Notes under the pieces: generated by a model
The model's input: the letters and a program-made list of their open reading frames with translations, nothing else
What the model was told of the DNA's origin: nothing
The model's database searches: none
Position numbers and translations under genes: made by a program
Source: an uncultured beta proteobacterium
GTDB lineage: Bacteria; Pseudomonadota; Gammaproteobacteria; Burkholderiales; Casimicrobiaceae
Direction of reading: 5' to 3'
Assembly: GCA_963749795.1 (NCBI GenBank)
Contig: CAVVOR010000001.1
Coordinates: 87,957 to 151,956 of the forward strand
Length of the DNA stretch: 64,000 nt
In this document: positions 1 to 64,000 of the stretch, in pieces
Position numbering within the stretch: position 1 is the first letter of the stretch
Layout: the number at the start of each line of letters is the position of its first letter

Positions 1-1
1 C

Positions 2-1288
2 CGGACGCTGCGCTTCGGCGACGGCCTTTATGGCGAGGCCGGGGCGATGCGCATTCCGACCCGACACGAGATAACACGTCGTTACATCGGCGAATTCGGA
101 CTGCCGCTGCGCAAGTTCGTCCTGTCGAATCCACAAGCGTATTACTTTATGCGCGGCGAGCAGCAACGCATCGCTGACGAAGCGAAAATTCGCCTCCTCT
201 ATGCGATGCGGCCGGACGAGGCGGTGAAAAGCTCGGACCAGATGTGGACGGAGACGGTCGGCAAGGTCGTCACCGGTCTCGACGATGCGGAACGCAAGGA
301 TCTCACCGCCGTGACGCTGTCCACCGCGAAAGTGCGCGGTCTCGATCAACAGTCGCTGCTGCAGATTTTCGAAAGCGGAGGCTTATCGGACGAAGCGATC
401 GAGTTTCTTGCGGTCACACAGGGCCAGGAAACGGAGCTCGCCACGGCAGCCACTGAAACGGTGCGCGAGGAATTGCTCGAAGTGTGGTCGCAGGGCTTCG
501 ACGAGATCGTCGGCGGTACCGACCGGCTTGCGTCCGCCTTCACCGCGCGACTGCATACCAAGCCGAAGCTGGGCTGCGAGGTCGTTCGCCTGACCCAAGA
601 CACAGGTCGCAACCAAGCCAGCGCCGTCTACCGCGACCAGGGTGTCACGCGACAAGTCGAAGGCGACTTCGTACTGTGCACATTGCCGTTCTCCGTACTG
701 TCGCGGATTTCGGTCGAACCAGAGTTGTCGGGACCGAAATTGCGTGCGATTCGCGAACTCAACTACGATTCATCGACCAAGGTCCTTGTCGTTTCTAATC
801 GCCGCTTCTGGGAAACGGACGACGGCATCTATGGCGGGGGCACATTCACCGACTTGCCGACGGGAACGACTTACTATCCATCGGACAACGCGCAGGCAAA
901 GGATCGGCATGTGTCGCAAGGACCCGGCGTCATGCTCGGTTCCTACTCGTGGGGGCAGGCGGCCAGACGACTGGCGAGCCTGCCGCACCCGCAACGCGCG
1001 GCGATGGTGCTCGAACATCTGTCACGTGTGCATCCGCAGCTAAAATCGGCGGGGATGGTTCGGCAGACGGCGAGCTGGAGCTGGGACAATCATCCGTGGA
1101 GCAGCGGCGCATTTGCCTGGTTCATGCCGGGACAGCACACCGCTTTGTATCGTCACATCATCGCCCCTGAGGGACGCATTCATTTTGCGGGAGAGCACGC
1201 GTCGTTGACGCACACCTGGATGCAGGGTGCGCTTCAATCAGGATTGCGCGCGGTCGGCGAAATGCTGGAGGCTGCCCACCGCAGCTAG
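2..1288 (+). CDS. flavin-containing amine oxidase family protein (5' end outside window)
   Basis: Frame of ORF 47..1288 stays open back to base 2 (..GEAGAMRIP..). The C-terminal FAGEHASLTHTWMQGALQSG motif is typical of FAD amine oxidases. Confidence 0.85.
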   Translation, partial: RTLRFGDGLYGEAGAMRIPTRHEITRRYIGEFGLPLRKFVLSNPQAYYFMRGEQQRIADEAKIRLLYAMRPDEAVKSSDQMWTETVGKVVTGLDDAERKDLTAVTLSTAKVRGLDQQSLLQIFESGGLSDEAIEFLAVTQGQETELATAATETVREELLEVWSQGFDEIVGGTDRLASAFTARLHTKPKLGCEVVRLTQDTGRNQASAVYRDQGVTRQVEGDFVLCTLPFSVLSRISVEPELSGPKLRAIRELNYDSSTKVLVVSNRRFWETDDGIYGGGTFTDLPTGTTYYPSDNAQAKDRHVSQGPGVMLGSYSWGQAARRLASLPHPQRAAMVLEHLSRVHPQLKSAGMVRQTASWSWDNHPWSSGAFAWFMPGQHTALYRHIIAPEGRIHFAGEHASLTHTWMQGALQSGLRAVGEMLEAAHRS

Positions 1289-1301
1289 CGGTGGCCGGCA
1301 A

Positions 1302-2148
1302 CTAACGAGTTCGTGCACCCGCGGCCAGCGCGCGTGCTGGAGCATCGCCGACACCCGTTGCGAGCCATTTGAGCAACGGATCGGCGACCGTTTCCCAATC
1401 GCGTTCCAGCATCATCATGTGCGCAAGACCCGGCACGATGAGGGGGTCGATACCGTAGAGCAGCGCCGTGGCATTGACGTCGGAAGGCGTGGCAATGCGG
1501 TCGTCCTTCGCCCCCAGCACCATCAGCTTCGTGGCCGCAAACGGTTTGGGGTCACGCATGCGCAGCGTGAGGTCGAAGATGGCGCGCGGCGATTCCACAC
1601 CGAGATGTTCCATCGCTTCGGCGAGAATCGCCGGCGCCACCTTGTCGCTGAAATACATCGGACGCAGCGCCACCATGATGTCGCCCGCGAGATGCGGCGC
1701 ATCGAGCCTTTGCATGTTAACCAGATATTCCGGTTGCCACGCAAGCAGGCGTCCCGCGACCGGGCCAAGGCCGGCCGGGCGGAATGGGCGCCAACAGCGC
1801 GGCGGCGCGCACGGCCTGCATGGTGATCACCCGTTCGACGATCGTCGCGCCCATGGAATGACCAATCAGCACCGGCGCCGATGGCAGCTGAGCCATCACG
1901 TGACGCACATCGGCGACGTAGTCCTCGAGGCCGGCGACGAACAACGAATCATGGCCGCCGCTGGTGCCATGTCCGCGCAGGCTTAACGCGTAGGCGGGAT
2001 AGCCTCGTGCCGCGAAAAACGGCAGAAAATATGGTTCCCAGCACCAGGCGTCGCAATAGCCGCCGTGGACAAAAAGCAGCGGCGGCTTCGCCGTCGCTTT
2101 TGCCGGCAGCCTCGATCGTATTTCTATACTGGATTCGGGTGGGAGCAT
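1302..2148 (-). pseudogene. alpha/beta-fold hydrolase split by one extra base
   Basis: ORF 1717..2148 has the HGG motif and GHSMG nucleophile elbow. ORF 1302..1715 is the C-terminal half. They join as LAPIPP|AGLGPVAGRLLAWQPEYLVNMQRL if one G of the GGG run at 1777-1779 is dropped. Length is 1 mod 3. Confidence 0.75.
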
Positions 2149-2334
2149 CGTGGTGCTGGAGCCTTAAGGATCGCGTGCTAACATCGGCCCCTGTCACGAC
2201 GCGATGGATTTGATTGTCGGGCGCCTCGGGCCTTATTTGCGCCCGTCCCGCGACCGTCGGCAAGTAAGGCGCTGTTGCTGTAGCGGGCCAGCTGACCATT
2301 GCGGACCGCTCGACAGCCCAAACATTGATCTTAC

Positions 2335-3033
2335 ATGAGTCGCCAGTTGCCGCGTGGACCCGTTGCCATGGTCCCTGTCACCAACGCCTACGATCTGGAC
2401 TGCCGGCGTTGCGTTCGCCTGGCTGCCTTTCTTGATGATGTGCATGCGGCACACCCGTCGTACTTCTGCCGCCCGGTACCGCCGTTTGGAGACGCGAACG
2501 CGCGGCTGGTCATCGTCGGCCTCGCGCCCGGCATGCACGGCGCCAATGCGACAGGACGCCCGTTCACCGGGGACTATGCGGGGATCATTCTCTATGAAAC
2601 GCTGCACAAGTACGGTTTCGCCACCAAGGCGCAATCGACTGGTGTCGAGGATGGGCTCGAGCTCGTCGACGCGCGCATCACCAACGCGGTCAAATGTTTG
2701 CCGCCAGGAAACAAGCCTCTGCCCGCCGAAATCAGGACATGCAACGCCTTTCTCGCGCGCGAGCTCGCCGGAGTGCCGCCGGGCGCCGCAATCCTGGCGC
2801 TGGGACGCATTGCACACGACGCCACACTGCTTGCATTTGGGTTACCTTCGCGAGGCCACGCGTTTTCGCATGCGGGCGAGCACGCGTTGCCGCGTGGCGT
2901 CCGCCTGTTCGACAGCTATCATTGCAGCCGCTACAACACCAATACGCGACGACTGACTACGCCGATGTTCGAGCAGGTGTTCGCGTCGATTGTGCGGCAC
3001 CTCTCCGCACCAGCGACCGCAAAACTCGGGTGA
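2335..3033 (+). CDS. uracil-DNA glycosylase superfamily protein (family 4/5-like)
   Basis: VIVGLAPGMHGANATGRPFTGD motif and a C-terminal SYHCSRYNTNT motif. Stop lies 4 nt before the uvrC start. Confidence 0.75.
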   Translation: MSRQLPRGPVAMVPVTNAYDLDCRRCVRLAAFLDDVHAAHPSYFCRPVPPFGDANARLVIVGLAPGMHGANATGRPFTGDYAGIILYETLHKYGFATKAQSTGVEDGLELVDARITNAVKCLPPGNKPLPAEIRTCNAFLARELAGVPPGAAILALGRIAHDATLLAFGLPSRGHAFSHAGEHALPRGVRLFDSYHCSRYNTNTRRLTTPMFEQVFASIVRHLSAPATAKLG

Positions 3034-3037
3034 ACGA

Positions 3038-5020
3038 ATGACCATCCCCGAGAACGACGATCCCGCCGGCGTCACAGCAAAGCGAAGTCGCGATCGCGCT
3101 GCGGAGTCGCGGCCGCCGGCTGCGCGATTCGACGTCCGCGAATTGCTCGCTTCGCTGCCCAATCGGCCCGGGGTGTATCGGATGATCAGCGCATCCGGCG
3201 ATACCTTGTATGTCGGCAAGGCGCGCGACCTTAAGAAAAGGGTCTCAAGCTACTTCCAGAAAACCGATCACCATCCGCGTACCGCCTCGATGGTGGCTCA
3301 AGTCGCCGGCGTCGACACGACCGTCACGCGCTCAGAAGGCGAAGCGCTTCTGCTCGAGAATAACCTGATCAAGGCGCATCAGCCGCGTTACAACGTACTG
3401 TTTCGCGACGACAAGAGCTATCCGTACGTCTGTTTGACGGGCGAAACGTTTCCGCAGCTGCGATTCCATCGCGGCAAGCTGGAAAAACCGCATCGCTACT
3501 TCGGACCTTTCCCCAGCGCCGGTGCCGTACGCGAAGGGATGACGGTTCTGCAGAAAGTATTTCTTCTGCGCACCTGCGAGGCAAGCGTGTTCGCCAACCG
3601 CTCGCGACCCTGCATGCTGTATCAGATCCAGCGTTGTACCGCGCCTTGCGTCGGCCTGATTTCGGAGGCCGACTACCAGGAGGACGTTCGCAACGCGACG
3701 CTATTTCTGCAGGGCAAGACCGGCGAAGTATTGGCTGGATTGCAGCGGCAGATGGAAGAGGCTGCGGCGGCACTGGCATTCGAACGCGCGGCGGGACTGC
3801 GTGACAAGATCACGCGCTTGCAGCAGCTACAGTCCAGACAGTTCGTCGAGAGCGCGACCGCGGGCGACATCGACGTCGTTGCCGGCGTGGCGGAGCGGGG
3901 ACTGACAGCGGTGAACGTCGTCATGATCCGCGGTGGCAGGCACGTCGGCGACCGGACGTATTTTCCGCAACATGCGGAAGGCGTTGCCTTGGACGAGATC
4001 GTTCCTGCGTTCCTGTTGCAGCACTATCTGGATCGCGTGGTGCCGCCGGTGATTGTCGCAACGGCGCTGGCGACCGACGCCGCAGCAGAAGTCCCGAGCG
4101 AAGGTGCTGGTGAAGGTGCTGGTGAAGGTGCGAGCGGGGCCGACTTGCCCGAGACCATCGAATCGAGCGAGAGTGAAGTTCTCGCGGAAGTATTGTCGTC
4201 ACAATCGGGGCACAAGGTGCAACTGATCACCAGGCCGGGTGGCGAGCGGCGCGTGTGGGTCACGATGGCAATCCAGAATGCGGAATTCGCGATCCGACAG
4301 AAGCTCGCGCAAAAAGCGACGCAGGACGAGCGGCTTGCGGCATTGCAGGAAGCGCTTGGATTGCCCGCATCGGTGCAGCGCATCGAGTGCTTCGATGTCA
4401 GCCACACGATGGGCGAGTCTGCCGTCGCCAGTTGCGTCGTGTTCGATCGCCTCGCCATGCAGACGAGCGAATACCGGCGTTTCAACGTAAAGCCGGCCAC
4501 GGGAGGTGACGATTACGCAGCCATGCGCGAGGCGCTGACACGGCGAGTCGCCCGCATAGTCGCGGGAGAGTATCCTGCACCGGACTTGCTGGTCATCGAT
4601 GGTGGCAGAGGTCAGGTTGGCGTCGCCGCCGAAGTGTTGGCGGAGCAGGGTTTGCATGGGACGCAGCTAATCGGCATCGCCAAAGGGCCCGAGCGAAAAC
4701 CGGGAGAGGAAGAGATCATCTTTCCCGCGAGAGAAAAGGCCTTACAATTGTCGCCGGACCATCCGGGATTGCATTTGCTGCAGCAGATTCGGGACGAGGC
4801 GCACCGGTTTGCCATCCAAGGACATCGGGCGCGCCGCGCCAAGACCCGGAACACGTCGACGCTGGAGGCGATTGCCGGCATCGGTGCTCGTAAGCGACAG
4901 GCCTTGCTGGCTCACTTCGGTGGACTCAAGGGCGTGCAGGCGGCAAGCGTGGATGATCTGGCGCGCGTGCCGGGGATCAGCCGAGCGCTGGCAGATCGCA
5001 TTTTTACTGAATTGCATTAG
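3038..5020 (+). CDS. uvrC: excinuclease ABC subunit C
   Basis: GIY-YIG N-terminus (GVYRMISASGDTLYVGKARDLKKRVSSYF), UvrBC domain, C-terminal HhH (GIGARKRQALLAHFGGL). ATG at 3038 is preferred over the ORF-track start at 2990, which overlaps the UDG gene. Confidence 0.95.
   Translation: MTIPENDDPAGVTAKRSRDRAAESRPPAARFDVRELLASLPNRPGVYRMISASGDTLYVGKARDLKKRVSSYFQKTDHHPRTASMVAQVAGVDTTVTRSEGEALLLENNLIKAHQPRYNVLFRDDKSYPYVCLTGETFPQLRFHRGKLEKPHRYFGPFPSAGAVREGMTVLQKVFLLRTCEASVFANRSRPCMLYQIQRCTAPCVGLISEADYQEDVRNATLFLQGKTGEVLAGLQRQMEEAAAALAFERAAGLRDKITRLQQLQSRQFVESATAGDIDVVAGVAERGLTAVNVVMIRGGRHVGDRTYFPQHAEGVALDEIVPAFLLQHYLDRVVPPVIVATALATDAAAEVPSEGAGEGAGEGASGADLPETIESSESEVLAEVLSSQSGHKVQLITRPGGERRVWVTMAIQNAEFAIRQKLAQKATQDERLAALQEALGLPASVQRIECFDVSHTMGESAVASCVVFDRLAMQTSEYRRFNVKPATGGDDYAAMREALTRRVARIVAGEYPAPDLLVIDGGRGQVGVAAEVLAEQGLHGTQLIGIAKGPERKPGEEEIIFPAREKALQLSPDHPGLHLLQQIRDEAHRFAIQGHRARRAKTRNTSTLEAIAGIGARKRQALLAHFGGLKGVQAASVDDLARVPGISRALADRIFTELH
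4100..4132 (+). repeat. 12-nt in-frame tandem repeat (GAAGGTGCTGGT x2.7) encoding EGAG EGAG EGA inside uvrC
   Basis: Read directly: gaaggtgctggt gaaggtgctggt gaaggtgcg. Confidence 0.9.
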
Positions 5021-5094
5021 CACGATCTCCGACCGGAGCGCATGACCCAATCCACCGTGTCGTCGAATCAGAAAGTTCCTGCGTCGTCCAACTC

Positions 5095-5682
5095 ATGCTG
5101 TTCAATGTTCCCACCGCGCTCACCTGGCTCCGGATCATTCTGATTCCGGTGTTCGTCGGCGTTTACTATTTACCTAACGCGTGGATGTCGTTGCCGCACA
5201 AGAACTGGCTGGCGATGAGCGTGTTCGCTCTGGCCGCGATTACCGATTGGGCCGATGGATATCTCGCACGCAAATTGGGACAGACCTCGGCGTTCGGCGC
5301 GTTCCTCGATCCGGTCGCCGACAAGCTGATGGTCGCGGCGGCGCTGATCCTGCTGGTCTGGCTCGATCGCGCGGAGGCCTGGCTCGCCATCATCATCATC
5401 GGTCGTGAGATCGCGATATCGGCGCTGCGCGAGTGGATGGCGCAGCTTGGTCAATCGAAGAGTGTCGCGGTGGCATTCATCGGCAAGGTCAAGACTGGCG
5501 CGCAAATCACCGCCATCATTGCCTTGCTGCTGTTCCAGCCGGTGATTCCGGGTATCAACACCGTGTGGCTCGGCACGACGGCATTGTGGGTCGCGGCGAT
5601 TCTGACGCTGTGGTCGATGTTCCACTATCTACGCATCGCCGCGCCCCATTTTCGCGCCAAGCCCAAGCGCGATCCTTTCTGA
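5095..5682 (+). CDS. pgsA: CDP-diacylglycerol--glycerol-3-phosphate 3-phosphatidyltransferase
   Basis: CDP-alcohol phosphatidyltransferase motif DWADGYLARKLGQTSAFGAFLDPVADKL. Conserved uvrC-pgsA-tRNA neighbourhood. Confidence 0.9.
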   Translation: MLFNVPTALTWLRIILIPVFVGVYYLPNAWMSLPHKNWLAMSVFALAAITDWADGYLARKLGQTSAFGAFLDPVADKLMVAAALILLVWLDRAEAWLAIIIIGREIAISALREWMAQLGQSKSVAVAFIGKVKTGAQITAIIALLLFQPVIPGINTVWLGTTALWVAAILTLWSMFHYLRIAAPHFRAKPKRDPF

Positions 5683-5744
5683 TCGGGCCGCACGTCGTTG
5701 CGGCGGTGAAAGGGTTGTCCGGTGTTGGCGCAGCCGGCAGCGAA

Positions 5745-5774
5745 TTGACCCGGGTATGGTCGAGCGACTATAAT
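5745..5774 (+). promoter_or_regulatory. sigma70-type promoter for tRNA-Asn
   Basis: TTGACC (5745-5750), 18-nt spacer, TATAAT (5769-5774), 10 nt before the mature tRNA 5' end. Confidence 0.6.
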
Positions 5775-5784
5775 GTTCGGCTGT

Positions 5785-5860
5785 TCCCTGATAGCTCAGT
5801 TGGTAGAGCGACGGACTGTTAATCCGCAGGTCCCTGGTTCGAGCCCAGGTCGGGGAGCCA
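5785..5860 (+). tRNA. tRNA-Asn (anticodon GTT)
   Basis: 76-nt cloverleaf folded by hand. Acceptor TCCCTGA/TCGGGGA, D arm GCTC..GAGC, anticodon loop CTGTTAA, T arm CCTGG TTCGAGC CCAGG, encoded CCA. Close to my recollection of E. coli tRNA-Asn. Confidence 0.93.
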
Positions 5861-5868
5861 AGCTACAT

Positions 5869-5900
5869 GCGGCCCGCAGCGATGCGGGCCGTTTCTTTTT
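5869..5900 (+). terminator. rho-independent terminator after tRNA-Asn
   Basis: GCGGCCCGCA gcga TGCGGGCCGT stem followed by TTCTTTTT. Confidence 0.7.
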
Positions 5901-6051
5901 GCTCCGCAATTCTGGCTTTGCTCCGCAAAAATGTGGATAACCTGATCAGCGCGATCGATTGCTGAGGCAATACAGTCCTGGGCCAGCGGCACACATTTGG
6001 TGTGGCAGATGCGTAGATTCGCGCCGCGCCTCCGCACCTGAATATCATACT

Positions 6052-6118
6052 AAACAGTTATTTTTGAACTGTTTCTTTCAAAATACCGTAGGACCCCGTG
6101 GACGACCACGTAGCTCCG
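6052..6118 (+). other. orphan TetR-family 5' end (about 17 codons) preceded by an operator-like palindrome
   Basis: AAACAGTT-N7-AACTGTTT palindrome at 6052-6074. Then ..FQNTVGPRGRPRSS.. parallels the start of the intact TetR gene at 7337 (..IQNTARPRGRPRSF..), with mostly synonymous codon differences. Similarity stops after about 6118. Confidence 0.45.
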
Positions 6119-6213
6119 GCAATCTCCCGCTGATTCACCGCGATCAGGTCAGCCGCGATCGGGCCTTTCTTCAGGACACCGCTCTCAAGGTGCTGCGGAA
6201 GACGACGAATTTT

Positions 6214-7221
6214 CTATGTCAATCCGACGGGCCGTTTTGGCATCAGCGGACCCGCATGAGACGCGGGTCTGACAGGCGATAAATTGACGCCGGAGACATT
6301 GACGACGGCCTGCCACGCGGCTTCCTGGTTGGCGCCATCGAGGAGATGTGGTTGGAGTTGCACTTCCATCGGGCCTGAGAACTTCCCTTGAGCCGAGGCG
6401 AAGAATTGCCCTGATACGTCGGTTCCGAACTCCGACGCCTGGAGGTAGCGACGGGCCGCGGTCTCCGGCGCCTGATTCATGCCGGGAATGCGGTTCACGA
6501 TTGGAATCATCAGATACTTCAACAACGGGCCAGCATTTCGCGCCACATTGGTGGCGTTCGACGCACCGGGCGATACGGCGTACACGGCCATGCCGGAGGG
6601 CAGCCGGCGGGCCAGCGCCGCGGCCCACCAAGCGACAATGAGCTTCGCGTCGGCATACGCATTGTTGGGCGCGTACTTCACGTGCGGCCCGTTGCGAATC
6701 AGGGCTTCAACAGCGGCGGTTTGGTCACCCCGGAAGTATTTAGCCGCGAAGGCGAACGCGTCGGTGTACTTGAACATGGGCACGCCCCCGCGGGCAGGCT
6801 CCGCGCTGGTGATAACGATCCGCGCGTTGGGGCTCAGCAGGTTGGCGCGAAGCAACCCGACAGTCAGTTGATGGTGGCCGATCAGCGGGGCTTGAGAAGC
6901 CTCGATGCCCGCCGCAGTGAGCACACGATTCTTGCCTGGAACCATCCCTGCATTGAGCAGCAGGAAATCGATCGGCTGACCCCGCTTGACCAGTTCGGCG
7001 AGTGCGGACTGAACGCTGGACGACGAGTCCAGATCCAACTCCAACGGCGTGAAGATTTTTTTCTTGATCTCAGCCGCGAGTTGAGCAGCCGTATGCTGGA
7101 CCGCGCCAAGCCTGCGTCCGGTGACGATGACCTGTTTATAGCCCTTGGCGGCGAGCAAGCCGGCTGCCGCATAACCGAGCCCGGATGTGGCGCCGGTGAT
7201 GAGGGCGATTGAATGTTCCAT
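6214..7221 (-). CDS. SDR-family oxidoreductase
   Basis: N-terminal ALITGATSGLGYAAAGLLA Rossmann motif. Divergent from the TetR gene. Confidence 0.85.
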   Translation of the reverse strand: MEHSIALITGATSGLGYAAAGLLAAKGYKQVIVTGRRLGAVQHTAAQLAAEIKKKIFTPLELDLDSSSSVQSALAELVKRGQPIDFLLLNAGMVPGKNRVLTAAGIEASQAPLIGHHQLTVGLLRANLLSPNARIVITSAEPARGGVPMFKYTDAFAFAAKYFRGDQTAAVEALIRNGPHVKYAPNNAYADAKLIVAWWAAALARRLPSGMAVYAVSPGASNATNVARNAGPLLKYLMIPIVNRIPGMNQAPETAARRYLQASEFGTDVSGQFFASAQGKFSGPMEVQLQPHLLDGANQEAAWQAVVNVSGVNLSPVRPASHAGPLMPKRPVGLT

Positions 7222-7336
7222 GGGGGCTCCGTGGTGAAAGGGGGTCGAGTCGTGAGGCCCCCGCGAGGCGAGGGCCGGCTTGCTATTTTCGAACTATTCA
7301 GTTATATATTGGTGCGGTGACCATTGTCAATGAATT
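7222..7336. promoter_or_regulatory. divergent promoter/operator region between the SDR and TetR genes
   Basis: A/T-rich 115-bp spacer with short inverted repeats (AACTattcAGTT at 7292-7303; TTGAAccaaatgaTTCAA across the TetR start). No experimental support. Confidence 0.35.
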
Positions 7337-7960
7337 TTGAACCAAATGATTCAAAATACCGCTAGGCCGCGGGGTCGACCGCGCAGCTTCGACGAGACGG
7401 GGGCGCTGGACAAGGCGACTCAGGTGTTCTGGTCGAAAGGCTACGACGGAGTGACGATCGACGATCTCGTCGCCGGGATGGGCGTAGGACGGCCGAGCCT
7501 GTATGCCGTCTTCGGGGACAAGCGGGCGATATTCTTGCGCGTCCTTATGGCGTACGCGGAACGGAAGGGCGCATTAGCCGCGAAGGCACTCCTCGCACCT
7601 CAGACTATTCGCGACGCGATCGCGGACTTTCTGAGGTACGCCGTCGAAAGTGCGACCCAGAAAGGGTCCGCCCGGGGCTGCCTCATGATGTGCGTCGCGC
7701 CGCTTGTGAATGACGCTGAGGTTCAGCGGTTCCTGCAGCGCGCCGTCGCGGGCGGCGTGGCGCTGGTGGAGCGCCGTTTCCGGGACGGGATCAGCGCGGG
7801 AGAAATCCCGCCTGACTTTCCGGTGGCCGTGCGCGCGGTCCAAGTCACAGATTTTGCTCGTGCCTTGACCATGCGTGCGCAGATAGGCACGCCGCGCAAG
7901 ACGCTCCTCAAAGAGGCAGAGGAAGCAACCGACTTGGTGCTTCAGCCGCGGCGCGTCTGA
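7337..7960 (+). CDS. TetR/AcrR-family transcriptional regulator
   Basis: HTH region LDKATQVFWSKGYDGVTIDDLVAGMGVGRPSLYAVFGDK. Confidence 0.9.
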   Translation: MNQMIQNTARPRGRPRSFDETGALDKATQVFWSKGYDGVTIDDLVAGMGVGRPSLYAVFGDKRAIFLRVLMAYAERKGALAAKALLAPQTIRDAIADFLRYAVESATQKGSARGCLMMCVAPLVNDAEVQRFLQRAVAGGVALVERRFRDGISAGEIPPDFPVAVRAVQVTDFARALTMRAQIGTPRKTLLKEAEEATDLVLQPRRV

Positions 7961-8219
7961 CGGGTTATCGGAAACAATTCACTGAGAAATGACCATGACA
8001 ACTGACATGAGCGGGCGACCTGGAGCATTTCGCAAGTCCGGCCATGGTTTCTATGCGTACGGCTGACTTGGTTTTGGACGCAAGGCCGTGTTGTCGACGC
8101 GTCGCTCTGATTCGACGCGTCAGTCCACTCCCAATCGCGTACGTGCATTTGCCGGCGTGAGCGCCGGTCGGCCTGCCATCTTAATGGAAAGTGGCGCACG
8201 CCACGACTTTCCCGATTTG

Positions 8220-9185
8220 CTATTGCGCCTTGATCCCCGCGGCCTTGATGACCTTCGCCGAATCCTCGATTTCCGCCTGCACGAACTTGTGGAACTCGGC
8301 TGGGGTCATCGGCATCGGTTCGGCACCCAGCGTCGCGAGCCGCTCCTTGACGTCGGGCGCCTGCGCCGCCCGGTCGATGTCCTTGTTGATCTTGTCGACG
8401 ATGTCCGGCGGCGTTCCGGCCGGCGCGAACACGCCGACCCACAGGTTGTAGTCGAATCCCGGCAACGCCGCCTCGGCGATCGTCGGTACGTTGGGCAATG
8501 CGCTCGACCGCTTGGCCGTACTCACCCCCAGCGCGATCAGCTTGCCTTCGCGCACGTTGGGTAACGCCGCCGAGATCGGTGAAAAGAAAAACGTGACGCG
8601 GCCGGCCAGCGTGTCGTTAAGCGCCTCGGGCGTGCCTTTGTAGGGGATGTGCACGACGTCGATGCCGGCCGCGAGCTTGAATTTCTCCGCGTTGATATGC
8701 GTGCCGCTGCCGGTGCCGGCGGATCCGAAGTTAAGTTGCCCGGGTTTTTGCTTGGCCAGCGCGATCAGCTCCGCGACGGACTTGACCCCGGTGGCTGGCG
8801 CGACGATGAGCACGTTGGGTTGCCCGGCGAGAGGTGCAATCTCGGCGAAATCCTTGGACGTGTCGTAGGAAAGCGTCGGGTAGATCGACGCGTTGTAAGC
8901 CTGCGCAGCGGAGTTCACCAGCAGCGTGTAGCCGTCGGGCGGGGATTTCGCCACCACCGCGGCGCCGATCGTGCCCCCGGCCCCCGGGCGGTTCTCGACG
9001 ATCACCGACTGGCCCCACATCTCCGACAATTTCTGACCAAAGGTGCGCGCCAGGATGTCGGTGGCGCTACCCGCGGTGAACGGAACGATGAGACGCACGG
9101 TCTTGTTCGGATAACCCTGTCCCGTCGCCAACGGCACGCAACAAAGCGCAATCGCGATGCCGGCAATCCAGCGCCCGAGTTTCAT
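8220..9185 (-). CDS. Bug/TctC-family tripartite tricarboxylate transporter substrate-binding protein
   Basis: Signal peptide, then YPNKTVRLIVPFTAGSATD.., the characteristic Bug-family N-terminus. About 320 aa. Confidence 0.9.
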   Translation of the reverse strand: MKLGRWIAGIAIALCCVPLATGQGYPNKTVRLIVPFTAGSATDILARTFGQKLSEMWGQSVIVENRPGAGGTIGAAVVAKSPPDGYTLLVNSAAQAYNASIYPTLSYDTSKDFAEIAPLAGQPNVLIVAPATGVKSVAELIALAKQKPGQLNFGSAGTGSGTHINAEKFKLAAGIDVVHIPYKGTPEALNDTLAGRVTFFFSPISAALPNVREGKLIALGVSTAKRSSALPNVPTIAEAALPGFDYNLWVGVFAPAGTPPDIVDKINKDIDRAAQAPDVKERLATLGAEPMPMTPAEFHKFVQAEIEDSAKVIKAAGIKAQ

Positions 9186-9206
9186 GTCGATCTCCTTACG
9201 CTACGC

Positions 9207-10124
9207 TCACGTGAGCCCATCGCCGACAGGCACGTTCTCAGGCTCGAGCTGCAGGCCTGACGCCTCCGCCTGCAGCACGAGCAACTTGGCGAAATCCTCT
9301 TCCGTCACCCCATGGCCGATCAGGCTCTGCACGGTGTCGCGGGTGATCGACGCCAGTGGCATCGGCACGCCGAACCTGCGCCCGGCATCGAGTCCGAGGT
9401 CGAGGTCCTTGCGCAGCAGATACGGGGTGAACGTCACCTTGAAATCAAGATTGACGAACGCGGGTGTCTTGTAGCGCGAGAATGTCGATCCCATCACGCT
9501 CTGGTTCATGAATTCGAGGAACGCGTGCCGCGGCACGCCCGCCTTCTGCGCCAGCACCGTGATCTCGGCCAGCGACTGGGTGACGACGCCGAGGAACACG
9601 TTGTGGCAGATCTTCACGATGCGCGCGAGCTCGCCCTCGCCAACGTAACTTGCGGACGGCGCAATCATCCTGAGGCAGGGAAGCGCCGCATCGAACGCAG
9701 ACTTCGGTCCCGAGCACACGAACGACAAACGGCCGGCCTTGATCACCTTGGCGTTGCCCGACACTGGCGCGGCCAGCAACTCGATGGCGCGCGCCTTGAG
9801 CAACGCGCGCAACTCGGCCGAGCCTTCGAGCGAAATCGACGAGCACTCCACGATCATCCGCGGCTTGCCCGCACCGGACAGCAGGCCGGAGGGACCCAGC
9901 ACGACTTCCTTCACGTCGTCCCAAGTCGACACCATGCAAAAGACGATGTCGCAGGCAGCAAGGTCCGTCAGCTTGTCCGCGACCTTTGCGCCGTAAGCCG
10001 TCAACGGCTCGGCCTTGCTGCGCGTGCGATTCCAGACGGTAACGTCCGCGCCGCTCTTGGCAAGCCTGGCCGCCATTTCGTAACCCATGCGGCCGATTCC
10101 GATCCAGCCGATTCGCTCCTTCAC
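9207..10124 (-). CDS. NAD(P)-dependent oxidoreductase, 3-hydroxyisobutyrate dehydrogenase family
   Basis: IGWIGIGRMGYEMAARL dinucleotide fold and the family-typical length. Confidence 0.85.
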   Translation of the reverse strand: MKERIGWIGIGRMGYEMAARLAKSGADVTVWNRTRSKAEPLTAYGAKVADKLTDLAACDIVFCMVSTWDDVKEVVLGPSGLLSGAGKPRMIVECSSISLEGSAELRALLKARAIELLAAPVSGNAKVIKAGRLSFVCSGPKSAFDAALPCLRMIAPSASYVGEGELARIVKICHNVFLGVVTQSLAEITVLAQKAGVPRHAFLEFMNQSVMGSTFSRYKTPAFVNLDFKVTFTPYLLRKDLDLGLDAGRRFGVPMPLASITRDTVQSLIGHGVTEEDFAKLLVLQAEASGLQLEPENVPVGDGLT

Positions 10125-10160
10125 GCATTCACTCCTTCACTCATTCACGCTTTCACTGCC

Positions 10161-11468
10161 CTAATACGGATTCGCGATCGGCAATTCTTCCGCCGGATAC
10201 AGCGAGATGATCTTCGGCCCGATCGGCGTGAGGATGACCTCCTCCTCGATGCGTGCCGCTGAAATACCATCGCTCGCGGGGCAGTAGGTCTCGACTGCGA
10301 ACACCATGCCAACCTTGAGCTCGATCGGCTCCTTCAACGAGTTCAGTCGAGAGATCAGCGGCCGCTCGTGCAATCCGAGCCCGAGGCCATGGCAGAAGTT
10401 GAGCCCGAACGCATCCATCTCGCTGGCGAAGCCGATGTCCTTGGCCTTGGGCAGCGAGCGTGCGATCTTGTCCGAGACTCACGCCCGGTTTCAGCAGGTC
10501 GATGGTGCGATCCATCCACTCGCGCGCCTTGCGGTACGCGGTTCGCTGTGACGATGTCGCGCGGCCGACGTTGAACGTGCGGTAGTAGCACGTGCGGTAG
10601 CCCATGAACGACTGGATGATGTCGAAGAACGCCTGATCGCCCGGGCGAATCAGCCGGTCGGTGAAGTTGTGCGGATGCGGGCTGCAGCGCTCGCCGGAAA
10701 TCGAGTTGATCGCCTCGACGCAATCGGAGCCCATGCCGTACAGACGTCCCGTGGCGAGCGCGACGATCTCGCTCTCCTTGACGCCGGGCTTCAGCGCTTC
10801 CGCGATGTCCTGATAAACGCCGTCGACCATCGCCGCGGCCATGTTGAGCAGCGTGAGTTCGTCGATGTTCTTCACTTCGCGCGCCTGCAGCAGCGTTTGC
10901 TGACCATCGCGCACTTCGATGCCCAGCTTTCTGCAATTCGAACAGCATCGGCGGCTCGACGACATCGAGGCCCAGCGGCATCTTGCCGACCCCTTCCGCG
11001 TCGAGGATCGATTTGATTTCGCGCGCCGCGTCGCGAAACAGCGCGATGTCGCCACCGACAGCGCCGCGCAATCCCAGCAATCCCGCGCGGCAATGGTCGT
11101 GATGCAGCCACGGTGCATGCAGGCGATGGTGCCTGCGCCGCCGAGCCGAAATCCCAGATGTACGGGTCGCCATTGCCGGTCAGCAGCGAATAGCGCGTCA
11201 GCTTGTCGCGCGCCCATTCGCCGATGACGGTGCTGGTCATGTAACGGATGTTGTGCTGGTCGAAGCACAGCAGCGCGCCGAGACCCGAATTCGCCAGCGC
11301 GGCACGCGTTCGCGCGAGGCGATAGTCGTGCAGGCGGCGAAAATTGACGCGCTCCTCGAAGTCGACCTGCGTGTGCCCGGGCGCCTGCAGTGGACGATCC
11401 CACTTGTAGTGCGGATCGATGTCGTCGGGCCGGATGATCTTCGGCTCGCTCGTTTTTTTCTTCGCCAT
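10161..11468 (-). pseudogene. M24-family metallopeptidase (creatinase / Xaa-Pro peptidase / DddP-like) with at least 3 frameshifts
   Basis: Coding signal hops between three frames. N-terminal part (MAKKKTSEPK..IWDFGSAA) to about 11135. Middle (..HHRLHAPWL..MLFELQK) to about 10940. Catalytic part (GIEVRDGQQTLLQAREVKN..DLLKPGV) to about 10485. C-terminus (..DAFGLNFCHGLGLGLHERP..). Confidence 0.8.
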
Positions 11469-11490
11469 GGTGTGTAGTCTGCTTGTTGAC

Positions 11491-12498
11491 TCAGCGTTTG
11501 CCGTACGCTTTTTCGTAGTACGAAAGATCGACATATTTCATCGGGTCGGCGAGTGTCTTCTGCGGCAGGCCGTACTTGCTGCGCAATTCGAGCACCGTGC
11601 GGATGCCCGAAATATCGAGCGCGACATCGCGCGTCACGCCGCCTTTGTCGGCAAGCAGCAGGTCATAGGATTGCTTCGCCAGCGCTGGCGTCATGTCGCG
11701 GATGTTGGCTACCAGGAGCGTTTCGACGATTTCGCGATTGGCACGGTCGTAGATCCAGTCGACGCCGGCGCGGTAACCGCGCATGAACCCGATCAGCGCA
11801 GCCTCATTGGCCTTGGCCCAAGAGCGTCGCGCCGCGCCAACCGTACCTTCATATGCGCCGAGCGATTCGGCAACCGCGAGTTGATTGAAGCCGCGATTCT
11901 TGGCCAGCAGCTCGAAAGGAGTCCGCAGCAGCGTGGCGTCGTGCTTGCCGTCGAGCAGTTCGCGATAGCGATTGGAGGTCCCGCCGGCACGCACGTACTT
12001 GACATCGGCTTCCGCCAGTCCGTTGCGCGCGAGCAGTTCGCGCACGACAAATGCATAACCGGTTGTCATCGCGTCGACCGACACGGTCTTGCCTTTGAGA
12101 TCGGCGAAATTCTTCACCGTCGGCGCACTGACCACCGAGGCAAAGCCGCTGTCATTGCCGATGAATGCGAACAGGTCGGGATTGTCAGCTATCTTGGCCT
12201 CGCCTTGCCCTTCCTGATAAGCAACGACGTTGTCGATTCCTGCAAGGCCGATGTCGAACATTCCGTCGAGCAAGCGGGTGATGAGATACACCGAACTCGG
12301 CGTGTACGAGAGCTGGACTGTAACGCCTTGCGCTTCGAAGAAGCCCTGTCGCTGCGCCGCCCAGACAGGCAGGTTCCAGCCGCCGTCGAAGGCGATGACC
12401 CGCAGCGGCGTCGGTATCGCCGGCGGCGGCGCCTGCGCGTCGACCCCGGACGCCGAAATCCATGCTGCCAGCGCAAACGCCATGACGCCAAAACGCAT
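11491..12498 (-). CDS. ABC-transporter substrate-binding protein, NMT1/THI5 (SsuA-like) family
   Basis: Signal peptide MRFGVMAFALAAWISASGVDAQA, then LRVIAFDGGWNLPVWAAQRQGFFEAQGV.. typical of the family. Confidence 0.8.
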   Translation of the reverse strand: MRFGVMAFALAAWISASGVDAQAPPPAIPTPLRVIAFDGGWNLPVWAAQRQGFFEAQGVTVQLSYTPSSVYLITRLLDGMFDIGLAGIDNVVAYQEGQGEAKIADNPDLFAFIGNDSGFASVVSAPTVKNFADLKGKTVSVDAMTTGYAFVVRELLARNGLAEADVKYVRAGGTSNRYRELLDGKHDATLLRTPFELLAKNRGFNQLAVAESLGAYEGTVGAARRSWAKANEAALIGFMRGYRAGVDWIYDRANREIVETLLVANIRDMTPALAKQSYDLLLADKGGVTRDVALDISGIRTVLELRSKYGLPQKTLADPMKYVDLSYYEKAYGKR

Positions 12499-12593
12499 GA
12501 TTCGCCTCCTCCGACGCTCCGCTCGGCCGCTATCCGGGGGCGGACTGGCAGAAGGATTGCATCATATCCGCATCCGAGGCTCGCGCACGCCCA

Positions 12594-12636
12594 TTAATCC
12601 GCAGGTCCCTGGTCCGAGCCCCGGGTCGGGGAGCCA
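12594..12636 (+). repeat. degenerate copy of the tRNA-Asn 3' half (att-like scar)
   Basis: TTAATCCGCAGGTCCCTGGTcCGAGCCCcgGGTCGGGGAGCCA versus tRNA positions 5819-5860. One substitution, plus one substitution with an inserted base. Identity starts inside the anticodon loop. Confidence 0.8.
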
Positions 12637-12972
12637 ATTCATTCACTACGTTAGGTCAGTTCTGAAGGACGGACTTGTTGCGGAACGTCCGCAATCCAAA
12701 TCTGCTATCGATTCGACCGCGCGCGCTCATCATGGGCGCCGACTTTGTCGTTCCGTAGTCGCTTTCGGCCAGAAGCTGTCGCGACAAGCGTTCTCCGGTA
12801 GAGTGCGAAAAGCAGTACCTCGAGCGGCTCCATAGTGTCGGGAGAACCCGGGGCGATATCAAAGAAACTAGGGATCGGTTAAATATCCTGTATCTATTCC
12901 GCCACGATCACCTTATCCTTGTCCAGTAAGGCTGCTGCGCGGCCAGCCCAAATAAAATAGGAGGAAAACAAC

Positions 12973-14299
12973 GTGTCCAATCGTGCAATTTCTCGTCGTA
13001 AGCTGCTGAAGGCATCGGCCGCGGCCGGTGTGCTCGGATTGGTGGGCCTGCCCGCTTTTGCGGAGCCGCAATGGAAGAAATACGCCGGTACGAAACTCGA
13101 GGTGCTCCTCATCAAGGGTCCGCGCGGCGATAATCTGGAGAAAAACATGAAAGAGTTCACCGACCTGATTGGCATACAGGTCGAGTCCGAGCAAGTGCCC
13201 GAGCAGCAGCAACGCCAGAAGGCTGTGATCGAACTCTCGTCCGGCAAGCCGAGCTTCGACGTCGTCCACCTGAGCTATCACGTTCAGAAGCGCCAGTTCG
13301 AAAGGGCCGGATGGCTCGCCGACCTCTCGGGATTCATGAAGGACCCGAACCTCACGGCGCCAGATCTCGTCGAAAGCGATTTTTCGGCCGCAGGTCTTTC
13401 CTATGCCAAGAACGACAAGGGGCAGTTGCTTTCGCTGCCGTGGTCGGTCGACTACTTCATCCTCTACTACAACAAGGAAATCTTCCAGAAGAAGGGTGTT
13501 GCAATACCAAAGAACTTTGACGAGATGATAGCGACCGCCGACAAGTTGACAGACCCCGCGTCAGGCACCTTCGGCTTTGTCGGGCGCGGCCTCCGCAACG
13601 CCAACATGACGCTTTGGTCCAACTTCTACCTCAATTACGGTGGCGAATTCCTGGACGCCAAGGGCAATATCTTGACGGACGGTCCTGAGGCAGTTGAAGC
13701 GACCAAGATGTATCAGCGCCTGATGAAGGATGCTCCTCCTGGCGTGGCCGGATTCAACTGGATGGAATCCATGGCGGCCTTTACCCAAGGGGCGAGCGGC
13801 GATGTGGATCGACGGCGTCGGCTGGGCCCCGCCGGTGGAGGATCCGGCCGCCTCGCGCGTCGTCGGCAAGGTCGGCTACACGATGGTTCCTGCCGGACCG
13901 AAGGGCCGTTTCTCGGCGACCTACGGCGACGGCATCGGCATCGCGCAGACGAGCAAGAACAAGGAAGCCGCCTTCCTGCTTTGCCAATGGGCCGTATCGA
14001 AGCAGCAGGGCGCACGCCTTCTGCAATCTGGCGGCGGGGTTCCATTTCGTAACTCCGTGCTCAACGACCCGGAAGTTCGCAAAGGCGTCAAGTTACCGCA
14101 GGAGTGGCTGCAATCTGTCATCGACGCATCGAAGATCAGCAAACTCGGTCTGCCGGTCATCATCCCGGTGGCCGAGTTCCGCGACATTGTCGGTGCCGGT
14201 GTCACAGCGACGCTGTGGGGCGCTGATCCCGCAGTAGAACTCAAAAAGGCGCACGAGCAGTTCCGGCCAATTCTCGAGCGATCCGAGAAGGCGTCGTAA
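12973..14299 (+). pseudogene. sugar-type ABC transporter substrate-binding protein (family 1), one extra base
   Basis: AGGAGG RBS, GTG start, Tat-like signal SRRKLLKASAAAGVLG. Frame breaks at the GGGG run 13789-13792 (expected ..FTQGRAAMWIDG..). Length is 1 mod 3. Confidence 0.8.
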
Positions 14300-14366
14300 C
14301 AATCGCCTTGTCACTGCGCCTTTCCTGCTCCGGAATATTTCCGGAGCAGGATTACCGCTTCCAGAG

Positions 14367-15293
14367 TTGACCATGTGCGAGCAAAGCATCGAAGCCGACG
14401 CAGGTTTCAAGCAGAAGTATTGGCTACGCTCCTATTGGCCATTCGTGATCCCGGCGCTGGTTGTGGTCCTCGGCGTGATCATCTTCCCTTGGCTCTTTAC
14501 CATCTGGATGAGCCTGAACGAATGGAAGGTCGGCTCGCCGACGGTCTTCGTTGGCCTCGCCAATTACCTGCGTCTACCGAACGATCCGCGCTTCATCGAA
14601 GCAACTTGGCACACGATGGCGTATACCTTCCTGTCGGTGCTGCTGCCACTTGTATTGGGCACGTTCGCCGCGGTCGTTTTCGACAAGAAATTTCCGCTGC
14701 GCGGTTTCCTGCGCGGATTGTTCATCATGCAAATGAAGGCAACACCGGTAGCCATCGCGTTGGTGTGGACCATGATGTTCAATCCGCAACTTGGCGTGCT
14801 GAACTATCTACTCTCGCTGGTGGGCCTGCCGGCGCAGCTCTGGGTATTCCACCCCGGCACCGTAATCCCGTCGCTGGTCATGGTCGAGACGTGGCAATGG
14901 ACGCCTCTCGTGATGCTGATCGTGCTTGGCGGGCTCGCCGCGATACCGGCCGAGCCTTATGAGAACGCGCGGATTGATGGGGCGAGCTTCTGGCAGATGT
15001 TTCGCTACATCACGCTGCCGCTGATCACGCCATTCCTGTTCATCGCTGCGATGATCCGCATGATCGACGCGGTGAAGAGCTTCGACATTATTTTTGCCAT
15101 TACGCAGGGCGGCCCGGGAACGGCCTCCGAAACTATCAATCTCTATCTGTACAGCGTCGCTTTCGTCTACTACGACATAGGGTACGGCTCGGCGATCGCG
15201 CTTGTGTTCTTCGTGCTTATCGTCGTGCTTGCCGCCATATTGCTCTATCTGCGGCAGCGCATGCACTGGAGCGAGGCCGGAGCTAACGCATGA
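14367..15293 (+). CDS. ABC transporter permease (MalF/UgpA-like)
   Basis: Six hydrophobic spans and an EAA-type loop (YENARIDGASFWQMFRYITLPL). Confidence 0.85.
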   Translation: MTMCEQSIEADAGFKQKYWLRSYWPFVIPALVVVLGVIIFPWLFTIWMSLNEWKVGSPTVFVGLANYLRLPNDPRFIEATWHTMAYTFLSVLLPLVLGTFAAVVFDKKFPLRGFLRGLFIMQMKATPVAIALVWTMMFNPQLGVLNYLLSLVGLPAQLWVFHPGTVIPSLVMVETWQWTPLVMLIVLGGLAAIPAEPYENARIDGASFWQMFRYITLPLITPFLFIAAMIRMIDAVKSFDIIFAITQGGPGTASETINLYLYSVAFVYYDIGYGSAIALVFFVLIVVLAAILLYLRQRMHWSEAGANA

Positions 15294-16104
15294 GTCCGCG
15301 TCGAATCCTCGGCAAGATCGCGCTCGCGTTCTCGGTGGTTGTCATCGTGTCACCGGCGATCCTGTTTTTCGTCTGGATGGTCTCGCTCTCGATAAAGCCC
15401 GAGGTCGACAATGCCAGCTATCCTCCGATCCTAATCCCCGACCGGCTGGCATGGAAGAACTACGCCGCTGTCCTTACGTCCAACCACTTCGTCACCTATT
15501 TCGTCAACAGCCTTATGGTCACCGGTACTGCAACTTTATTTGCGCTCGCGGTCGGCGTGCCGGCTGGCTACGGTATCGCGCGCATGCGCGCGCACAAGTC
15601 GGCGATCGAATCATGAATACCAGAATCAGCCGGTCTTTCCTATCTTGTTCCGTGCTTACTTCGATCCCGTGGATTCACTGCTTGGCCCGTTCTCACCGCA
15701 GATCAACTTCATCGGTCGTGACGGTGCCGATAGGTCTGGATCATCATCGGCTATATCAAACGACGCCCAACAAAGTCGAAGAAGCGGCTACTATCGATGG
15801 CGCAACGCGCTGGCAGGTGTTCCGGTACGTCGCGCTGCCGATCGCTCGGCCCGGTATTGCCGTGGCGATGATCCTGGCAGTGATCTTCTCCTGGAACAAT
15901 TTCGTCTTCGGCATCGTGCTCGCAAGTCGCGAGACGCGGACGCTGCCGGTCGCGGTCTACAACATGATCTCATTCGACCAACTCAGCTGGGGGCCGCTCG
16001 CGGCGGCCGCGCTTCTCGTAACATTTCCGGTCCTATTGCTCACGGTCTTCGCCCAACGTCAGATCGTCGCCGGACTCACGGCCGGAGCCGTCAAGGGCGG
16101 CTGA
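15290..16104 (+). pseudogene. ABC transporter permease (MalG/UgpE-like) with several frameshifts
   Basis: N-terminus in ORF 15290..15616. EAA loop and C-terminus (EEAATIDGATRWQVFRYVALPI..) in ORF 15202..16104. The intervening TM segments are spread over other frames between about 15605 and 15770. Confidence 0.75.
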
Positions 16105-16257
16105 CCCGTCAGCCGAGGGCGCGAATTGGTATCCAACTCCCGTTCCGCAAAATTGAGGGCTATCGGTATCTTCGGGGCACCAACGCGCGGAAACCCGCGC
16201 AAATTGCGGAACGGAATTTCGCCTAAGCTAACGGAAAGTGCGCGAATCCGCGGAGGC

Positions 16258-16299
16258 CTGTTAATCCGCAGGTCCTAGGTTCGAGCCTTGGTCGCTAGC
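16258..16299 (+). repeat. divergent copy of a tRNA-Asn 3' half (att-like scar)
   Basis: CTGTTAATCCGCAGGTCC is identical to the tRNA. It is followed by a different but still pairable T arm (CTAGG TTCGAGC CTTGG) and a different acceptor strand (TCGCTAG), with no CCA. Confidence 0.75.
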
Positions 16300-16740
16300 G
16301 CCTCTGGCGCGCAAATCGCGCAGCCCGAAATCCTTCACTTCAGCCTCGACACAGTGTCGTCGAAACATCGAGCCGATCCGGTCGACCGTGTACTCTTTGC
16401 TGTTTTCGCGACGCACAAAAGTTAGATCGTAGCGTCGGTGAGATCAGGAACGGCTCAATGACCGCAGCTAATTTTCCGGCGATGTCGATTTCCACTTGAG
16501 CTTTCGTCGTTCCTCTGCGGAATCGTAGCGTCGCCGACCGTCTTGGTATCTGACAAGGTTCCGCGGGCCTGGACGCAAAACGTCGGCAGGCAGGCCAAGC
16601 GTGCGCACGCAGAACGTCATGGCAAGGCGCACAGACGCGTCAGCACGTTCGTGCACCGCAAGATACTCGCTGTCCGTGATTAGGCGCTCCCTGACCGATT
16701 TGCGAGGGCGCCGAATTTCTTTAGCTTTTCGAGCCGGCAC
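16261..16740 (-). pseudogene. lambda-type tyrosine integrase remnant
   Basis: ..ITDSEYLAVHERADASVRLAMTFCVRTLGLPADVL.. and ..YTVDRIGSMFRRHCVEAEVKDFGLRDLRA.. lie in one frame. It is interrupted by in-frame TAG (16468-16470) and TGA (16444-16446). The frame ends at the TAA formed by the anticodon-loop TTA of the tRNA fragment, before any catalytic Tyr region. Confidence 0.65.
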
Positions 16741-17027
16741 TGCGGACGGCCGTGGTCAAAGTCCGCTTCCATGGTCTTGAGTGACCGCTTTCAACTCGCA
16801 CGGGCTTCGCTTGGGGTCGACTGCCGGCATTGAAGCAATTCAACCGAGCGGCTGCTGCTCAGCGTACTGCAGCCATCGACGCGTGAAGGGCCGGTGTGGA
16901 TCGTAGAGCCGCCGCTCATCCCAAGGAGACGGTCAACCGTACTCGACCCTAACCGGCCGGATGCATAGCCGCGAAGCAGTCGTTCGCTTTGCGGTTACGA
17001 TTCCTAATTCGTCCTCGTCTAGCGCCC

Positions 17028-19034
17028 TTACTCGCACACTGTGCCCGGCGCGCGAAATTCGAGGCGCGTGAGCGACTTGGTCTGCTGCACGCCGTTCAAC
17101 ACATACGAGAACGTGCCGCTGGCGCCGTCCGTGAACGTCACCGCGGCGGTCCCGACGGTGCTGTGAGTGAGGTGCGACGAATCGAACGGAACAGAACTGA
17201 ACGGCGGCCCGGTGGTTGCATCGAGTTCGCCTGTGTAGGCGCCTGCGGCGGTCTTGGCCAGCGCGGCGGAAACCCAAAACGGCGCGCCATCCGCGTCGTA
17301 CATGAACCACGAGGCGAAGAGCACGTCGCCCTGATGTGTGAAGTTGATGCCCCAGCCGGGCTCCGCCAGGTTCGGCACGACCCACGTGTCCGTATAGTTG
17401 CCGGCCTGCGCTGCGGAGACCGTGCTGCTGAACGCGCAAACAGGCACAGGCGAAGCGAATACGAAGCGCACCAGTGGCTTGGACTGTGCAATCCCATTGA
17501 GCGTATACGAGAACGTGCCGCTGTTTGTGTTGCTGAATACGAGCCGGCCGACGCCCACCTGGGTGTGCATGACTTGCGTCGGATCGTAGGGCGCAGTGAA
17601 AAAGGGCGGGCCGGTGGTCCGATCGATCGCGCCGGTAAAGCTCCCGTCGCTTTGTTGCTGCGCGGTCATCGACATCCAAAGTGGCTTGCCGCTCGCGTCG
17701 TACGTGAACCACGACGCGAAAATCATGTCGCCCTGGTGAGTGAAGTTGATACCCCACCCGGCTTCGGCGGGGTTCGGCGAGGCCCACATACCCTGATAAT
17801 TGGCTACCGGAGGGCTGGACTCAATGGCACTGGAGTTCACATAGAGTTCGGCACTGGCGAGCTGGATCTCCATGTCGTTGGAGCCGGAAATGCTGCCCCC
17901 TGCTGCCAGGACGTTTCCGTCTAAGAGCCGCGTTGCGGTATGGCCGTTGCGAGCCGAGCCGAGGTTCGCGGCACTGCTCCAAGTCGCCTTGGTCGGATCG
18001 AAGCGTTCCGACTTAGCGAGTTCGATGTACTGCAGACCCGGATAGTGCCCCATCTGGTCCTGGCCGCCCGAGATCAGAACGTCACCGTCTGCCAGGAGTG
18101 TCGCGGTGTGCTCATAACGCCGCGCAAGAAGGTCGCCCGTACGATTCCATGATTGGGTCAATGGATCGAAGAGCTCTGAAACGGGAAGCACACCATCGCC
18201 CCCGATCCCGCCGGTGTTGCCACCGGTCACCAGAACTTTACCGCTGGGCAGTAGGGTTGCGGTATGGAAGACGCTGGCCCCGTTCGAATCGCCGACGACG
18301 CTCCATGTGCCGGAAAGAGGATCATAGAGTTCGGCGCTGTATAGGGCGGACGTGAGATCGCCGTCGTCCGATCCTCTTGCAGCGAGCACCTTTCCATCCT
18401 GGAGCAGGGTCATGGTGTGCCAATAGCGGGCGAAGTTAAGATTGCCCGTGGCACTCCAATTGCCGGTTGCAGGGTCGTACAACTCGGCGCTCTGGACATT
18501 GTTGGTGTTGAATCCGCCCGCGACGAGAACCCTTCCGTCTTGAAGCAACGTCGCTGCGTGACCGGAGCGGATCGTGATCATGTTGCCGGTTGGACTCCAC
18601 GTACCTGTAGCCGGGTCGTAGACCTCTGCCGTGCCTGATCTACCGAAATCGGGCGGCGCGTCACTCGTGTAACCTCCCGCGACCAGTACCCTGCCGCTAG
18701 GTAACAATGTTGCAGTGTGATCTACCCGGGGCCTGCTCATGTGTCCCGTGACGCTCCACGTTCCGGTGTCAGGGTCATACAACTCGGCGCTGTCGAGGAC
18801 GCTCGTGCCATTCTTTCCGCCCACGACCAGAACCTTGCCGTCTTGGAGAAGTGTTGCGGTGTGATGGTTGCGCGCAATGTTGAGGGTCCCCGTCGGGAAC
18901 CAGCGCGGTGCTGCGCAATCGTCGTCGCAGGGAAGGATGTAGTGGTTCGCTCGCGCCGCATGGAATCCAGTGAGCGCCGCAATGGCGACGAGCGTGGCTA
19001 CGCGTCGGGCGATTTGGAGAGTAGTGAGCGTCAT
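17028..19034 (-). CDS. secreted Kelch-repeat beta-propeller protein with two C-terminal copies of an uncharacterised ~115-aa domain
   Basis: Signal peptide, then about 7 repeats of HTATLLxDGKVLVxGG. Then two paralogous segments containing GWGINFTHQGD..FASWF.YDA.G.P.W...TGPPF...GTFSY.LNG. Confidence 0.85.
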   Translation of the reverse strand: MTLTTLQIARRVATLVAIAALTGFHAARANHYILPCDDDCAAPRWFPTGTLNIARNHHTATLLQDGKVLVVGGKNGTSVLDSAELYDPDTGTWSVTGHMSRPRVDHTATLLPSGRVLVAGGYTSDAPPDFGRSGTAEVYDPATGTWSPTGNMITIRSGHAATLLQDGRVLVAGGFNTNNVQSAELYDPATGNWSATGNLNFARYWHTMTLLQDGKVLAARGSDDGDLTSALYSAELYDPLSGTWSVVGDSNGASVFHTATLLPSGKVLVTGGNTGGIGGDGVLPVSELFDPLTQSWNRTGDLLARRYEHTATLLADGDVLISGGQDQMGHYPGLQYIELAKSERFDPTKATWSSAANLGSARNGHTATRLLDGNVLAAGGSISGSNDMEIQLASAELYVNSSAIESSPPVANYQGMWASPNPAEAGWGINFTHQGDMIFASWFTYDASGKPLWMSMTAQQQSDGSFTGAIDRTTGPPFFTAPYDPTQVMHTQVGVGRLVFSNTNSGTFSYTLNGIAQSKPLVRFVFASPVPVCAFSSTVSAAQAGNYTDTWVVPNLAEPGWGINFTHQGDVLFASWFMYDADGAPFWVSAALAKTAAGAYTGELDATTGPPFSSVPFDSSHLTHSTVGTAAVTFTDGASGTFSYVLNGVQQTKSLTRLEFRAPGTVCE

Positions 19035-19277
19035 GGCGGTACTCCAAAGTCTGACCCAGTGATTGTAGGGTTACCGCTGGCGCCGGGAAGCACCGCTAGA
19101 TCTAACCTATCGAAATTCGCAATTTTTTGATGCCGCGAAACTTCCACTCGAAAATCGGCAAGAATGCCGCCATGAAGCGTTCGATCCGGTGTCCCCGCAG
19201 GTCGTACTGATCTGGGAACTCGCCCGCGGCGGCGATTTTCGGGGTGGAGCAGCGGCGGGCGCGAGGCGCTTTGTGCT

Positions 19278-20595
19278 TTGGCGTGCGGTAGGTCCGCCGG
19301 CAGGCGGGTCGAGCTGCATCTGATTATCGCGTTCTGTTTGATGCGCCAAGGACATCACTCCGAAGCCCTACCCGAGCTTGAGAATGCGGCTCAGGCTGCC
19401 GGCCCCCTTGGCGCGGACTCCGAAAAAACGTGTCGCGTCGATGCGTGGCGTGCCGAACTCGCCTACTTTCAAGGCCGCTACTCGGACGCAAGCCAAATGC
19501 TCGATCGCTTGCTGCGACGCTTGGAGCAAAACTGCGATTGGGGGTATGTCGCCTTTGCGCTGCGTATACGTATCGCGATCCTTCTTGCACGCGCCGATTA
19601 TGAGGGCGCCTTAGCGCTGGCCGAGCGAGCAATCCAGGTTGCGGAGACGAGCGGAGACGACGACGTCATCGTCCAGATTCTCAACGTCCTTGGCGCGGTC
19701 TATTTTGATCGTGCCACCTCGAAACGAACGCGCCTCACGCGCGGGCTCACCTGACGTCTCTCGATGCGCGGGACGTAGTTCCCATGGGAGACCGACGCCC
19801 GCGATGCGCTTCATTGTTTTCAACGTGCACGCGCCGTCGCCGAGCGCGCGCACTACGACTTCGCGGCGTGGTACGTGGCGGGCAATATCGAACGACTGGA
19901 GATTGTCCTGGGCCACGCAGACCGCGCCATTCGCCCTATTCGGACGACGCCTCAAGGCACTGCAGGCGCGCGGCGCGACCTACGATGAAATCGTGGCGCG
20001 CTGAATCTCGCTTGGGCGCTGCGAACCCTGGGTCGTCACCAGGAGGCATTGCACGAACTCGAGGTCGCCCTCAAAGTTGCTCGCGATACAGGAACGTTCA
20101 ACGTCCTGCTCGAGTTCCTCGAGTATGACCACTCGATCGTTCTCGATGCCTTGGGCGAATCGCGGGCGCGTGCGCAAGCTAACGCATTATAAGCAGTTGG
20201 TGGACGCTTGCAACGGAAAATTACGGGATTCTCCAAACGCCGAGCATTCACCGTCGGCCAAGCGCCCGCTCGAACCTTTCTTTCTCAAGCGAGCGGATCG
20301 CTTCATTCTGGAACACCTGGGCGACGCATTCACGGTGCCAGATCTGGCAAGGCACTGTGGGGTGAGCTGGCGAACGCTGGAGGGGGCGTTCAATGCTTTT
20401 CGCGGTCTCGCGCCCGTAACCCATGTACGTAACGTTCGACTCGACCGTGCCCACCTCGCGCTCGCTGATACACACGATAGCGTTGCCGAAATCGCCTCGC
20501 GTTATGGCTTTCGTAGCTCCACCACATTTGCGCTTGAGTATCGGAAACGCTTTGGACGGGCACCCAGGCACGCCAGACGGATGGTTCGGGGCTAG
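19278..20595 (+). pseudogene. AraC-family regulator with TPR-like N-terminal region, multiply frameshifted
   Basis: C-terminal AraC HTH (..VAEIASRYGFRSSTTFALEYRKRFGRAP..) in frame 1. Helical-repeat segments (..ALALAERAIQVAETSGDD.., ..NLAWALRTLGRHQEALHELEVALKVARDTG..) sit in other frames with internal stops. May begin further upstream (about 19110). Confidence 0.65.
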
Positions 20596-20726
20596 TGCGA
20601 TCGTGCTTGGAAAGTCACCCGCGCACTGAAGTCCATCTCGGTATTGAAGTACGTCGCGAGTGACCAGAATCGACCGGCTATTTCGGGTCGAAAGCGCCGT
20701 CGGACGGCTGCTTTTGGCAGCCTACC

Positions 20727-22376
20727 CTAAGGTCCGCTCTTGGCCGAACGCGCGCATGCTGAGGCGCGATCGTGCGCGAGCCGCTCGACAATCGTCTCGC
20801 GTAATTGACGCTTGAGAATCTTTCCGACCGGGCTCACCGGTAGTTCGTGGAACAATTCCAGCCGCTCCGGCAGCTTGAACGAAGCGATCTGCCTTTCGCG
20901 CAGAAACGAGATCAGGTCGGCGAAGGCCAGCGTTTCGCCGGGCAGTGTGACCACGCACGCACAGGCTTTCTCACCGAACACGGGGTCGGGCATGCCGACC
21001 AGCACCGCGGACTTGACGCTCGGATGTCCGAGCATGAGGCTCTCGATCTCCTCGCAGCTGATCTTCTCGCCGCCGCGGTTGATCATGTCCTTGCGCCGAC
21101 CCTCGGTGTAGAGGTAACGGCCGCGGCGCCGGACAATGTCGCCCATCCGGTACCAGCCCCCGGGCAGGAAGGCCTCGGCGTTCTTGTCGGGTGCGTTGTA
21201 GTAGCCGCGGATCGTGTAGGGGCCGCGGGTGACGAGCTCTCCTGCTTCGCCGTCGGCTACTTCGCCACCGGCGTCGTCGACGACCATGATCTCGTCCTCG
21301 TCGCATACCGGCGTGCCCGAACTTTCGAGCAGCAGCTCGTCCGGATCGCCGAGACGAGTCATGTTGATGAGACCCTCGGCCGTACCGTAGATTTCCTGCG
21401 GCGTGCAGCCGAGTTGCTGGCGGAGGCGGCGCCGCAACTCCGGCGCAAGGCGCGCCCCACCGTTCTGCACGACCGCGAGCGATGACAGATCGTATGCTGA
21501 TAATGCTTCGGAGTTCAGCCACGTCGTGATCAGCGGCACGACCGCGGCGATCACCGTGACCCGCTCCCGCTGCACCAGCGAGAAGACTTCGTCGACGCTC
21601 GTGCCGGGTGCGATCACGACCGTACCGCCATAGTAGAACGCACCCAGCATGCCCGGCGATGCCAGGTTGTAGTTATGCCCCAACGGCAGGATGGCCATGA
21701 ACACCGTGCGGTCGGAGAAGCCCCCCGCGGCGCCGCACAGGCGTGCGTTGAGCACGTAATCGTCGTGTGTGCGCGGGATCAGCTTCGAAAGCGACGTCGT
21801 GCCGCCCGACAGAAGCATCGTCGATACGTCGGCGGGCCGGGGCCCATTCGCCGGAGCCGGCGCATCGGGCAGGCTGGCCAGCGCCAATTGGCCTGGCGCC
21901 GGTTCGCCGGCCACGAGCACATGCTTCAGCGCGGGGAACTCGGCCTGCATTTCCCGAGCCATGACTCGGAAGTCAAAGCCACCCGCGACATCGGGTATCA
22001 GATAGGCCGTTGCACCGGATGCGCGCAGGAAATGCCGCACCTCGGCTTGGCGATGCGCGCGCAGAGCCATCACCGGAATGACTCCGATCATGTTGACCGC
22101 GAGGTAGCTGACGACGAACTCAATGGTGTTCGGCAATTGCATTAGCACGAGATCGCCGGACCGCAGGCCAAGACCGGCGAGACGGGCGGCGCGGTCCTTC
22201 GAGCGTGCGAGCAGTTCGCTGTAGGTCAGACGCTGCTCCGCCTGCACTAGGGCGAGCTTATCCGGCGAGCGACGCGCGGTACGCGCAAACATCTCACCGA
22301 TGGTCAGCCCTTCCCACAGTCCGCTCGCACGATAGTGCGCTGCGACATCCTCCGGCCAGCCCACAAAGCCTTCCAT
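20727..22376 (-). CDS. aryl-acid (2,3-dihydroxybenzoate/salicylate)-AMP ligase, DhbE/EntE-like
   Basis: Close end-to-end resemblance to DhbE as I recall it: WPEDVAAHYRASGLWEG.., LLSGGTTSLSKLIPRTHDDY, GPYTIRGYY, INRGGEKIS. Start moved to MEGFVGWPED.. at 22376. Confidence 0.85.
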   Translation of the reverse strand: MEGFVGWPEDVAAHYRASGLWEGLTIGEMFARTARRSPDKLALVQAEQRLTYSELLARSKDRAARLAGLGLRSGDLVLMQLPNTIEFVVSYLAVNMIGVIPVMALRAHRQAEVRHFLRASGATAYLIPDVAGGFDFRVMAREMQAEFPALKHVLVAGEPAPGQLALASLPDAPAPANGPRPADVSTMLLSGGTTSLSKLIPRTHDDYVLNARLCGAAGGFSDRTVFMAILPLGHNYNLASPGMLGAFYYGGTVVIAPGTSVDEVFSLVQRERVTVIAAVVPLITTWLNSEALSAYDLSSLAVVQNGGARLAPELRRRLRQQLGCTPQEIYGTAEGLINMTRLGDPDELLLESSGTPVCDEDEIMVVDDAGGEVADGEAGELVTRGPYTIRGYYNAPDKNAEAFLPGGWYRMGDIVRRRGRYLYTEGRRKDMINRGGEKISCEEIESLMLGHPSVKSAVLVGMPDPVFGEKACACVVTLPGETLAFADLISFLRERQIASFKLPERLELFHELPVSPVGKILKRQLRETIVERLAHDRASACARSAKSGP

Positions 22377-22464
22377 GGCACTCGTCTCCCGTGCTCTCAG
22401 CGTACGGCGGATGAAGGCACTTCGTGGATTCCCTGCTTGCGCCGCATGATCACGATGGCTTCCT

Positions 22465-23610
22465 TCAGGCAAGGACGTCCGGGTGCAACGCCTCATAGGC
22501 GGCCGCCAGCTTCGGATCCCGACGTCTGACTTCAGCGTGATCGACACGACCGGTGCGCGTCATGTAACTGTGAGCAAACTCCACCGGCCTGAGCGCCTGG
22601 ACGAGACCGTCCATGTCCTCATACCAGCGCAGGCTCGCGTTCGCCGCTTCCCAGATCTTCCTCATCGGTGGCAGGCGCTCTTGCTGAAACAACGCCAGCG
22701 CGCCGGGGACGTCTTTCGACCCGACTTCCCTGAAGGCCTTGAACAAGGCGACGGAATCCTCCATCGCCAAGCGTGTGCCCGAGCCGATCGAGAAGTGCGC
22801 AGTGCGCAGCGCATCGCCCAGCAGCACGACATTCTCGAAGCTCCAGCGCTCGTTCCAGATCACCGGGAAATTGCGCCACTGCGAATTGTTCGAGATGATC
22901 CGATGCCCATCCAAGTCCTTTGCGAAGACTCGCTCGCAATAGCGGATCGTTTCGTCAGGGCTCATGGACTCGAAGCCTGCGCGCTTCCAGGTGGCGGCTT
23001 CGACCTCGACCAGGAACGTGCTGCGGTCGGGATGGTAACGGTAGTGATGCGCGCAGAAAACGCCGAGGTCCGTCTCGCGAAATGTTAGCGTCAGGCTGTC
23101 GAAGGCCTTGGTGCTGCCGTACCAGATGAATTTGTTGTGGCCCCAGTCCGTCGTGGTGCCGAACCTGTCCTCGTTCTCGCTGCGGATCCACGAAAATGCT
23201 CCGTTCGCCCCGACGACGAGATCAGCTTCGCCCAACTGTGCCAACGTCGTGATGTCCGCGCCGAAATGCAGCTTCACGCCGAGCCGCTCGACATAGTCGT
23301 ACAGAAGCGTCAGCAACTCGAGGCGGCCGATGGAGGCGAACCCGTTGCCGGCGATCGGAATCGCCGTGTCGTTATGGACGATGGTGATGTTTGGCCAGTT
23401 TTCCAGATGCGGCGTCAAGTACTGGTACAGCGCCTCGTCGTCGGCCCGCAGGAACTCCAGCGCGCGGTCGGAGAACACCACGCCAAAGCCCCAGGTAGCA
23501 TCGCGCGCGTTGCGATCGAAGATCGCGATGTCGTGCGACGGGTCAAGGCGCTTCATCAGTGCCGCGAAGTACAAGCCAGCCGGGCCCGCACCCAGGATCC
23601 GGATCTTCAT
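22465..23610 (-). CDS. FAD-dependent monooxygenase resembling the N-terminal half of salicylyl-CoA 5-hydroxylase / 2-aminobenzoyl-CoA monooxygenase
   Basis: MKIRILGAGPAGLYFAALMKRLDP..WGFGVVFSDRALEFL pattern. 381 aa, no OYE-like reductase half. Confidence 0.8.
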   Translation of the reverse strand: MKIRILGAGPAGLYFAALMKRLDPSHDIAIFDRNARDATWGFGVVFSDRALEFLRADDEALYQYLTPHLENWPNITIVHNDTAIPIAGNGFASIGRLELLTLLYDYVERLGVKLHFGADITTLAQLGEADLVVGANGAFSWIRSENEDRFGTTTDWGHNKFIWYGSTKAFDSLTLTFRETDLGVFCAHHYRYHPDRSTFLVEVEAATWKRAGFESMSPDETIRYCERVFAKDLDGHRIISNNSQWRNFPVIWNERWSFENVVLLGDALRTAHFSIGSGTRLAMEDSVALFKAFREVGSKDVPGALALFQQERLPPMRKIWEAANASLRWYEDMDGLVQALRPVEFAHSYMTRTGRVDHAEVRRRDPKLAAAYEALHPDVLA

Positions 23611-23628
23611 CAGCGGTCCGGACCTAAC

Positions 23629-25585
23629 TCAGAGACAACGCAGCGACGGATCACGCACGAAGCGCAGGTAGGAGCGCACCTTGCGGAAGCCGCCTTGGTC
23701 CGCGAACATGCGCTCTGCCTCCTCGTCCGAGATGAAAGGCAGAACCACTGTGTCATCTCCCGGCTGCCAGTTCGCCGGCGTGGCCACGCGATACTTCGCC
23801 GAGAGCTGCAAGGCATCCAGGATGCGCAGGATCTCATTGAAGTTGCGGCCGATGAAGGCCGGGTAAGAGAGGATCAACTCGACTCGCTTCGACGGCGAGA
23901 TGATGAACACACAGCGCACTGTCATCGTCTCGCCCAAGCCGGTCCCGTGGCGGAACGTGGTGGGGTCGAGCATGCCGAAGAGCATCGACACGCGACGATC
24001 CTTGTCTGCGATGATCGGGAAGTTCACCTGCGTGTGTTGCGTCTCGTTGATGTCCGCGATCCAGCGTGCATGGTCCTCGGCGCTGTCAACGCTCAGACCG
24101 ATAACTTTGGTGTTGCGTATGCTCCACTCGTGGTGGAGCTTGGCGGTCATGCCGAACTCGGTCGTGCATACCGGCGTGAAGTCGGCAGGGTGCGAGAAAA
24201 AAACACACCATGAATCGCCGATGAACTCGTGGAAGTTGATTGGACCCATACTGGTCTCGGCGGTGAAGTCGGGGACACTGTCGCCGATGCGGATGTAGCC
24301 CTGCTTCTTCAACTGTTCCCGCGTCTTGGTGAACACGCCGTCCGGTCCCAAATACTTGTACTCGAACGCCTTGTGTCCCACCTCGTCGAGGTCCGGCAGC
24401 AGGGTCTCGTACTCGTGGTCGAGCAACTTCACAGTCCGCTTCTTCACCGAGCCGGCAAACGCGAACGTCCCGTCGGGTTTGCGGATCAGCGGCAGATCGA
24501 AGCGGAACGAGCTATCGGCCAGAAAGTCCTCCTCGTCGCTGGTGTTCGGTCGCTGCTGGATCTTGTTGCGGTGGGGGAACCGGCCGAAGCGCTTTATCAC
24601 CGCGACATGTCGGTGAAAGATTTCGTGGAAGACGTTCAGCGGGTCATCTGGCGCGAGACCTTCCATCGCACGTTCCCACTCCTCCATGCACAAAAGCTGA
24701 TCGTCCAGCACTTCGGAGTGGGTCAGCGCCAGGCAGAGGAAGACGCGCTCGATCGGGCGCAGGCGCGCGCCCACGCCGACGCGCAGCCCACGCTTTACCA
24801 GGCGCTGACAGTGAGCGTCGCAGGCATACATCCGGGGCGTGTCGCGGTACATGTTGCGGGTGAATTGGTCGAGCATGATCACCAGTGCCACTAACAGGCG
24901 CGGGTGTTCGACATTCAGGGCCCAGTGATCGTACTGACCCGTGGATGCCAGAGCCACGTCGGTGCCGAACCGATTCAGGATGTCCTGGTCCGTCTGCTCG
25001 GACTTGCCGAACCAGAGATTCAGGCATTCTTCGATATTCGGGCGCACCATGTATTGCAGGACTCGTTCAGCCTTGTCGATCTCCGCCGTCGCCAGCTGTA
25101 TGCGGTCGGTCTTGAGCAGCATGCGCAGCTCGTTCCCAAGTCCGTCCAGGTCCGCTCCAGAGAGTGTGTCGCGCTCTTCCAGGCCGGCGAGGATCACCTG
25201 CAGGCTTTGCTGGATACGCTGGCCCAGCACTTCGGCCGGTGCGATGGACAGCAAATGGTTCATTTCGCGAACCTTCCGCACGAGACTCCCCATGAACGTG
25301 ATCGCCCGCTGCGGATCGTTTTGCATCAATGGGATGAACTCGTCGTAAGTGGTTGCCACGCATTCGGCATCGGTTACTGCCTTGACCGTGGCTGATCGCG
25401 GACCCGGCTCGATCAGCGCCATTTCACCGAACACGTCGCCAGCGACGAGGGTTGCGACGGTTTTGGCTTTCGTCTCCTTGCCGACGCTGACCTGGACCGA
25501 GCCGGAGACGACGAGGAACGCAGTGTTGCCGTCTTCCCCCTCGAGAAATAATCGTGTCGCCGGCCTTAAGCTTGATGGTCTGCAT
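23629..25585 (-). CDS. three-domain fusion: cyclic-nucleotide-binding domain - DUF924 - 1-Cys peroxiredoxin (one extra base near the 5' end)
   Basis: cNMP motif FGEMALIEPGPRSATVKAV. DUF924 motifs WFGKSEQTDQDILNRFG and RFGRFPHRNKIQQRPNTSDEE. Prx motif FSHPADFTPVCTTE. ATG at 25585 with GAGGTGA RBS; frame broken at the C5 run 25536-25540. Length is 1 mod 3. Confidence 0.75.
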
Positions 25586-25696
25586 TGATCTCACCTCGAA
25601 ATCCAGGTTGCATGGGTACGCTCTTTCTTCGGGCCAGGCTTGGAAAAGATCAAGGTTCTGCGCAGATTCATGCGCGACGCCAGCTACGGGATGAAA

Positions 25697-26660
25697 CTAG
25701 AACTTCAAGTTCGACTCTGCAATGATCTTGGCCGCACCGTTCAAGTCGCGCTCGATGAAGTCGAACGTCCAGGTTGAGGCGCAGAACCGTAAGTCCGATT
25801 TCGCGCAGCCTGTCGCTGACGCCTGGGCTCGCCAGCACTTCCTGCATTGCGCGATGCAGTGGCACCACGAGCGAATCCGGCGTCCGCCCGAAACGAACAG
25901 ACCAAGCCAGATATCGTAGTCGAATCCCGGATAACCCTGCTCCTCCATCGTCGGCGCATTTGCAAACTGTGGCGTGCGCTGAGCGGATGTCGCGCCAAGG
26001 ATCTTCACCTTGCCGGCCGCGACAAGAGGTCGCGCTGCAGTTATGTCCAGAATGCCCAACGGTATATCACCGGCGGCTATCGCCACGGCAACTTGCGCCG
26101 TGCCCTTGTATTGCACGTGAGTCACCTCGACGCTGTTGAGCTTCCCGATCTGTTCCGCGATGAAGTGCGATGGCGCGCCGGTTCCCGCCGACCCGATGAA
26201 CAGCGGCTGTCGCGAAAAATCGCCGGCCGCCAGGAACTGGCGGACGTCGTCGCCCTTCGCTAGCGCGTTGGCAGCGATGAGGTAGGGTTGGGCTCCGATC
26301 AGGCTGACTAACTTCAAATCCTTGTCCGGGGAAAAGGTCAGGACCGCGGCCTGCGTGCGCGGAAAGAGCGTGAACAGCACCGAGTAACCCAGGACCGACG
26401 TTTCGCCGTTCGGTTCGCTGTCGATCACGCGGCGCACCCCGGGGATTCCGTTGCCACCCGGGAAATTCTCCACGATCCAGGTCTGTCCGAGAGCACGCCC
26501 CAATTCTTCGGCCAGGACCCGTGCGATCGCATCGGTCGACCCTCCGGCGGGTAGGGAGAGATATCCTAAGGTGGGACGGTCGGCGCGCGCGCGTGCGCGA
26601 ACGGACCAAGCGCTCCCAGCGCCGCCAGGAACGCATTGAGCAGCCGGCGTCTCGGAATAT
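25697..26660 (-). pseudogene. Bug/TctC-family substrate-binding protein with at least 3 frame breaks
   Basis: Signal peptide (PRRRLLNAFLAALGALGPFAHA) is in a different frame from the mature part (DRPTLGYLSLPAGGSTD..), with the break in a CG-repeat near 26580. Two compensating shifts near 25875 and 25770. No canonical start codon found. Confidence 0.7.
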
Positions 26661-26669
26661 TCGGGAAGG

Positions 26670-28173
26670 TTATGGTGGGGCTCGCCGTGAAGGGTTTGTT
26701 GCAAGACGCCTCTCGAAATCGGCACTCAATTCGTTGCGCTTGGGTTTTCCCATCTCGGTCCTCGGAATCGATGCCAGTCTTACAATCTGCTTGGGCGCGT
26801 GCAAACCCAGTTGCCCCCGGCAGAATGCCAGCAGCGCTGCCTCCGTCACACCGTCACTGTCGGCAATCGCCAGGATTGGAATATCCCCGTAGGCCAAGGA
26901 CCTTACCGCAAACGCCACGGCTTCGTTCACGCCCGGGAAGAACTTGTTTTTCTCAATTTCGGCCGCAAAGACATTGGTGCCGGCCAGAATCATCATGTCG
27001 TCGCTGCGACCGAGGAAGGCCAGCCTGCCGTCGGACGAGACCACTCCCTCATCTCCGGGATAGAACCAGCTGTTGCGGAAATGTTTTCGGTTTGCGATTT
27101 CATCGTCAAGGTAACTGTGGACGATCATTGGCGTCCGCATGCGGATGATGCCGGGTGTTCCGGCGGGGAGGACTTGATCCGCAGGGGAAACGATCTGCAG
27201 TTCTACGCCGGGGAGGGGGGAGCGACCGAGTCTTCGTTGGCCGTGCGGTCGATGGCGCGTGGCCACCGTGGCGGTGCCGACCTCGGTCGAACCGTACCGG
27301 ATGTTGGTCTGTGACCGCAGCACGCCGAACGCATCGGTCGAAAAGCGATGACGAAACGGTCGATCCGGCGAGATCGATCCGGATGTGATCCAGCACCGGG
27401 AACGGCCCCGGGAGGGCTTCGGCTTGCACGAGCAGCGCTTCCGCACTGTGGGTGAACATTTGGATTTCGGTGCAGGCGTTCCGCGCGCATGTCTGGAGGA
27501 TGTCCGAATTGCGCAGCGTCGAAGACAGGACCGACGTCGCACCAAAGAGCAAGTCGATGAAAGCCCGGCCCTTCGGTGCGTTGTTTTCGATGGAGGACAG
27601 GAGCAGCACCACGCGGGGAGGGACCGAGTGCTCGTACCTGCGGTCGAGGAGGTTGCGCTGGCGGAAAGGCATTAGCTTGGGCCTGCCGGTACTGCCGGAG
27701 TTGGCGAAGATGACCAGGCTCTTCTCATGCGCGGCGACCGGGACATCGCAGCGTCCTTCCGCAATCGCCGTCGCGGCCACGGCCCGCGCATCGAGCACGA
27801 TGGCGCCTGCGTCGGGAACCACGGTCGAATCGCCCTCGCAACATGCCAGCGGATCTTCAGCCGCCGAGCCGTGAGGATGCTCGCAGGCATGGGATCGTTA
27901 GTCGCGAGGCAAACCTGCGAGCAAGCAAGCTCGATAAGCCAGCGAGACCAGGAGGTGGTCGTATTCGTGCCTGACCGTAATGCCGGCAAGATCACCCGCG
28001 CGCACACCCGAATTCCGGAGCCACTGCGCCATGCGCAGGACGTCGGTCCAAAGCTCCGCGTAGGAAATACGCTCGTTGGCGTGGATGACAGCAGCGGTGC
28101 CGGGAATCGTCGCGGCGTGGCGAGCAACGACGTCGGTGAGGCACCGGTGTTCCTGGGAGGGTTGTGCGCTCAC
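26670..28173 (-). pseudogene. acyl-CoA synthetase (AMP-binding family) with an in-frame TAA and a frameshift
   Basis: ANSGSTGRPK P-loop motif. The ORFs 27898..28173 and 27106..27822 are in the same frame, separated by TAA at 27898-27900. A further shift near 27340-27400 leads into ORF 26670..27545 (..WFYPGDEG..GRSDDMMILAGTNV..). Confidence 0.75.
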
Positions 28174-28290
28174 TGTGCTCAGATTTGCCCGGTTTGGCGA
28201 GCCAAAGATATATCATGTGGCCTGCAGTGATGCGGGCCGTTCTATTTTCACTTCGCAATTAGCGTTTCGCTTGGAGCGAGCTAAATGCCG

Positions 28291-29328
28291 TTACGCCAAC
28301 TTGAATTTTAGCGATCCCAGCTTCTCGATCGTACTCACGATTTCATCGCCGGCCTTCAGCCATACTTGCTTGTCTTTGGGATATCCGAGAATGACGCCCT
28401 GAGGCGTCCCCGACCAAATGATGTCACCGGGCTCCAGCGTCCACATCTTGGTAATGTAGGCGATCAGCTTTTGGGGATTGAAAATCATGAGACTGGTATT
28501 GGACGATTGACGTTCCTCCCCATTCACATGAGTCTCGATCTTCAAGTTGTTGGGGTCGCCGAGGACGTCCGCCGACACAAAGTAAGGCCCAATCGGGCCG
28601 AAGCTATCGAGCGTCTTCCCGACCATCCATTGAACGTTCGGCGTTTCCAACTGCAGATCGCGTGCGGAGAAGTCTTGCGAAGTGCAATAGCCTGCGACAT
28701 AGTTCAGAGCGTCGGCTTCAGACACGTTGCGAGCTCTCTTTCCAATGACGATCAGGAGCTCCGTTTCGTAGTCGAACTTATATGCAACTTCCCTGGGCGG
28801 CAACTTGATCGTGCAATTGTGCGCAGCGAGCGCGTTGTTGTACTTGTTGAACAAAATCGGCACGCTCGGGAGCTTTTCATTCGTTTCCTGAACGTGGGCC
28901 CGGTAATTCAGCCCGATACAGACGATCTTGCCTGGATTCGTGAATAGCCTGCCGAAGGTAATCGATGATTCGTTGACCATCGCAGTCTTGGCCTTGGGTG
29001 AGGTCTTCGCGGCAGCAACGAGTTTATTGAGTCCCTTGGCGTTACCTTCCATGAGCAATTCCTCGAGCGTCACCGGGGCCGCGATGCCGAGCAAATGGGA
29101 GGCTTTGCGCACATCCAGTACGGCACCGTTGTCCAGTTTGACGCCCAGAGTTTCCGATCCATCGGGATTTTGCATCGATAGAAGGGTGACGTTGGTCGGC
29201 ATCTCGTGAGGGCCGCTGTATTTCTTGACCGTTGCACTCTTATCGACCGAGGTCGATGCGGTCGCTGCTCCGGCAATACCCGCCGTCACGGCGCCTGCTG
29301 TCTTTAAGAAGGTTCGTCTGGAAGACAT
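28291..29328 (-). CDS. fumarylacetoacetate hydrolase (FAH) family protein with twin-arginine signal peptide
   Basis: MSSRRTFLKTAGAVTAGIAGAATA matches the S-R-R-x-F-L-K Tat consensus. FAH core: GLNYRAHVQE, FDYETELLIVIGK, SGTPQGV. Confidence 0.85.
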   Translation of the reverse strand: MSSRRTFLKTAGAVTAGIAGAATASTSVDKSATVKKYSGPHEMPTNVTLLSMQNPDGSETLGVKLDNGAVLDVRKASHLLGIAAPVTLEELLMEGNAKGLNKLVAAAKTSPKAKTAMVNESSITFGRLFTNPGKIVCIGLNYRAHVQETNEKLPSVPILFNKYNNALAAHNCTIKLPPREVAYKFDYETELLIVIGKRARNVSEADALNYVAGYCTSQDFSARDLQLETPNVQWMVGKTLDSFGPIGPYFVSADVLGDPNNLKIETHVNGEERQSSNTSLMIFNPQKLIAYITKMWTLEPGDIIWSGTPQGVILGYPKDKQVWLKAGDEIVSTIEKLGSLKFKLA

Positions 29329-29587
29329 GTGTGTTACCTCCGGGTCATGTCGATTTTTGCCCGACTACTGGTCGAGTCCTGCATGTCGGCAGGGCAACGG
29401 TGGCTCCCTGGAATACTCTACGTGCCAGCCGCGTTCCAATGATATTCCATCGCCAGCGACAGTTCATGGTTCGAGCCCAATCAGGGAATATCAGGGAATC
29501 GCATCGACCAAGGGCATGATTGGCGAGATGAACAGGCTGCCCGAGCGATGGCCGTCTGGCAAATGCCTCCAGTACCGTTACGGGACG

Positions 29588-30529
29588 TCAGATGTGCATG
29601 CGTCTCCACGAACCGGGGCTGCGACCGATGCGCGCAGTGAAGATCCGCGTGAAATGACTTTGGCTTGCGAAGCCACACGCGAGACCAACATCGACCAGCG
29701 ATCTGGCGGGATCGCGCAGAAGCTGCGTGGCCATCTCAACTCTTCGTTCGAGGAGCCATCGGTGTGGCGGAAGTCCCGTCGAACGGCTGAAAGCGCGGGT
29801 GAAGTGTCGAGGCGAGAGCCCGCATTCTTCCGCCAGGCGCGGAACGGAAATCGAATTCTCCCCGGTGGCCGTGAGCAGCGCCTTGACGCGACGTAGCTGC
29901 CAAGGCGCGAGGCCCCCAGTTGATGCGCCAGTGGGCCGACTGCGTAGCTCGCGTATGAACTCGTCGGGTGCGACGTAGTACGGATTCTCTTGCACCCGTC
30001 CGTCCACGATTGTGAACGGGTGCGTTCGCATCACATCGACCAGAAAGTCAGCGGCAAAGCGAGACGAGTCGTAGACGCATATGACCGCGTTCTTGCGCTT
30101 TCTCTGCCGCATCCATACCTCGTTGGCGCGCGCCTCGTATTCGAGGAGGCTGTCGACGGCCGGCGTGCCCTCGAGCGCCCATTCCATGTGGGTTACGAAG
30201 CGCACCTGCGGAAATCCCAGATCCAGAGCCTCGCGTGCCTGGCGCCTGAAAAAGTCGAGCGTGCGCTGCGGCTCGAAGTTGCCATCAGGACGGTGGCTCA
30301 AGTTCCAATCCTGCATCTTGAAGCGGCCGTTTTCGCGCGCCGGTGGGATGTCTACTCCAGCAGCCACTAATCGCGCCTCATGGGCCCCGCAAGAGGCCGG
30401 CGGCACCGTGTGGATCACCTGATACCCACGCCGAATTCCGTCTCCGACGAAGTCGGAGAGCACGCGATCTTGCTCCTCCGCGGAGGAAAAGAATGCGCAA
30501 GCGTGAGGGCGTATGTCGAAAGGCGTCAT
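29588..30529 (-). CDS. MEDS-domain / AraC-HTH transcriptional regulator
   Basis: N-terminal half resembles the MEDS (DcmR-type) sensory domain (HACAFFSSAEEQ.., VTHMEWAL.., VICVYD). C-terminal AraC HTH: GFASQSHFTRIFTARIGRSPGSWRR. Start taken at MTPFDIRPH (30529). Confidence 0.7.
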   Translation of the reverse strand: MTPFDIRPHACAFFSSAEEQDRVLSDFVGDGIRRGYQVIHTVPPASCGAHEARLVAAGVDIPPARENGRFKMQDWNLSHRPDGNFEPQRTLDFFRRQAREALDLGFPQVRFVTHMEWALEGTPAVDSLLEYEARANEVWMRQRKRKNAVICVYDSSRFAADFLVDVMRTHPFTIVDGRVQENPYYVAPDEFIRELRSRPTGASTGGLAPWQLRRVKALLTATGENSISVPRLAEECGLSPRHFTRAFSRSTGLPPHRWLLERRVEMATQLLRDPARSLVDVGLACGFASQSHFTRIFTARIGRSPGSWRRMHI

Positions 30530-30822
30530 CGGGGGAGGGTGCCGCAGGGCTCCAGTCTTGCCTCGGCACGCCTCGATTATATGTCCGTATTCGACAAACC
30601 ATGACGTGACGGTGAAAGACGCGAAGTCCGGGGTACGCAAGTATTGAGGCGTGCGACGAGCGGCGTTTTCTTGGTGCGTTCCTCTCGCCAACTGCTCCTG
30701 TCGCGAGCCGAAAGCTCAGCCGCCCGGCGACACTTGTACGTAGTGCCCTCGCGTCGTCAAGCTCAAGCAACGAGGGGCGTCTGAGCATCCTTCTCTGTTT
30801 AACTCCTTGATGAGGAATCCAC

Positions 30823-31830
30823 GTGATAAAGACCGCCTTCGGAACTCGAGTGATTGGCGTCGCCGTAATCTCCACCCTTGGTCTCGCAACGACTGGCTAC
30901 GCGCAGACCGCTTCGAACGAACCGTTGCGCGACAGCCCCCAAGAAATGGTCGATGCCCTTCACAGCGCGTTCGGCGTCCAGCACGCTCGCGCAGTGCATG
31001 CGAAAGGCATTCTGCTCACGGGTACGTTTACTCCGTCCAAAGACGCTCAGCGCCTTGCGAAGGCAGCGGTGTTCAGCAGCGGCACCGTTCCGATCACGGC
31101 GCGTTTCTCGGATTTCACTGGGATTCCGGAGATTCCGGATACGGTCGGCGACGCCAATCCCCGAGGCCTTGCGATCAAGTTCAAGCTTCCCGGTGATGCG
31201 AGCATGGATATAGTTGCGCACAGCTTCAACGGATTTCCCACGGCCAACGCTAACGAGTTTGGTTATCTGCTGCGTGCCATCGGGACGAGTGGGCCCGAGG
31301 CGAAAAAACCCACTGATATTGATCAATTTCTAGCGACGCACCCGATCGCCAAGACGTTTCTGACGACACAAAAACCGGCACCCGTTAGCTACGGAACCTT
31401 GGCCTATTTCGGAGTCAACTCGTTCAAGTTTACGAGCGCGTCGGGGCAGTCACAGTTTGTGCGGTATCGGTTTGTTCCTCGGGCAGGCGAGCAATTTCTC
31501 GATTCAGCCGCTCTAAAGAGCAAAGGACCCAACTACTTGGCCGAGGAAATCACAGCGCGCATTTCCACCGGTCCGGTCGTCTACGACTGGTACGCGCAGA
31601 TCGCGGCAGCGGGCGACGCTATCGCCGATCCGTCTGTCGCGTGGCCGGAGAGCCGCCAACTCGTCAAACTCGGAACCATCACCATTTCCCGTTTAGTTCC
31701 TGACCAGGCGGCAACGGACAAAGTAACCATGTTCATCCCGAACAATGTTCCCGCAGGCATCGAGCCGGCCGATCCAATGTTGACGGTTCGTAGTTCCGCT
31801 TACCCAATCTCATTTGCCGGCCGTCAATAA
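30823..31830 (+). CDS. secreted catalase-related haem protein (small catalase-family peroxidase)
   Basis: Signal peptide, then ..GVQHARAVHAKGILLTGTFTP.. (the catalase distal His motif HAKG) and ..ARFSDFTGIPEIPD..PRGLAIKF.. About 335 aa, far shorter than true catalases. Confidence 0.8.
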   Translation: MIKTAFGTRVIGVAVISTLGLATTGYAQTASNEPLRDSPQEMVDALHSAFGVQHARAVHAKGILLTGTFTPSKDAQRLAKAAVFSSGTVPITARFSDFTGIPEIPDTVGDANPRGLAIKFKLPGDASMDIVAHSFNGFPTANANEFGYLLRAIGTSGPEAKKPTDIDQFLATHPIAKTFLTTQKPAPVSYGTLAYFGVNSFKFTSASGQSQFVRYRFVPRAGEQFLDSAALKSKGPNYLAEEITARISTGPVVYDWYAQIAAAGDAIADPSVAWPESRQLVKLGTITISRLVPDQAATDKVTMFIPNNVPAGIEPADPMLTVRSSAYPISFAGRQ

Positions 31831-31881
31831 GCTGTCCGTCGGTGTTGTCAGACGTTTCACCTCCAAAGGTATCTGACTTTG

Positions 31882-31911
31882 ACAACAGGCGTTTCCACGC
31901 CTGTTGTTTTT
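31882..31911 (+). terminator. rho-independent terminator
   Basis: ACAACAGGCG tttcca CGCCTGTTGT followed by TTTT. Confidence 0.65.
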
Positions 31912-32133
31912 GGCGTTGAGGCGCGATGCGCGAACGTCTGTGATGACATTCCGGTCGGCACGATCGCTGACGAATAACTGACATTGCAAAGTCGATTCGC
32001 GTCGGAATAACGAGTGTAGATCCCCTGTTTGAAACAGCAGACGCACGCGCGTGCGTCGAGTGCGAGGGAGGGGCGCGCGTCGGTGCCGGCGTGTGCCGGG
32101 CTACGTTTGTAAAATTTCTACATCGGAGCTCCC

Positions 32134-33342
32134 ATGAACAATTCAGCTTCTTCCTTCGCGCGACGCGCTCTCCGACTTACCGCGTTCGCTCTCGGGATGG
32201 TGGTGAGCGCGGCGGTCGTCGCGGATCCCGGGAATTACATCGTTCACAATCTCGTTTCGGATCTGGCGGGCGGGGCCGACCATACGGATCTCAATCTCAA
32301 GAACGGCTGGGGCCTCGTGTTCGGTCCGACGACCCCGGTTTGGGTTTCGGACAACACCACCGGCGTGTCGACGGTCTACGACGGCGACGGAAATCCAATT
32401 CTCGTCGGCAGTCCGCCACAACCACTGGTCGTAACTATTCCCGGCGGCGCACCGACCGGCATAACGTTTAACCCGTCCGCTACCGACTTTCAAATCGTCT
32501 GTCCCGCAGGCACTGCCGCGTCCGCTGCGACGTTTCTTTGGGCCACGGAAAACGGAGTCATTGCCGCGTGGAAAGGTAGCTGCGGCTCTACCGCAGTGAC
32601 CATACCGTCTACGGCGACCACCAACGGTGTGTACAAGGGCATCGCCATCGCCGGTGACGGCGCAACGGATTTTCGCTTGTTTGCCGCAGATCTCTTCAAC
32701 GGCAAAATCCAGGTGTTCGACCACAATTTCATGCCGACGAGCGTTCCGGGCGGCTTCGTGGATCCGAACCTTCCGCCAGGCTATGCCCCGTTTAACATCC
32801 TGAGTCTTCAGGGCAACCTCTACGTCTCCTACGCCTTTCACATGGCTGGCGACCACGATGAAACTGCGGGCCCAGGGCTTGGTATTGTCGACGCGTTCGA
32901 CGCAGACGGTTTCCTGATCGAACGCGTCGCCACTGGCGGCAAGCTCAACGCGCCGTGGGGCATGGCGTTCGCACCGGCCGACTTCGGCAAATTCAGCAGT
33001 ATGTTGCTGGTCGCCAACTTTGGCGACGGCACGATCAGCGCCTTCGATACGAAGAAGAACAACTTTGCGGGTCAGTTGCGCACCGGCAATGGTCAGGTAC
33101 TCGCGATCGATGGACTTTGGGGTATCGCCTTCGGCAACAACTTCCGCGGTCAACCTGCCAACGCACTCTTCTTCGCTGCTGGGCCCAACGGCGAAAGCGA
33201 CGGACTGTACGGCACCATCCTGCCCGCGCCCAACCAAGGCGAAGGAGGCGGTAAGCAGGGAGACAATGGGCAAGGAGACAATGGACAAGGCACTCACGGG
33301 GGAAACTCAGGTCACTCCCACGGAAACTGGCCCGGACCGTGA
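32134..33342 (+). CDS. secreted TIGR03118-like repeat protein
   Basis: Signal peptide. ..HNLVSDLAGGADHTDLNLKNGWGL.., ..LNAPWGMAFAPADFG.., ..GLWGIAFGN.. match my recollection of the TIGR03118 family. Gly/Asn/Gln-rich tail. Confidence 0.65.
   Translation: MNNSASSFARRALRLTAFALGMVVSAAVVADPGNYIVHNLVSDLAGGADHTDLNLKNGWGLVFGPTTPVWVSDNTTGVSTVYDGDGNPILVGSPPQPLVVTIPGGAPTGITFNPSATDFQIVCPAGTAASAATFLWATENGVIAAWKGSCGSTAVTIPSTATTNGVYKGIAIAGDGATDFRLFAADLFNGKIQVFDHNFMPTSVPGGFVDPNLPPGYAPFNILSLQGNLYVSYAFHMAGDHDETAGPGLGIVDAFDADGFLIERVATGGKLNAPWGMAFAPADFGKFSSMLLVANFGDGTISAFDTKKNNFAGQLRTGNGQVLAIDGLWGIAFGNNFRGQPANALFFAAGPNGESDGLYGTILPAPNQGEGGGKQGDNGQGDNGQGTHGGNSGHSHGNWPGP
33259..33288 (+). repeat. 15-nt in-frame tandem duplication (GDNGQ GDNGQ)
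   Basis: ggagacaatgggcaa ggagacaatggacaa. Confidence 0.85.
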
Positions 33343-33360
33343 CGGCATCGACTGCTGAAG

Positions 33361-33389
33361 AAACGCCGCGACTCGTCGCGGCGTTTTTA
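33361..33389. terminator. hairpin terminator between convergent genes
   Basis: AAACGCCGCGA ctcg TCGCGGCGTTT followed by TTAC. Flanked by A-run/T-run, so potentially bidirectional. Confidence 0.6.
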
Positions 33390-33461
33390 CTTGTGGCGGA
33401 CACCGACGGCGACAGTCGATCAACCGCTGGAAGGAGCGTGAGGGTGACGACCAGCTGATCC

Positions 33462-35682
33462 CTAAGACAACAACTTGTCCACGGTAATGGGCAGTTGGCG
33501 GACACGCACGCCTGTGGCGTGGTAGAGAGCATTACAAATGGCGGCCGCCACACCCGTGATACCGATTTCTCCGACACCGCGTACGCCGAGAGGGTTAAAG
33601 ATTAGATCAGGTACTTCGATGAAATTGACTTCCAAGCTCTGAATGTCAGCGTTGACCGGTACGTGATACTCCGACAGATTGGCGTTGACGAATCTGCCGG
33701 TGTTCAAATCGAGTATTGAGTGCTCCTGCAGAGCGAGGCTTATTCCCCACACAATGCCGCCCTGGATTTGACTGCGAGCGGTCTTAACGTTCAGGAGGCG
33801 GCCGACATCATAGGTAGCGACGACTCGCGGTACGCGTATTTGTCCAATATCTTCATCTACGGCGACTTCCACGAAGACGGCGCCGAACGAATGCAACGAG
33901 TGCTGGGATTTTTCGTCGCCTGGCCCGACATGCGCATTGGCTTCTATTGGTTTCCCCTGCCGAGCTGCGACGCTCGCGACTCGCTCTTTGGTGGATGAGG
34001 CGCGTAAGGAGAGCCAGCCGTCGACAAAATCGATCTGATCCACGGCGGCGCCATAAAGAGGAGACGCGCGGTCTGCGACCGCGGATGCAGCGATTTGTTG
34101 GCGCAAGGCAAGACACGCGGCTTGCACCGCGGGAGAAACACTCGCCGCTGTGGTCGACCCTCCCGACACCGGCGCTTCCGGAAACGTCGTGTCCCCGAGC
34201 TCGAAGCGGACGGTATGGATTGGCATGCCTAAGGTTTCCGCGGCCACCTGAGTCATCACCGTATATGTGCCGGTGCCGATATCCTGCGAGCCTGATTTAA
34301 CCATCACCAACCCGTCGGGAAACAATACCGCTGACGCGGATGCCGGCGAACGGTTCGCTGGATATGTAGCCGTTGCCATTCCCCAGCCGCGAAGCAGCGG
34401 ACCGTCGTGCATCGACCGTGGTCGGGGAGGGCGCGTGCTCCAGCCAAAACGCGCGGCCGCGTCGCGGTAGCAATCGCGCAGCTGTTTGCTTGAAAAGGGC
34501 TTCCCGCTCTCCGGTTCCGTTTCCGCGTAGTTGCGTTCACGCAGTTCCAGCGGATCAATGCCGAGTTTGTAGGCCAGTTCGTCCATGGCCACTTCGAGTG
34601 CGAAGGACCCCGTCGCTTCGCCTGGGGCGCGCTGAAATGTCGGCGTCCCGACATTCAACTGTGTCAGACGATGAGCCGTGCTCACGTTCGGACACGCATA
34701 GAGCATGCGGGTGACCATGGCGGACGGCTCAACGAAATCTTCGATCGCTGACGTATGCGAGACGACTTCGTGTTGCATCGCGGTCAGCTGTCCATCCGCT
34801 TGCGCGCCCAGCACTATCCGCTGCTCCGTTTGTGGACGGCCACCGACGGGGCCAAACATCTGCGGGCGTGTCAACACGAGCTTGACGGGTTGCTGCAACT
34901 TTCGCGCGGCCATTGCGGCAAGCACCACATGCGACCACACCGACCCCTTACAGCCAAAGCCGCCACCGACAAATGGCGATACGACTCTCACTCGCCTCTG
35001 GATCGATGCCGAGAACCTTCGCCACGGTTTTCTGAACACCGGTAATGTACTGAGTCGAGTCATACAAGGTCAGATGTGCGCCTTCCCAGTGCGCGACGGT
35101 CGCATGCGGCTCCATCGGGTTGTGGGTTTGCATCGGGGTCGAATAGGTTGCTTCGACCGTGGCCGCGGCCGCAGCAAGCGGAGCCTTTGCGTCGCCCCAG
35201 CCCTTGTCCGCATCCGCCTGCCCGGCCTTCTTGGGCTGGTATGAGTTGGACTTCGCCTGATCGAAATTCAGCGTTGCCGCGACCGTCGAATAAGTTACGC
35301 GCAACAACGACGCCGCTGTAGTGGCCTGTTCGAGCGAAGCCGCAACGACCACCGCGATCGGTTGTCCGTGATAATGCACCACGTCATCTTGCAGCAAGGA
35401 CAGTACCCGCCCGGCAGGGGGATTTACCGCCGCGCGTCCTCCGTCCGGCAAGCGCGGCGCATTCGCGTGCGTCATTACGAGCCTGACTCCAGGAGCGTGT
35501 TCCGCGCGCGTTACATCCATGGCGACGATTCTTCCCTGCGCAACCGTACTTTGAACCAACACGGCGTGGCACAGCCCCGGCAATGTTACGTCGCCGGCGT
35601 AGCGCGCGCTTCCGGTTACCTTGAGCGCGCCGTCCGTGCGATCAAGTGGCTGACCGATCCATTTGGACTCGGTCGAGTTCAT
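33462..35682 (-). pseudogene. molybdopterin-binding large subunit of a PaoABC/xanthine-dehydrogenase-family aldehyde oxidoreductase, one extra base
   Basis: ORF 34948..35682 (N-terminus) and ORF 33462..35063 (..VSPFVGGGFGCKG..) join as ..LGIDPE|RVRVVSPF.. if one base is removed at 34995-34996. Length is 1 mod 3. Confidence 0.8.
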
Positions 35683-36665
35683 GCGATCCCGCCGGCATTG
35701 CGAAGTGCCCGGTCCACGGATGCGCGCGTCAGTTGGATTTTGAATGCGTTGTCTTGCAGTGGCTGCGCACCCTCGATTGCGGTGGCGCTTGCCGCGGCAA
35801 CGCTGACGGCACTAAGAGGCGAACCGAGCAACTGTGTCTCGGACCGGAGCGCGCGCCAAGGTTTGTGGGCCACGCCGCCGATGACCAGCCGGGCGTCGGA
35901 CACAATGCCATTCTGGATACGCAATGCGGCGGCGACCGAAACCAGAGCGAACGCGTAGCTGGCGCGATCCCGCACTTTGACGTAATGAGCGTTGCTGGAA
36001 AAATTTGAAGGTGGAAGCTCAACCGCCACGATCAGCTCGCCAGTGTCTAGATTCGTGTCGCGTTCCGGAGAGTTTCCGGGAAGTCGATGAAAATCGCCGA
36101 TTGGAATGCGCCGAACGCCGTTCGCTCCTTTGACTTCAACGATAGCGTCGAGCGCGTACAAAGCAACGCACATATCCGAGGGGTTGACGGCGACGCACTT
36201 CTCACTCGAGCCGAAGATGGCATGCGCACGATTGAAGCCGTCTCGTGCCGCACACCCGGAGCCAGGTGATCGCTTGTTGCATTTTTGGAACGCGATGTCA
36301 GCGAAGTAGTAGCACCGCGTGCGTTGCATCAGATTGCCGCCAACCGTGGCCATGTTGCGCAACTGTGGCGACGCGCCGGCCAGCAACGCCTGCACCAACA
36401 ATGGATATCGTTCACGTACGCGCATGTCACTCGCCAGGTCGCTATTGCGAACCAGGGCGCCGATGCGCAAACCGCCGGCCTTTGTGTCTGCAATCTCTGC
36501 CAATGGCAGGCGGGTAATGTCGACGACAATGGACGGACGCTCAATCCCGCCTTTCATCAGGTCCAGCAGGTTTGTCCCGCCAGCGATAGCCCGTGCACGC
36601 GGGTCGCGCAGTGCCATGACCGCGGTGTCGACATCAGTGGGTCGGGCATAAGAAAACGCGTCCAT
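35679..36665 (-). CDS. FAD-binding medium subunit (PaoB/CoxM-like)
   Basis: ..AIAGGTNLLDLMKGG.. FAD-binding motif. ATGA overlap with the large-subunit start. Confidence 0.85.
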   Translation of the reverse strand: MDAFSYARPTDVDTAVMALRDPRARAIAGGTNLLDLMKGGIERPSIVVDITRLPLAEIADTKAGGLRIGALVRNSDLASDMRVRERYPLLVQALLAGASPQLRNMATVGGNLMQRTRCYYFADIAFQKCNKRSPGSGCAARDGFNRAHAIFGSSEKCVAVNPSDMCVALYALDAIVEVKGANGVRRIPIGDFHRLPGNSPERDTNLDTGELIVAVELPPSNFSSNAHYVKVRDRASYAFALVSVAAALRIQNGIVSDARLVIGGVAHKPWRALRSETQLLGSPLSAVSVAAASATAIEGAQPLQDNAFKIQLTRASVDRALRNAGGIA

Positions 36666-36678
36666 TGGGACCGGTCGC

Positions 36679-37431
36679 TCAGAGAGCGGATCGACCGACT
36701 TCGCTTATTGCGGCGACGATTCCGGCGTACGCGCCGCAGCGACAAATATTGCCGCTCATACGCTCACGAATCTCTGCCGGCTGCAAGTCGACCGAAGCCG
36801 CCCGACCCAATTGCGCGGTCATCGCGCTGGGCATGCCGTTCTTTGCTTCTTCCAACATTGCGACCGCAGAGCAAATCTGCCCTGGCGTGCAAAAACCGCA
36901 CTGGAAGCCATCGTTTCGGATGAAGGCTTCTTGCACGGGATGCAACTTGTTCTCGATCGCCAACCCCTCGATGGTGGTAATCGTAGTTCCTTGCTGCATG
37001 ACCGCCAAGGTCAGGCATGAATTGATTCTTCTTCCGTCGACGATAACCGTGCAGGCGCCGCATTGACCTCGGTCGCATCCCTTTTTGGTACCGGTGAGGC
37101 CGACATGCTCTCGCAGGGCGTCCAAGAGGGTTACGCGGGGTTCGAGCGAAAGCGTGTAAGGATGTCGGTTGACGTTCAAGTGAACGGGGATCGCCGCAGG
37201 TCCCATGGCGCGCAAAGTTTCACCGTTGACTGCGTCCCCGCCGGCCGCGGCATAGGCGACGCCGTGCTGGAGCGCACCCGCGGTGACGGCGACCGCAGCC
37301 GTGCGTTGCAAGAATTGGCGCCTTGCGATGTCCACTGACGATACATCGTCCCCGCTCGCTTCAGCCGAGGCCACATCGCGCCTTGAGCCCTCAGCGTCCG
37401 GTCGGTCGAAAAACGGTTTCATGGGTTCCAA
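36679..37431 (-). CDS. [2Fe-2S] small subunit with Tat signal (PaoA-like)
   Basis: Twin-arginine signal ARRQFLQRTAAVAVTAGAL. Cluster motifs CDRGQCGACTV and GFQCGFCTPGQI. Confidence 0.85.
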   Translation of the reverse strand: MEPMKPFFDRPDAEGSRRDVASAEASGDDVSSVDIARRQFLQRTAAVAVTAGALQHGVAYAAAGGDAVNGETLRAMGPAAIPVHLNVNRHPYTLSLEPRVTLLDALREHVGLTGTKKGCDRGQCGACTVIVDGRRINSCLTLAVMQQGTTITTIEGLAIENKLHPVQEAFIRNDGFQCGFCTPGQICSAVAMLEEAKNGMPSAMTAQLGRAASVDLQPAEIRERMSGNICRCGAYAGIVAAISEVGRSAL

Positions 37432-37465
37432 ATAAATTTAAGGTCGCACCGTCAGCAGCGCATCC

Positions 37466-37633
37466 TTATTCGAGACATTCCGCGTGGCCGCAGCTGCAGG
37501 TCCCTTCCGCACCCTGTTCGGACTGGTTCTTGCACAAGATGCTGCAATATTGTCCTGGAGCGTTTACCGTGCATTTGCAATCCGGATGCGCACACTTCGT
37601 TTCCTTGCTTGCATTGCTCTTAGTAGGGGCCAC
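37466..37633 (-). CDS. SmtA/BmtA-like bacterial metallothionein (55 aa), absent from the ORF track
   Basis: My hand translation: MAPTKSNASKETKCAHPDCKCTVNAPGQYCSILCKNQSEQGAEGTCSCGHAECLE. It has 9 Cys and 2 His in the order C-x-H-x2-C-x-C ... YCS-x2-C ... C-x-C-G-H-x2-C. GTG start with GGAG 5 nt upstream. Confidence 0.6.
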   Translation of the reverse strand: MAPTKSNASKETKCAHPDCKCTVNAPGQYCSILCKNQSEQGAEGTCSCGHAECLE

Positions 37634-37883
37634 ATCAACTCCAGGGGACGACCAGATGCAAAGTGTCTCGCCGCTCTAGACTCCGCGGGTATCAGTCGCC
37701 GTCTGATTCCATTGCGGGACAAGTCCGCCTAGCTGCGCGCGATCGGGCTATACCAAGTCCGAAATCGTTCCTGAGCGACATCTGACGGCGGGGCATGCAG
37801 TAGCGGGGCCGCGAGCGAAGATGGCTGCTGCGGCCCGCCAACATTGATAAGCGCGCAACCGCGCGCGCTAACCGTCCAGACGC

Positions 37884-38204
37884 TCAACCACCTTTGGGCG
37901 CGGTTCCCGCGCGGCCTGGGGCGGAGTCGACGCTGTTCGTCGGCACGGGTCCATAGCCGTACATACGATGGATCTGGTCGATGGTCAGTCCTTGTCTATC
38001 CCTGTCCATTGCATCCCACCGCCGCCCAGCTTCATCCATGTACGCTTTCCGTGTGATGCGGCCGTTGTTCTGGGTCGCGTACCCTCCCATCCATCCGGTA
38101 AACGAACTTTGATCGGGGTTACCCGATTGAACATTTTCGGCAAAGACCTGCGAAGAAAGTGCCAGTATCCCAATGCAGCATGCGGAGCGGAGTAATTTGG
38201 TCAT
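37884..38204 (-). CDS. small exported hypothetical protein
   Basis: Clear signal peptide MTKLLRSACCIGILALSSQVFA. No recognisable domain. Confidence 0.5.
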   Translation of the reverse strand: MTKLLRSACCIGILALSSQVFAENVQSGNPDQSSFTGWMGGYATQNNGRITRKAYMDEAGRRWDAMDRDRQGLTIDQIHRMYGYGPVPTNSVDSAPGRAGTAPKGG

Positions 38205-38593
38205 GAAAACCTCCTATAGTTAAACGCGTGAGTACGCGCTGCGAACTATGAAGTTGACCGCCCACAAAGAAAAATCAGCCGCACGCTGAAATCCTTGTAG
38301 GAATGGGGGCAGGCGAGAGCATGCAGCGTTGCGAACCGCATCGCTGCTGGCACTGCGATCACTTCGCGGACTCGCTTGTTTGTCCGGAAACAGGGCCGTC
38401 GACGACCCATCCACTCGCGCGCTTCGGAGTCGGCCAGCCCTGCGCGGCGACGCGACGGCGGTACAAATGACGTAATTCTCGCCGGATTTGCACCGGCGCC
38501 GCCCCGCGATTGGTAACTATTGCAAGCGAAATGCGGGCCCATCACGCAGATCGTTATGAAGACTGCTGAATTGAAACCCTCGCCTTAGCTGGT

Positions 38594-40219
38594 ATGCCAT
38601 TTGCAACGGTTAGCATTATTGTGGACTCTCTCCGCTGGCGCCTTAACTGGCTTTCCGCGTCTTTGGTCGCGCTTTTGCTTCTGAGCGCGTGCGCGACCGT
38701 GCCCGGAAGCTACTACCCGAAGCAGGAATCGGTTGCATTGACGCATCCTGAGACGACACGCTTAGGTAAGCAGACGGAACAACAGTCACGCGCGCACCCG
38801 GCCCTCACCGGCTTCAGACTGGTCGCACAGGGCGTGGACGGATTTCTGCTGCGCGCCGAGTTGGCGCGCGCGGCTGAACGCACACTCGATCTGCAGTACT
38901 TCGCTATCCAAAACGATGAGACCGGCAAGCTGCTCATGGAGAACGTGCTGCGCGCAGCTGACCGCGGCGTCCACGTACGCATACTGATTGACGACACCGA
39001 TGACAACGCGCGCGATCGCCCCATAATGGCGCTGGCGGCGCATCCCAACGTCGAGATCCGCACCTTCAATCCGTTCTTCGCGCGTGGCACGTTCGATTTC
39101 ATGCGCTACGTCGAGGGCACCGTCGATTCCACTCGGCTCAACTACCGGATGCATAACAAGTTGTTCGTCGCCGACAACTCGGTGGCGATTCTTGGCGGAC
39201 GGAACATTGGCGACGAGTATTTTCAGGCAAGTAGCCAGACGGAGTTCGGCGACTTCGACGTCGTGGCCGTGGGCCCGCTGGTGCGCCCGATCTCGAAGAG
39301 CTTCGATAGCTTCTGGAACAGCGATCTCGCTATTCCGATCGAAGCGCTGACATTCGGCAAGCCCTCCGCCAAGACGCTCGACGGGTACCGCGAGACGCTC
39401 GCGCAAAACTCCTCGAAGATGTCCGGTTCGCCATATGTGCAACGACTGGACGCAGGCGATCCGCTGGCCCCGCTCCTCGCGGGCAAGGGACTGATTTGGG
39501 CTAAAGGCGAATTGCTGTACGACAGCCCGGAAAAAAGCAAGGTTCAGGACGGCGAGGAGGCCGGGACGCTCATGCGCCGCCCGCTCGTCGCGGCAATCAA
39601 GGATCTTCGGTCCGAGCTTCTCATCGTGTCGCCTTATCTCGTGCCGGGCGACGGCGGCATGAAGCTGCTCGCCGGATTGCGCGATCGCGGCGTGCATGTG
39701 CGAATCCTCACCAATTCACTTGCCTCGACGGACGAGCCCATTGTCCATTCCGCCTATCAAAAATATCGCGAGCCCTTGCTCAAGGACGGCATCGACTTGT
39801 ATGAGGTGCGGCCGGTCCTTGGCGACTCGAACGCGCGCGGCGGCGGCAGCCTGAATAGTCCCAGCGGCGGACAGTTCGCGCTCCACGCCAAAGTGTTCGT
39901 GCTCGATCGGCGCCGTGTGTTCATCGGATCGATGAACTTCGATCGGCGCTCGCTCAAGCTCAACACCGAGATCGGGGTGCTGGTGGATAGTCCCGAGCTT
40001 GCGCGCCAGGCAATCGCGCGCTTCGACGCGATCGCGCGGCCGGCAAATTGCTACATGCCGGAGCTTGCCTCCGCCGACGCAAGCGGACATCAGGGATTGA
40101 TCTGGCGCACCGAGGAAAACGGCAAGCTAGTCGCCCTGACGAGCGAACCGAGCGGCAATCTGATGAAGGGAATGAAATCCGACTTGCTTTCGTTGCTGCC
40201 GCTCGACGATTTTCTCTGA
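38594..40219 (+). CDS. phospholipase D / cardiolipin-synthase-family lipoprotein
   Basis: Lipobox LLLLSAC. Two HKD motifs: HNKLFVADNSVAILGGRNIGDEY and HAKVFVLDRRRVFIGSMNFDRRS. Confidence 0.85.
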   Translation: MPFATVSIIVDSLRWRLNWLSASLVALLLLSACATVPGSYYPKQESVALTHPETTRLGKQTEQQSRAHPALTGFRLVAQGVDGFLLRAELARAAERTLDLQYFAIQNDETGKLLMENVLRAADRGVHVRILIDDTDDNARDRPIMALAAHPNVEIRTFNPFFARGTFDFMRYVEGTVDSTRLNYRMHNKLFVADNSVAILGGRNIGDEYFQASSQTEFGDFDVVAVGPLVRPISKSFDSFWNSDLAIPIEALTFGKPSAKTLDGYRETLAQNSSKMSGSPYVQRLDAGDPLAPLLAGKGLIWAKGELLYDSPEKSKVQDGEEAGTLMRRPLVAAIKDLRSELLIVSPYLVPGDGGMKLLAGLRDRGVHVRILTNSLASTDEPIVHSAYQKYREPLLKDGIDLYEVRPVLGDSNARGGGSLNSPSGGQFALHAKVFVLDRRRVFIGSMNFDRRSLKLNTEIGVLVDSPELARQAIARFDAIARPANCYMPELASADASGHQGLIWRTEENGKLVALTSEPSGNLMKGMKSDLLSLLPLDDFL

Positions 40220-40407
40220 CGGAACTGCTTGGGCTGGTCCGCTGTCTCTGGAAATATCATTCTTGACCGCGATCGTAAGCGAGCCCTGGACGACCTTCGG
40301 GGCCGTTTTATTGTAACTAGACGCAACAGCACCGTTACATATAGCAGGATTGCTGCTATGTTGAAATTGTACGGGCATCCTTGCTCACAAATTCGTCAGG
40401 AGTCGCA

Positions 40408-41079
40408 ATGAAGAAGATTCGAGTCGTATCTGTTGGCTTCGTCGCGGGAGCGCTCGCGCTTGCGCCGATGTCGTCCGCGCTTGCAGGCGGCGCCCATTGG
40501 TCGCACGGTTCGTCGCACCATGGTGGGTATCACGGCGGCGGGTATCACGTTGCCTATGGTCATGCTGGCGGCGGTTATTGGTACGGTGGGGTGTGGTGGC
40601 CAGTCGCGGCCGCTGCGGCCGTCGTTGGGACCGCAGCCGCGCTGGTCGCGGCTCCGTTCGTCGCGATCGGCAACGCGGTCGCCTACTCGACCTACGTGCC
40701 ACCGTCGGCCCCAGCGCCTTACTACGCTCCGCAACAACAGTATTATGCCCCGCAGGGATACGCGCCGCAGGGGTACGCGCCGCAGGGATACGCGCCGCAG
40801 GGATACGCGCCGCAGGGATACGCGCCGCAGGGATACGCGCCGCAGGATGCGCCGCAGGGATACAGCGCGCCACAGCACGAATCATCGGTGGCACCTGACC
40901 ATTACGCGCAGCGAGCGCCGCAGCAGTACAGCAACAATGCGCGGCCTGCCCCGACGGATACGCCGCCGCAAGGTTACTACGAGCCGCCGGCCACATACGA
41001 CGCGCCGACATACGATCCGTCCGTCTATCGTCAGCGCGCCGCGGCACCGGTGTCGTACACCTATTACAACGCTCGCTGA
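40408..41079 (+). CDS. His/Gly/Tyr- and Pro/Gln/Tyr-rich repeat protein with signal peptide and one TM segment
   Basis: AGGAG RBS 5 nt before the ATG. MKKIRVVSVGFVAGALALAPMSSALA signal, hydrophobic WWPVAAAAAVVGTAAALVAAPFVAIG, then (YAPQG)n. Confidence 0.6.
   Translation: MKKIRVVSVGFVAGALALAPMSSALAGGAHWSHGSSHHGGYHGGGYHVAYGHAGGGYWYGGVWWPVAAAAAVVGTAAALVAAPFVAIGNAVAYSTYVPPSAPAPYYAPQQQYYAPQGYAPQGYAPQGYAPQGYAPQGYAPQGYAPQDAPQGYSAPQHESSVAPDHYAQRAPQQYSNNARPAPTDTPPQGYYEPPATYDAPTYDPSVYRQRAAAPVSYTYYNAR
40749..40860 (+). repeat. 15-nt tandem repeat, 6 full units plus degenerate units (PQGYA)n
   Basis: CCGCAGGGATACGCG repeated head-to-tail from 40749. One unit has GGG for GGA. In frame within CDS 40408..41079. 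Confidence 0.9.
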
Positions 41080-41156
41080 GCCGCGCGGCTCGTTTCGTTC
41101 CGCGGGCCAGGAGAGTGAAAGGGGGGAAGTAAGTCGAATCGCCCGCGGCCCGCCGT

Positions 41157-42356
41157 CTAAAACACCATGCCGAACAGCCGCTTCGCGATCTCCTCGATTG
41201 GCATCATCGTCAGCGCGAGCGGCGCCATCGGCACCAGCACAGCGGCTCCGAGCTGGATCAGGGCGTCCCTGGTCACCAGTGCGATCCGCATGCCTCGCAC
41301 TACCTCGAAGCTGTTGTTCAGATCGGCGAGCGACTGGATGTCGGCGCTGCCGACGAGTGGCTCGCTGGCAGCCGCGCCGCCACGCAGCCATTTGACATCG
41401 AACTCACGCACGTAGCGCTCGGCCAGCGTGCCGTACTCGCGAAGACCGTTCCGCTTCGCGCTGGCAAGCTGCGGCGCGAATACGAGCAGCGGAGCGAAGA
41501 CCACGCACAATAGAAAGGCAACCATTACCGCGATCTCGATCTTGTATTCGACGAGCGAGGCGTTGAGGAAAAAGATGCGGCTGGCCAGCTGCGCGGCGAG
41601 CATGGCGCCGTGCGCGACGAGGAGCACCGCGAACGCGTAGACCGTGGCCGACAGGAATCCCAGACCGCCGAAGCGATCCGGATGCGTCGGAACGATCAAG
41701 AGCTCGATGCGCGAGACCTGCCAGAGGAACCGCGCCCAGATGAACAAGCGGAAATACCAGCGGACAAGAAGGAACTGGAAGAGCGGCAGGCTCACGTAGC
41801 CGTACCACATACCAGCGAGCGACAGCTTGGAGCCGGAAGCCGATGGTGTGGCGTACCAAGTCGCCGTATCGAGCGCAGTGTAGTGGCGCCAGACGATCAG
41901 CACACCGATGGCATACACCGCCGCGATCAGCAGCACTTCGGCCAACACCGAGTTACGCAATCCGTAGGCTGACCGCAACGCGGCGTCGAACCGCGCGAGC
42001 GCAGGCTCGGGAATCAAGTTGCGCTCGAGGAATCCGAGTCCGACGGGGCGCAGACGCTGGTGTACGACGAGCTCGGCGACGACAAGCAACGGCACCACCA
42101 CCAGGAATCGGATGTGAACTTCCAAATCGAAAAAGAACGGCACTGCTGTGCTGCCAGGCCATAGGTGCCCTTCCAGCGCGGAGAGAATGAGAAGTGGTAA
42201 CCAGGTCAATAGCGCGATGACGACTACACGCTGGCGCACCATCTGCAGCGCATCATCGGACAGGTGCGCCCGGCGCAGCAGTTGGTAGAGCGGGCCACCC
42301 AGGACGAGCGAAAAGTTCTCCGCGTCGCGGGCGACGTGGTCGTCCCGCACATTCAT
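41157..42356 (-). CDS. polytopic membrane protein of unknown function, translationally coupled to tupA
   Basis: Start MNVRDDH.. at 42356 overlaps the tupA stop in an ATGA motif. Multiple hydrophobic spans; no motif I recognise. Confidence 0.6.
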   Translation of the reverse strand: MNVRDDHVARDAENFSLVLGGPLYQLLRRAHLSDDALQMVRQRVVVIALLTWLPLLILSALEGHLWPGSTAVPFFFDLEVHIRFLVVVPLLVVAELVVHQRLRPVGLGFLERNLIPEPALARFDAALRSAYGLRNSVLAEVLLIAAVYAIGVLIVWRHYTALDTATWYATPSASGSKLSLAGMWYGYVSLPLFQFLLVRWYFRLFIWARFLWQVSRIELLIVPTHPDRFGGLGFLSATVYAFAVLLVAHGAMLAAQLASRIFFLNASLVEYKIEIAVMVAFLLCVVFAPLLVFAPQLASAKRNGLREYGTLAERYVREFDVKWLRGGAAASEPLVGSADIQSLADLNNSFEVVRGMRIALVTRDALIQLGAAVLVPMAPLALTMMPIEEIAKRLFGMVF

Positions 42357-43180
42357 ACGCCGGGCCGGTCGGCGTCGGGGTAAAAAAGCTGCTCGCCACC
42401 GATCTTGTAACCGGCGATCACCTTCTGTCCCTCCGGCGAAACCAACCAATCGATGAATGTTTGTCCGAGTTCCTTCTTCACCGTCGGATGTTTTTCCGGG
42501 TTGACCAGCATCACGCCATACTGATTGAAGAGGCGTTTGTCACCTTCGACCAGAATGGTGAGTTCGCCGCGGTTCTTGAACGCGAGCCAGGTGCCGCGAT
42601 CGGCGAGGAGATAGGCATTCATCGACGATGCGGTGTTCAGCGCCGGTCCCATGCCCTGGCCCGTGTCCCGATACCACGGCCCTTTGCTCTTGTCGAGGTC
42701 AATACCCGCGTCCTGCCATAGCGCGAGCTCCGCCATATGCGTGCCGCTCCTGTCACCCCGCGAAACAAACGGCGCCTGGGCGGTGCGAATTTTCTTCAAT
42801 GCTTCGAGGATATCTTTGCCGCCGGCGATGCCGGCAGGATCGCTCTTCGGCCCGATCAGCACGAAGTCGTTGTACATCACCGGATAGCGCTTCACGCCCT
42901 CGCCTTCAGCCAGAAATTTTTCTTCAGCGGCCTTCGCGTGCACAAACACGACGTCGGCATCGCCACGCCGCGCGAGGTCGAGAGCCTGGCCTGTTCCCAG
43001 CGCGACAACTCGGACCTGGATTCCGCTCTTCTCCTGGAAGATCGGTAGCAGGTAACCAAACAAGCCCGACTGTTCGGTCGACGTCGTCGACGCGACCGTG
43101 ATAAACCGTTCCTGCGCGTTGACGGCGAGGGCGCACAACATGAGGATCAGTGCAACGAAGCTACGACGGCTGATTACCAC
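42353..43180 (-). CDS. tupA: tungstate (TupA-type) ABC transporter substrate-binding protein
   Basis: Signal peptide, then ITVASTTSTEQSGLFGYLLPIF. The TTS(T)xxSGL motif is what I associate with TupA. Confidence 0.75.
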   Translation of the reverse strand: MVISRRSFVALILMLCALAVNAQERFITVASTTSTEQSGLFGYLLPIFQEKSGIQVRVVALGTGQALDLARRGDADVVFVHAKAAEEKFLAEGEGVKRYPVMYNDFVLIGPKSDPAGIAGGKDILEALKKIRTAQAPFVSRGDRSGTHMAELALWQDAGIDLDKSKGPWYRDTGQGMGPALNTASSMNAYLLADRGTWLAFKNRGELTILVEGDKRLFNQYGVMLVNPEKHPTVKKELGQTFIDWLVSPEGQKVIAGYKIGGEQLFYPDADRPGV

Positions 43181-43917
43181 GGCAATTCTCCTTCCAGAAA
43201 TGTAGCTGCTTCGGACGAGCTAGGATGCCTCAAGAAGTGGTCGGCCGGCGCCCGTTCCACGAGTCGGCCTTGGTGCAGGAACAGTATTTCGTCCCCCAGG
43301 CGATGGGCCTGCCCCAGATTGTGAGTTACCAGCACGATCTTTGTTCCGGCGGCGTGCAAAGCGGCAATCACATTCTCGACCTCGTGCGTGGCGCCGGGAT
43401 CGAGGCTCGCAGTAGGTTCGTCGAGGAAGAGGACTTCCGGTCGCAATGCCCACACCCGCGCCAGTGCAAGCCGTTGCTGTTCGCCGCCCGAAAGAATGCG
43501 TGCCGAGTGACTGGCGAACGCCTCCAGGCCAACTCTGCGCAGTGCTTCCATCGCACGATCCCTTCGTTGTGCAAGGGAAACTCCCGCCAGTTGCAATGCG
43601 AAGCTTACATTGCCGAGCGCAGAACGGCGGAGCATGACAGGGCGCTGGAACACCATCGCTTGGCGACGCGGGCCGCCTGGCATCTCTGGCGCATTCCACG
43701 CAATGCTGCCACTGGTTGGCTTGAGCAACCCGTGGCAGAGCCGCAAGAGCACGCTCTTACCCGCCCCATTCGCCCCGAGAATGACGGTGCGCAACCCGGC
43801 GTCGAGCCTCATCGAGATGCCATCGATGATTCGCCGCGGCCCGACAGAGAACACGACGTCGGTGAGGCATAGAGGCAACAGCGAGAGCGGGGCACGCATT
43901 TCCACGCCGAGCGTCAT
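43174..43917 (-). CDS. tupC: ABC transporter ATP-binding protein
   Basis: Walker A GANGAGKS, signature LSGGEQQR, Walker B LFLDEP. ATGA overlap with the tupB stop at 43914-43917. The long N-terminal extension in the ORF track is rejected. Confidence 0.8.
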   Translation of the reverse strand: MTLGVEMRAPLSLLPLCLTDVVFSVGPRRIIDGISMRLDAGLRTVILGANGAGKSVLLRLCHGLLKPTSGSIAWNAPEMPGGPRRQAMVFQRPVMLRRSALGNVSFALQLAGVSLAQRRDRAMEALRRVGLEAFASHSARILSGGEQQRLALARVWALRPEVLFLDEPTASLDPGATHEVENVIAALHAAGTKIVLVTHNLGQAHRLGDEILFLHQGRLVERAPADHFLRHPSSSEAATFLEGELPW

Positions 43918-44619
43918 CCATACCGCCGCTGCGCCATTTCCTTGACGATCTGGGCGCCGGCATTGATGGTGAGAACAAGGATCAGCAGGATGAACCCCAG
44001 CCCGAGGGCCAGGGGCAAGTCTCCCTTGCTTGTCTCCAGGGCAATGGTTGTGGTCATCACTCGCGTTACACCGTCGATGTTGCCGCCGACGATGATGACT
44101 GCGCCGACTTCCGATGACGCACGACCGAAACCAGCCATCACGATCGTTACAAGGGTAAAGCGCAGGTCCCAAAGAAGCGTCGCGGCAGCGCCAAGCTTGG
44201 TTTCACCGAGCGAGCGCAGTTGCTCGCGGTATTCCAGCCATGCATCAGCGACCACCTGCATCGACAATGCGGCCATCAGCGGCGCAATGAGGATCGTCTG
44301 TGCGACCACCATCGCCGTCGGCGTGAACAGGATTCCGAACGTGCCGAGCGGGCCAGCGCGTGAAAACATCAGGTAGACAAACAGGCCGACGACGACCGGC
44401 GGCAGCCCCATCAGTCCATTGAGTAAAACGACGACCAGTCGCTTGCCGGGAAACTCGTTTACCGCGATGGCGGCGCCGAGCGGCAGACCGAGGATGCAAG
44501 CCATCGTGACCGAGGCTAAGCTGATCTCGATGACTCAGCAGTGCGATTCGGACGACGTTCGGATCGGCGGCGACGATAAGCCTGAATGCTTGCGCGGCGG
44601 CTTCGGCAATGCTGTTCAA
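43914..44619 (-). pseudogene. tupB: ABC transporter permease (TupB-like), one extra base
   Basis: N-terminus (LNSIAEAAAQAFRLIVAADPNVVRIALLS) is in ORF 44245..44619. The rest (..IEISLASVTMACILGLPLGAAIAVNEF..) is in ORF 43914..44504. Break near 44533. Length is 1 mod 3. TTG start. Confidence 0.7.
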
Positions 44620-44892
44620 GGAGTCGCTCTCTACTCAAAGAGTCCCGTACATACAACATATGAAAACGCGCGCATATTTCGGGCTCGCGCAGCATCGCCC
44701 GACGGATTCCGCCAGTGCGCAGCCGATGTCCGCAAGGATTGTAAGTGAGATCGCGAAGATTACAAGGCGGACACGGGAAGGCGACGCCGACCGGGCTCCT
44801 ACACGAGAATCGGCAACAGTCTGATGTTACGCACGCGACAACCAGAGCAGCATTCGAGTCGCCGCGCTATGCGGTAGCCATCGGAGTCATCC

Positions 44893-44997
44893 ATGAAAGC
44901 AAAAGCAGGCAACACAAAAGGCGCTGCGCAGACGAAGAATGAACAGAAGAACGACAAGAAAGCTCCCGGCGGGGCTGGAAAAACCAAGAAACGCTAG
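44893..44997 (+). CDS. possible 34-aa lysine-rich small protein
   Basis: MKAKAGNTKGAAQTKNEQKNDKKAPGGAGKTKKR. GGAG 6 nt upstream of the ATG. Below the ORF-track length cutoff; no homology evidence. Confidence 0.3.
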   Translation: MKAKAGNTKGAAQTKNEQKNDKKAPGGAGKTKKR

Positions 44998-45022
44998 TCT
45001 GGCGATAGCCTCGCGCGGTCCG

Positions 45023-45712
45023 TTACAGGCCGCGCGATCCGAGAACCCCAGCTGCTTGCGCCCGACGGTTTATTCTGAGTTTTTGAAACGCGTTGCTTAA
45101 ATAATTCTTGACGGTTTTGTCGCTTAACCCGAGGGCCTTCGCGATTTCCTTGTTCGTCTTGCCGTCGACGACCAAGGCGAGGACACGCCGCTCTTGGCTC
45201 GACAGGGTGTCTGCCGGTTGAGGTTTGGCCAGAACGACTTCTCGCGCCAGCGCCGTCATCCGCTGCAGCACGGGCTGGGTGACTTTCGCGTCGAGAATGG
45301 ACTCGCCTCGGTTGACGCTCTCGATGCCCGCAACCAAAGCCGTAGCGCCGATCTCCTTGAGCAAATATCCCGACGCTCCTGCCGCAACGGTTGAGAATAC
45401 CGCCTCGTCGTCCGAATGTGATGTCAGGAACAGCACTTTCACCCTCGGATTCGCCGACAGGATTTCCCGACAAGCCTCGATTCCCGTCCCGTCCGGGAGA
45501 CGCAAGTCCATCAATATGACGTCAGGATTCAGTTTGCCTGCGACGCTTATGGCTTGCGTCACCGTTGCCGCCTCGCCGATGACGGAAATGGAATCCGACT
45601 GACTGAACAGCGTTTTCAGGCCCAGCCTGACCACTTCGTGATCATCGACAAGCATCAACCGAATCTTAGATCGTGCCAAGTGCCCCTCCGCTATCGCCGA
45701 TGCTGAGGTCAA
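45023..45712 (-). CDS. NarL/LuxR-family response regulator
   Basis: Receiver (LMLVDDHEVVRLGL.., DLRLPDGTG) plus LuxR HTH (EIAKALGLSDKTVKNYLSNAFQKL). The true start may be downstream of 45712 (TTG 45679 or ATG 45655). Confidence 0.85.
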   Translation of the reverse strand: MTSASAIAEGHLARSKIRLMLVDDHEVVRLGLKTLFSQSDSISVIGEAATVTQAISVAGKLNPDVILMDLRLPDGTGIEACREILSANPRVKVLFLTSHSDDEAVFSTVAAGASGYLLKEIGATALVAGIESVNRGESILDAKVTQPVLQRMTALAREVVLAKPQPADTLSSQERRVLALVVDGKTNKEIAKALGLSDKTVKNYLSNAFQKLRINRRAQAAGVLGSRGL

Positions 45713-46580
45713 CCACTACTTTCGTGCCTTTGCCCGGGCGAGAGTGAACGTGAGCCTTGCCGCCCATTTTTCGTGCGCGGGCATCGATGTGATGGAGTCC
45801 CAATCCCGTACCGGAAACGGCGCCTGGGTCGAATCCGATGCCATCGTCTCTGATTTCCAGACGAACGCCGGCTTTGACAAGCCGAAGGCTTACCCGTCCG
45901 CGCTGCGCTTTCGCGTGACGGACAGCATTGCTGATGCTTTCGCGGGAGATTTGCAGCATATGGAGCGCCTGGTCCGCGGATAATGATCGCATCGCGTCGT
46001 CTTCTATACTGACTGCGACGTCAAGTCCGTGGTTCTTTGCGGCGTTCGCCACTCGTTCAATTTCGGTCCGCAGAGTTTCGCGCGACTCGATGCCTGGTGT
46101 TCGGCCGTTGATAAAAGCCCTTAACTCGTGAATGACCAGGTTTAAAGTTGCAGAGGACTCCGCGATCACCTGACTGACTTTCTTTGGGTTGGTTTCGACC
46201 AAGCGCAAAGAAGTTTCCAAATTGAGACCGACGGCGTAGATGGACTGGATACACCCGTCGTGCATGTCCTGAAAGAGGCGCTCGCGCTCCTCCATAAGCG
46301 CATGCGCGCGTTGCTCTGAACGGGCTATCTCTGCGCTACTCAATTGCAGCGCAGTTTCCGTGCGTTCAATTTCGTCGAATGTCTTGAGTGCGTACAACGA
46401 GTGGGCCTTGTCCGATTCGATCACCAGGGCATCGACTTGGCCGGCACGTATCGCAGCAAGCGTTTCTTCGGCCTCATCCCGCGATGCATCGGATCCGCGA
46501 AGGGCCGACGTGGACGCCTTCGCTGGTTGAGGAGGGCGCCCCCGCATTCCCGCGCGTGGTTTGTGCTGTGTTGGCTTCAT
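45666..46580 (-). CDS. soluble histidine kinase (HisKA_3 + HATPase_c)
   Basis: H-box [18 protein letters not shown]. ATPase G-boxes DDGIGF and GLGLHHI. No TM segment. ATGA overlap with the kaiB stop. Confidence 0.85.
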
Positions 46581-46907
46581 CGATCGGGTTTGAGATCAAG
46601 ACCGACCAGGACCCTCTCCGTGTCGGACAGATCGCCAATGATCTTCCGCATCGGCGAAGGAAGCTGCCGGACGACAGTAGGCAACGCCAATATCTGATGT
46701 TCTTTTGCCAGCTTTGGGTTCTTGATCAAATCGATGACCTCAATTCGATAGCCCGCTCCCGTGGCGAGGTGCTCCTCGCAGATCCGCTTGAGGTTGACGA
46801 GCGCCGCCCGCGACCTTACTGTCTCGCCCGCGATGTAGAGAAACAGGACGTGCGCGGCGGCTTTGCGAGGTTTGCGTCGGCGGCACTTGGGCCGCGGTGC
46901 GCGTCAT
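46577..46907 (-). CDS. kaiB: KaiB-family protein, start/frame unresolved
   Basis: Not in the ORF track. My translation of 46577..46864: [95 protein letters not shown]. The only nearby ATG (46905-46907) is one frame off. Length is 1 mod 3. Confidence 0.75.
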
Positions 46908-48410
46908 GTCGACGACGAGGACGTGAAATCCTCCTTGTATCTCGATCCCGCGCTTGGACATGAGGAAACGGTACGTGCAATCGGAAGTGGACATGCCGCG
47001 AGCTTTGATGATCGACAGTTTCCGCGATCGGACGCCGTTGGTTTCGGCGTTACGTACCGAAAGCCACGCATCGACAATGGATGAGACGTTTACAACCGTC
47101 GACTGGCCGACGGGGCCCGAATGGGTCAACCCGGTCATAAACAGGGTGATGCCATTCATTTTTAAAAAATCCACCAAGCGTACGCAGACTGCAGCGACCT
47201 CGTTGTACGTCCCCATCGAGATCAGGCTCGTCATTGAATCGACGACAACGACCGTTGGACGATATTCGATGACGGCCTCGTGGATCGTGGCCAGATGCAT
47301 TTCGAGGCCATAGGCCGTTGGTCGCGTGACGTGAAACCGGAGCAGGTCGTCCTTGACAGCGCCACGTAGTTTGACCCCTATCGAGCTCGCATTGCGGACG
47401 ATCTCACTTTCCGATTCTTCCAGCGCGACATAGAGTGAGCGTTCCTTACGGCGGGCCGCTTCCGCGACGAAATGCGCGGCGACGCTGCTTTTCCCGGTTC
47501 CAGCGTCGCCCGAAATCAGAATAGTGCTGGCCCGGTAAAAGCCACCGGCACCGAGCGCCTTGTCGAGGGAAGGCACACCACTCGAAATCACCCCGCTGGA
47601 CGCCTTGTGATCAAGGGTCACCGAGGTGATGGGAACAACCGATATACCCTTTTCGAGAATCAGGAAAGGATATTCATCCGTGCCATGAAGCGTGCCGCGA
47701 TACTTGACGATGCGGAGGCGTCGTGAGCTCAGCTGGTTCACGACGCGGTGGTCGAGGAGGATAACGCAGTCGGAGACATATTCCTCGAGGCCGTGTCGTG
47801 TCAATGCGCCGTCGCCGCGTTCTCCGGTTATGACGGCGGTGATGCCGCGCGCCTTGAGCCACTCGAAGAGTCGGTGCAGTTCCGCGCGCAGAATCGCGAG
47901 GTTGGAAAAGCCGCCAAATAAAGCTTCCAGCGTATCGAGAGCGACCCGTTTCGCGCCGATCGAGTCGATCGCAACGCCGAGCCGAATAAAAAGACCCTCA
48001 AGGTCGAAAGCTCCGCTCTCTTCTATTTCGTTGCGCTGCACCCGAATGTGTTCGATGACGAGCTTCTTGCGCGCGATCAACTTCTGAACGTCGAAACCCA
48101 TCGAGGCCACGTTTTGCTCCAGATCGTGTTCGCTTTCTTCAAATGACACGAACACACCGGGCTCGTTGAATTCTCGCGCGCCTCTGACCAGGAACTCCAT
48201 GCAGAGCATGGTCTTGCCGCAACCCGCACTACCGCAAATCAAGGTGGTGCGGCCTCGCGGAAAGCCTCCGTGGGTTATTTCATCAAGTCCTTGTATCCCG
48301 GTCGGAGCCTTCGGCAGTGTCCGAGTACGTGTTTTCCGTCCTGACGGGTCGCGGGAGGACGAGCGGGTGCGGGAACTTGGTTTGGGCATGTCTGGTAGGC
48401 CTCTAAGCAA
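46740..48410 (-). CDS. kaiC: KaiC-family double RecA-like ATPase
   Basis: Two Walker A motifs ([16 protein letters not shown]) and [16 protein letters not shown]. Recognisable KaiC sequence ends near 46945 (..[11 protein letters not shown]). The last ~55 codons of the ORF overlap kaiB in another frame and are probably not genuine. Confidence 0.85.
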
Positions 48411-48535
48411 TTAGACAGGAACACCCCGGCGCGCAATAGAGCCATTGGCCCTATTCAAACTAGGACCGTCTGGCACTTTCCGTGGCGCACCAACCATTCT
48501 AACCTTGCAATGAACCCCTCTGGGTCAGACCCGCG

Positions 48536-48850
48536 GTGGTTGGTCTGACGCCGCTAAAGCAGGAGGGCGTGGCGATACGTACATCAATGGAGCTACAAAT
48601 GTCTGGGCCGATGGAATTCGTTCTTTATGCGCGCGCAGAACGGGACCTTTGCGAGCAGGCAGGGCCGGCGCTGAGCGAGGTGGTGCGTACACTGGCGCAA
48701 CGAGACAATATTCAGATTAAAGAGATTCGAGTGACATTCGACTGGGACGCGCAGAATGGAGAAGTGGTCGCCGCCAACTGCACAATCGTCACGGAGAATG
48801 GACACGGGTCGCGCCCGGCCGCGGTGAAAATCGCGACGGCACAATCCTGA
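48536..48850 (+). CDS. hypothetical protein divergent from kaiC
   Basis: ORF only. Start uncertain (alternative ATGs at 48587 and 48599). No motif recognised. Confidence 0.35.
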   Translation: MVGLTPLKQEGVAIRTSMELQMSGPMEFVLYARAERDLCEQAGPALSEVVRTLAQRDNIQIKEIRVTFDWDAQNGEVVAANCTIVTENGHGSRPAAVKIATAQS

Positions 48851-48938
48851 ACGACTGACCGTCTTGCCAGGTCGGCTGCGCATCCGCTCGGAAACTGAGG
48901 GGCGCCGAGCCGCTGTGCTCGACGCCGCCCGACGAGGA

Positions 48939-49016
48939 TCAGAAATGGGAGAACAGTCCGACCAGAATGATAATCGGCAGCGGCACACCGAGAATTAGCA
49001 ATAACAATGAGCGCAT
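48939..49016 (-). CDS. possible 25-aa hydrophobic peptide
   Basis: MRSLLLLILGVPLPIIILVGLFSHF. GGAG 6 nt upstream of the ATG. Lies at the distal end of the katE operon. Confidence 0.35.
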   Translation of the reverse strand: MRSLLLLILGVPLPIIILVGLFSHF

Positions 49017-50032
49017 CGCAAGCTCCAATTGAAAGAATGAAATATTCGGGCACTTAGCGGGACAAAAACACGGTCGCGTTGTCGTCCCCCGAAAGTGGCC
49101 GCCAGGCTCGGCGCAAAAAGGCACCCAGTCAGAAGGGCAACAAAGAACCAGAGCGAAGCCTTCGCCGCCGCACTACGTGCATCGTCCGCTGCACCCTTGG
49201 CTTTCGCCTCCGCGTCCGCAGCAACGTTCTTTGCCTTTGCGTAAATCGTGTCGACTCTTGCTTCGGCATCGGTTTGTGAAATGCCAGTCTGCGCTGCGAT
49301 AACCTGCGCGGCGTAGGTCCGATCCGCAGGGGAAATAGCACCTGTGCGCACTGCTTCAATAATCACTCCGCCAATCTCGGCGCGGGTCTGCGGCGCTATC
49401 GGCGCGGTAACGTGGTCGGCGCGAAACAAGGAGTCCGTCAGATAACGGGTCTGTGCGTCGCGCGGCGAGTATTGGCCGCTATTCGACGTCGAAGCGGAAC
49501 CAGGGCCATCGGTGGGATTCTCGCCCTTTGCGTTCAACGCCGTCATCGCCCCCGTCGCCCCCGTCGCAGCCACCGCTGTCGCACCAGCCGCTGCCGCTTT
49601 GACGCCGGTGGAAACCGCTGATGTGAAGGCTGAAGCGAGCAACCCGACGGTGATGACCACGCCGACCGCCCAGACTATGAATCCGTGCGCAGTATCGCGA
49701 AAATACACTTCATCACCGTGCACGGATGCCCACTTGATTCGCAATCGCCCGGCTAGGTAGCCGCCCAGACCCGAGGAGATCGCTTGGGTGATGATTAACC
49801 AGACGATCGCTGAGGCTCCGATGGCCGCCGCCGATGCCCCGGCACCCGTCCAAGGCGATATCGAGGACAGGCCCAGTCCAACGCCGAGAACAGTCAATAT
49901 CAATGCCGCTGATGCGGCAACAAATGCTCCGCCAATTATCGCGCCCCACGACACGCCCGACGCGGAAAGGTCGGCGTCGACTAAGGGGACGGTGGGGGTG
50001 TTGCGCGAAATCGGCAATGTTTGGTCATTCAT
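48995..50032 (-). CDS. membrane protein of unknown function
   Basis: Start MNDQTLPIS at 50032. Gly/Ala-rich TM helices, Ala/Lys-rich helical region, terminal ..ATFGGRQRD. The C-terminal ~20 codons overlap the small-peptide ORF, so the end is uncertain. Confidence 0.6.
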   Translation of the reverse strand: MNDQTLPISRNTPTVPLVDADLSASGVSWGAIIGGAFVAASAALILTVLGVGLGLSSISPWTGAGASAAAIGASAIVWLIITQAISSGLGGYLAGRLRIKWASVHGDEVYFRDTAHGFIVWAVGVVITVGLLASAFTSAVSTGVKAAAAGATAVAATGATGAMTALNAKGENPTDGPGSASTSNSGQYSPRDAQTRYLTDSLFRADHVTAPIAPQTRAEIGGVIIEAVRTGAISPADRTYAAQVIAAQTGISQTDAEARVDTIYAKAKNVAADAEAKAKGAADDARSAAAKASLWFFVALLTGCLFAPSLAATFGGRQRDRVFVPLSARIFHSFNWSLRCAHCYC

Positions 50033-50034
50033 TT

Positions 50035-50688
50035 TTACTCTCCAAAAAGGGGAACAAATCGAACTGCCGGTCGCCAAGTGCTAGTCTTTTGAAGAACCAT
50101 CTCGTCACGGCTTTGTTCGGCACGCGCCGCGCCGATCGCCGTCGTAACGTGCTTCACTTCTTCTGGCGGCGGGAGCACCGCTGCAATACCGAGCGCCTGC
50201 AGCCACAGCTCACGAGCCCAGCCCTTGGTGTGGTAGAGGTGCTCGTCTTCTTCGTCTTCGATCTGCTCGTATGCATCGCGCAACGCGTTGCCTTTGCCAC
50301 CGAGTTTGTCGGCAAGCTTTCCCATTAGCTCCCAATTGGAATGGTCTTTGGTCTCGGCCAGGACGACGCACTCTGCTGCGACGATCTGTGCCGCTTCAGG
50401 CGACGGCCCTTTGGCCGCCATGCGGATCGCCTCGAGCAAGGCGCCCCCGATGTGATGGACTACGCGCCGACCGGGTACGTCCGCGTCCGGGTCCAGACCG
50501 AAGGCTTCCATTACGCCACGCATCACCTTGACGTGATTGCGGGTCTGTTCGAGATAGTGGGCCCATTCCTTTCTCAAGTCCTCCCGAAGGGCACAGCCGA
50601 CGGCCGCTTCGTAGATTTGCACGCCACCCATTTCGGTTTCCAGCGCTTGATAGAGGAGATCGTTGATCGGCATATTTACTTTTGACAT
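50035..50688 (-). CDS. ferritin-like four-helix-bundle domain protein
   Basis: MSKVNMPINDLLYQALETEMGGVQIYEAAV..EDEEDEHLYH.. GGAG RBS. The ORF-track N-terminal extension (to 50913) overlaps katE and is rejected. Confidence 0.6.
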   Translation of the reverse strand: MSKVNMPINDLLYQALETEMGGVQIYEAAVGCALREDLRKEWAHYLEQTRNHVKVMRGVMEAFGLDPDADVPGRRVVHHIGGALLEAIRMAAKGPSPEAAQIVAAECVVLAETKDHSNWELMGKLADKLGGKGNALRDAYEQIEDEEDEHLYHTKGWARELWLQALGIAAVLPPPEEVKHVTTAIGAARAEQSRDEMVLQKTSTWRPAVRFVPLFGE

Positions 50689-50711
50689 GGTGTAACTCCT
50701 GTGGGGATGCA

Positions 50712-53111
50712 TTAGACGGAAGGTGGGAATGACGCTCGGAGAAAATGTCGGTGCTGCGCGAGTGCTGCAATGAATCGTGTGACCGCGGCGCGATCCCCTT
50801 CGTGAGGGAATAAAAGTAGACCGGGATCGGGGTCGCCGTTGGGTAGCCGTAAAGGCACGCCGGCGTTTTCGATGACGTCGATGCCGGCCATGACGCCGAA
50901 AATGGGCTTGCAATGCCGATACTGATCTTTGATGAATTCGGCTGCGAGGCCTAACTTGCCCAGGTTCTGGGCGTTCAGCCGGCCACCCGTCACTGCGACG
51001 GCGTCGTACAACACCGCGGGCGTTGTCTCAAACGTCGCTTCTACTTGCAAGTGACGGCCATCTTCGCTCTCCACCGATCCCAGGTGATCGCCAACCAGAA
51101 TGGCTACCGCACCGGCCTTGGCGAGAGCATCCTGTAGATTTGAGACAAAGTTGCCTTCCACGCCGTCGGCGACCAGAAGCGCCACCTTGCGTCCGCGCAC
51201 ACTCCCTTCACCTGGGCGAGCGAAGAGCGACAAAGCGCGCGACAGCTCGATTTCCGGCTTCTTGATTCTTTTTGACGCCAAGGGGAGCGCAGTTGGAACC
51301 GCCAGGCCGAGGTCAGCCGCGACTTGCTCAGCAAGCTCGGGGGCGACGTTCGCAAGAAGTGCAACGACCCGTGTTCTTATTGCGGGGGTTTGGACCTTGG
51401 TCAGTTCGAAGCGGAAAGCGCGCCGGATGTGTGCCTTCTCGATCGTTGTCTGGCTGTTCCAGAACAGCGTCGCCTGGGCGTAATGTTCGGCAAAGCGTTC
51501 GGGCTTGCCTCGAACTTTGTCGGCTTCGATAGGTTCGGGAAAGGAAGCGAAGCCTTGTGCTCCAGCTTGGAAGGGACAACCACCGCCAAGCGAATTCGGC
51601 TCGTACGCCACTTTCCCGCGCGGAATCGCCTGGCGATGCATGCCATCGCGTTGGTTGTTATGCGACGGCGCGATCGGGGAGTTGATCGGCAGTTCGTGAA
51701 AATTGGGACCGCCCAAACGGGAGATCTGCGTGTCGAGGTATGAGTGAATCCGTCCCGCGAGCAGCGGGTCGTTAGAAAAATCCAACCCGGGGACGATGTG
51801 CGCGGCGCAGAAAGCCACCTGTTCCGTTTCAGCGAAAAAATTGTCCGGGTTGCGATCGAGCACCATCTTGCCTACCGGAATGACAGGCACGAGTTCTTCC
51901 GGAATAAGCTTGGTCGCGTCGAGAACATCAAAACTGAAGCTGGCGGCCTGCGCCTCGGAAAATATCTGCATCCCAAGCTCGAACTCGGGAAACACACCCG
52001 CTTCGATCGATTCCCATAAATCGCGCCGGTGAAAATCGGGATCAGCGCCGCAGATTTTCACGGCTTCGTCCCAATCCAGCGAATGCGTTCCCCCCTTGGG
52101 CTCCCAATGGAACTTCACAAACTTGCTGTCGCCTTTCGCATTTATCAGTCGAAAGGTGTGCACGCCAAAACCTTGCATCGTCCGGTAACTCCGCGGTATC
52201 GCGCGGTCGGACATAATCCACATCAGCATATGCGCTGACTCGGGCATCAGCGACACGAAATCCCAGAAGGTGTCGTGCGCCGTCGCGGCTTGAGGCATTG
52301 CAAAGTGTGGTTCGGGCTTCGCTGCGTGGATCAAGTCAGGAAATTTCATTGCGTCCTGGATGAAGAACACGGGAATGTTGTTGCCGACAAGGTCCCAGTT
52401 CCCTTCGTCCGTATAGAACTTGACCGCGAAGCCACGTACATCCCGCACCGTGTCGGCCGAACCTCGCTCGCCAGCAACGGTCGAGAAGCGTACGAACACG
52501 GGCGTGCGCTTGCCCGCGCCTGCGAAGATAGAGGCGCGGGTATATTTGCTTAAGGGCTTGTAGCATTCGAAGTAGCCGTGCGCCCCTGAACCCCGTGCGT
52601 GGACGATTCGCTCTGGAATCCGCTCGTGGTCGAAATGGGTGATTTTTTCGCGGAGGATGAAATCTTCGAGAAGGGCGGGACCACGAAACCCTGCTTTCAG
52701 CGAGCTCTGGTTATCGCCGATCGGCACGCCTTGATTGGTGGTCAGTGTCTGACCCGTAGAATCCGCCCGCGCTCTATCCAATGTCGCGCTGGCGGGATCC
52801 TTGCCAAGCTCGGGCTTACCTTTTCCTGTTTTCGCAGACGCGACCGTCTCGGTGAGAGTGCTGCCTAAAAGTGACGGATCTGCGGACTTCGCAATCCTTC
52901 CCTGCGGCGGCACCTTCGAGTCGTCGCCGTATTCAAGACGCTTGTTGACGTTCGCGGGGAACGCTGCCGCCAGATCATTGGCCGCGGCGAGCCGCTTTGA
53001 ATAGATGTCGTCCGTTTTCGAGGGGCGCTTCGACGGGCCGTCCACGGTTGACTTGGCGTATGCCGACCGTCCGGTGATATTTTTCCCAGCTTTCGGCTTC
53101 TGACGTGGCAT
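50712..53111 (-). CDS. katE: large-subunit (HPII-type) catalase
   Basis: [22 protein letters not shown] catalase core. About 800 aa with a C-terminal flavodoxin/DJ-1-like domain and a long N-terminal extension. Confidence 0.93.
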
Positions 53112-53887
53112 TCGAAACCTCTATGAACAAGCGTAGAGCGCAGGTGCGCGGTTATGGTGTGGCGATCATAGAGAGTGGGCCACTCATTACCATCGGTGGC
53201 GCGCCTATTCGGCTGTAGGAGCATGGGCGTAGCAATGCTCGGAGTGGACGTACGAGCGCCAGGGCCAATGTCCAGAACGGCCCCAGTCCAACGTACGTGA
53301 GCCGAACTCGCTCGCGCGTCGCGCATCGAGTTAAGCGTGGAATCTCAGGACGCGGCGTCGCCGAACGAAACCTTGATGAAAGCGTCGAAACTATCGCGAC
53401 GCGAGCTACATCGCGGTGGAGTTGTGCGCCGCGTGCAATGAGACGCCAAGCGAAAGTTTTTGCCCACCGGCCGGTTGTTACATGGCATCTACGCTCAGGC
53501 GAAACCCTTAGCCGCCTGGAACGGATGATTTTCCTGACGTGATTGATGGCACATTCGAGCTGGCCGCGTGTGACGACTCCAGATGCCCGATGTCTAGAAA
53601 GGGCCACCTTGTTGATTCAGCGTGGGCGAGAACGTCGATGTCATTGCCACCTCGCGTTGCGCGCGCTAAGATTTTGTAAACACACCATGCGCGACGGCTG
53701 TCAAAGCTACCTGTGCCCAGTTGCGCCAGTCGGTCAGCCCCGAGGTCTTGCATGCAGCGGATGCGTCCCGCGGAATAGGGCGGAAGGCGTCCCAAGCGCA
53801 TAATGTCGGCCGATCCGAGTAAAAAAGTTGACTTCTCAACCTCCCAAAGGACATTTTGGCTACCCCTGACGTCGTCGCCTGCGAATT

Positions 53888-55673
53888 ATGAAAACCACCG
53901 CCAATGACCCCATATCTGCTCCGCTTGGCTCGGTGGAGGACATGCGGGGTGTTTTACGTCGCCGAGGCAAGCTCAAAGGGCGCCAGCCGGATCATGTTTC
54001 GGTGGAGGAAGTTCAGCTGCTGATCGGTGCCGGCCCGCATCCGCGCGATTTGCTCATTGAATACCTCCATCGACTGAACGACACGTGGCGCGGACTTCGC
54101 GATCGCCATCTGGTGGCTCTCGCGCGCGAGATGAACGTACCGATTGCCGAGGTCTTCGAGGTCGCGACTTTCTATCACCACTTCGAAGTGCTGCGCGGAG
54201 ATGCTCTTGCACCCGGTCTCACGGTGCGTGTCTGCGACGGACTGTCGTGCGAATTGGCGGGCGCCAAAGGATTACTGGAGCGGCTGCCCGCGTTGCTGGG
54301 CAAGGATGTTCGCGTCATTCCCGCGCCTTGCGTCGGTCGCTGCGAGCAGGCGCCGGTAGCGGTCATCGATCAGTACCCGGTGCTTCGGGCGAACGTCTCC
54401 GATGTCCAGACTGGGGTCGAGCAGCAGATCACGCGGCACCCGTTACCGGATGACCGCGCGCAGTTCGATCCGGCGTCAGCGGGCGTGGGCGCCGTAGGCT
54501 CTCCCAGCGATGTTGCCCCCGCGTACGTCGGCTACGACGCCTATCGAGCGCGCGGCGGCTATCGTTTGGCATCTGCGGTGGCCTCGGGCGAAATTGCTGT
54601 CGACGACGTCCTGAAAGCAATGACCGATTCGGGGCTGCGCGGCCTTGGCGGCGCCGGCTTTCCAGCCGGCCGCAAATGGGGCATCGTCCGGCAGTACATG
54701 GCACCACGACTGATGGCGGTCAATATCGACGAAGGTGAACCCGGGACCTTCAAGGATCGAACCTACCTTGAGCGCGATCCTCATCGGTTCCTCGAAGGTT
54801 TGCTGATTGCTGCCACCGTCGTCGGGATCGAGAGCTGTTACATGTACCTGCGCGATGAATATCATGGCTGCCGCGCGATCCTGGAGCGCGAATTACAACG
54901 CTTGCAAGCCGATCCGCCGTTCGTGCTCCCTCGCATCGTGCTGCGGCGTGGAGCCGGCGCCTACATATGCGGCGAAGAATCCGCGATGATCGAAAGCATC
55001 GAAGGCAAGCGCGGAGAGCCGCGCATGCGCCCCCCCTACATCGCCGAGATTGGCCTGTTCGGCCGGCCCACGCTCGAGCACAACTTCGAGACCCTTTACT
55101 GGGTTCGAGACATCGTCACGCGCGGCGCTGCATGGTTCAGCGGTTTCGGCCGCAACGGGCGCAAGGGCTTGCGCTCGTTCAGCGTCAGTGGCCGCGTAAA
55201 GGACCCCGGCGTCAAGCTGGCCCCGGCAGGTATTACGTTGCGCGAACTGATCGACGAGTATTGTGGTGGCATGTTGCCCGGCCACGATCTCTACGCGTAC
55301 CTGCCGGGAGGGGCATCGGGTGGCATCCTTCCGGCGACGATGAGCGATATCCCGCTCGACTTCGACACGCTGCAGCCGCATGGCTGTTTCATCGGTTCTG
55401 CCGCAGTGATCGTGCTCAGCCAGCACGACACCGCGCGCGATGCCGCCATCAACATGATGCGTTTCTTCGAACATGAAAGTTGCGGCCAGTGCACCCCGTG
55501 CCGTGTCGGGACCGGCAAAGCGGCAAGCTTGATGATGCGCCGAGCATTGGGACCATGAGACGCTCGAGGATTTGAACCAAGTCATGATTGACGCATCGAT
55601 CTGCGGGCTCGGTCAGGCGGCGCCGAATCCCGTGCGTTGCGTACAGAAATATTTCCCCCACGAGGTGGCCTGA
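53888..55673 (+). CDS. NAD-dependent formate dehydrogenase beta subunit, NuoE-like + NuoF-like fusion (one extra base near the 3' end)
   Basis: NuoE-like 2Fe-2S domain (..VCDGLSCELAG..PCVGRCEQAP..), NuoF-like GLRGLGGAGFPAGRKW and ESCGQCTPCR. Frame breaks at 55540-55541. The downstream frame reads HWDHETLEDLNQVMIDASICGLGQAAPNPV.. to the TGA at 55671-55673. Length is 1 mod 3. Confidence 0.85.
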
Positions 55674-58534
55674 TGGGCGTCACTGAACACGCCGTGCTTG
55701 CTCACACGAAGATCGAGTTCCAGCTCGATGGCCGAATGGTCGAGGCCGCTCCAGGCGAGACCATTCTCCAGGTCGCCGATCGAATGGGCGTGAGTATTCC
55801 GCGACTTTGCTACCTCTCCGGCTACCGACCCGACGGCAACTGCCGGTCCTGCATGGTGGAAATCGACGGTGAGCGCACGCTGGCCCCGAGCTGCTGCCGC
55901 ACGCCCAGCGCCGGGATGAAAGTCCGCGCCACCAGCGAACGCGCCGTCAAGAGCCAGAAGATGGTGCTCGAGATGCTCCTGTCCGACATGCCCGCGGACG
56001 GCTACAAGTGGGTCGGCGACGATCCCACGCGCCAACACGGCGAACTGAGTGACTGGGCAGCGCGTATGGCGATCAACGTTCGACCGGCGCTTGCCGCGAT
56101 CGCACGCACGCAGCCAGCTGCGGATTTGTCGCATCCTGCGATGGCCGTCAACCTGGAGTCGTGCATTCAATGCAATCGTTGCGTGCGCGCCTGTCGCGAA
56201 GAGCAGGTCAACGATGTCATCGGCTATGCGTTCCGTGGCCAGGACAGCGCTATCGTCTTCGACCTTCAGGATCCGATGGGCGAGAGCACCTGCGTGGCCT
56301 GCGGCGAATGTGTCCAGGCGTGTCCCACCGGGGCATTAATGCCCAAGACGCATATTGGATCGCAAGCGGTCGACCGGAAAGTGGATTCAGTGTGTCCGTT
56401 CTGCGGCGTCGGTTGCCAGCTGACCTACAACATCAAGGATGAGGTCATTGTCAGTGTCGACGGACGGGACGGCCCTGCCAATCACAACCGGCTATGCGTC
56501 AAGGGTCGTTTTGGTTTCGACTACGCACATCACCCCCAGCGGCTCACCGTGCCCCTGATTCGCAAGGAGGGCGTTGCGAAGGGTGACGACAACATGCGCG
56601 ATCCGGCCGAGTGGCGCGAGGTCTTCCGGGAGGCAAGCTGGGAAGAAGCGCTCGATCTGGCTGCCGGCAAATTCAGGACGCTCCGCGATGTCCATGGGCT
56701 CAAGACCCTTGCCGGCTTTGGCTCTGCCAAAGGCAGCAACGAAGAGGCGTACCTCTTTCAGAAGTTGGTGCGCACCGGATTCGGCAGCAATAACGTGGAC
56801 CATTGCACCCGGTTGTGTCATGCGTCGAGTGTCGCCGCGTTGCTGGAAGGCGTAGGTTCCGGGGCTGTCAGCAATCAGGTGAACGATGTTGAACATGCCG
56901 GGTTGATTTTCGTCATCGGCTCCAATCCGACCACCAACCATCCGGTGGCGGCGACGTGGATGAAGAATGCCGCGAAACGGGGGACCAAGATTGTGCTGGC
57001 GGATCCGCGGATCACGGACATCGGTCGGCAGGCCTGGCGTACGCTGCAGTTTCGCGCCGACACTGATGTCGCCTTGCTCAACGCGATGATCCACACGGTC
57101 ATCGACGAAGGCCTGGTCGATGCCGACTTCGTTGCGCGGCGCTCCACGAACTTCGAGGCGCTGAAGACCAACGTCGAAGGTTACAGCGCAGAGGCGATGG
57201 CGCCGATCTGCGGTATTCCCGCCGAAACGATTCGCGAAGTGGCCCGCGAGTTCGCCACGAGCAAGGCGTCGATGATCCTATGGGGCATGGGCATCAGTCA
57301 GCATATCCACGGCACCGACAACGCGCGCTGCCTGATCGCTCTGGCCACTGTCACGGGTCAAATCGGCAAGCCCGGCAGCGGACTGCATCCACTTCGCGGC
57401 CAAAACAACGTGCAAGGTGCGAGCGATGCGGGGCTTATCCCAATGATGCTGCCCAACTACCAGCGCGTCGACAACCGTGATGCGCACGCGTGGTTCGAGA
57501 AGTTCTGGAACACGCCGCTCGACGACAAGCCGGGCTATACGGTGGTTGAGATCATGAAAAAGTGTCTCGCGCCGGATACAGATCCGCACAAGATCCGTGG
57601 CATGTACATCATGGGCGAGAACCCCGCAATGAGCGATCCCGACCTCAATCACGCGCGGCATGCCCTTGCCTCGCTCGAGCATCTGGTCGTTCAGGATATC
57701 TTCATGACGGAGACCGCCTGGTACGCGGATGTCGTGCTGCCCGCCAGCGCGTGGCCCGAGAAGACCGGCACTGTGACCAACACCGATCGTATGGTGCAGA
57801 TGGGTCGCCGTGCCCTGACGCCGCCGGGCGACGCCAAGCCGGATCTCTGGATCATCCAGCAGATCGCGCAACGCATGGGCCTTCCCTGGAACTATGAAGG
57901 CCCGGAATGCGGCGTGGCGGCAGTGTATGAGGAAATGCGTCAAGCCATGTCCGCGGTCATCGAAGGCATCACGTGGGAACGGCTCGAGCGTGAATCGAGT
58001 GTCACGTATCCTTGCCTGTCCGAAGACGACCCGGGCCAGCCAACGGTCTTCATCGACGAGTTCCCGACTCGCGACGGCCGCGTCAAGCTGGTTCCCGCGG
58101 ACATCATTCCTGCCGATGAGCGGCCCGATGCACAGTATCCGTTCGTCCTTATTACAGGACGCCAACTGGAACACTGGCATACCGGAAGCATGACGCGGCG
58201 AGCCACGGTACTCGATGCGATCGAGCCCGTAGCCACCGCGTCCTTGAATGGCATTGATATGCGGAAGCTGGGGATCGAGGCGGGCGATGTCATCACCGTG
58301 GCGTCTCGGCGCGGCACGGTTGCGCTGAGTGTGCGGCGCGACGATGGCACGCCTACCGGCGCGGTGTTTATTCCGTTCGCGTACTACGAGGCCGCCGCCA
58401 ATTTGCTGACCAACGCGGCACTGGACCCATTCGGCAAGATCCCGGAGTTCAAGTACTGCGCGGTGGCCGTCACCGCGGGCGGCGACGCCTCCGCGATAAC
58501 CGGTTTCGATCGCAACGCTCAGCCCGTGGAGTGA
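55673..58534 (+). CDS. formate dehydrogenase alpha subunit (bis-MGD, Fe-S)
   Basis: N-terminal 2Fe-2S and 4Fe-4S Cys clusters. CPFCGVGC molybdopterin-oxidoreductase 4Fe-4S motif. 953 aa. ATG shares one base with the beta-subunit stop. Confidence 0.93.
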   Translation: MGVTEHAVLAHTKIEFQLDGRMVEAAPGETILQVADRMGVSIPRLCYLSGYRPDGNCRSCMVEIDGERTLAPSCCRTPSAGMKVRATSERAVKSQKMVLEMLLSDMPADGYKWVGDDPTRQHGELSDWAARMAINVRPALAAIARTQPAADLSHPAMAVNLESCIQCNRCVRACREEQVNDVIGYAFRGQDSAIVFDLQDPMGESTCVACGECVQACPTGALMPKTHIGSQAVDRKVDSVCPFCGVGCQLTYNIKDEVIVSVDGRDGPANHNRLCVKGRFGFDYAHHPQRLTVPLIRKEGVAKGDDNMRDPAEWREVFREASWEEALDLAAGKFRTLRDVHGLKTLAGFGSAKGSNEEAYLFQKLVRTGFGSNNVDHCTRLCHASSVAALLEGVGSGAVSNQVNDVEHAGLIFVIGSNPTTNHPVAATWMKNAAKRGTKIVLADPRITDIGRQAWRTLQFRADTDVALLNAMIHTVIDEGLVDADFVARRSTNFEALKTNVEGYSAEAMAPICGIPAETIREVAREFATSKASMILWGMGISQHIHGTDNARCLIALATVTGQIGKPGSGLHPLRGQNNVQGASDAGLIPMMLPNYQRVDNRDAHAWFEKFWNTPLDDKPGYTVVEIMKKCLAPDTDPHKIRGMYIMGENPAMSDPDLNHARHALASLEHLVVQDIFMTETAWYADVVLPASAWPEKTGTVTNTDRMVQMGRRALTPPGDAKPDLWIIQQIAQRMGLPWNYEGPECGVAAVYEEMRQAMSAVIEGITWERLERESSVTYPCLSEDDPGQPTVFIDEFPTRDGRVKLVPADIIPADERPDAQYPFVLITGRQLEHWHTGSMTRRATVLDAIEPVATASLNGIDMRKLGIEAGDVITVASRRGTVALSVRRDDGTPTGAVFIPFAYYEAAANLLTNAALDPFGKIPEFKYCAVAVTAGGDASAITGFDRNAQPVE

Positions 58535-58545
58535 ATCGGTTAGGC

Positions 58546-59457
58546 ATGGCTACGTTGAAATTCGACGCCTCACTCGCCTTTGAAGCAGCTGAACTGCCAG
58601 CTCTGCCTGGTGCACCACACCTCAGCCATGCCAGGCCCCCGCTTTTGCGTCAGATTGAAGTCGTCGATGAGTTTGGCGAACGCCGCGCCATCGACGTGCC
58701 TGCGGAACGACCGCTAACCGTTTTTGTCGATAAAAACGAGCTCGTCACGCTGATGACGCTCGGTGCATCGTCGGAACTTCTTGTGCTCGGCTATCTGCTC
58801 AACCAGGGCCTTGTCGAAAGAGTGGACGAGGTCGACAGCATCACCGTGGATTGGGAGGTGGAGGCCGCCGCGGTCAAGACGCGCGAGGGCGTGGTTGATT
58901 TTGCGAACAAGACCGCGCGCCGGATCGTGACGACAGGCTGCGGCCAAGGCACGGTCTTCGGCGACACCATGGCCCAGATCGATGCCACGTCGTTGCCGTC
59001 ACCGCATGTAGCTCGCATCGCGCAGAAAACGCTGACGAACATCCTCGATCAAATGCGCTTGCGGCAAAGCGTCCACAAGCAAGCGGGGTCGGTGCATGGC
59101 TGCGCGCTTTTCAAGGGCGAAGACATGCTCGTGTTCGTCGAAGATGTCGGTCGTCACAATGCCATCGACACGATTGCCGGCTGGATGGCAATGCACGGCG
59201 TCGTTGGTGGCGACAAAGTCTTCTACACCACGGGACGGCTGACCAGCGAGATGGTAATGAAGTCGGCGAAGATGGGTGTTCCCATCGTCATCTCGCGCAA
59301 TGGCGTGACGGCCATGGGCCATGAACTCGCGACCAAGCTCGGTATCACGCTTTTCGGGCGCGCCGCAAACCGTCACTTCCTTTGCTACAGCGGCTTCGAC
59401 CGCTTTGATGCGTCACCCGAGGCGAAGCGCGTCGCGGTGTCGGTCACGACGCCTTAG
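58546..59457 (+). CDS. fdhD: formate dehydrogenase accessory sulfurtransferase
   Basis: ..TGCGQGTVFG.., ..SVHGCALF.., ..EDVGRHNAIDT.. motifs. Confidence 0.85.
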   Translation: MATLKFDASLAFEAAELPALPGAPHLSHARPPLLRQIEVVDEFGERRAIDVPAERPLTVFVDKNELVTLMTLGASSELLVLGYLLNQGLVERVDEVDSITVDWEVEAAAVKTREGVVDFANKTARRIVTTGCGQGTVFGDTMAQIDATSLPSPHVARIAQKTLTNILDQMRLRQSVHKQAGSVHGCALFKGEDMLVFVEDVGRHNAIDTIAGWMAMHGVVGGDKVFYTTGRLTSEMVMKSAKMGVPIVISRNGVTAMGHELATKLGITLFGRAANRHFLCYSGFDRFDASPEAKRVAVSVTTP

Positions 59458-59834
59458 CTGGAGCGAATCCGCAGGTCCAGCCTCCCAGCTGTGCTTCGCG
59501 GCACGCGCTAATGGTGTCGGCCTATCGCTATAGCGACAGGGTCGCTCAGTCCGCTCGTAACTACATCCTGACCGTTGGTGTCGTTGAGATTCGCCCGCCG
59601 GATCTTCTTTGGGGGGAAGACCGCTTGGACCGACGCCGGCACGTCCAAAATCTGCGCCGCAGCCGCACGATCCCCCATCGTAGTCGGGAACGCCGGCCCC
59701 TGCGTTCTCATCCGATGTCTCGAAGCCGATGCAGATCGAGTGGTCTTTCAAGCTACTGGCGAGCAGTTCTTTGCGTCGCGTAGCCCGAGGGAGCGCCGCT
59801 ATCCCTTCCCTCGAGTTCAGTACAGGAGCATTTC

Positions 59835-60452
59835 TTGAAATCCATTGGGAATACTGCGGAGAAAGTCACGGCTTTGCATATCGATACCGGCGTGCCCGAC
59901 CGAGCCAACGTCGAAGCTGCTTTCCGGACCATCATCAAATGGATCGGCGATGATCCGGAGCGGGACGGCTTGATCGAAACTCCGGCGCGGGCTGCCCGTG
60001 CTCTCGAGGAGTACTTCGCGGGCTACACCCAGGACGCCGTGTCCATCCTCCAGAAGACTTTCGAGGAAACCGAGGGCTACGACGAAATGATCGTGCTACG
60101 CGGCATCCGTTTCGAAAGTCATTGCGAGCATCACATGGCGCCTATTATCGGTCAGGCGTGGGTAGCCTATGTGCCGAGCAGTCGTGTAGTCGGCATAAGC
60201 AAGCTCGCTCGCGTAGTCGAGGTCTTTGCCAGGCGCCTGCAGATTCAGGAGAGGATGACGGCGCAAATTGCCAACACGGTCAACGACGTGCTCAAGCCCC
60301 GAGGTGTTGGCGTAGTGATAAAGGCGGCGCATCATTGCATGACCACGCGCGGTGTGAACAAGCCCGACACGGACCTCGTCACCAGCCGGATGCTGGGGTG
60401 CTTCCGAACCGATTCGTCGACGCGGCAAGAGTTTCTCGCCATGGTCGAGTGA
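59835..60452 (+). CDS. folE: GTP cyclohydrolase I
   Basis: [11 protein letters not shown] and HHCMTTRGV motifs. TTG start as given by the ORF track; the exact start is uncertain. Confidence 0.85.
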
Positions 60453-60528
60453 GGCAAATGGTGTCGCGTAGATAGGGATCAACTGTCTGGCAGAAGTGAA
60501 TCGATGAACTCGATCGTGGACGGATAAA

Positions 60529-62085
60529 ATGGCTCAAGACCAAACTGAGCGAAGCGGCCCCGATCTGACTCAGGGGATTGCGTTCAACGAGCTCGTCGCC
60601 GTCGGCAAACTGGTCGGTTATGTCGGCGACGAAGAGGTCCTCCTGGTGTGTCGCGGGACCGAGGTGTTCGCCGTGGGCGCCCATTGCACTCACTACCACG
60701 CGCCGCTCGTCGACGGCTTGGTCGTTGGCGATACCGTCCGCTGTCCGTGGCACCACGCTTGTTTCGACCTGCGCACGGGCGATGCGATACGCGCCCCGGC
60801 CTTGAGCCCTATTGCTTGCTGGTCGGTCGAGCAACACGACGGCAAATCTTCGTGCGAAAGAAACGCCAAGAGGCGGCTCCGGTCCCGCGCAGTGGCCCTT
60901 CCCGCAAAGGTCCCGAAAAAATTGTGATTGTCGGCGGCGGTGCAGCCGGTTTTGCCGCGGCCGAGAAGCTCCGGCGTGAGCAATATCAAGGCAGCATCGT
61001 CATGCTGAGCGATGACGATGCTGCGCCGGTCGACCGCCCAAATTTGTCCAAGGACTTTCTCGCCGGCAATGCGCCGGAGGATTGGGTTCCTCTTCGGCCG
61101 GAGAGCTTTTATGTCGAACAGGACATCGACCTCCGCCTCAAGGCGAACGTCACCGGCATCGACGTGAGATCGCGCGAAGTCGGACTCGCCGATGGAAGCA
61201 AAGTGCCTTACGACCGGCTGCTGCTCGCAACCGGCGCTGAACCCGTGAAGTTGTCGATCCCGGGAGCCGACCAGCGACACGTATTCACACTGCGCTCGCT
61301 CGGCGATTGTCGGGCGATCATCGAGCGCGCGAATGACGGCTCGACGTGTTGTCGTGCTCGGGGCCAGCTTTATCGGGCTCGAGGTCGCCGCCGCTTTGCG
61401 CGCTCGCAATCTTGAAGTCCATGTTATCGCTCCGGAAAAACGGCCGATGGAACGCATCCTGGGTGCGCAAATGGGCGACTTCGTTCGTTCACTTCACGAG
61501 GAGCACGGGGTCGTCTTCCATCTGGAGGACACAGCGACCGCCCTCGATGGTGAGCAAGTCAAGCTCAAAGGTGGCGGCACCATTGAAGCGGACCTCGTCG
61601 TCGTCGGCGTCGGTGTGCGTCCTCGCATCCAGATTGCCGAGAAGGCAGGCCTCGGCATTGATCGCGGCGTCAGCGTGAACGCCTATCTCGAAACAAGCGT
61701 GCCTGAGATCTACGCGGCAGGAGACATCGCGCGCTGGCCCGATCCTCACAGCGGTGAGTCCATTCGCGTCGAGCATTGGGTCGTTGCCGAGCGCCAGGGG
61801 CAAGCGGCGGCAATCAACATGCTCGGGAGCCGCGAAAAATTCGCCGACGTCCCTTTTTTCTGGAGTCAGCACTACGACGTCCAGATCAACTATGTCGGCC
61901 ACGCCGAAAAATGGGACGAACTCACGATCGAGGGCGACATCCCTGGCAAAGACTGCCTGCTTCGCTTCAAGCTCGGTCAGCGCACGCTCGCAGTGGCCTC
62001 TATCTTCCGTGACTTGGAAAGCCTACAGGCCGAAGTGACCATGGAGCAGGACGCAGTGGACCGTCAAGCAGCGTCGGGGAAATAA
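60529..62085 (+). pseudogene. Rieske [2Fe-2S] domain fused to an FAD/NAD(P) ferredoxin-reductase-like oxidoreductase, two compensating indels
   Basis: Rieske CTHYHAPL..CPWHHACF. FAD fold KIVIVGGGAAGFAAA. NAD fold RRVVVLGASFIGLEVAA. Breaks at the AAA run 60844-60846 (one A missing) and at GG 61338-61339 (one G extra). Confidence 0.75.
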
Positions 62086-62140
62086 CCTCCCGCAAGCAGG
62101 TCCGATATCGTGCTCGGGACGCGCAAAGCAGCCTCCACGG

Positions 62141-62954
62141 TCAAGGCCTCACGGTCACGCGCAGGAATGTCGCGGGAATGGCGGTCATGTCGTCGCGCGA
62201 ACTCTTGTTCTGTGCTTTGAATAGATCCTCCAGTTGCCTCTGCAGATCCGCAACGCGCCCGTTCTTTTCTGCCGCTTCGAAGGCATTCATGGTCGGCCCG
62301 TAGTAGCTCTTGAACTGTGCCGACAAACTCCGCGGGCGCGCCAGGATAGTTGAAGGTAAAGGTGTCGCGCGCGAAGGATATTTTCTCGGCTGGAATTCCG
62401 GCAGCGACAAAGCGCTCGGTGGCACTGTTCTCGACGCCCCAGGTCATCGGACTGATGAAACCCTCCGGTGGCGGCGGCGTGAACGCAGAGCTGATCTTCA
62501 GGATCTGCGCGACCAGCGTCGGATCGTTGGGGATCCAGTTGCCCATGATGATGCGCCCCCCGGGCCGGGTGACGCGGACCATTTCTTTCGCCACATCGAA
62601 CGGCTTGGGTGCGAACATCGCACCGAAGATGCTTACGAGCAAGTCGAAGCTCCGATCCTGCACGCCTTGCATGTCGGAGGCGTCACCTTCCTCAAACCTG
62701 CAATTGGAGAGACCCAGCGCCTTGGCGCGCTTGTTGCCCGCGGCGACGAGATTGGCTGCGATGTCGACCCCCAGGACGTCGGCGCCGCGTTGCGCTTCAG
62801 GGATAGCGGTGGTTCCGTCACCGCATCCGAGATCCAGCACCTTGAGGCCTTTGGTGATGCCCAACGTCTCGACGAACGCTTCCCCGCTTTCGCGCATGGT
62901 GTCCGCGATGCACGTGAAGTCGCCTTTTTCCCATAGTGCTTTGTTTGGATTCAT
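62141..62954 (-). pseudogene. class I SAM-dependent methyltransferase, one extra base
   Basis: VLDLGCGDGT motif. Start MNPNKALWEKGDF at 62954. Frame break near 62320-62321. C-terminus (..QFKSYYGPTMNAFEAA..) is in ORF 62141..62425. Length is 1 mod 3. Confidence 0.7.
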
Positions 62955-63027
62955 CTCAGGGTTCCTGTCAGGTCGCTTATAGCTGTCCGCCCGCGCAACG
63001 AGCTTGCGCAAAAACTCCGCAAATTGC

Positions 63028-64000
63028 CTAGTGACGATAACCCTTCACGCGAACTTTGAAATCCATCGCCGGGCCAGGCGTCGGGGCGGTTTTGGTCTTG
63101 AGTACGTAGTTGGGCGATTCCAATTCCAGATCGAGCTTGTGGAACACACGAGCCATCGACAGTGCCATCTGCACTTCGGCGAGGCTCTTGCCCAAACAGG
63201 TGTGCGGGCCGCGACCGTAAGGTGAGTATATGCCGGGCTGCAAATGCTCGGCGCGTGGTTTCTTGTAACGGTCGATGTCGAAGGTCTTGGCCTTGGGCCA
63301 GTATTCATCCATGAAGTGCGGCACGCTGGTGCCGATGTAAAGCATTTCGCCCTCATGGATTTGATGCCCTTCGAACACGAAGTCTTTGTTGGCGGTGCGC
63401 ATCTGGGCGACGGCGATCGGGTAGAGGCGCATCGTTTCCATGATCGCGCCGTTGAGTGCGGGCAGCTTCTTGAGCAGACCTTCTTCATCCACTTCGCCTG
63501 CTGAGAACAGCTCATCCACTTCCTTTAGCACGCGCGCTTTGACTTCCGGATACTTGAGTACGGAGTAAACGACGGCGGCGGTGGTGTTGGCGACAGTGTC
63601 CAGGCCCGCAATGTAGGGGCCGGTGAGAGACAGGACAAGGTCGCTCTCGGGCATCATCAAAGGTGTTTCGATGTGCGCGGCCATGATGTCGTCGATCAGG
63701 TTGCGATCTTGCGGCTTGGTCGTCGTGTAACGCGCTTTGGCGTCCTTGATCATCTTGCGGCCAAGCTCCATGACTTTGGCCCTGGCTTTCTTGTATTCGG
63801 GACGTTTCAGCAAAATCTTGGGGCGTTGCCGCGTGACCAATACGTTGAGGATGTAGATGATCGTCGTGCGGATGTCCTTCACATATTCCAAAGGCGCAGC
63901 ACCAGTGAGAATGGTGCCGAGCTGGTCGACGACCATGTATTGCATCGCTTCGACGACACGTACTTCCTTGCCTACGGACCAGTCGCGCGTGAGCGAGCCG
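63028..64000 (-). CDS. cytochrome P450 (5' end outside window)
   Basis: Haem-binding loop FSPYGRGPHTCLGKSLA. ExxR (ETMR). The frame stays open to the window edge. Confidence 0.85.
   Translation of the reverse strand, partial: GSLTRDWSVGKEVRVVEAMQYMVVDQLGTILTGAAPLEYVKDIRTTIIYILNVLVTRQRPKILLKRPEYKKARAKVMELGRKMIKDAKARYTTTKPQDRNLIDDIMAAHIETPLMMPESDLVLSLTGPYIAGLDTVANTTAAVVYSVLKYPEVKARVLKEVDELFSAGEVDEEGLLKKLPALNGAIMETMRLYPIAVAQMRTANKDFVFEGHQIHEGEMLYIGTSVPHFMDEYWPKAKTFDIDRYKKPRAEHLQPGIYSPYGRGPHTCLGKSLAEVQMALSMARVFHKLDLELESPNYVLKTKTAPTPGPAMDFKVRVKGYRH

Follow-up and report, generated by a model that had tools for sequence, protein, structure and literature searches.

Frameshifted genes in a few-contig Casimicrobiaceae genome as probable consensus errors of long-read metagenome assembly

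Broken reading frames in the window

We examined the window, a 64,000-nucleotide stretch of a metagenome-assembled genome (MAG; 3.9 Mb in 10 contigs, 90% complete) that is used as a species representative. Individual genes were tested with our own frameshift-aware protein-to-DNA alignment against orthologues from the genus, and the open reading frames and frames of the window were searched with Pfam profiles, some pieces also with PHROGs. Junctions at which the coding frame appears to shift were detected genome-wide with a Viterbi scan on codon usage, and tRNAs were detected with ARAGORN. Same-species comparators were contigs of ERZ26871208 or ERZ25039552 (L062 to L065 below), which have 97 to 98% nucleotide identity to the window. 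Genes with one lesion or a compensating pair are as follows.

1302-2148, minus strand: alpha/beta hydrolase; extra base at 1777 (G on the plus strand), frame 0 to +1
12973-14299, plus strand: sugar ABC solute-binding protein (SBP); one extra base at ~13792-13795
23629-25585, minus strand: cNMP-binding/DUF924/1-Cys peroxiredoxin fusion; extra base at 25542-25544, in CTCGAG adjoining a G5 run
33462-35682, minus strand: paoC-like molybdopterin aldehyde oxidoreductase subunit; one extra base at 34994
43914-44619, minus strand: tupB-like permease; one extra T (coding strand) at 44533
46577-46907, minus strand: kaiB; complex lesion, net +1, within 46879-46887
46904-48410, minus strand: kaiC; 2-base deletion at 46933
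53888-55673, plus strand: formate dehydrogenase (FDH) beta subunit (NuoE-like and NuoF-like fusion); one extra base within 55536-55547
60529-62085, plus strand: Rieske and FAD-dependent pyridine nucleotide-disulfide oxidoreductase; compensating pair, -1 at ~60848 and +1 at ~61335
62141-62954, minus strand: class I SAM methyltransferase; one extra base at ~62316-62320

An earlier sequence-only reading had claimed that nine genes (those above except kaiC and the Rieske gene, together with an acyl-CoA synthetase) are each one base too long. This was borne out: the length from start to stop is 1 mod 3 in every one of the nine, and the frame changes from 0 to +1 in each. Nine of nine shifts being +1 has a probability of about 0.002 if both directions are equally frequent, and agrees with the insertion bias seen genome-wide. 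The break positions given by that reading were also right within a few bases (1777, ~13792-13795, 25542-25544, 34994, 55536-55547, ~61335 and ~62316-62320). It had further proposed that alignment to orthologues would show full length to be restored by removal of a single base; exactly one 1-base insertion indeed had to be removed from the hydrolase, SBP, cNMP-DUF924-peroxiredoxin, tupB and FDH beta genes, but the acyl-CoA synthetase needs six 1-base indels to be corrected.

In each of the nine genes, Pfam profiles or orthologues run on across the junction. Thus the SBP_bac_1 profile is split between two frames of the SBP gene at profile positions 9-228 and 230-306, contiguously over the junction, as is the NADH_4Fe-4S profile in FDH beta (positions 1-34, then 44-82). 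The N-terminal pieces of the hydrolase and the methyltransferase match Abhydrolase_6 and Methyltransf_11/25, respectively, and the Rieske gene has Pyr_redox_2 positions 2-139 and 143-291 in different frames. When read through, FDH beta can be aligned over 97 to 100% of its length to homologues of about 576 to 621 amino acids; a protein search gave no intact same-species copy of it, the best other match being 85% identical. The Viterbi path of the methyltransferase has one frame switch, whereas alignment to its sole orthologue (in relative G007) asked for three shifts, the G007 copy being itself frameshifted at other sites. The kaiB start codon at 46907 overlaps the kaiC stop (ATGA), and this overlap is also present in L065, where kaiB is unbroken. 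kaiC had been grouped with the genes that are one base too long; it is broken, but by its 2-base deletion, as a result of which the open reading frame runs on to 46740.

Sequence context and multiple lesions

The sequence-only reading had seen a signature of extra G or C bases in G/C runs. This did not hold, as T (tupB, 44533) and A also occur among the extra bases, and homopolymers are not enriched genome-wide. About 15 of the ~27 extra bases resolved to a single base are G or C, in a genome of 62% GC. For 516 insertion-type junctions, the maximum homopolymer length within 25 bases did not exceed that at control coding positions, by which homopolymers or G/C runs were rejected as the cause; only a mild enrichment of GC/CGCG was found around these junctions. 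This insertion bias without homopolymer association differs from the classic Nanopore pattern (PMC9262707) and counts against a consensus-error explanation. The presence of TCGA, CTCGAG and GAGTC near several sites prompted us to consider methylation motifs, which were likewise rejected: GAGTC, GANTC, CTCGAG, GATC and CCWGG were not enriched at junctions genome-wide, and TCGA was only marginally so (p = 0.01-0.07).

Genes with several lesions are as follows.

10164-11537, minus strand: M24 peptidase; three 1-base insertions at about 10476, 10928 and 11136
15290-16104, plus strand: ABC permease 2; scrambled central ~50 amino acids, 3 or more indels in the stretch from about 15609 to about 15714
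19163-20583, plus strand: AraC-like regulator; 8 single-base indels (6 missing, 2 extra)
25697-26660, minus strand: Bug/TctC receptor; about 9 indel events, mostly missing bases, in 25734-25883 and 26543-26583
26670-28173, minus strand: acyl-CoA synthetase; 1-base indels at 27937, 27935, 27838, 27324, 27259 and 27222, and a 3-base deletion

With six 1-base indels and a 3-base deletion, the acyl-CoA synthetase does not belong to the single-lesion genes among which it had been placed. Its supposed in-frame stop, which had been held to be beyond the reach of indel errors, is a TAA at 27900-27898 that sits out of frame between the deletions at 27937/27935 and that at 27838. An integrase with an in-frame stop had been named as well and could not be found: the PF00589 profile had no match in the window, and pieces that look integrase-like by eye at about 16,264-16,994 on the minus strand matched neither Pfam nor PHROGs. 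A 335-amino-acid open reading frame next to tRNA-Asn was considered as the integrase and dismissed, as it is an intact SDR, 98% identical to its counterpart in relative G005.

Compared with the intact copy in L064, which is 98% identical, the AraC-like gene has only 15 substitutions alongside its 8 indels, and Bug, which matches the TctC profile, has only 4 substitutions alongside about 9 indels relative to L062. Each of the four frame segments of the M24 coding sequence is still 96% identical, at the amino acid level, to its orthologue in G005. Synonymous to nonsynonymous differences are 23:2 for paoC and 16:1 for tupB, which indicates that the broken genes are under purifying selection. The pattern of pseudogenes, with dN/dS near 1 and substitutions far outnumbering indels, was not found in paoC, tupB, AraC or Bug. 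These indel and substitution counts, the misread stop and the missing integrase leave little of the claim that a separate class of genes is genuinely decayed. The acyl-CoA synthetase has 3.3% divergence and a ratio of 22:28; this would fit relaxed selection and counts against reading its lesions as artefacts.

Sister assemblies, relatives and the whole genome

Intact copies of seven of the broken genes were found in same-species assemblies: the hydrolase (281 amino acids, L063), the cNMP-DUF924-peroxiredoxin fusion (651, L064; also unbroken in G007), paoC (739, L062 and one Logan contig), tupB (234, L062), kaiB (109, L065), the acyl-CoA synthetase (502, L062) and the AraC-like gene (475, L064). 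Base-level alignments to these copies reveal the extra and missing bases of the window. The sister assemblies are different strains with 2 to 3% divergence from the window, so their intact genes are no strict proof of intact copies in the window's strain. Lesions of the window that could be compared were not repeated in these independent assemblies, with the exception of the M24 insertion at 10476, which is common to the window and L063 and reflects a real mutation or else a systematic error that recurs. L063 has a cluster of its own, about 49 single-base insertions with raised mismatches, over genes that are unbroken in the window. The window's positions 12,594-20,763 are missing from L063 and thus are accessory DNA; the AraC-like gene adjoins this strain-variable breakpoint at about 20764.

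The Viterbi scan gave 1,059 frameshift-like junctions in the MAG (752 insertion-type and 307 deletion-type; 2.7 per 10 kb), a lower bound, since at that threshold the scan missed 6 of the 15 broken genes of the window, all 9 of its calls there being true. Essential single-copy genes are among those affected: rpoB and rpoC have +1 frameshifts at C4:172924 and C4:167242, each with 93 to 94% amino acid identity to its G005 orthologue and split over two frames. Junction density is about 1.1 to 1.2 per 10 kb on contigs C1 and C3 versus 2.6 to 3.4 elsewhere, and 0.6 in the rpoBC/ribosomal region, a contrast that counts against a consensus-error explanation; counts per 10-kb bin are over-dispersed genome-wide (variance/mean 2.6). 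The uneven spread of lesions that had been remarked is a property of the error process across the whole genome and not a sign of biology.

In relatives of the same genus, the frequency of junctions followed assembly type rather than phylogeny. In 160 kb of many-contig relatives there were 9 junctions (0.56 per 10 kb), 3 of insertion type and 6 of deletion type, whereas the few-contig relatives G008, G011, G013 and G017 had 42 in 160 kb, 31 of them insertion-type. Four of five few-contig relatives were insertion-dominated at 2.0 to 3.75 per 10 kb, and the completeness of the few-contig MAGs was depressed (73 to 88%). The exceptions were G007 (few contigs, yet only 0.25 junctions per 10 kb in random regions) and G005 (30 contigs, 2.0 per 10 kb), which make contig number an imperfect proxy for assembly type.

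Origin of the frameshifts and known systems

Taken together, these data suggest, indirectly and with a probability of roughly 0.88, that the frameshifts arose as errors in the consensus of a long-read metagenome assembly with few contigs and are not mutations of the organism. Roughly a thousand broken genes, rpoB and rpoC included, argue for artefact rather than biology, and with the intact same-species copies and the purifying selection they strongly support the earlier suspicion that the single-hit genes are artefactual. Most likely, the organism has intact copies of all listed genes. The sequencing platform was probably Nanopore, judging from the Flye-style contig names of the sister assemblies; frameshifts caused by consensus indels have been documented as a problem in assemblies from Nanopore reads, and assemblies made from such reads alone vary in quality with coverage (PMC9262707). 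Such errors would take two forms. Sporadic single-base insertions, roughly one per few kb in ordinary, non-homopolymeric and slightly GC/CG-rich sequence, would give the genes that are exactly one base too long, and local clusters in which many indels crowd together, chiefly missing bases and at times accompanied by extra mismatches, would give the multi-lesion genes. The clusters may stem from coverage by few reads, or by reads of mixed strains, near strain-variable segments.

That a minority of the lesions is real, namely the M24 insertion at 10476 or the dense lesions of AraC, Bug and the acyl-CoA synthetase around the strain-variable island, has perhaps one chance in eight; if so, recent strain-level gene inactivation is concealed among assembly errors. 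Slightly less probable still is a division in which single hits are artefacts and the multi-lesion genes (AraC-like, Bug/TctC, acyl-CoA synthetase, permease 2 and perhaps M24) are true strain pseudogenes in or beside an accessory island. The clusters roughly match gene boundaries (Bug and acyl-CoA synthetase at 25.7-28.2 kb, AraC at 19.1-20.2 kb), 12,594-20,763 is accessory, the M24 insertion recurs in a second assembly, and the acyl-CoA synthetase ratio departs from that of paoC. Neutral decay, however, leaves far more substitutions than indels, the opposite of the proportions in AraC and Bug; M24 keeps its 96% identity in every frame segment; a similar cluster with raised mismatches lies in L063 over genes intact in the window; and over-dispersion extends genome-wide.

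Recent pseudogenisation on a massive scale, like that of bacteria newly restricted to a host, with all or most frameshifts real, would account for the many broken genes and for a completeness of 90% despite only 10 contigs. We consider it extremely improbable, as rpoB and rpoC are broken, selection on broken genes appears strongly purifying, the genes are unbroken in same-species assemblies, whose own lesions are different and lie elsewhere, and the insertion-type signature, seen in most of the few-contig assemblies sampled from the genus, is much less frequent in many-contig ones. We give equally little credence to biological decoding of the shifts, by programmed +1 ribosomal frameshifting, quadruplet decoding or transcriptional slippage, with genes functional as written. 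The isolated events do have a striking one-way (+1) bias, but the base-resolved sites have no common shift-site sequence, each context being different, and neither homopolymers nor motifs are enriched. One frame suffices to encode the orthologues and the same-species copies, and the stop in frame 0 follows only after tens to hundreds of bases, in contrast to prfB-type sites. Quadruplet decoding was rejected because all 47 tRNAs found by ARAGORN have 3-base anticodons. Neither a conserved site, nor shifted orthologues, nor an expanded anticodon was thus found in the analysis.

Under the consensus-error explanation, annotation may split or truncate at least a quarter of the genes of this species-representative genome, with inflated pseudogene counts, lowered completeness estimates and misled metabolic reconstruction. 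The systems affected include formate dehydrogenase, the tungstate transporter, KaiBC and the aldehyde oxidoreductase. Several few-contig MAGs of the genus share the problem, and claims of gene loss call first for frameshift-aware annotation or re-polishing.

In its +1 direction the shift resembles prfB-type programmed frameshifting, from which the window differs in that its genes lack a conserved shifty codon or adjacent stop and have unshifted orthologues. Recently host-restricted, pseudogene-rich genomes such as those of Mycobacterium leprae and Sodalis have a large fraction of their genes frameshifted, as does this MAG. In such genomes essential genes are intact and pseudogenes gather substitutions with relaxed dN/dS; here, unlike there, rpoB and rpoC are broken and the broken genes appear to be under strong purifying selection. 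Published Nanopore indel errors lean towards deletions. The published Nanopore problem is also centred on homopolymers (PMC9262707), whereas the isolated errors here are mainly insertions without homopolymer association. For indel frameshifts in long-read (Nanopore/PacBio) assemblies and MAGs there are the IDEEL test, which measures them, and proovframe-type tools, which correct them (PMC9262707; bioRxiv 10.1101/2021.08.23.457338). Like these artefacts, the single-base indels of the window split conserved genes, do so genome-wide, and affect the few-contig MAGs of the genus, with lowered marker-gene completeness, while being rare in the short-read ones.

Single-base frameshifts and their same-species copies

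The sequence-only reading had singled out nine otherwise intact genes in the window as exactly one base too long:

1302-2148, hydrolase
12973-14299, SBP
23629-25585, cNMP-DUF924-Prx fusion
26670-28173, acyl-CoA synthetase
33462-35682, paoC
43914-44619, tupB
46577-46907, kaiB
53888-55673, FDH beta
62141-62954, MTase

In all nine, the distance from start to stop is indeed 1 mod 3, and translation moves from frame 0 to frame +1. Shifts were placed with a purpose-written protein-to-DNA aligner that permits frameshifts, with orthologues from genus relatives as queries. A single 1-base insertion sufficed in the hydrolase, SBP, cNMP-DUF924-Prx, tupB and FDH beta genes. For the MTase, the Viterbi path shows one frame switch; three insertions were needed to align it to the orthologue from relative G007, but that gene is frameshifted too. 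The Rieske-FAD reductase (60529-62085) required a −1/+1 pair in the frameshift-aware alignment. Pfam profile coordinates run continuously over the junction in SBP, FDH beta and the reductase, and 97-100% of the length of the FDH beta read-through aligned to homologues of ∼576-621 aa. For SBP, permease 2 (15290-16104), FDH beta, the reductase and MTase, comparators were at the genus level.

Two further public assemblies of the species were located via exact-protein look-ups. ERZ26871208 contig_253434_np1212 (loci L062, L064 and L065) spans window positions 18,864-48,777 at 96.8-98.2% identity, and ERZ25039552 contig_62284 (locus L063) spans 1-12,593 and 20,764-23,100 at ∼97-98%. The hydrolase (281 aa), cNMP-DUF924-Prx (651), tupB (234), kaiB (109), acyl-CoA synthetase (502), AraC-like (475) and paoC (739; also on a Logan contig) genes are called intact in these assemblies. 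Base-level alignment to the same-species copies placed a window-specific extra base at 1777, 25542, 34994 and 44533, a net +1 at 46879-46887 in kaiB, and two missing bases at 46933 in kaiC. Codon differences from these copies were 23 synonymous to 2 nonsynonymous in paoC and 16 to 1 in tupB, which indicates that the genes are under selection.

In its own frame, kaiB lacks a start codon; the kaiB ATG at 46907 overlaps the kaiC stop as ATGA, and this start-stop overlap also occurs in a sister assembly and in G007 (there TTGA). With the HisKA_3 histidine kinase and LuxR-type response regulator that follow, kaiC-kaiB forms a KaiBC-type module (45023-48410) in a Burkholderiales, i.e., noncyanobacterial, MAG. 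Separately, the DNA of the cNMP-binding/DUF924/1-Cys peroxiredoxin fusion (23629-25585) is 94% identical to G007:C7:789236-791210, whereas most other genes compared between the two genomes show ∼65-73% identity, which points to either transfer or unusual conservation. The SDR and TetR module at 6171-7974 adjoins tRNA-Asn (5785-5860), copies of whose flank recur in relative G005; its DNA is 96% identical to G005 and 89% to G007, compared to ∼72-77% for flanking genes, and this suggests a recent horizontal exchange at the tRNA site.

Multi-lesion genes and a strain-variable island

Four further genes carry multiple lesions:

10164-11537, M24 peptidase
15290-16104, permease 2
19163-20583, AraC-like gene
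25697-26660, Bug

That these form a separate, genuinely decayed class was not supported by the AraC-like gene, with 6 missing and 2 extra bases versus just 15 substitutions over 470 codons, and by Bug, with ∼9 indel events versus 4 substitutions; these ratios are the opposite of those of real decay. M24 has three insertions and 96% amino acid identity to G005. Its insertion at 10476 (GTGAGT[C]TCGGAC) is shared with L063 at ∼15416 (ENA assembly ERZ25039552) and is either a real mutation or a reproducible systematic error; every other testable lesion is private to one assembly.

In-frame stops had been held to lie beyond the reach of indel errors. The acyl-CoA synthetase, however, has a 3-base deletion and six 1-base indels, and its TAA (27900-27898) is flanked by deletions at 27937/27935 and 27838; between them, another frame encodes the intact copy's peptide. 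The TAA thus lies in a shifted stretch, and the apparently in-frame stop was produced by indels. Divergence is raised in this gene (syn:nonsyn, 22:28). However, ∼49 extra bases are similarly clustered in L063, again together with raised mismatches, over genes whose window copies are unbroken.

Window segment 12594-20763, carrying a sugar ABC transporter, a Kelch protein and the AraC-like gene, is missing from L063, and L064 has 2.2 kb extra at its right edge (∼20764-20770); together these define a strain-variable island. The densest lesion clusters lie in or beside the island, with the AraC cluster adjoining the breakpoint at ∼20,764, which suggests that low coverage or a mixture of strains may have left a poor consensus there.

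Frameshifts across the genome and the genus

The window corresponds to C1:87957-151956 of the source genome, G000, a 3.94-Mb MAG of 10 contigs (62% GC; completeness, 90%; contamination, 1.2%); close protein relatives carry Burkholderiales names, e.g., Casimicrobiaceae and Caldimonas. We scanned this genome with a codon-usage Viterbi model of six coding frames and one noncoding state, counting as a candidate any same-strand frame switch with the old frame open at least 24 bases beyond the switch. Within the window, each of the 9 calls proved true, with real gene boundaries excluded; 6 of 15 broken genes were missed. The whole genome yielded 1,059 candidates (752 insertion type and 307 deletion type; 2.7 per 10 kb), overdispersed among 10-kb bins (variance/mean, 2.6). 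The two rRNA operon regions (C9:318517-324461 and C10:42894-48835) share just 95.8% identity, and the 71 gap openings between them include ∼9 isolated single-base indels and several divergent GGTGG-rich blocks; these differences could stem from mixed populations, from intervening sequences or from errors in the assembly. RNA genes, too, may contain indel errors: ARAGORN reported unusually long tRNA-Ala genes at C5:1238041-1238135 (95 nt) and C9:290288-290376 (89 nt) and a 78-nt tRNA-Arg(ACG) at C6:84400-84477 with its anticodon one position late.

In random 20-kb samples, six many-contig relatives together gave 9 candidates in 160 kb (3 insertion type), compared to 42 in 160 kb (31 insertion type) in the few-contig MAGs G008, G011, G013 and G017. 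In randomly chosen regions, the rate was 2.0 per 10 kb for G005 (30 contigs). For G007 it was only 0.25 per 10 kb in such regions, yet its formate dehydrogenase locus (L002, G007:C4:1055293-1062135) holds ∼8 frameshift-like junctions in 6.8 kb, illustrating how strongly errors cluster in such assemblies. Several same-genus genomes have only 4-10 contigs, and their completeness is still low at 73-88%. On balance, the frameshift signal tracks assembly type, not lineage.

Error context and origin of the frameshifts

The proposed signature of an extra G or C in a G/C run did not hold: all four bases occur among the extra ones, and roughly half of these lengthen an adjacent identical base, which by estimate is about chance level (tally from same-species alignments), and no enrichment of homopolymers or methylation motifs was found at junctions, whose surroundings are slightly GC/CG-rich. 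Isolated events are nearly all insertions; clusters include many missing bases.

Essential genes bear on whether the extra bases are biological. In 40 kb of G000 carrying rpoBC and ribosomal operons, compared with the syntenic G005 region (DNA identity, 81-86%), rpoB and rpoC each have one +1 frameshift, with protein identity to G005 of 93-94%. An organism with both genes split could not live, which argues against a biological origin. The suspicion of artefact is strongly supported by the hits in rpoB and rpoC, the genome-wide candidates and the intact same-species copies: the frameshifts are almost certainly an assembly artefact and not a biological feature. Frameshifts from Nanopore consensus indels, dependent on coverage, are well documented (PMC9262707; proovframe preprint, bioRxiv 10.1101/2021.08.23.457338), and in a large Nanopore-only study of soil MAGs, assemblies were polished by one Medaka round (PMC12313526).

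What the first reader, a model, noticed from the sequence alone, without database searches (positions are those of the whole stretch)
5785..16740. Three copies of the tRNA-Asn 3' half: stacked integration scars ending at a dead lambda-type integrase
The intact tRNA-Asn(GTT) at 5785-5860 is followed by two further copies of its 3' half. Both start inside or just before the anticodon loop. Copy 2 (12594-12636) is nearly identical but decayed. Copy 3 (16258-16299) shares CTGTTAATCCGCAGGTCC and then carries a different, still base-pairable T arm and a different acceptor strand, as expected for an element-borne tRNA segment from another host.

Directly right of copy 3, reading towards it, is an integrase remnant with two in-frame stop codons. 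Its frame terminates in the anticodon-loop TTA, before the catalytic Tyr region. This geometry (att core in the anticodon loop, int 3' end pointing at att) is the lambdoid arrangement. It implies successive insertions at the same tRNA, each displacing the earlier 3' half rightwards. The two displaced blocks (5861-12593 and 12637-16257) have no integrase of their own and carry the most heavily decayed genes.
Basis: partly seen in the sequence, partly recalled or inferred. Interest (0 to 1): 0.72.

Follow-up and report, generated by a model that had tools for sequence, protein, structure and literature searches.

The report
Decayed island stack at tRNA-Asn
Next to a tRNA-Asn gene of an uncultured soil betaproteobacterium lie two leftover copies of the tRNA's 3' half and a broken integrase gene, which are the ordinary scars of mobile DNA inserting repeatedly at one tRNA.

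Summary
tRNA-Asn(GTT) lies at 5785-5860. Two direct 3'-half copies follow at 12594-12636 and 16255-16294, both far above chance.

Directly right of copy 3, reading towards it, is a fragment of a tyrosine integrase (16294-16806, minus strand). It is 58% identical, after correcting two frameshifts, to residues 160-309 of intact integrases of about 350 aa. In three related genomes these sit 66-104 bp downstream of tRNA-Asn in the same orientation and match PF00589.

Three details of the finding are wrong:
- The "different acceptor strand" of copy 3 is integrase coding sequence.
- Its T arm is the second common tRNA-Asn allele of this family plus two C>T changes.
- The "in-frame stops" lie in a frameshifted stretch.

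New evidence:
- A conserved att architecture (TCCGCAA sites at fixed positions) links the intact tRNA, as attL, with copy 3, as attR. Four other species share it.
- Seven relatives carry similar islets without an integrase.
- The SDR-TetR cargo is 96% identical to that of another species' tRNA-Asn islet, against about 75% for the flanking genes.
- A strain of the same species breaks exactly at the left edge of copy 2.

Verdict: an ordinary tRNA integration hotspot with accreted, decayed islets resembling cis-mobilizable elements (CIMEs). The insertion history is more tangled than simple stacking.

The parts
2990..5682 (+). Conserved left flank: uvrC (2990-5020) and pgsA (5095-5682)
   Evidence: Syntenic in the 80 Casimicrobiaceae/Betaproteobacteria loci found with pgsA. 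uvrC is about 80% and pgsA up to 91% aa identical.
5785..5860 (+). Intact tRNA-Asn(GTT); attL core (O1)
   Evidence: ARAGORN. Rfam RF00005, 65 bits. 100% identical to the tRNA in L006, L012, L016, L044, L052 and L060.
5861..5957 (+). tRNA trailer / P' arm: terminator hairpin GCGGCCCGCAGCGATGCGGGCC plus T-run, then two direct TCCGCAA sites at 5903 and 5922 (+43 and +62 from the tRNA end), then TGTGGAT
   Evidence: Same motif spacing in L001, L006, L017, L025 and L048; L015 has +48/+67. 93.9% identical to L006.
5958..6170 (+). Scar: truncated 5' end of a second tetR-like gene, with a palindromic operator-like AAACAGTT...AACTGTTT
   Evidence: A 64-nt repeat, 70% identical to the start of the intact tetR at 7328-7391 (D3). 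Homology to L015 starts only at 6171.
6171..7974 (.). Cargo module 1: short-chain dehydrogenase (6214-7221, minus) and TetR regulator (7337-7960, plus)
   Evidence: Pfam. 96.3% nt identical to L015 12103-13907, inside that species' tRNA-Asn islet. Flanking core genes are only 72-77% identical.
8219..12593 (-). Cargo module 2: TctC-type binding protein (8220-9185), HIBADH-like dehydrogenase (9207-10124), frameshifted M24 peptidase/creatinase-like gene (about 10153-11534), NMT1-type binding protein (11491-12498) and its 95-bp upstream region
   Evidence: Pfam. The M24 gene is split over three frames. The same four-gene cluster occurs at 72-85% nt identity in about 80 soil metagenome contigs, none carrying a tRNA-Asn fragment.
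12594..12636 (+). Copy 2 (O2): tRNA-Asn positions 34-76, allele 1 T stem, 2 substitutions and 1 indel
   Evidence: Its first base is the exact breakpoint with same-species contig L081.
12637..12700 (+). Trailer of copy 2, with the palindrome TTGCGGA-ACG-TCCGCAA (12678-12694)
   Evidence: About 60 nt resemble the trailer of the full tRNA-Asn in L004 (seen by eye; inference).
12973..16104 (+). Cargo of block 2: sugar ABC transporter binding protein (frameshifted, 12973-14299), permease 1 (14367-15293), and decayed permease 2 (about 15202-16104) that contains a foreign piece of about 180 nt at 15604-15784
   Evidence: Pfam. ORF structure. 15604-15784 is 74% identical to L081 17910-18069. GC 0.58, against about 0.61 elsewhere.
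16120..16254 (+). P arm of an attR: TCCGCAA at 16144 (plus) and 16204 (minus), within an 11-nt inverted repeat CCGTTCCGCAA
   Evidence: Homologous and in register with the left flanks of the 3'-half copies in L015, L016, L017 and L023 (alignment A1, 81% mean column identity; I22, 63).
16255..16294 (+). Copy 3 (O3): tRNA-Asn positions 28-68, allele 2 T stem plus two C>T changes; the last 8 nt are deleted
16294..16806 (-). Tyrosine integrase remnant: equivalent to residues about 131/160-309 of enzymes of about 350 aa. Two frameshifts. The N-terminal 130-160 aa are missing. The C-terminal 48 aa, which carry the catalytic His and Tyr, are missing.
   Evidence: tblastn with L008, L049 and L012 integrases gives E 4e-33, 2e-30 and 2e-16. 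The intact relatives hit PF00589. Distant matches to temperate-phage integrases.
16808..20763 (.). DNA right of the integrase, probably cargo of the oldest element: a 140-nt segment shared with L046, a Kelch-repeat protein (17028-19034, minus), a TPR fragment and an AraC-type fragment. Together with 12594-16807 it forms the 8.2-kb stretch absent from L081.
   Evidence: The right end is defined only by where L081 rejoins at 20764 (3' end of the AMP-ligase gene). No att copy is found there.

Best explanation
The tRNA-Asn gene downstream of uvrC-pgsA is an integration hotspot for elements that use tyrosine integrases. These recombine within the anticodon loop and carry their own copy of the tRNA 3' half.

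An element encoding an integrase of the type seen in L008 inserted first. Its integrase lay just downstream of the tRNA and read towards it.

Later, elements of a second family entered at the same core and pushed the older tRNA half and integrase about 10 kb away. This family is recognisable by TCCGCAA sites at fixed distances on both arms and carries metabolic cargo but no integrase.

Accretion and internal deletions then produced the present composite:
- attL (tRNA plus P' arm)
- the SDR-TetR module
- a four-gene transport/catabolic module
- an internal 3'-half copy with its own trailer
- an ABC-transporter module
- attR (P arm plus copy 3)
- the integrase stump

A deletion of about 220 bp fused copy 3 to the interior of the integrase gene and removed the catalytic Tyr. 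The N-terminal third of the integrase is also gone. Nothing in the window can now excise by itself.

**Shown:** the repeats, the integrase homology and its truncation, the shared arm architecture, horizontal sharing of cargo, and variation between strains at the edge of copy 2.

**Inferred:** the order of events, that TCCGCAA is an integrase arm-binding site, and that the islets moved using an integrase supplied in trans.
For: - Three direct copies, far above chance.
- The integrase remnant is homologous to intact PF00589 integrases that sit 66-104 bp from tRNA-Asn in the same orientation in L008, L049 and L012.
- Extra 3'-half copies follow tRNA-Asn in L001, L015, L016 (two), L017, L023, L056 and L057. 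The left edges of identity all fall at tRNA positions 24-42.
- TCCGCAA occurs 22 times in the window (14 expected). Six of these lie within about 115 nt of the three copies.
- The motifs sit at the same positions (+43/+62, and about -110/-50) in 9 relatives. The P arm aligns across five species.
- The SDR-TetR module is 96.3% identical to L015's islet, against 72-77% for the flanking core genes.
- No conserved gene lies downstream of the tRNA across 80 relatives.
- Several contigs break at the tRNA.
- Same-species contig L081 diverges at exactly the first base of copy 2.
- Tandem accretion, CIMEs, and partial tRNAs with fragmented integrases inside islands are documented (PMC5704250; bioRxiv 10.1101/2020.12.28.424599).
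Against: - Copy 2 has no P arm on its left. It abuts the conserved promoter region of the four-gene module.
- L081 carries block 1 with no tRNA copy at its right end. Under strict stacking this needs an extra deletion that ends exactly at the core.
- No attR for the oldest element was found within 64 kb.
- Base composition of the blocks is barely distinguishable from the rest of the window.
- In L025 the tRNA trailer with TCCGCAA sites is followed directly by htpG, so it could be native sequence rather than an element arm.
- The frameshifts could partly be consensus errors of a metagenome assembly. L081 shows a different frameshift pattern in the same genes.
Confidence: 0.75

Rival explanations
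1. Insertion of a pre-assembled tandem at a secondary site. The L081 arrangement (block 1 continuing into the AMP-ligase/FAD-monooxygenase region) would be ancestral. A circle made of block 2 plus the integrase-bearing element, excised as one unit, then integrated at a pseudo-att site beside the NMT1 promoter (cis-mobilisation). That would create copy 2 at the left junction. The right junction and about 0.7 kb were later lost.
For: - L081 is 97% identical up to 12593 and has no tRNA fragment at the junction.
- Copy 2 begins exactly in the anticodon loop and lacks a P arm on its left.
- Transfer of CIME-ICE tandems as units is documented (PMC5704250).
Against: - No right junction (P arm plus the 5' part of the core) is found near 20700-20770 or anywhere else in the window.
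- It needs a pseudo-site that happens to lie only 6.7 kb from the real tRNA-Asn site.
- It needs a further 0.7-kb deletion or replacement.
- The 0.7 kb of L081 shares a 74%-identical piece with block 2. That fits rearrangement of related islands better than a clean insertion.
Confidence: 0.15
2. Assembly or consensus artefact. The window comes from a metagenome-assembled genome in which strain-variable island DNA was joined at short shared tRNA-derived repeats. The 'decay' would then be indel error.
For: - All close relatives are MAGs, and several contigs break at this tRNA.
- L081 and the window differ by 56 indels in 12.6 kb. Most are single bases in the island genes, and the genes affected differ between the two.
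Against: - The three copies differ from one another and are only 40-43 nt long, too short and too diverged to mislead an assembler.
- The same multi-copy layout is seen independently in seven other assemblies.
- Loss of both ends of the integrase cannot be explained by indel error.
- Indels are concentrated in island genes, while uvrC, pgsA and other core genes are clean.
Confidence: 0.05
3. The tRNA-half copies are conserved functional elements, for example tRNA-derived regulatory RNAs or terminators of the neighbouring operons, and not recombination scars.
For: The T arm of copy 3 can still pair. Hairpins follow the tRNA and copy 2.
Against: - Copies 2 and 3 are absent from the same-species contig L081.
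- Both carry disruptive changes: an indel in the T arm of copy 2 and loss of the acceptor strand in copy 3.
- Rfam and ARAGORN do not call them.
- In relatives, the copies flank unrelated cargo.
Confidence: 0.02

Closest known systems
Tandem accretion of integrative elements and cis-mobilizable elements (CIMEs), as described for ICESt1-related elements of Streptococcus thermophilus and for IMEs at tRNA genes (review PMC5704250)
   Same: - Repeated integration at the 3' part of one target gene.
- Decayed elements that keep att sites but have lost integrase and transfer genes.
- Composite structures with internal att copies.
   Different: - Host is an uncultured soil betaproteobacterium (Casimicrobiaceae).
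- The neighbouring integrase is itself dead, so no element able to mobilise the array in cis is present.
- One internal junction (copy 2) lacks a P arm.
- No conjugation or mobilisation genes are in the window. The only such gene seen is a NikA-like gene in a relative's islet.
Tycheposon-built genomic islands of Prochlorococcus (bioRxiv 10.1101/2020.12.28.424599)
   Same: - Islands next to tRNA genes.
- Incoming elements push earlier ones further into the island.
- Partial tRNAs and fragmented integrases are scattered through the island.
- Cargo consists of nutrient-uptake and metabolic genes.
   Different: The integrase family is unrelated as far as tested. No tycheposon replication module is present. 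The target tRNA and the host phylum differ.
Lambdoid prophage attL-int arrangement
   Same: - A tyrosine integrase gene lies immediately inside the attachment site and reads towards it.
- Short repeated motifs lie on both arms at fixed distances from the core, as arm-type sites do.
- The intact relatives have distant similarity to temperate-phage integrases.
   Different: - No phage genes are present in the window.
- The target is a tRNA anticodon loop, which is not lambda's attB.
- No N-terminal arm-binding Pfam domain was detected in the relatives.
- The TCCGCAA sites belong to a different element family from the remnant integrase.
Asparagine tDNAs as genomic-island hotspots in Klebsiella pneumoniae (PMC4891358; title and abstract only)
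   Same: tRNA-Asn genes serve as recurrent integration sites for different genomic islands.
   Different: Different host. The islands there carry virulence and microcin determinants. I did not read the paper's att or integrase details, so no closer comparison is made.

Membership tests
Tyrosine recombinase / phage integrase (Pfam PF00589) | Significant match of the protein itself to the PF00589 catalytic-domain profile | tested here: not met
   The remnant gives no PF00589 hit up to E = 10, whether raw or frame-repaired. This is expected, because most of the profile score of the intact relatives lies in the missing C-terminal part.
Tyrosine recombinase / phage integrase (Pfam PF00589) | Homology to proteins that are bona fide members | tested here: met
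   The remnant is 58%, 51% and 38% identical to residues about 145-309 of the L008, L049 and L012 proteins. These score 47-64 bits on PF00589, above the 27.1-bit cut-off.
Tyrosine recombinase / phage integrase (Pfam PF00589) | Complete catalytic set, including the C-terminal His/Trp and the nucleophilic Tyr | tested here: not met
   The alignment ends at ...LRDLRARGAS. The last 48 residues of the relatives (…LLGHESVRTTEIYL…) have no counterpart, and the tRNA fragment follows directly. This is a dead remnant, not a working enzyme.
tRNA-targeted genomic island / tandem island array | Intact tRNA at one end and a direct repeat of its 3' part at the other end(s) | tested here: met
tRNA-targeted genomic island / tandem island array | Integrase gene next to an att site | tested here: met
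   Present only as a remnant at 16294-16806. Intact in the same position in L008, L012 and L049.
tRNA-targeted genomic island / tandem island array | Variable presence among close relatives, or evidence of horizontal transfer | tested here: met
   - L081 lacks 12594-20763.
- Downstream DNA differs in nearly all 80 relatives.
- The SDR-TetR module is 96% identical to L015, against about 75% for the flanks.
tRNA-targeted genomic island / tandem island array | Atypical base composition | tested here: inconclusive
   Block 2 has GC 0.58, against 0.60-0.62 elsewhere. Tetranucleotide distances are at or just above the range of random windows of the same size.
Cis-mobilizable element (CIME) | attL and attR retained; integration and transfer genes lost | tested here: met
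   This holds for the interval 5785-16294 as a whole, with the P' arm at the tRNA and the P arm at copy 3. No integrase or transfer gene lies inside it. For block 1 alone it is not met, because there is no P arm left of copy 2.
Cis-mobilizable element (CIME) | Excision or transfer driven by an integrase of a related element | not testable with these tools
   This needs reads or PCR for attB/attP junctions, or an experiment. The only neighbouring integrase is inactive.
Lambda-type integrase system with arm-type sites | Repeated arm-type sites on the P and P' arms, bound by an N-terminal domain of the integrase | tested here: inconclusive
   Positionally conserved TCCGCAA sites are present. Binding is untested, and the cognate integrase is unidentified. 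L048 has these sites and an integrase 1.5 kb away. No arm-binding Pfam domain was detected.

The most novel reading that the evidence does not exclude
The TCCGCAA-armed islets (1.6-10 kb; cargo of one to ten genes; no integrase; seen in the window and in L015, L016, L017 and L023) could form a distinct family of minimal, att-bounded gene cassettes. An integrase encoded elsewhere would move them in trans. tRNA-Asn of Casimicrobiaceae would then act as a gene-capture platform resembling an integron, with the tRNA 3' half playing the part of the cassette recombination site.
Probability: 0.15. Interest if true: 0.6.

Novelty: new member of a known kind. Interest (0 to 1): 0.25.

Why it matters
This is a clear, well-bounded example of how the flexible genome of an abundant but uncultured soil lineage (Casimicrobiaceae) is built. 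One tRNA gene collects, shuffles and degrades small metabolic gene modules.

The conserved arm architecture and the 96%-identical cargo shared between species give usable markers (the TCCGCAA sites and the tRNA-half repeats). With them, such islets can be delimited in metagenome assemblies, where island predictors and composition fail.

It does not change current understanding of site-specific integration.

Tried and rejected
- **A fourth tRNA-half copy marking the far end of the oldest element.** The candidates at 59466-59478 (13-nt exact match just after fdhD) and 29467-29490 (T-loop-like) score 26 and 28. That is inside the 22-31 range of simulated sequence. Rejected as chance.
- **13-14-nt matches at 33196 and 42279.** Both lie inside coding sequence. 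Chance.
- **A right junction for a secondary-site insertion.** I searched for the 5' part of the core, GCGACGGACTGTTAA, with up to 3 mismatches. Only the tRNA, copy 3 and two hits consistent with chance were found.
- **Direct profile identification of the remnant.** Pfam, PHROGs and NCBIfam gave nothing.
- **Other integrases in the window.** tblastn with six diverse integrases taken from the relatives found none.
- **An SSV-like split integrase.** I considered that integration had split the gene, leaving its C-terminal part beside another att copy. No C-terminal piece exists in the window, and in relatives the gene ends 66-104 bp before the tRNA without spanning it.
- **Exact-sequence look-ups.** Permease 1, the Kelch protein, SDR and the FAD monooxygenase returned nothing. 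Only pgsA found a contig, L081.
- **The small conserved gene beside the P arm in L015 and L017.** It has no counterpart in the window and no Pfam family.
- **htpG, which follows the tRNA in L025, as a conserved right flank.** It is found in no other locus and not in the window.
- **Composition as an island marker.** Uninformative.

Full report
**Observation**

ARAGORN finds a single tRNA in the 64-kb window, tRNA-Asn(GTT) at 5785-5860. Rfam agrees, and finds nothing else in 5-21 kb.

Local alignment shows two further direct copies of its 3' part:
- Copy 2 is 12594-12636. It covers tRNA positions 34-76 with two substitutions and one indel.
- Copy 3 is 16255-16294. It covers positions 28-68 with five substitutions.

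The repeat finder reports the three as its top direct-repeat family (D1). In a Smith-Waterman scan with the 3' half, the copies score 70 and 55. The best scores in 30 Markov-1 simulated windows were 22-31. The copies are therefore real and not chance.

**The integrase**

The minus-strand frame right of copy 3 gave no hit to Pfam, PHROGs or NCBIfam.

A scan of GTDB species genomes with pgsA returned 80 loci. The titled records are Casimicrobiaceae or unclassified Betaproteobacteria MAGs. The best pgsA identity is 91%, so the window's own species is not in that set.

Three of these loci (L008, L049, L012) carry an intact ORF of 346-357 aa on the minus strand. It ends 66-104 bp downstream of tRNA-Asn. 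These proteins match PF00589 above the curated cut-off. They also have distant matches to temperate-phage integrases.

The window fragment aligns to their residues about 131/160-309 (tblastn E 4e-33 to 2e-16).

Once the two frameshifts are repaired, the alignment to L008 is continuous and 58% identical.

Two parts of the gene are missing:
- The N-terminal 130-160 residues are gone. Left of about 16807 the DNA is instead 77% identical to a non-integrase segment of L046.
- The C-terminal 48 residues, which carry the catalytic His and Tyr, are gone.

The integrase codons (…RARGAS) abut tRNA position 68 at 16294. So about 144 bp of gene, the spacer of about 66 bp and the last 8 nt of the tRNA half were removed by one deletion.

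The peptide DQGSNLGPAD at the end of the frame is merely the tRNA read backwards. It turns up over every tRNA-Asn in the relatives.

**What copy 3 is**

Among the relatives, tRNA-Asn has two T-stem alleles, CCTGG/CCAGG and CCAGG/CCTGG. The second is the commoner. Copy 3 is the second allele with two C>T transitions. The intact tRNA and copy 2 are the first allele.

This fits an element-borne or older 3' half. It does not require an exotic host.

**A hotspot shared across the family**

- Seven relatives have extra 3'-half copies downstream of the full tRNA: L001, L015, L016 (two copies), L017, L023, L056 and L057. They enclose 1.5-5.3 kb of unrelated cargo.
- Identity with the tRNA always begins between positions 24 and 42, in or next to the anticodon loop.
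- Seven contigs end at or inside the tRNA.
- Genes upstream (uvrC, pgsA and others) are syntenic. No gene downstream is conserved across the set.
- Almost every locus has its own pair of 8-10-nt direct repeats 30-80 nt after the tRNA, as expected for the arm sites of different integrases.

**A conserved att architecture**

The motif TCCGCAA occurs twice in direct orientation at +43 and +62 from the tRNA end. This holds in the window (5903, 5922) and in L001, L006, L017, L025 and L048. In L015 the positions are +48/+67.

The same motif occurs once on each strand about 110 and 50 nt to the left of copy 3 (16144, 16204). It is in register with the left flanks of the 3'-half copies of L015, L016, L017 and L023. 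The 135-nt arm aligns across all five with 81% mean column identity.

Six of the 22 TCCGCAA occurrences in the window lie within about 115 nt of the three copies. Background density predicts roughly 0.2 (my estimate).

In this architecture the intact tRNA with its trailer is an attL, and copy 3 with its left flank is an attR, of one element family.

Copy 2 has the motif only on its right, as the palindrome TTGCGGA-ACG-TCCGCAA. It has no P arm on its left.

None of the intervals bounded by these arms contains an integrase, in the window or in L015, L016, L017 and L023. Their cargo includes:
- a HicA toxin
- a NikA-like mobilisation protein
- an aldo-keto reductase
- a STAND-type regulator
- in the window, dehydrogenases, regulators and transporter genes

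**Evidence of mobility**

The SDR-TetR module (6171-7974) is 96.3% identical in DNA to the islet of L015. The flanking uvrC-pgsA region of the two genomes is only 72-77% identical.

The 5' end of the FAD-monooxygenase gene (23460-23610) is 90.7% identical to L046, whose pgsA is only 72% identical in protein.

The four-gene module (8219-12593) is a widespread soil-bacterial cluster. It occurs on about 80 metagenome contigs, none with a tRNA-Asn fragment.

**A strain of the same species**

An exact look-up of the pgsA protein found ENA contig ERZ25039552:contig_62284 (L081).

- L081 is 97.1% identical to window 1-12593.
- It diverges at exactly the first base of copy 2.
- It then has 0.7 kb of other DNA.
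- It rejoins the window at 20764, the 3' end of the AMP-ligase gene.

L081 therefore has block 1 but lacks copy 2, block 2, copy 3, the integrase stump and the Kelch/TPR/AraC stretch. It has no tRNA fragment at the junction.

This shows the left edge of copy 2 is a recombination breakpoint within the population. It also shows that the history is not a simple stack. Either L081 lost 8.2 kb by an event ending at the core, or the window gained a pre-assembled tandem at a secondary site. I could not find a right junction that would support the second option.

**Decay**

- In the window, the M24 peptidase gene is split over three frames, the sugar-binding protein gene over two, and permease 2 is disrupted. 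The other cargo genes are intact ORFs.
- Against L081, divergence is about 1% in the first 7 kb but about 5% in the four-gene module.
- L081 carries more than 40 single-base insertions in TctC, the HIBADH-like gene and the NMT1-type gene. None are in homopolymers.
- This concentration in island genes suggests relaxed selection. Consensus error in strain-variable regions of metagenome assemblies cannot be excluded.
- Base composition does not mark the blocks.

**Interpretation**

The best-supported reading is a tRNA-Asn integration hotspot. It carries an accreted and internally deleted composite of integrase-less islets, abutting the stump of an older element's integrase.

This matches published descriptions:
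- Tandem accretion and CIMEs (PMC5704250).
- Islands in which incoming elements push older ones inward, leaving partial tRNAs and fragmented integrases (bioRxiv 10.1101/2020.12.28.424599).

Because the arm motifs beside the intact relatives of the remnant integrase differ from TCCGCAA, the stump is probably not the enzyme that moved blocks 1 and 2. Their integrase is unidentified.

**Verdict**

This is a real but ordinary feature, and a new example of a known kind.

The only less ordinary possibility is that the TCCGCAA-armed, integrase-less islets form a cassette-like family mobilised in trans. I give that possibility about 15%.

Noticed in passing
window 5958-6170 and 7328-7391: A truncated 5' end of a second tetR-like gene lies just after the tRNA trailer, with a palindromic operator-like sequence AAACAGTT...AACTGTTT. 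A 64-nt stretch is 70% identical to the start of the intact tetR.
   Followed up: partly
window 15604-15784; L081 17910-18069: A piece of about 180 nt inside the decayed permease 2 gene is 74% identical to the start of a gene next to a DUF1214 fragment in the 0.7-kb L081-specific DNA. This suggests exchange between variant islands.
   Followed up: partly
window 8219-12593 vs L081 13125-17548: Divergence between the two same-species contigs is about 5% in the four-gene module, against about 1% in the core. L081 has more than 40 single-base insertions in genes that are intact in the window. This is either pseudogenisation or local assembly error.
   Followed up: partly
window 8219-12500; loci L082-L161: The cluster NMT1-type binding protein / M24 peptidase / HIBADH-like dehydrogenase / TctC-type binding protein is conserved in gene order and at 72-85% nt identity on about 80 soil metagenome contigs. 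Its substrate is unknown.
   Followed up: no
window 16808-16949 and 23460-23610; L046 19835-20624: Two short segments are 77% and 90.7% identical to L046, a distant relative (pgsA 72% aa). In L046 they lie about 500 bp apart and about 8 kb downstream of tRNA-Asn. In the window they are 6.5 kb apart and in opposite relative orientation, which suggests an inversion inside a shared island.
   Followed up: no
loci L002, L010, L014, L030, L032, L061, L068: Contigs of related MAGs end within or a few bases after tRNA-Asn. The hotspot breaks assemblies.
   Followed up: no
loci L003-L080, 30-80 nt after tRNA-Asn: Nearly every relative has its own pair of short direct repeats after the tRNA (CGGTAATATT, GGGTCTATT, TGTAGCCA, ACGTAGCCGTTA, GGGGTAAAT, TGGTATCCACT and others). 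This suggests many integrase specificities for the arms but one shared core.
   Followed up: partly
window 23629-25434 (minus): A single 601-aa ORF combines the end of a cyclic-nucleotide-binding domain, DUF924 and a 1-Cys peroxiredoxin. It may be a true fusion or a run-together of neighbouring genes.
   Followed up: no
window 27106-27822, 34948-35682, about 46000-53800: Other gene fragments occur far from the tRNA: part of an AMP-binding enzyme, and the N-terminal part of a xanthine-dehydrogenase-type molybdopterin subunit. A stretch of about 8 kb has almost no long high-GC3 ORFs. Decay or low assembly quality is therefore not confined to the two blocks.
   Followed up: no
window 53888-59457: An apparently intact NAD-dependent formate dehydrogenase operon (a Nuo51-like subunit, the molybdopterin catalytic subunit, and FdhD). 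The 13-nt match to the tRNA core at 59466-59478 just after it is consistent with chance.
   Followed up: yes
L016 11688-11984; L017 11034-11324: Islets in relatives carry a NikA-like relaxosome accessory protein and a HicA toxin. This hints that the integrase-less islets derive from mobilizable elements.
   Followed up: partly

Follow-up and report, generated by a model that had tools for sequence, protein, structure and literature searches.

A cyclic-nucleotide-binding domain, DUF924 and a Prx6-type peroxiredoxin joined in a conserved bacterial protein

The minus strand of the analyzed stretch of DNA (64,000 nucleotides, hereafter the window) carries a gene in which a cyclic-nucleotide-binding (cNMP) domain, a DUF924 domain and a Prx6-type 1-Cys peroxiredoxin (Prx) are fused, and this combination of domains is conserved in relatives. 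Our best explanation, to which we assign a probability of roughly 0.55 as a whole, mechanism included, is that the locus encodes a single cytoplasmic protein of 651 aa belonging to a conserved, uncharacterised family, and that this protein would act as a cyclic-nucleotide-modulated 1-Cys peroxidase with DUF924 as its built-in thiol partner. What lies beyond the domain content we infer, and the family itself is already visible in public databases.

The gene and its interrupted reading frame

In the uncorrected sequence the gene is divided between two open reading frames (ORFs) of the minus strand, and the deletion of one base within positions 25536-25542 restores the 651-aa ORF. The features of the locus are as follows:

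23629..25585, minus strand: whole gene of the cNMP-DUF924-Prx6 fusion, 651 aa once one base is removed
25585, minus strand: ATG start; 23629-23631, minus strand: stop codon (both after the one-base deletion)
25594..25424, minus strand: ORF A, 56 aa, MRSMQTIKLKAGDTIISRGG and then residues that are out of frame
25434..23629, minus strand: ORF B, 601 aa, GTG start
25536..25542, minus strand: one-base insertion that breaks the frame, CTC-G-AGGGGG-AA in the coding strand
22465..23610, minus strand: FAD monooxygenase gene, 18 nt from the fusion gene
20727..22547, minus strand: AMP ligase gene

The sequence-only reading of this DNA had linked the fusion to the FAD monooxygenase gene, across an 18-nt gap, and to the AMP ligase gene of the same strand. 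The gap, the strand and the adjacency were all confirmed, but this neighbourhood is kept only in a 97%-identical relative and is absent from six more distant contexts. Two catalases are also encoded in the window, an observation that speaks neither for nor against a peroxide-sensing role of the protein (considered below). The only match in an Rfam scan of the window was a tRNA. By comparison of UvrC, the nearest named relatives are metagenome-assembled genomes of Casimicrobiaceae (Betaproteobacteria).

The frame had previously been corrected in the run of five C residues at 25536-25540. Either correction restores it, but the surplus base is most parsimoniously position 25542, outside this run. 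This placement was chosen because the closest relative, L001, which reads TCTC-AGGGGGAGG at the break, also has the five-base run but not the base next to it (TCTC-G-AGGGGG in the coding strand of the window versus TCTC-AGGGGG in L001), and because the two closest homologs read SQGEDG at this site. The break is private to this contig, since at least 120 homolog clusters carry all three domains in one frame. It is probably an assembly error rather than a recent lesion, because the window differs from the 97%-identical L001 by 37 small indels in about 20 kb, 34 of which involve one base. Neighbouring genes are likewise broken in the window and intact in L001.

It is unlikely that the frameshift is real, leaving either a recent pseudogene in this strain or only an N-terminally truncated DUF924-Prx6 protein made from an internal start. 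Such a lesion would agree with the clumping of the indels relative to L001 (seven in one AMP-ligase gene and nine in a TPR/HTH regulator gene, with zero in several other genes), which is also compatible with local gene decay, and with the existence of a truncated protein (P0014; 597 aa, 100% identical) that is apparently the public gene call for this gene. An exact database look-up with the truncated product encoded in the window returned no record. Natural forms without the cNMP domain also exist, and the truncated product would resemble the 547-aa two-domain proteins described below. However, the break is a lone one-base change in a gene whose remainder is 96-98% identical in protein to intact relatives, many other one-base indels fall within coding sequence of the contig, the protein of a sister assembly (P0002) shows a similar frame error at its C-terminus, and the contigs of relatives bear long-read-style names (e.g. 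contig_..._np1212). Indels were not clearly enriched at TCGAG (2 observed, 1.2 expected) or CGAG (6 observed, 5.2 expected), motifs that served as a probe for methylation-linked basecalling error. Programmed frameshifting was rejected, because at this site the frame is uninterrupted in all relatives.

Domain content of the corrected protein

Following the correction, all three domains proposed in the sequence-only reading are recovered in a single frame by Pfam matches above the gathering cut-offs, as they are in the relatives:

25315..25573, minus strand: cNMP-binding beta-barrel, residues 5-90 (PF00027, E 2.6e-20)
25384-25431, minus strand: phosphate-binding cassette, F52-G-E...R63-S-A-T66
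25027..25314, minus strand: helical region, residues 91-186: first a CRP-like C-helix, then the conserved N-terminal helices that extend the DUF924 module
24514..25026, minus strand: DUF924, residues 187-357 (E 1.2e-44), with invariant C187, C259, C284 and C299
24289..24513, minus strand: conserved connector, residues 358-432, with four beta-strands forming a small unit (FRFDLPL...G..F.G) and then a helix
23710..24288, minus strand: Prx6-type 1-Cys peroxiredoxin, residues 433-625 (PF00578 and PF10417)
24205-24207, minus strand: additional invariant Cys460
24166-24168, minus strand: peroxidatic Cys473

The N-terminal barrel scored 72.6 bits against PF00027 (cNMP_binding; cut-off 27.5), and its strands were predicted by AlphaFold with a pLDDT of about 75-87. 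The cassette reads FGEMALIEPGPRSATV; within a 91-sequence alignment G53, R63 and S64 are invariant, and E54, A65 and T66 are present in at least 90% of the proteins. The conservation of this cassette (FGE...RSAT), together with the best structure and sequence matches of the domain, which are CRP, PKA-R and PKG, points to a site predicted to be competent for nucleotide binding. Only 51 bits were reached against the CRP equivalog (cut-off 266), and no HTH family, such as would form the C-terminal DNA-binding domain of CRP/FNR proteins, was found in the protein with Pfam.

That the barrel binds no cyclic nucleotide and acts instead as a dimerisation module or a receptor of another ligand, as in several CRP/FNR-family proteins, seems very improbable. 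The domain begins at its first beta-strand, without the N-terminal helical bundle of PKA/Epac-type domains, its structural neighbours include CRP-family proteins whose long C-helix is the dimer interface, and many family members dispense with it altogether. Against this, the residues of the ribose and phosphate contacts (Gly-Glu and Arg-Ser-Ala-Thr), which non-nucleotide relatives of the CRP/FNR group commonly lose, are invariant or nearly so in the 91 sequences.

The segment between the barrel and DUF924 had been regarded as a helical linker. It is indeed helical (AlphaFold helices at 91-111, 117-133, 143-158 and 166-179), but it is no mere linker, being a conserved extension that, from about residue 105 onwards, recurs in conserved form in the 547-aa two-domain proteins.

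DUF924 (PF06041/COG3803) was recognized with 153.1 bits (cut-off 27) over profile positions 12-178 of 180, and its fold matches PDB 2I6H (TM 0.87-0.90, rmsd 2.1 Å). The signature residues of the family are kept (W191, D199, D239, Q240, R243, N244, R247, D256, H289, E291, H326, G334-N340, R345 and E351). DUF924/COG3803 is a large orphan family, with one structural-genomics structure and no functional literature found; 4,693 proteins were retrieved at E ≤ 0.001 (50%-identity representatives), most of them DUF924 proteins of bacteria and protists. Downstream of the domain, the connector contains the invariant residues F360, R361, F362, L364, P365, G372, F376 and Y392, and its strands (366-394) were modelled by AlphaFold with a pLDDT of 67-82.

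The C-terminal part of the protein comprises AhpC-TSA (PF00578, residues 433-569; E 2.9e-26, 92.3 bits, cut-off 26) and 1-cysPrx_C (PF10417, residues 591-625; E 1.1e-10, 41.8 bits, cut-off 21.1). Its earlier assignment to the Prx6/LsfA type was upheld by the match to LsfA (7KUU/6P0W) in both sequence (E 4e-75, 53-54% identity over the C-terminal 220 residues) and fold (Foldseek TM 0.95, rmsd 1.2 Å). The score of 204.4 bits against the NCBIfam equivalog PRK13189, which describes a stand-alone peroxiredoxin, falls narrowly below the cut-off of 211; the domain is fused and slightly modified. In the PxxxTxxC motif and its partner arginine, P466, C473 and R557 do not vary in either family alignment, while T470 is invariant in the 75-sequence alignment and present in at least 90% of the 91-sequence alignment. 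Given these conserved residues and the LsfA-like sequence and fold, the peroxiredoxin is predicted to be active.

Distribution of the fusion family

The architecture had been considered unusual and undescribed. A literature search found no paper on the function of DUF924 or on the cNMP-DUF924-Prx6 architecture, but the latter is not rare: it occurs in hundreds of database proteins, and all three parts already appear in names assigned automatically by JGI. At least 120 database clusters, almost all of about 650 aa and 71-98% identical over the whole length, carry the same three domains in one frame, and since the similarity extends over the full length in so many homologs, conservation of the fusion is far beyond chance. 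A profile search of genome contigs with the family alignment was dominated by stand-alone Prx6 genes and returned no three-domain locus.

Forms of about 547 aa without the cNMP domain are encoded by Alpha- and Betaproteobacteria (NCBI records named ‘DUF924 family protein’ from metagenome-assembled genomes of Roseiarcus sp., Xanthobacteraceae and Betaproteobacteria). In two Hyphomicrobiales-like contigs their genes occupy the conserved context rsfS-rlmH-[gene]-M23 peptidase-ctpA, in which rsfS-rlmH leaves no upstream room for a sensor. Further DUF924-Prx6 fusions were found in a diatom and in Mesostigma, and the beta connector is invariant across the algal, two-domain and three-domain forms. 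The protein of the window has the helical extension, DUF924, the FRFDLPL connector, Prx6 and cysteines C187, C259, C284, C299, C460 and C473 of this family; the six-cysteine pattern was present in 71 of the 72 bacterial members of alignment A3. The three-domain protein is one variant, equipped with a cNMP domain, of a wider DUF924-Prx6 family in which most members have no sensor, with DUF924 and Prx6 as the core association and the sensor as an add-on.

The recurring fusion and the invariant connector suggest that DUF924 and Prx6 work together. This functional link is indicated only by the fusion itself: none of the 80 stand-alone Prx6 loci from the contig search had a DUF924 gene within 6 kb. 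The suggestion that the fusion offers a functional handle on DUF924 was in this respect borne out. A tblastn search of plasmids yielded stand-alone DUF924 genes only; the five plasmid neighbourhoods shared no common partner, and the neighbours of stand-alone DUF924 genes are heterogeneous. Other fusions place EF-hands N-terminally to DUF924 (the cluster of one of these proteins, P0157, is from a diatom), and one protein combines ChaC, an EF-hand and DUF924, so that a sensor ahead of DUF924 seems to be a recurring theme. DUF924 is also fused to CH, DCX, DUF6687 and SCO4226-like domains, which have no redox link.

These partners, and the sensors directly N-terminal to DUF924 in the unrelated EF-hand forms, would suit a possible, though tentative, alternative in which DUF924 is an independent enzyme or ligand-binding effector under second-messenger control and the peroxiredoxin is a co-localised protective or accessory activity rather than a thiol partner. 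Polar residues from D239 to E351, including GRxPHRN (334-340), are common to stand-alone proteins that lack the cysteines, and their constellation resembles a binding or catalytic site. On the other hand, the DUF924-Prx6 pairing and the invariant connector persist across bacteria and two algal lineages, the relative P0134 keeps DUF924 while its Prx domain is degenerate, and an independent effector leaves the subclade-specific cysteines to be explained.

Proposed mechanism and comparison with known systems

How bacterial Prx6-type 1-Cys peroxiredoxins are recycled is a standing question. Neither the thioredoxin nor the glutaredoxin/glutathione system serves LsfA, for which the one reductant known is ascorbate (PMC12141841). 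In the preferred reading, that of a modulated peroxidase with a built-in partner, the Prx domain would reduce peroxides at Cys473, forming a sulfenic acid. The DUF924 module and the beta connector might then resolve or recycle the sulfenic acid or take up the oxidising equivalent, a role proposed because the 1-Cys mechanism involves no resolving cysteine within the peroxiredoxin. Binding of cAMP or cGMP to the N-terminal barrel would shift the C-helix and the helical extension and so tune the coupling between Prx and DUF924. Both the direction of this control and the role of DUF924 are putative.

The cysteines of the protein are the main candidates for such chemistry. Six non-catalytic cysteines are invariant, and the invariant cysteines number seven in all, including C75 in the cNMP domain. 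The C-terminal arm of Prx has no conserved cysteine (C650 occurs in only 32%), and invariant ones are found at Cys460 of Prx and at four positions of DUF924. C187, C259, C284 and C299 are specific to the DUF924 subclade of the fusion, with three of the four missing from typical stand-alone DUF924 proteins, and the position of C460 is occupied by G or A in 70 of 78 stand-alone Prx6 proteins. The DUF924 cysteines may instead be structural or metal-binding, because DUF924 has neither a CxxC nor a known redox fold, because stand-alone proteins lack three of the four, and because the algal fusions lack C284 and C460. Pfam detected no Grx or Trx family outside the Prx domain. Going by PRDX6 structures, in which the counterpart of C460 sits at the distal end of strand beta-3 and is remote from the peroxidatic cysteine, a direct C460-C473 disulfide would need unfolding.

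Two AlphaFold models were built. The first, from a shallow alignment (71-98% identity), gave a pLDDT of 58 for the Prx domain and a pTM of 0.44, and the second, from a more diverse alignment, a pLDDT of 79.9 and a pTM of 0.49. Because the pTM was only 0.49, interdomain packing could not be read from the model.

The sulfenic acid of a 1-Cys peroxiredoxin is suited to condensing with a partner thiol, as in Prx relays. This property, together with the seven invariant cysteines, one of them in the cNMP domain, and the lack of conserved gene neighbours, as expected of a self-contained module, would also accommodate a peroxide sensor, in which the peroxiredoxin serves as an H2O2 receptor that relays oxidation to the DUF924 cysteines in an Orp1-Yap1-like manner and integrates a cyclic-nucleotide signal, with the output unspecified. 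We consider such a sensor improbable, as no output domain (DNA-binding, kinase or cyclase) was found with Pfam and the two-domain form is placed among housekeeping genes.

A bolder version of the modulated-peroxidase reading, which we regard as doubtful, holds that Prx6-type 1-Cys peroxiredoxins of bacteria and algae have in DUF924 a partner dedicated to recycling or relay, which acts via the subclade cysteines, and that cAMP or cGMP switches the coupling on or off in the three-domain variant. If true, this peroxiredoxin would be gated by a second messenger, a domain family of thousands of proteins would gain its first function, and the recycling of LsfA-type enzymes would have a candidate explanation. 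The literature search brought up no earlier peroxiredoxin controlled directly by a second messenger, so that the variant with the cNMP cap would be the first. Since the tight DUF924-Prx6 fusion and its gained cysteines are shared across domains of life, the role of DUF924 and the recycling of these peroxiredoxins could both be approached by concrete and inexpensive experiments.

Atu0120 of Agrobacterium tumefaciens (PDB 2I6H), whose function is unknown, provides the sole solved DUF924/COG3803 structure and shares the fold and the signature residues, but it is a stand-alone protein of about 200 aa in which the helical N-extension, the beta connector and all but one of the four subclade cysteines are missing. 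With LsfA of Pseudomonas aeruginosa (6P0W/7KUU) and the Prx6 subfamily, which also includes human PRDX6 (1PRX) and yeast Prx1 (5YKJ), the fusion shares the PxxxTxxC and Arg site, the SHP motif and the 1-cysPrx_C dimerisation domain. LsfA and PRDX6 stand alone and measure about 210-225 aa, whereas the Prx domain here has about 430 residues ahead of it, carries the invariant Cys460 in place of Gly/Ala, and has seven residues inserted before the catalytic Arg.

Over the 545 residues that they share with the three-domain protein, the two-domain forms are 70-84% identical to it, and they have the same six cysteines, connector and helical extension, but they lack the first ~105 residues, i.e. the cNMP barrel and the C-helix. 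Like cAMP-regulated enzymes such as the mycobacterial acetyltransferase Pat, whose model NF058543 aligns with its residues 2-106, the fusion has a cNMP domain at the N-terminus that is joined to an enzyme through a helical connection. Here the output would be DUF924 and a peroxiredoxin rather than a GNAT acetyltransferase, and both nucleotide binding and autoinhibition are putative.

Hybrid peroxiredoxins, in which Prx is covalently joined to a second domain, offer a further parallel; one of them, the Prx5-glutaredoxin fusion of Haemophilus influenzae, reportedly carries its own reductant. In these hybrids the second domain, which supplies the recycling step, belongs to the recognised thiol-disulfide oxidoreductases with a CxxC, whereas the DUF924 of our protein is all-helical, without a CxxC or known chemistry.

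Reading frame of the fusion gene

In the window sequence the fusion gene is read as two open reading frames (ORFs):

25594..25424, minus: ORF 1, 56 aa, MRSMQTIKLKAGDTIISRGG followed by out-of-frame residues
25434..23629, minus: ORF 2, 601 aa from a GTG codon

Deletion of one base around 25536-25542 generates a single 651-aa ORF (ATG at 25585 to the stop at 23629). Four Pfam models match this protein, all exceeding their curated cut-offs:

Residues 5-90: cNMP_binding (E 2.6e-20)
Residues 187-357: DUF924 (E 1.2e-44, profile positions 12-178 of 180)
Residues 433-569: AhpC-TSA (E 2.9e-26)
Residues 591-625: 1-cysPrx_C (E 1.1e-10)

The top NCBIfam match was the stand-alone peroxiredoxin equivalog PRK13189 (204 bits, slightly below the 211-bit cut-off). 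The sequence-only reading, which had joined a cyclic nucleotide-binding domain, DUF924 and a 1-Cys peroxiredoxin in one restored frame, was therefore correct.

A search of 5.8 billion proteins revealed at least 120 clusters matching the full length at 71-98% identity, nearly all of them 649-651 aa long with all three domains; a 71%-identical member is from an Amaricoccus MAG (an alphaproteobacterium). UvrC encoded in the window is most similar (77-79%) to proteins named for MAGs of the Casimicrobiaceae, which belong to the Betaproteobacteria. The protein is also intact (651 aa) in the closest syntenic contig, L001, in which the break site reads TCTC-AGGGGGAGG as opposed to TCTCGAGGGGGAAG in the window. 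The frame had been corrected at the C5 run 25536-25540; a one-base correction does restore it, but the five-base run is equally long in the window and L001, and the extra base is most parsimoniously 25542, removal of which restores the SQGEDG of the two closest homologs. Database protein P0014, which is 597 aa long, 100% identical and begins at Met54, agrees exactly with the window gene, and so looks like its truncated public gene call. Protein P0002 (657 aa, 98% identical) ends in ...RFVVIRRCVVSELSPGR instead of ...RFVRDPSLRCL, owing to a C-terminal frame error in this gene in another near-identical assembly.

Compared with L001, the window shows 37 small indels over approximately 20 kb of common sequence, and 34 of these involve a single base. 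They disrupt two genes that are intact in L001 and affect a third:

26670-28173, minus: AMP-ligase gene, 502 aa in L001; seven indels split the window copy into at least three ORFs
about 19130-20600, minus: TPR/HTH_18 regulator gene, 475 aa in L001; nine indels in the window copy
25697-26725, minus: TctC gene, the 5′ part of which differs from L001 by four indels

We regard an assembly error as the probable origin of the frame break (roughly three chances in four). Residual doubt arises because the indels are unevenly clumped, being absent from several neighbouring genes, and this is what speaks for the unlikely alternative of a real, very recent lesion in the strain. No motif association of these indels was found. 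Programmed frameshifting was ruled out, since every relative is in frame at the break site.

Conserved features of the domains

The phosphate-binding cassette of the cNMP domain, FGEMALIEPGPRSATV, has invariant G53, R63 and S64 and nearly invariant E54, A65 and T66 (91 sequences). The top sequence matches are PKG, PKA-R and CRP, and Foldseek retrieved CRP-type barrels with a long C-helix. Together with the Pfam match, the cassette and the sequence matches uphold the CAP/PKA-type assignment; an unlikely rival view is that the N-terminal barrel binds no nucleotide. The domain begins at the first strand and the protein has no DNA-binding domain; a CRP-family regulator was therefore rejected.

The DUF924 domain is complete, as had been proposed: beyond its profile coverage, it retains all polar residues at least 80% conserved in stand-alone DUF924 proteins (81 representatives) and resembles the only solved member, Atu0120 of Agrobacterium tumefaciens (PDB 2I6H; sequence E 1.6e-16, fold TM 0.90). 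P466, T470, C473 and R557 are conserved in the Prx domain. What is shown is a single polypeptide in which the cNMP site looks competent and both DUF924 and the 1-Cys peroxidase site are intact.

The three-domain family has seven invariant cysteines: C75, C187, C259, C284, C299, C460 and the peroxidatic C473. Of 78 stand-alone Prx6 proteins, 70 have Gly or Ala at the position of C460. The 187/259/284/299 pattern is found only in the DUF924 subclade that surrounds the fusions, and the corresponding residues of typical stand-alone proteins are R/Q/K, A, Y and C/S, respectively.

The DUF924-Prx6 family and its genomic contexts

A search seeded with a diatom homolog uncovered a wider DUF924-Prx6 family, of which the three-domain protein is one variant. 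Many bacterial proteins of ~547 aa (NCBI MAG records named Roseiarcus, Xanthobacteraceae and Betaproteobacteria) contain DUF924 and Prx6 without the cNMP domain. They share 70-84% identity with the three-domain forms across the common region and start near residue 105, thus retaining the "linker" helices. On two long contigs the gene lies in a conserved order:

L092 and L093, 5000-9100: rsfS-rlmH-[547-aa DUF924-Prx6 gene]-M23 peptidase-ctpA

Of these contigs, one carries the name Roseiarcus and one belongs to a related MAG; L093 additionally has a glutathione S-transferase gene ~2 kb upstream. On both contigs the gap upstream measures no more than about 110-140 nt, and the absence of the sensor is therefore genuine. 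Sensor-less eukaryotic fusions occur in Mesostigma viride (P0142) and the diatom Asterionellopsis glacialis (P0408). All six shared cysteines are present in the bacterial two-domain forms; C284 and C460 are missing from the algal ones. Between DUF924 and Prx, every form has an invariant small beta unit (FRFDLPL...G..F.G, residues 360-395). The DUF924-Prx6 pairing is shown to be ancient and tightly conserved. Two-domain forms are interspersed among three-domain ones in a rough, unbootstrapped neighbour-joining tree, which hints that the sensor may have been gained or lost repeatedly. The metagenomic protein P0134 (455 aa) retains DUF924 along with the helical extension, the connector and the cysteine equivalent to C460, but the FTPVC active site is gone from its Prx domain; it is a natural form with an inactivated Prx.

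A DUF924 search gave 4,693 hits (representatives clustered at 50% identity); most among the 150 matches listed are stand-alone proteins of ~200 aa. Among the longer hits were EF-hand + DUF924 (one cluster from the diatom Stephanodiscus), ChaC + EF-hand + DUF924 (P0167), DUF924 + CH, DCX + DUF924 (Salpingoeca), DUF924 + DUF6687, DUF924 + SCO4226-like domain and tandem DUF924. Fusions such as EF-hand + DUF924 make a second-messenger sensor ahead of DUF924 a recurring arrangement. Two checks for a broader association were negative: none of 80 loci had a DUF924 gene within 6 kb of a stand-alone Prx6, and five stand-alone DUF924 neighbourhoods had no shared partner. At 2240-4525 of locus L088 (Acinetobacter baumannii CP040042.1), gshA (glutamate-cysteine ligase) and dsbB lie next to a divergently oriented stand-alone DUF924 gene; taken together with P0167, this hints anecdotally at a connection with glutathione.

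The following genes surround the fusion gene or lie elsewhere in the window:

20727-30691, minus: MEDS-AraC regulator, FAA hydrolase, AMP ligase, TctC, fusion protein, FAD monooxygenase, second AMP ligase
30823-31830, plus: small catalase-family gene, 335 aa
46740-48410, minus: KaiC homolog
50712-53111, minus: HPII-type catalase gene, 1023 bits

The first group appears to be a cluster for the catabolism of aryl acids (aryl-CoA or gentisate-type). Its FAA_hydrolase-family protein (28291-29328, minus) has a Tat-like N-terminal signal (MSSRRTFLKTAGAVTAGIAGAATA), which is uncommon in enzymes of the fumarylacetoacetate-hydrolase type. The gap of 18 nt to the monooxygenase gene, with the AMP ligase downstream, was confirmed, but a functional tie to these genes was not: the cluster is common to L001 only, and at six more distant loci encoding the three-domain protein the neighbours are unrelated. 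The fusion gene acts like a self-contained unit; no function should be inferred from its link to the monooxygenase gene. With two catalase genes, several other peroxide-defence genes lie within the same 64 kb.

Possible mechanism and comparison with LsfA

The peroxidatic C473 of the Prx domain would be oxidised to a sulfenic acid, and the domain itself would lack a resolving cysteine. We infer that the fused, cysteine-enriched DUF924 module most likely serves as the partner that resolves, recycles or receives this oxidation, while nucleotide binding at the N-terminal barrel would be relayed through the C-helix and helical extension. The idea is attractive because the closest studied enzyme, LsfA (a Prx6-subfamily 1-Cys peroxiredoxin of Pseudomonas aeruginosa), resists thiol-based reductants and has ascorbate as its only known reductant (PMC12141841). 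It is weak because DUF924 has no known redox chemistry and not all family members have the cysteines. A less likely rival reading makes DUF924 an independent regulated effector, and another, also less likely, makes the protein a peroxide-sensing relay.

No paper was found on DUF924, COG3803, Atu0120 or a cNMP-peroxiredoxin fusion. This agrees with the sequence-only reading, to which no described protein of this architecture was known, but such proteins are numerous in public databases and JGI automatic names already list the three parts. The chief value of the protein lies in the experimental access that it offers to DUF924 and to 1-Cys Prx recycling. The protein is a hybrid, a sensor-capped peroxiredoxin. 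In a structure predicted from a more diverse alignment (mean pLDDT 79.9), its Prx part superposes on LsfA (7KUU, 6P0W; TM 0.94-0.95, rmsd 1.2-1.6 A, 53-54% identity), which, with the conserved active-site residues, agrees with the Prx6-type assignment.

Follow-up and report, generated by a model that had tools for sequence, protein, structure and literature searches.

The KaiC2 subgroup combines a Ser-Ser pair with a kaiC gene upstream of kaiB (PMC5520375, PMC10076222), and a C-terminal extension that is about 50 residues longer than in other KaiCs and includes a coiled coil predominates among its members (PMC10076222). In the KaiBC hourglass of R. sphaeroides this extension drives fast dephosphorylation and holds the ring together on KaiB binding (PMC10076222). 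Operons of kaiC, kaiB and a histidine kinase have already been described outside cyanobacteria (PMC3164672, PMC4794148). While the non-cyanobacterial KaiBC core has been dissected structurally in R. sphaeroides, the route of its output to the cell is the gap that we address.

Here, we describe a Kai cassette of this known general type, in a short form that is undescribed, from a 64,000-nucleotide stretch of DNA of an uncultured betaproteobacterium, hereafter the window. Its four genes lie on the minus strand at 45023-48410, co-directional as the first-pass annotation had them, and encode KaiC (46903..48389), KaiB (46577..46906), a HisKA_3 histidine kinase (45666..46580) and a NarL/FixJ-type response regulator (45023..45679). 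The same kaiC-kaiB-kinase-regulator synteny is common to 16 related loci (L001-L016), which supports the earlier claim of a tight coupling to a dedicated HisKA_3 kinase and NarL-type regulator. The order of the first three genes is that of the kaiC-kaiB-PAS/HK operon type, and their overlaps would fit one transcription unit; kaiB and the kinase gene overlap by ATGA in five relatives as well, and kinase and regulator genes abut or overlap in the relatives. KaiA is absent among the neighbours scanned, as annotated before, and the best matches to R. sphaeroides together with a Ser-Ser pair support the proposed assignment of this kaiC-then-kaiB cluster to the KaiC2/KaiB2 type. On balance we favour, with some confidence, one joint explanation: the four genes would form a single translationally coupled operon for a KaiA-independent KaiC2-KaiB2 phospho-switch or timer that is functional in nature and wired to its own two-component output, and the broken kaiC/kaiB junction of the window would be an artefact.

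The kaiC gene starts at ATG 48389, 10 nt behind a GAGG, and its true stop is probably TGA 46905-46903. That the protein has two RecA-like halves and both Walker A motifs was borne out by two stretches of Pfam PF06745 (E 7.5e-106), by NCBIfam NF006799 (650 bits, cutoff 408), by the Walker A motifs GSAGCGKT and GDAGTGKS and by EE pairs in FEESE and LEESE. Among solved structures, R. sphaeroides KaiC (PDB 8DB3/8DBA) matches best, with 550 bits over residues 25-484; cyanobacterial KaiC matches with about 300 bits, and the score for the cyanobacterial KaiC1 equivalog TIGR02655 is 329 bits, below its cutoff of 546. In a neighbour-joining tree the window and L001-L016 are monophyletic and sister to the clade in which R. 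sphaeroides KaiC falls. By sequence, the protein is KaiC2-type and falls into a distinct clade made up of soil betaproteobacterial MAGs, rather than grouping with RadA-like or single-domain archaeal proteins, a placement that the annotation had named as contrary to its proposal. The phospho-sites are conserved as a Ser-Ser pair, Ser436/Ser437 (47084-47079), which aligns with Ser413-Ser414 of R. sphaeroides; Thr431, five residues before Ser436, is the equivalent of Thr426. The A-loop, whose conservation had been suggested as a further check, is missing entirely from the window KaiC, which also has no C-terminal coiled coil of the kind typical for KaiC2. Its sequence extends about 10 residues past the CII core, beyond the equivalent of R. 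sphaeroides Pro463, and the tail measures 4-15 residues in the window, L001-L016 and L019 versus 94-113 in most other KaiC2 loci. The tail-less clade is further characterized by one kaiB, a PAS-less kinase of 300 residues and a NarL regulator.

We propose that this KaiC forms a hexamer and, because it has neither A-loop nor coiled-coil tail, would autophosphorylate by default on Ser436/Ser437 at a high ATP/ADP ratio. R. sphaeroides KaiC without its coil is a hexamer and autophosphorylates at a normal rate, but it barely dephosphorylates and disassembles on KaiB binding (PMC10076222). For this reason, a KaiC that is tail-less by nature may not cycle at all, or may depend on another partner. The poor dephosphorylation of the coil-less protein also favours the view that there is no hourglass at all and that the window KaiC is a constitutively phosphorylated stress or growth-phase ATPase tuning a two-component pathway, as in Legionella or Pseudomonas. 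A host that looks like a non-phototrophic soil bacterium and the recurrence of a catalase gene and a membrane-protein gene near the module in a few relatives fit that view as well. Yet KaiB, the Ser-Ser pair, the Thr426 equivalent and both EE pairs are conserved although a simple ATPase would need none of them, and the Pseudomonas systems are without KaiB. We consider the loss of all timing rather unlikely, and it overlaps with the favoured phospho-switch explanation, which can itself do without timing.

The second gene adjoins kaiC and carries the KaiB domain PF07689 (81 bits, cutoff 27); the conserved fold is encoded in 46577-46852, up to the stop codon TGA 46579-46577. Here too, R. sphaeroides provides the best match among solved structures (KaiB, 8FWJ_M, 105 bits, residues 19-105), and KaiB of Legionella (PDB 4KUN) matches more weakly, with 58 bits. 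Scores for the cyanobacterial equivalogs stay below their cutoffs (NF006798, 92 versus 110 bits; TIGR02654, 90 versus 145 bits). Judged by these profiles, the single-copy protein is a KaiB-family member of the KaiB2 type and not a cyanobacterial KaiB1 equivalog. The matched R. sphaeroides structure was solved in complex with KaiC (PDB 8FWJ), and from the strength of this match we infer that the window KaiB would switch fold and bind the CI ring of KaiC. In the proposed mechanism, it would do so in the phosphorylated, post-hydrolysis state of KaiC.

As written, the frame of kaiB contains no ATG, GTG or TTG between an in-frame TGA at 46905-46903 and a mid-gene TTG at 46729; with no usable start codon, the gene was missed by the open reading frame track, as the first reading had recognized. 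The kaiC frame, in turn, has no stop where its relatives stop and continues for about 55 codons out of frame over kaiB, to 46740. Alignment of reads and contigs, both near-identical and related, located one surplus base in the kaiC tail (46935..46936) and another near 46878 in the 5' part of kaiB (46877..46887), both given for the minus strand. At the first site, where the sequence of the window is CAAGGAGG, one A is missing from a read of 99% identity (X4), whereas the 90%-identical contigs carry two more bases (CAAGAAGAGG), so that the frame of the window agrees with neither; contig X2 has +TT behind 46933. At the second site the surplus base lies in the GCCGCCGACG run; base 46878 is missing from X4, and X2, L160 and L161 are each one base shorter there. 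Once the surplus bases are removed, the TGA of kaiC overlaps the ATG of kaiB (ATGA, 46906-46903; probable start 46906-46904) and KaiB has 108-109 residues.

This intact ATGA-overlap junction is present in near-identical soil-metagenome reads, in two 90%-identical contigs and in 17 more distant relatives. The X4 reads differ from the window by one mismatch in 139 nt, and L160 has an intact KaiB of 109 residues called at the same position, with ATGA at both ends of the gene. The frame offset from kaiC to kaiB is 2 in 17 of 17 relatives versus 1 in the window. At least three other genes of the 64-kb window are also split by frameshifts, and a related contig is without one base exactly at 61336, the place of one of these splits. 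Assembly error is the likeliest cause of the two surplus bases, given the intact junction in related DNA and the additional frameshifted genes. A non-canonical kaiB start or a programmed frameshift was rejected, since the relatives use an ordinary ATG or GTG that overlaps the kaiC stop; the near-identical reads without the two bases and the other frameshifted genes also speak against both.

Taken literally, the window has neither a kaiB start nor a kaiC stop, and its own junction appears in no public run, either way. Of eight further runs compared with 46780-47020 (X5-X11, X13), seven gave no alignment, and the two contigs from X9 fell outside the junction. Two real insertions would mean that KaiB is not made, that KaiC bears a nonsense tail of 55 residues and that the pair is decaying. 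We regard such decay as improbable, because the kaiB frame past the shift is intact, free of stops and 60-75% identical to relatives, KaiC, kinase and regulator are otherwise full length, and the strain with the single mismatch in 139 nt carries the intact form. Furthermore, at least three other, unrelated genes are frameshifted within 64 kb, with at least one split falling where the window has one base more than a related contig, an indel pattern typical of indel-prone long-read assemblies and not of a free-living soil bacterium. We therefore retain the reading of an artefactual junction; gene calls of this assembly require frameshift-aware handling, and the 'missing' kaiB is a lesson in this respect.

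The third gene encodes a minimal histidine kinase of 304 residues with HisKA_3 (PF07730, 38.5 bits) and HATPase_c (PF02518, 59 bits) domains. As previously annotated, it is soluble and begins with an ATG inside the ATGA (46580-46577) that also holds the kaiB stop. A basic, disordered N-terminal tail is followed by a helix-hairpin motif, a long signalling helix, a second DHp helix and HATPase_c; the AlphaFold2 model (mean pLDDT 73) has both DHp and CA domains. The H-box DMHDG lies on the signalling helix, and its His107 (46262-46260) is invariant in 57 sequences. Domain search and model revealed no transmembrane segment, PAS domain or cofactor-binding domain. Calling the module a sensor-timer-output cassette was thus an overstatement, as there is no recognizable sensor domain.

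The only conserved element of the kinase N-terminus is a motif of about 35 residues (residues 36-72, 46365..46475 on the minus strand), predicted as a helix (32-45) and a beta-hairpin (51-56/59-64) at a pLDDT of only 53-63, which in the window passes straight into the signalling helix. A scan of 185,579 species genomes with a degenerate DNA pattern, left unsorted against ranking bias, recovered the full motif in 105 of 120 matches. Among the 97 occurrences that were testable, i.e., had at least 700 nt of upstream sequence, kaiB ends 83-255 nt upstream of the motif in 95. In a similarity-ranked scan with eight motif sequences, kaiB was upstream in 75 of 79 loci. Conversely, 42 of 77 loci selected for KaiB2 have the motif downstream, i.e., it is not universal. 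The motif occurs just downstream of kaiB in bacteria and archaea, including methanogens, across many phyla; it is present in the kaiC-kaiB-PAS/HK operons of Rhodopseudomonas (L303, L308) and Bradyrhizobium, the genera in which it was checked, R. sphaeroides itself not being recovered in the species-representative genome set. Because it stands almost exclusively directly after kaiB across many phyla, the motif is a concrete candidate for a Kai-effector interface.

We read the motif as a putative Kai-coupling element and the kinase as output, although linkage to kaiB determines by itself neither the Kai partner of the motif, if any, nor the direction of signalling. Through its N-terminal helix-hairpin of 35 residues, the sensor-less kinase would be recruited or switched by the KaiB-KaiC complex. 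The opposite direction, in which the kinase would respond to a redox or metabolic cue and act on KaiBC by phosphorylation or modulation, finds a precedent in the kinase of the R. sphaeroides kaiBC operon, suggested to pass a redox signal to KaiBC (cited in PMC5520375); moreover, PAS domains, which are potential sensors, come after the motif in most other lineages. It is a poor fit to the window clade, where the kinase is without PAS domain, transmembrane segment or cofactor-binding domain and is paired with a DNA-binding NarL regulator directly downstream, overlapping or abutting, which is the architecture of an output branch; we hold an input role to be quite unlikely. Keeping the kinase as output, it is tempting to propose more generally, though tentatively, that the helix-hairpin is a docking module by which bacterial and archaeal KaiB2-KaiC2 contact their effectors, possibly through beta-strand addition to fold-switched KaiB, and that the window clade is its minimal natural form, i.e., a hexameric KaiC with no tail, a single KaiB and a kinase made up of docking motif plus catalytic core. 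In cyanobacteria, CikA and KaiA contact fold-switched KaiB by beta-strand addition. If true, the docking proposal offers a testable model of non-cyanobacterial Kai output and also of a KaiC2 reset without a coiled coil.

The last gene encodes a regulator with REC (PF00072, 88 bits) and GerE helix-turn-helix (PF00196, 68 bits) domains, in which the stretches VDDH and LMDLRLPDG of the acidic pocket and phospho-acceptor site are present. In the proposed mechanism, the recruited or switched kinase would change its balance of kinase and phosphatase activities toward this NarL-type regulator, which would set transcription. The preferred start, TTG 45679, has a GGAGG 5 nt upstream and overlaps the kinase gene by 14 nt; alternatives are TTG 45712 and ATG 45655, the latter 10 nt past the kinase stop and the choice of gene callers on related contigs. 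The annotated overlap with the kinase 3' end therefore holds from either TTG and disappears from the ATG.

About 100 nt past the regulator stop, a hairpin that runs into a T-rich tail (44909..44927, minus strand) is a probable, if weak, candidate for the operon end, as the consensus scan found seven terminator-like sites versus 5.1 expected in shuffles. Upstream of kaiC, the divergent intergenic region (48390..48598) presumably holds the operon promoter; a promoter scan detected no sigma-70 consensus there, and the region contains no convincing repeats or palindromes as regulator sites. It separates kaiC from a divergent small open reading frame (48599..48850, plus strand; about 83 residues, called as 83-residue gene P0121) with two conserved cysteines, which occupies the same position upstream of kaiC in seven relatives and could be the module's fifth member. 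It belongs to no Pfam family, and a word-indexed search returned, besides the protein of the window itself, just one close relative. The small frame also fills the zone 0.2-0.5 kb from kaiC, where the katE stress operon had been said to begin at 0.5 kb. In fact, a gene for a 360-residue membrane protein ends 0.58 kb upstream of kaiC, and katE (50712-53111) lies 2.3 kb upstream, behind two other genes and a gap of 585 nt. As katE adjoins the module in only one of 17 close relatives (L014), its link to the module is weak and we rejected it as a general feature of the Kai system.

For both Kai proteins of the window the closest solved relative is the R. sphaeroides KaiBC hourglass (8DBA, 8DB3, 8FWI, 8FWJ; PMC10076222), which likewise has kaiC before kaiB, no KaiA, the Ser-Ser pair and the Thr426 equivalent. 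In contrast, R. sphaeroides KaiC continues C-terminally for about 100 more residues, with an exposed A-loop and a dodecamer-building coiled coil, a part that the window KaiC is without. The window KaiC amounts to a delta-coil protein of natural origin, shorter still than the laboratory construct. A conserved soil clade has thus naturally lost the tail that R. sphaeroides needs for dephosphorylation and ring stability; its kinase is cut down to the catalytic core and a short motif, and its DNA-binding regulator resides inside the operon. In the kaiC-kaiB-PAS/HK operon of Rhodopseudomonas palustris (PMC4794148) the order is the same and the kinase, with the same N-terminal motif, likewise follows kaiB, but the kinase has PAS domain(s) and KaiC a long tail, whereas the window combines a PAS-less HisKA_3 kinase with a NarL regulator in the operon. 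The KaiC-kinase pairs of Ramlibacter and Pseudomonas (PMC3164672; bioRxiv 10.1101/2022.01.26.477890) are also proteobacterial, with KaiC beside a kinase and proposed stress roles; unlike the window, they lack KaiB and have another N-terminal kinase domain ('RtaNt') and single-domain regulators. By gene order and Ser-Ser pair, KaiC2-KaiB2 of Synechocystis and KaiBC of Legionella pneumophila belong to the same KaiC2/KaiB2 subgroup (PMC5520375).

With SasA-RpaA, the cyanobacterial clock output, the window shares the logic of a soluble, sensor-less kinase with N-terminal Kai docking (putative in the window) and a DNA-binding regulator. The parts are non-homologous: SasA has a KaiB-like thioredoxin-fold domain and HisKA and acts with the OmpR-type RpaA, whereas the window has the 35-residue helix-hairpin, HisKA_3 and a NarL-type regulator, and neither domain search nor AlphaFold2 model found a KaiB-like thioredoxin-fold domain in its kinase. 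The kinase is not a member of the SasA type, yet may work in a SasA-like manner. We know of no dedicated HisKA_3/NarL pair described in the Kai clusters of Synechocystis or Legionella. The window KaiC aligns with S. elongatus KaiC to about residue 484 and ends about five residues later, just at the point expected for the start of the A-loop. A form of S. elongatus KaiC cut off ahead of the A-loop was reportedly found by Kim et al. in 2008 to be hyperphosphorylated without KaiA. That truncation, to which PMC10076222 refers, was however engineered into a KaiA-dependent KaiC1, while in the window the short end occurs naturally and is conserved within a KaiC2 clade.

The four genes at 45023-48410 form a cluster of the KaiC2B2 type that has a two-component branch of its own, as proposed in the first-pass annotation, whose observation is real but in need of corrections. 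Profile searches place all four genes on the minus strand. The long open reading frame (ORF) at 46740-48410 encodes a double-domain KaiC, matched by PF06745 in two stretches (E 7.5e-106) and by NF006799 with 650 bits (cutoff 408), in agreement with the earlier description of both halves. A KaiB domain (46577-46852, 81 bits) shares its reading frame with a short ORF listed only from a TTG at 46729, so that the ORF track had indeed missed kaiB. The histidine kinase (45666-46580) carries HisKA_3 and HATPase_c domains behind about 95 N-terminal residues without a Pfam family, and its ATG and the kaiB stop share the ATGA at 46580-46577, exactly as first read. The NarL/FixJ-type regulator (ORF 45023-45712, REC and GerE domains) overlaps the kinase gene by 14 nt if translation starts at TTG 45679, which is preceded by GGAGG at 5 nt distance and is conserved in the closely related Illumina contig L160. 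A terminator-like hairpin, weakly indicated, lies about 100 nt past the regulator, and an ABC transporter operon is found downstream of the module. Module synteny is kept in 16 relatives. The closest modules, with KaiC identities of at most 74%, come from soil MAGs of Casimicrobiaceae and other betaproteobacteria, and the general operon type, kaiC-kaiB-kinase, is already known (PMC3164672, PMC4794148, PMC10076222).

Sequence comparison assigns the two Kai proteins to a KaiC2/KaiB2 pair, as first guessed. The closest solved structures of the KaiC are those of Rhodobacter sphaeroides KaiC (8DB3, 8DBA, 8FWI), aligned at 550 bits over residues 25-484 without large gaps, versus about 300 bits for cyanobacterial KaiC; the closest solved KaiB is likewise from R. 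sphaeroides (8FWJ_M, 105 bits). Neither KaiC nor KaiB reached the cutoff of the cyanobacterial equivalog models. Ser436-Ser437, the phosphorylation-site pair whose conservation the first-pass annotation had named as informative, aligns with R. sphaeroides Ser413-Ser414, which is replaced by Glu-Glu in the 8FWI entry, and a Thr426 equivalent is present as well. The Ser-Ser pair is a published mark of KaiC2 (PMC5520375, PMC10076222).

The junction between kaiC and kaiB is broken in the window. From an upstream TGA (46905-46903) to the mid-gene TTG, the kaiB frame holds no ATG, GTG or TTG, and the kaiC frame lacks its expected stop and runs with about 55 nonsense codons over the 5' half of kaiB. 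The ATGA at 46906-46903 is in the wrong register, its ATG belonging to the kaiC frame and its TGA to that of kaiB, whereas a functional overlap requires the opposite. All 17 of the closest relatives have a kaiC stop 4-15 codons past the core, a kaiB start that overlaps or abuts this stop, and a kaiC-to-kaiB frame offset of 2, compared with 1 in the window. The natural form of the junction is settled by public soil-metagenome data. A 151-nt unitig from run X4 differs from the window by a single mismatch, by the absence of base 46878 and by T for TT at 46935/36. A contig from run X2 (about 91% identical) has one base fewer at 46887 and two more behind 46933, and by alignment both differences recur in the Illumina contigs L160 and L161, whose kinase is 90% identical. 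At the first of the two sites, natural variants differ among themselves by a whole codon, and the window alone has lost the frame. Either correction gives a KaiC that ends in ...RGIEIQ(E)EDFTSSSST before its stop, supplies the KaiB N-terminus (28 residues, letters not shown) and lets the two genes overlap by ATGA. Gene calls on L160 comprise the kaiC 3' end, a 109-residue KaiB with an ATGA overlap at either end, a 304-residue kinase and a 210-residue regulator. Runs X5-X11 and X13, compared over 46780-47020, gave no match in seven cases, and the contigs of X9 miss the junction.

The extra junction bases appear to be an assembly error. About six indels occur in the 64 kb, single-base wherever they could be examined, and the assembly therefore appears indel-prone. 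A pyridine-nucleotide-disulphide oxidoreductase (Pyr_redox_2; 60648-62085, plus strand) is split at about 61340 into two overlapping ORFs with profile positions 2-139 and 143-291, and a related metagenome contig has exactly one base fewer at 61336, right at the split. Frameshifts also divide an AMP-binding enzyme into three pieces (26670-28173, minus strand) and a molybdopterin dehydrogenase large subunit near 35000 (33462-35682, minus strand). The kaiB frame is otherwise intact, and we consider a real double frameshift in the source strain improbable.

The surroundings differ from the initial picture of a katE stress operon as near neighbour. The nearest feature upstream of kaiC is a divergent small ORF (48599-48850, plus strand; 83-residue protein called) without a Pfam family. 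In the close relatives L001-L006 and L009 it holds the same place, and its protein shows two invariant Cys and the consensus ...AERQLCeEAGP...RVTxDW...ANCTI; it may belong to the module as a fifth component or act as its regulator. Three minus-strand genes follow, namely a membrane protein of 360 residues that belongs to no Pfam family (48995-50077), an ORF without a Pfam match that is ferritin-like by eye (50035-50913), and katE, a large-subunit (HPII-type) catalase (50712-53111). The kai module is bordered by a homologue of the membrane protein in L006, L011 and L014, and by the catalase in only one close relative, L014, besides the distant L063. Third-position GC is 0.62-0.68 in the kai, kinase and katE genes, versus 0.72-0.85 in many other genes of the window, and this lower value across 45023-53111 may hint at another origin or expression level.

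The kinase is minimal in its architecture. An alignment of 57 family members resolves a variable basic tail, a conserved motif, a long helix and the ATP-binding domain. The motif (residues 36-68) reads EAExTLxAIRAGQ[IV]DALVI(6)[LI]YAL[KR][TS]F, and T40, A43, I44, R45, G47, D50, A51, L52, V53, A64 and F68 are invariant in all 57 members, as is His107 on the long helix. In an AlphaFold2 model (mean pLDDT 73), residues 1-30 are disordered, residues 32-45 form a helix and residues 51-56/59-64 a beta-hairpin with pLDDT of only 53-63; an unbroken helix at 68-127 is followed by the other DHp helix and then by the CA domain. A search of the kinase for transmembrane segments, PAS and GAF domains found none. 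The family counts 567 database members (E<=1e-10); the matches listed (120 of 567) have 244-331 residues, show the same pair of Pfam domains and derive for the most part from soil metagenomes. Longer kinases with about 230 extra residues between motif and DHp occur in two tail-less loci, L011 (7819-9477) and L019 (from about 7815-8798 onward); the motif therefore tolerates insertion of a sensor domain behind it, like the PAS-containing kinases of other lineages. Basic, Ser/Arg/Lys/Pro-rich N-terminal extensions of about 18-35 residues, apparently disordered and variable in sequence, are present on KaiC (48389-48300), KaiB (46906-46853) and the kinase (46580-46480), all on the minus strand, and are found in relatives too.

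In bacteria and archaea alike, this kinase motif marks the surroundings of kaiB, with near-exclusive linkage. A loose regular expression matched only this kinase in the window; it also matched 53 of 80 KaiC loci, in each case just past kaiB and on the strand of the kai genes, including Methanoregula, Acidobacteriota, Desulfobacterota and one Pleurocapsa cyanobacterium. In those other lineages the motif continues as '...VFTLxGAxHPYRxLVExM' into a PAS domain. A similarity-ranked search of species-representative genomes with the motif only yielded 79 new loci, with kaiB within 600 nt upstream in 75 and kaiC in 73. Because a ranked search carries a ranking bias, we also scanned for IR.GEVDA.VV as a degenerate DNA pattern, a search whose matches come unsorted. 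The full motif was present in 105 of 120 matches; 97 of these offered 700 nt or more of upstream sequence, and in 95 of the 97 kaiB ended 83-255 nt upstream (median 126). By comparison, 13 of 15 chance matches in unrelated proteins lacked an upstream kaiB. The only two full-motif cases with ample upstream sequence but neither kaiB nor kaiC nearby, L163 (a Peribacteraceae MAG) and L248, may represent orphans or effectors that have been relocated. In the reverse direction, the motif followed within 700 nt downstream in 42 of 77 loci picked by KaiB similarity alone, among them Rhodopseudomonas and Bradyrhizobium, both with the published kaiC-kaiB-PAS/HK operon type. We found no description of the motif in the literature searched, to which its linkage to kaiB is new.

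Equally new to that literature is a conserved clade of tail-less KaiC2 proteins whose loci encode a HisKA_3 kinase of minimal form alongside a NarL regulator. The window KaiC ends about 10 residues past the last aligned core residue, and the A-loop, for which conservation had also been suggested as a check, is absent. Tails of 4-15 residues occur in L001-L016 and L019, and most other fetched KaiC2-type loci have 94-113 extra residues, 'VDVYxGPxGVLTGSAR...' followed by a heptad-like stretch. In a midpoint-rooted neighbour-joining tree without support values, the window and L001-L016 form one clade, sister to all else, and R. sphaeroides KaiC falls among the remaining sequences. Every member of this clade has a short tail, one kaiB and a PAS-less kinase. 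Two tandem kaiB copies precede the motif-bearing gene in most long-tailed KaiC2 loci (among L017-L159 and L162-L360), and some methanogen loci have three. The tail was shortened independently in other lineages, such as some Acidobacteriota and Rhodopirellula.

We infer that the kinase acts as output rather than input, mainly because it has no sensor domain. Briefly, KaiC hexamers would autophosphorylate without KaiA, as an absent A-loop cannot be buried, and KaiB would bind to phosphorylated KaiC at its CI ring, as it does in 8FWJ. With no input element besides the helix-hairpin, the kinase would read the state of the Kai complex through it and then set the phosphorylation of the NarL-type regulator. 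Such a device may also only report the energy or stress state and time nothing, as Legionella and Pseudomonas homologues seem to do.

An output role of the kinase would make the logic of the system similar to that of SasA-RpaA, with non-homologous parts. A difference from R. sphaeroides lies in KaiC, which there has 568 residues and an extension whose A-loop is exposed and whose coiled coil links two hexamers (PMC10076222); the window KaiC has neither. R. sphaeroides KaiC deprived of its coiled coil in the laboratory forms a hexamer whose nucleotide exchange and autophosphorylation are normal; it scarcely dephosphorylates and falls into monomers upon KaiB binding (PMC10076222). The natural tail-less clade would therefore reset differently, be stabilised differently, or be a switch and not an hourglass.
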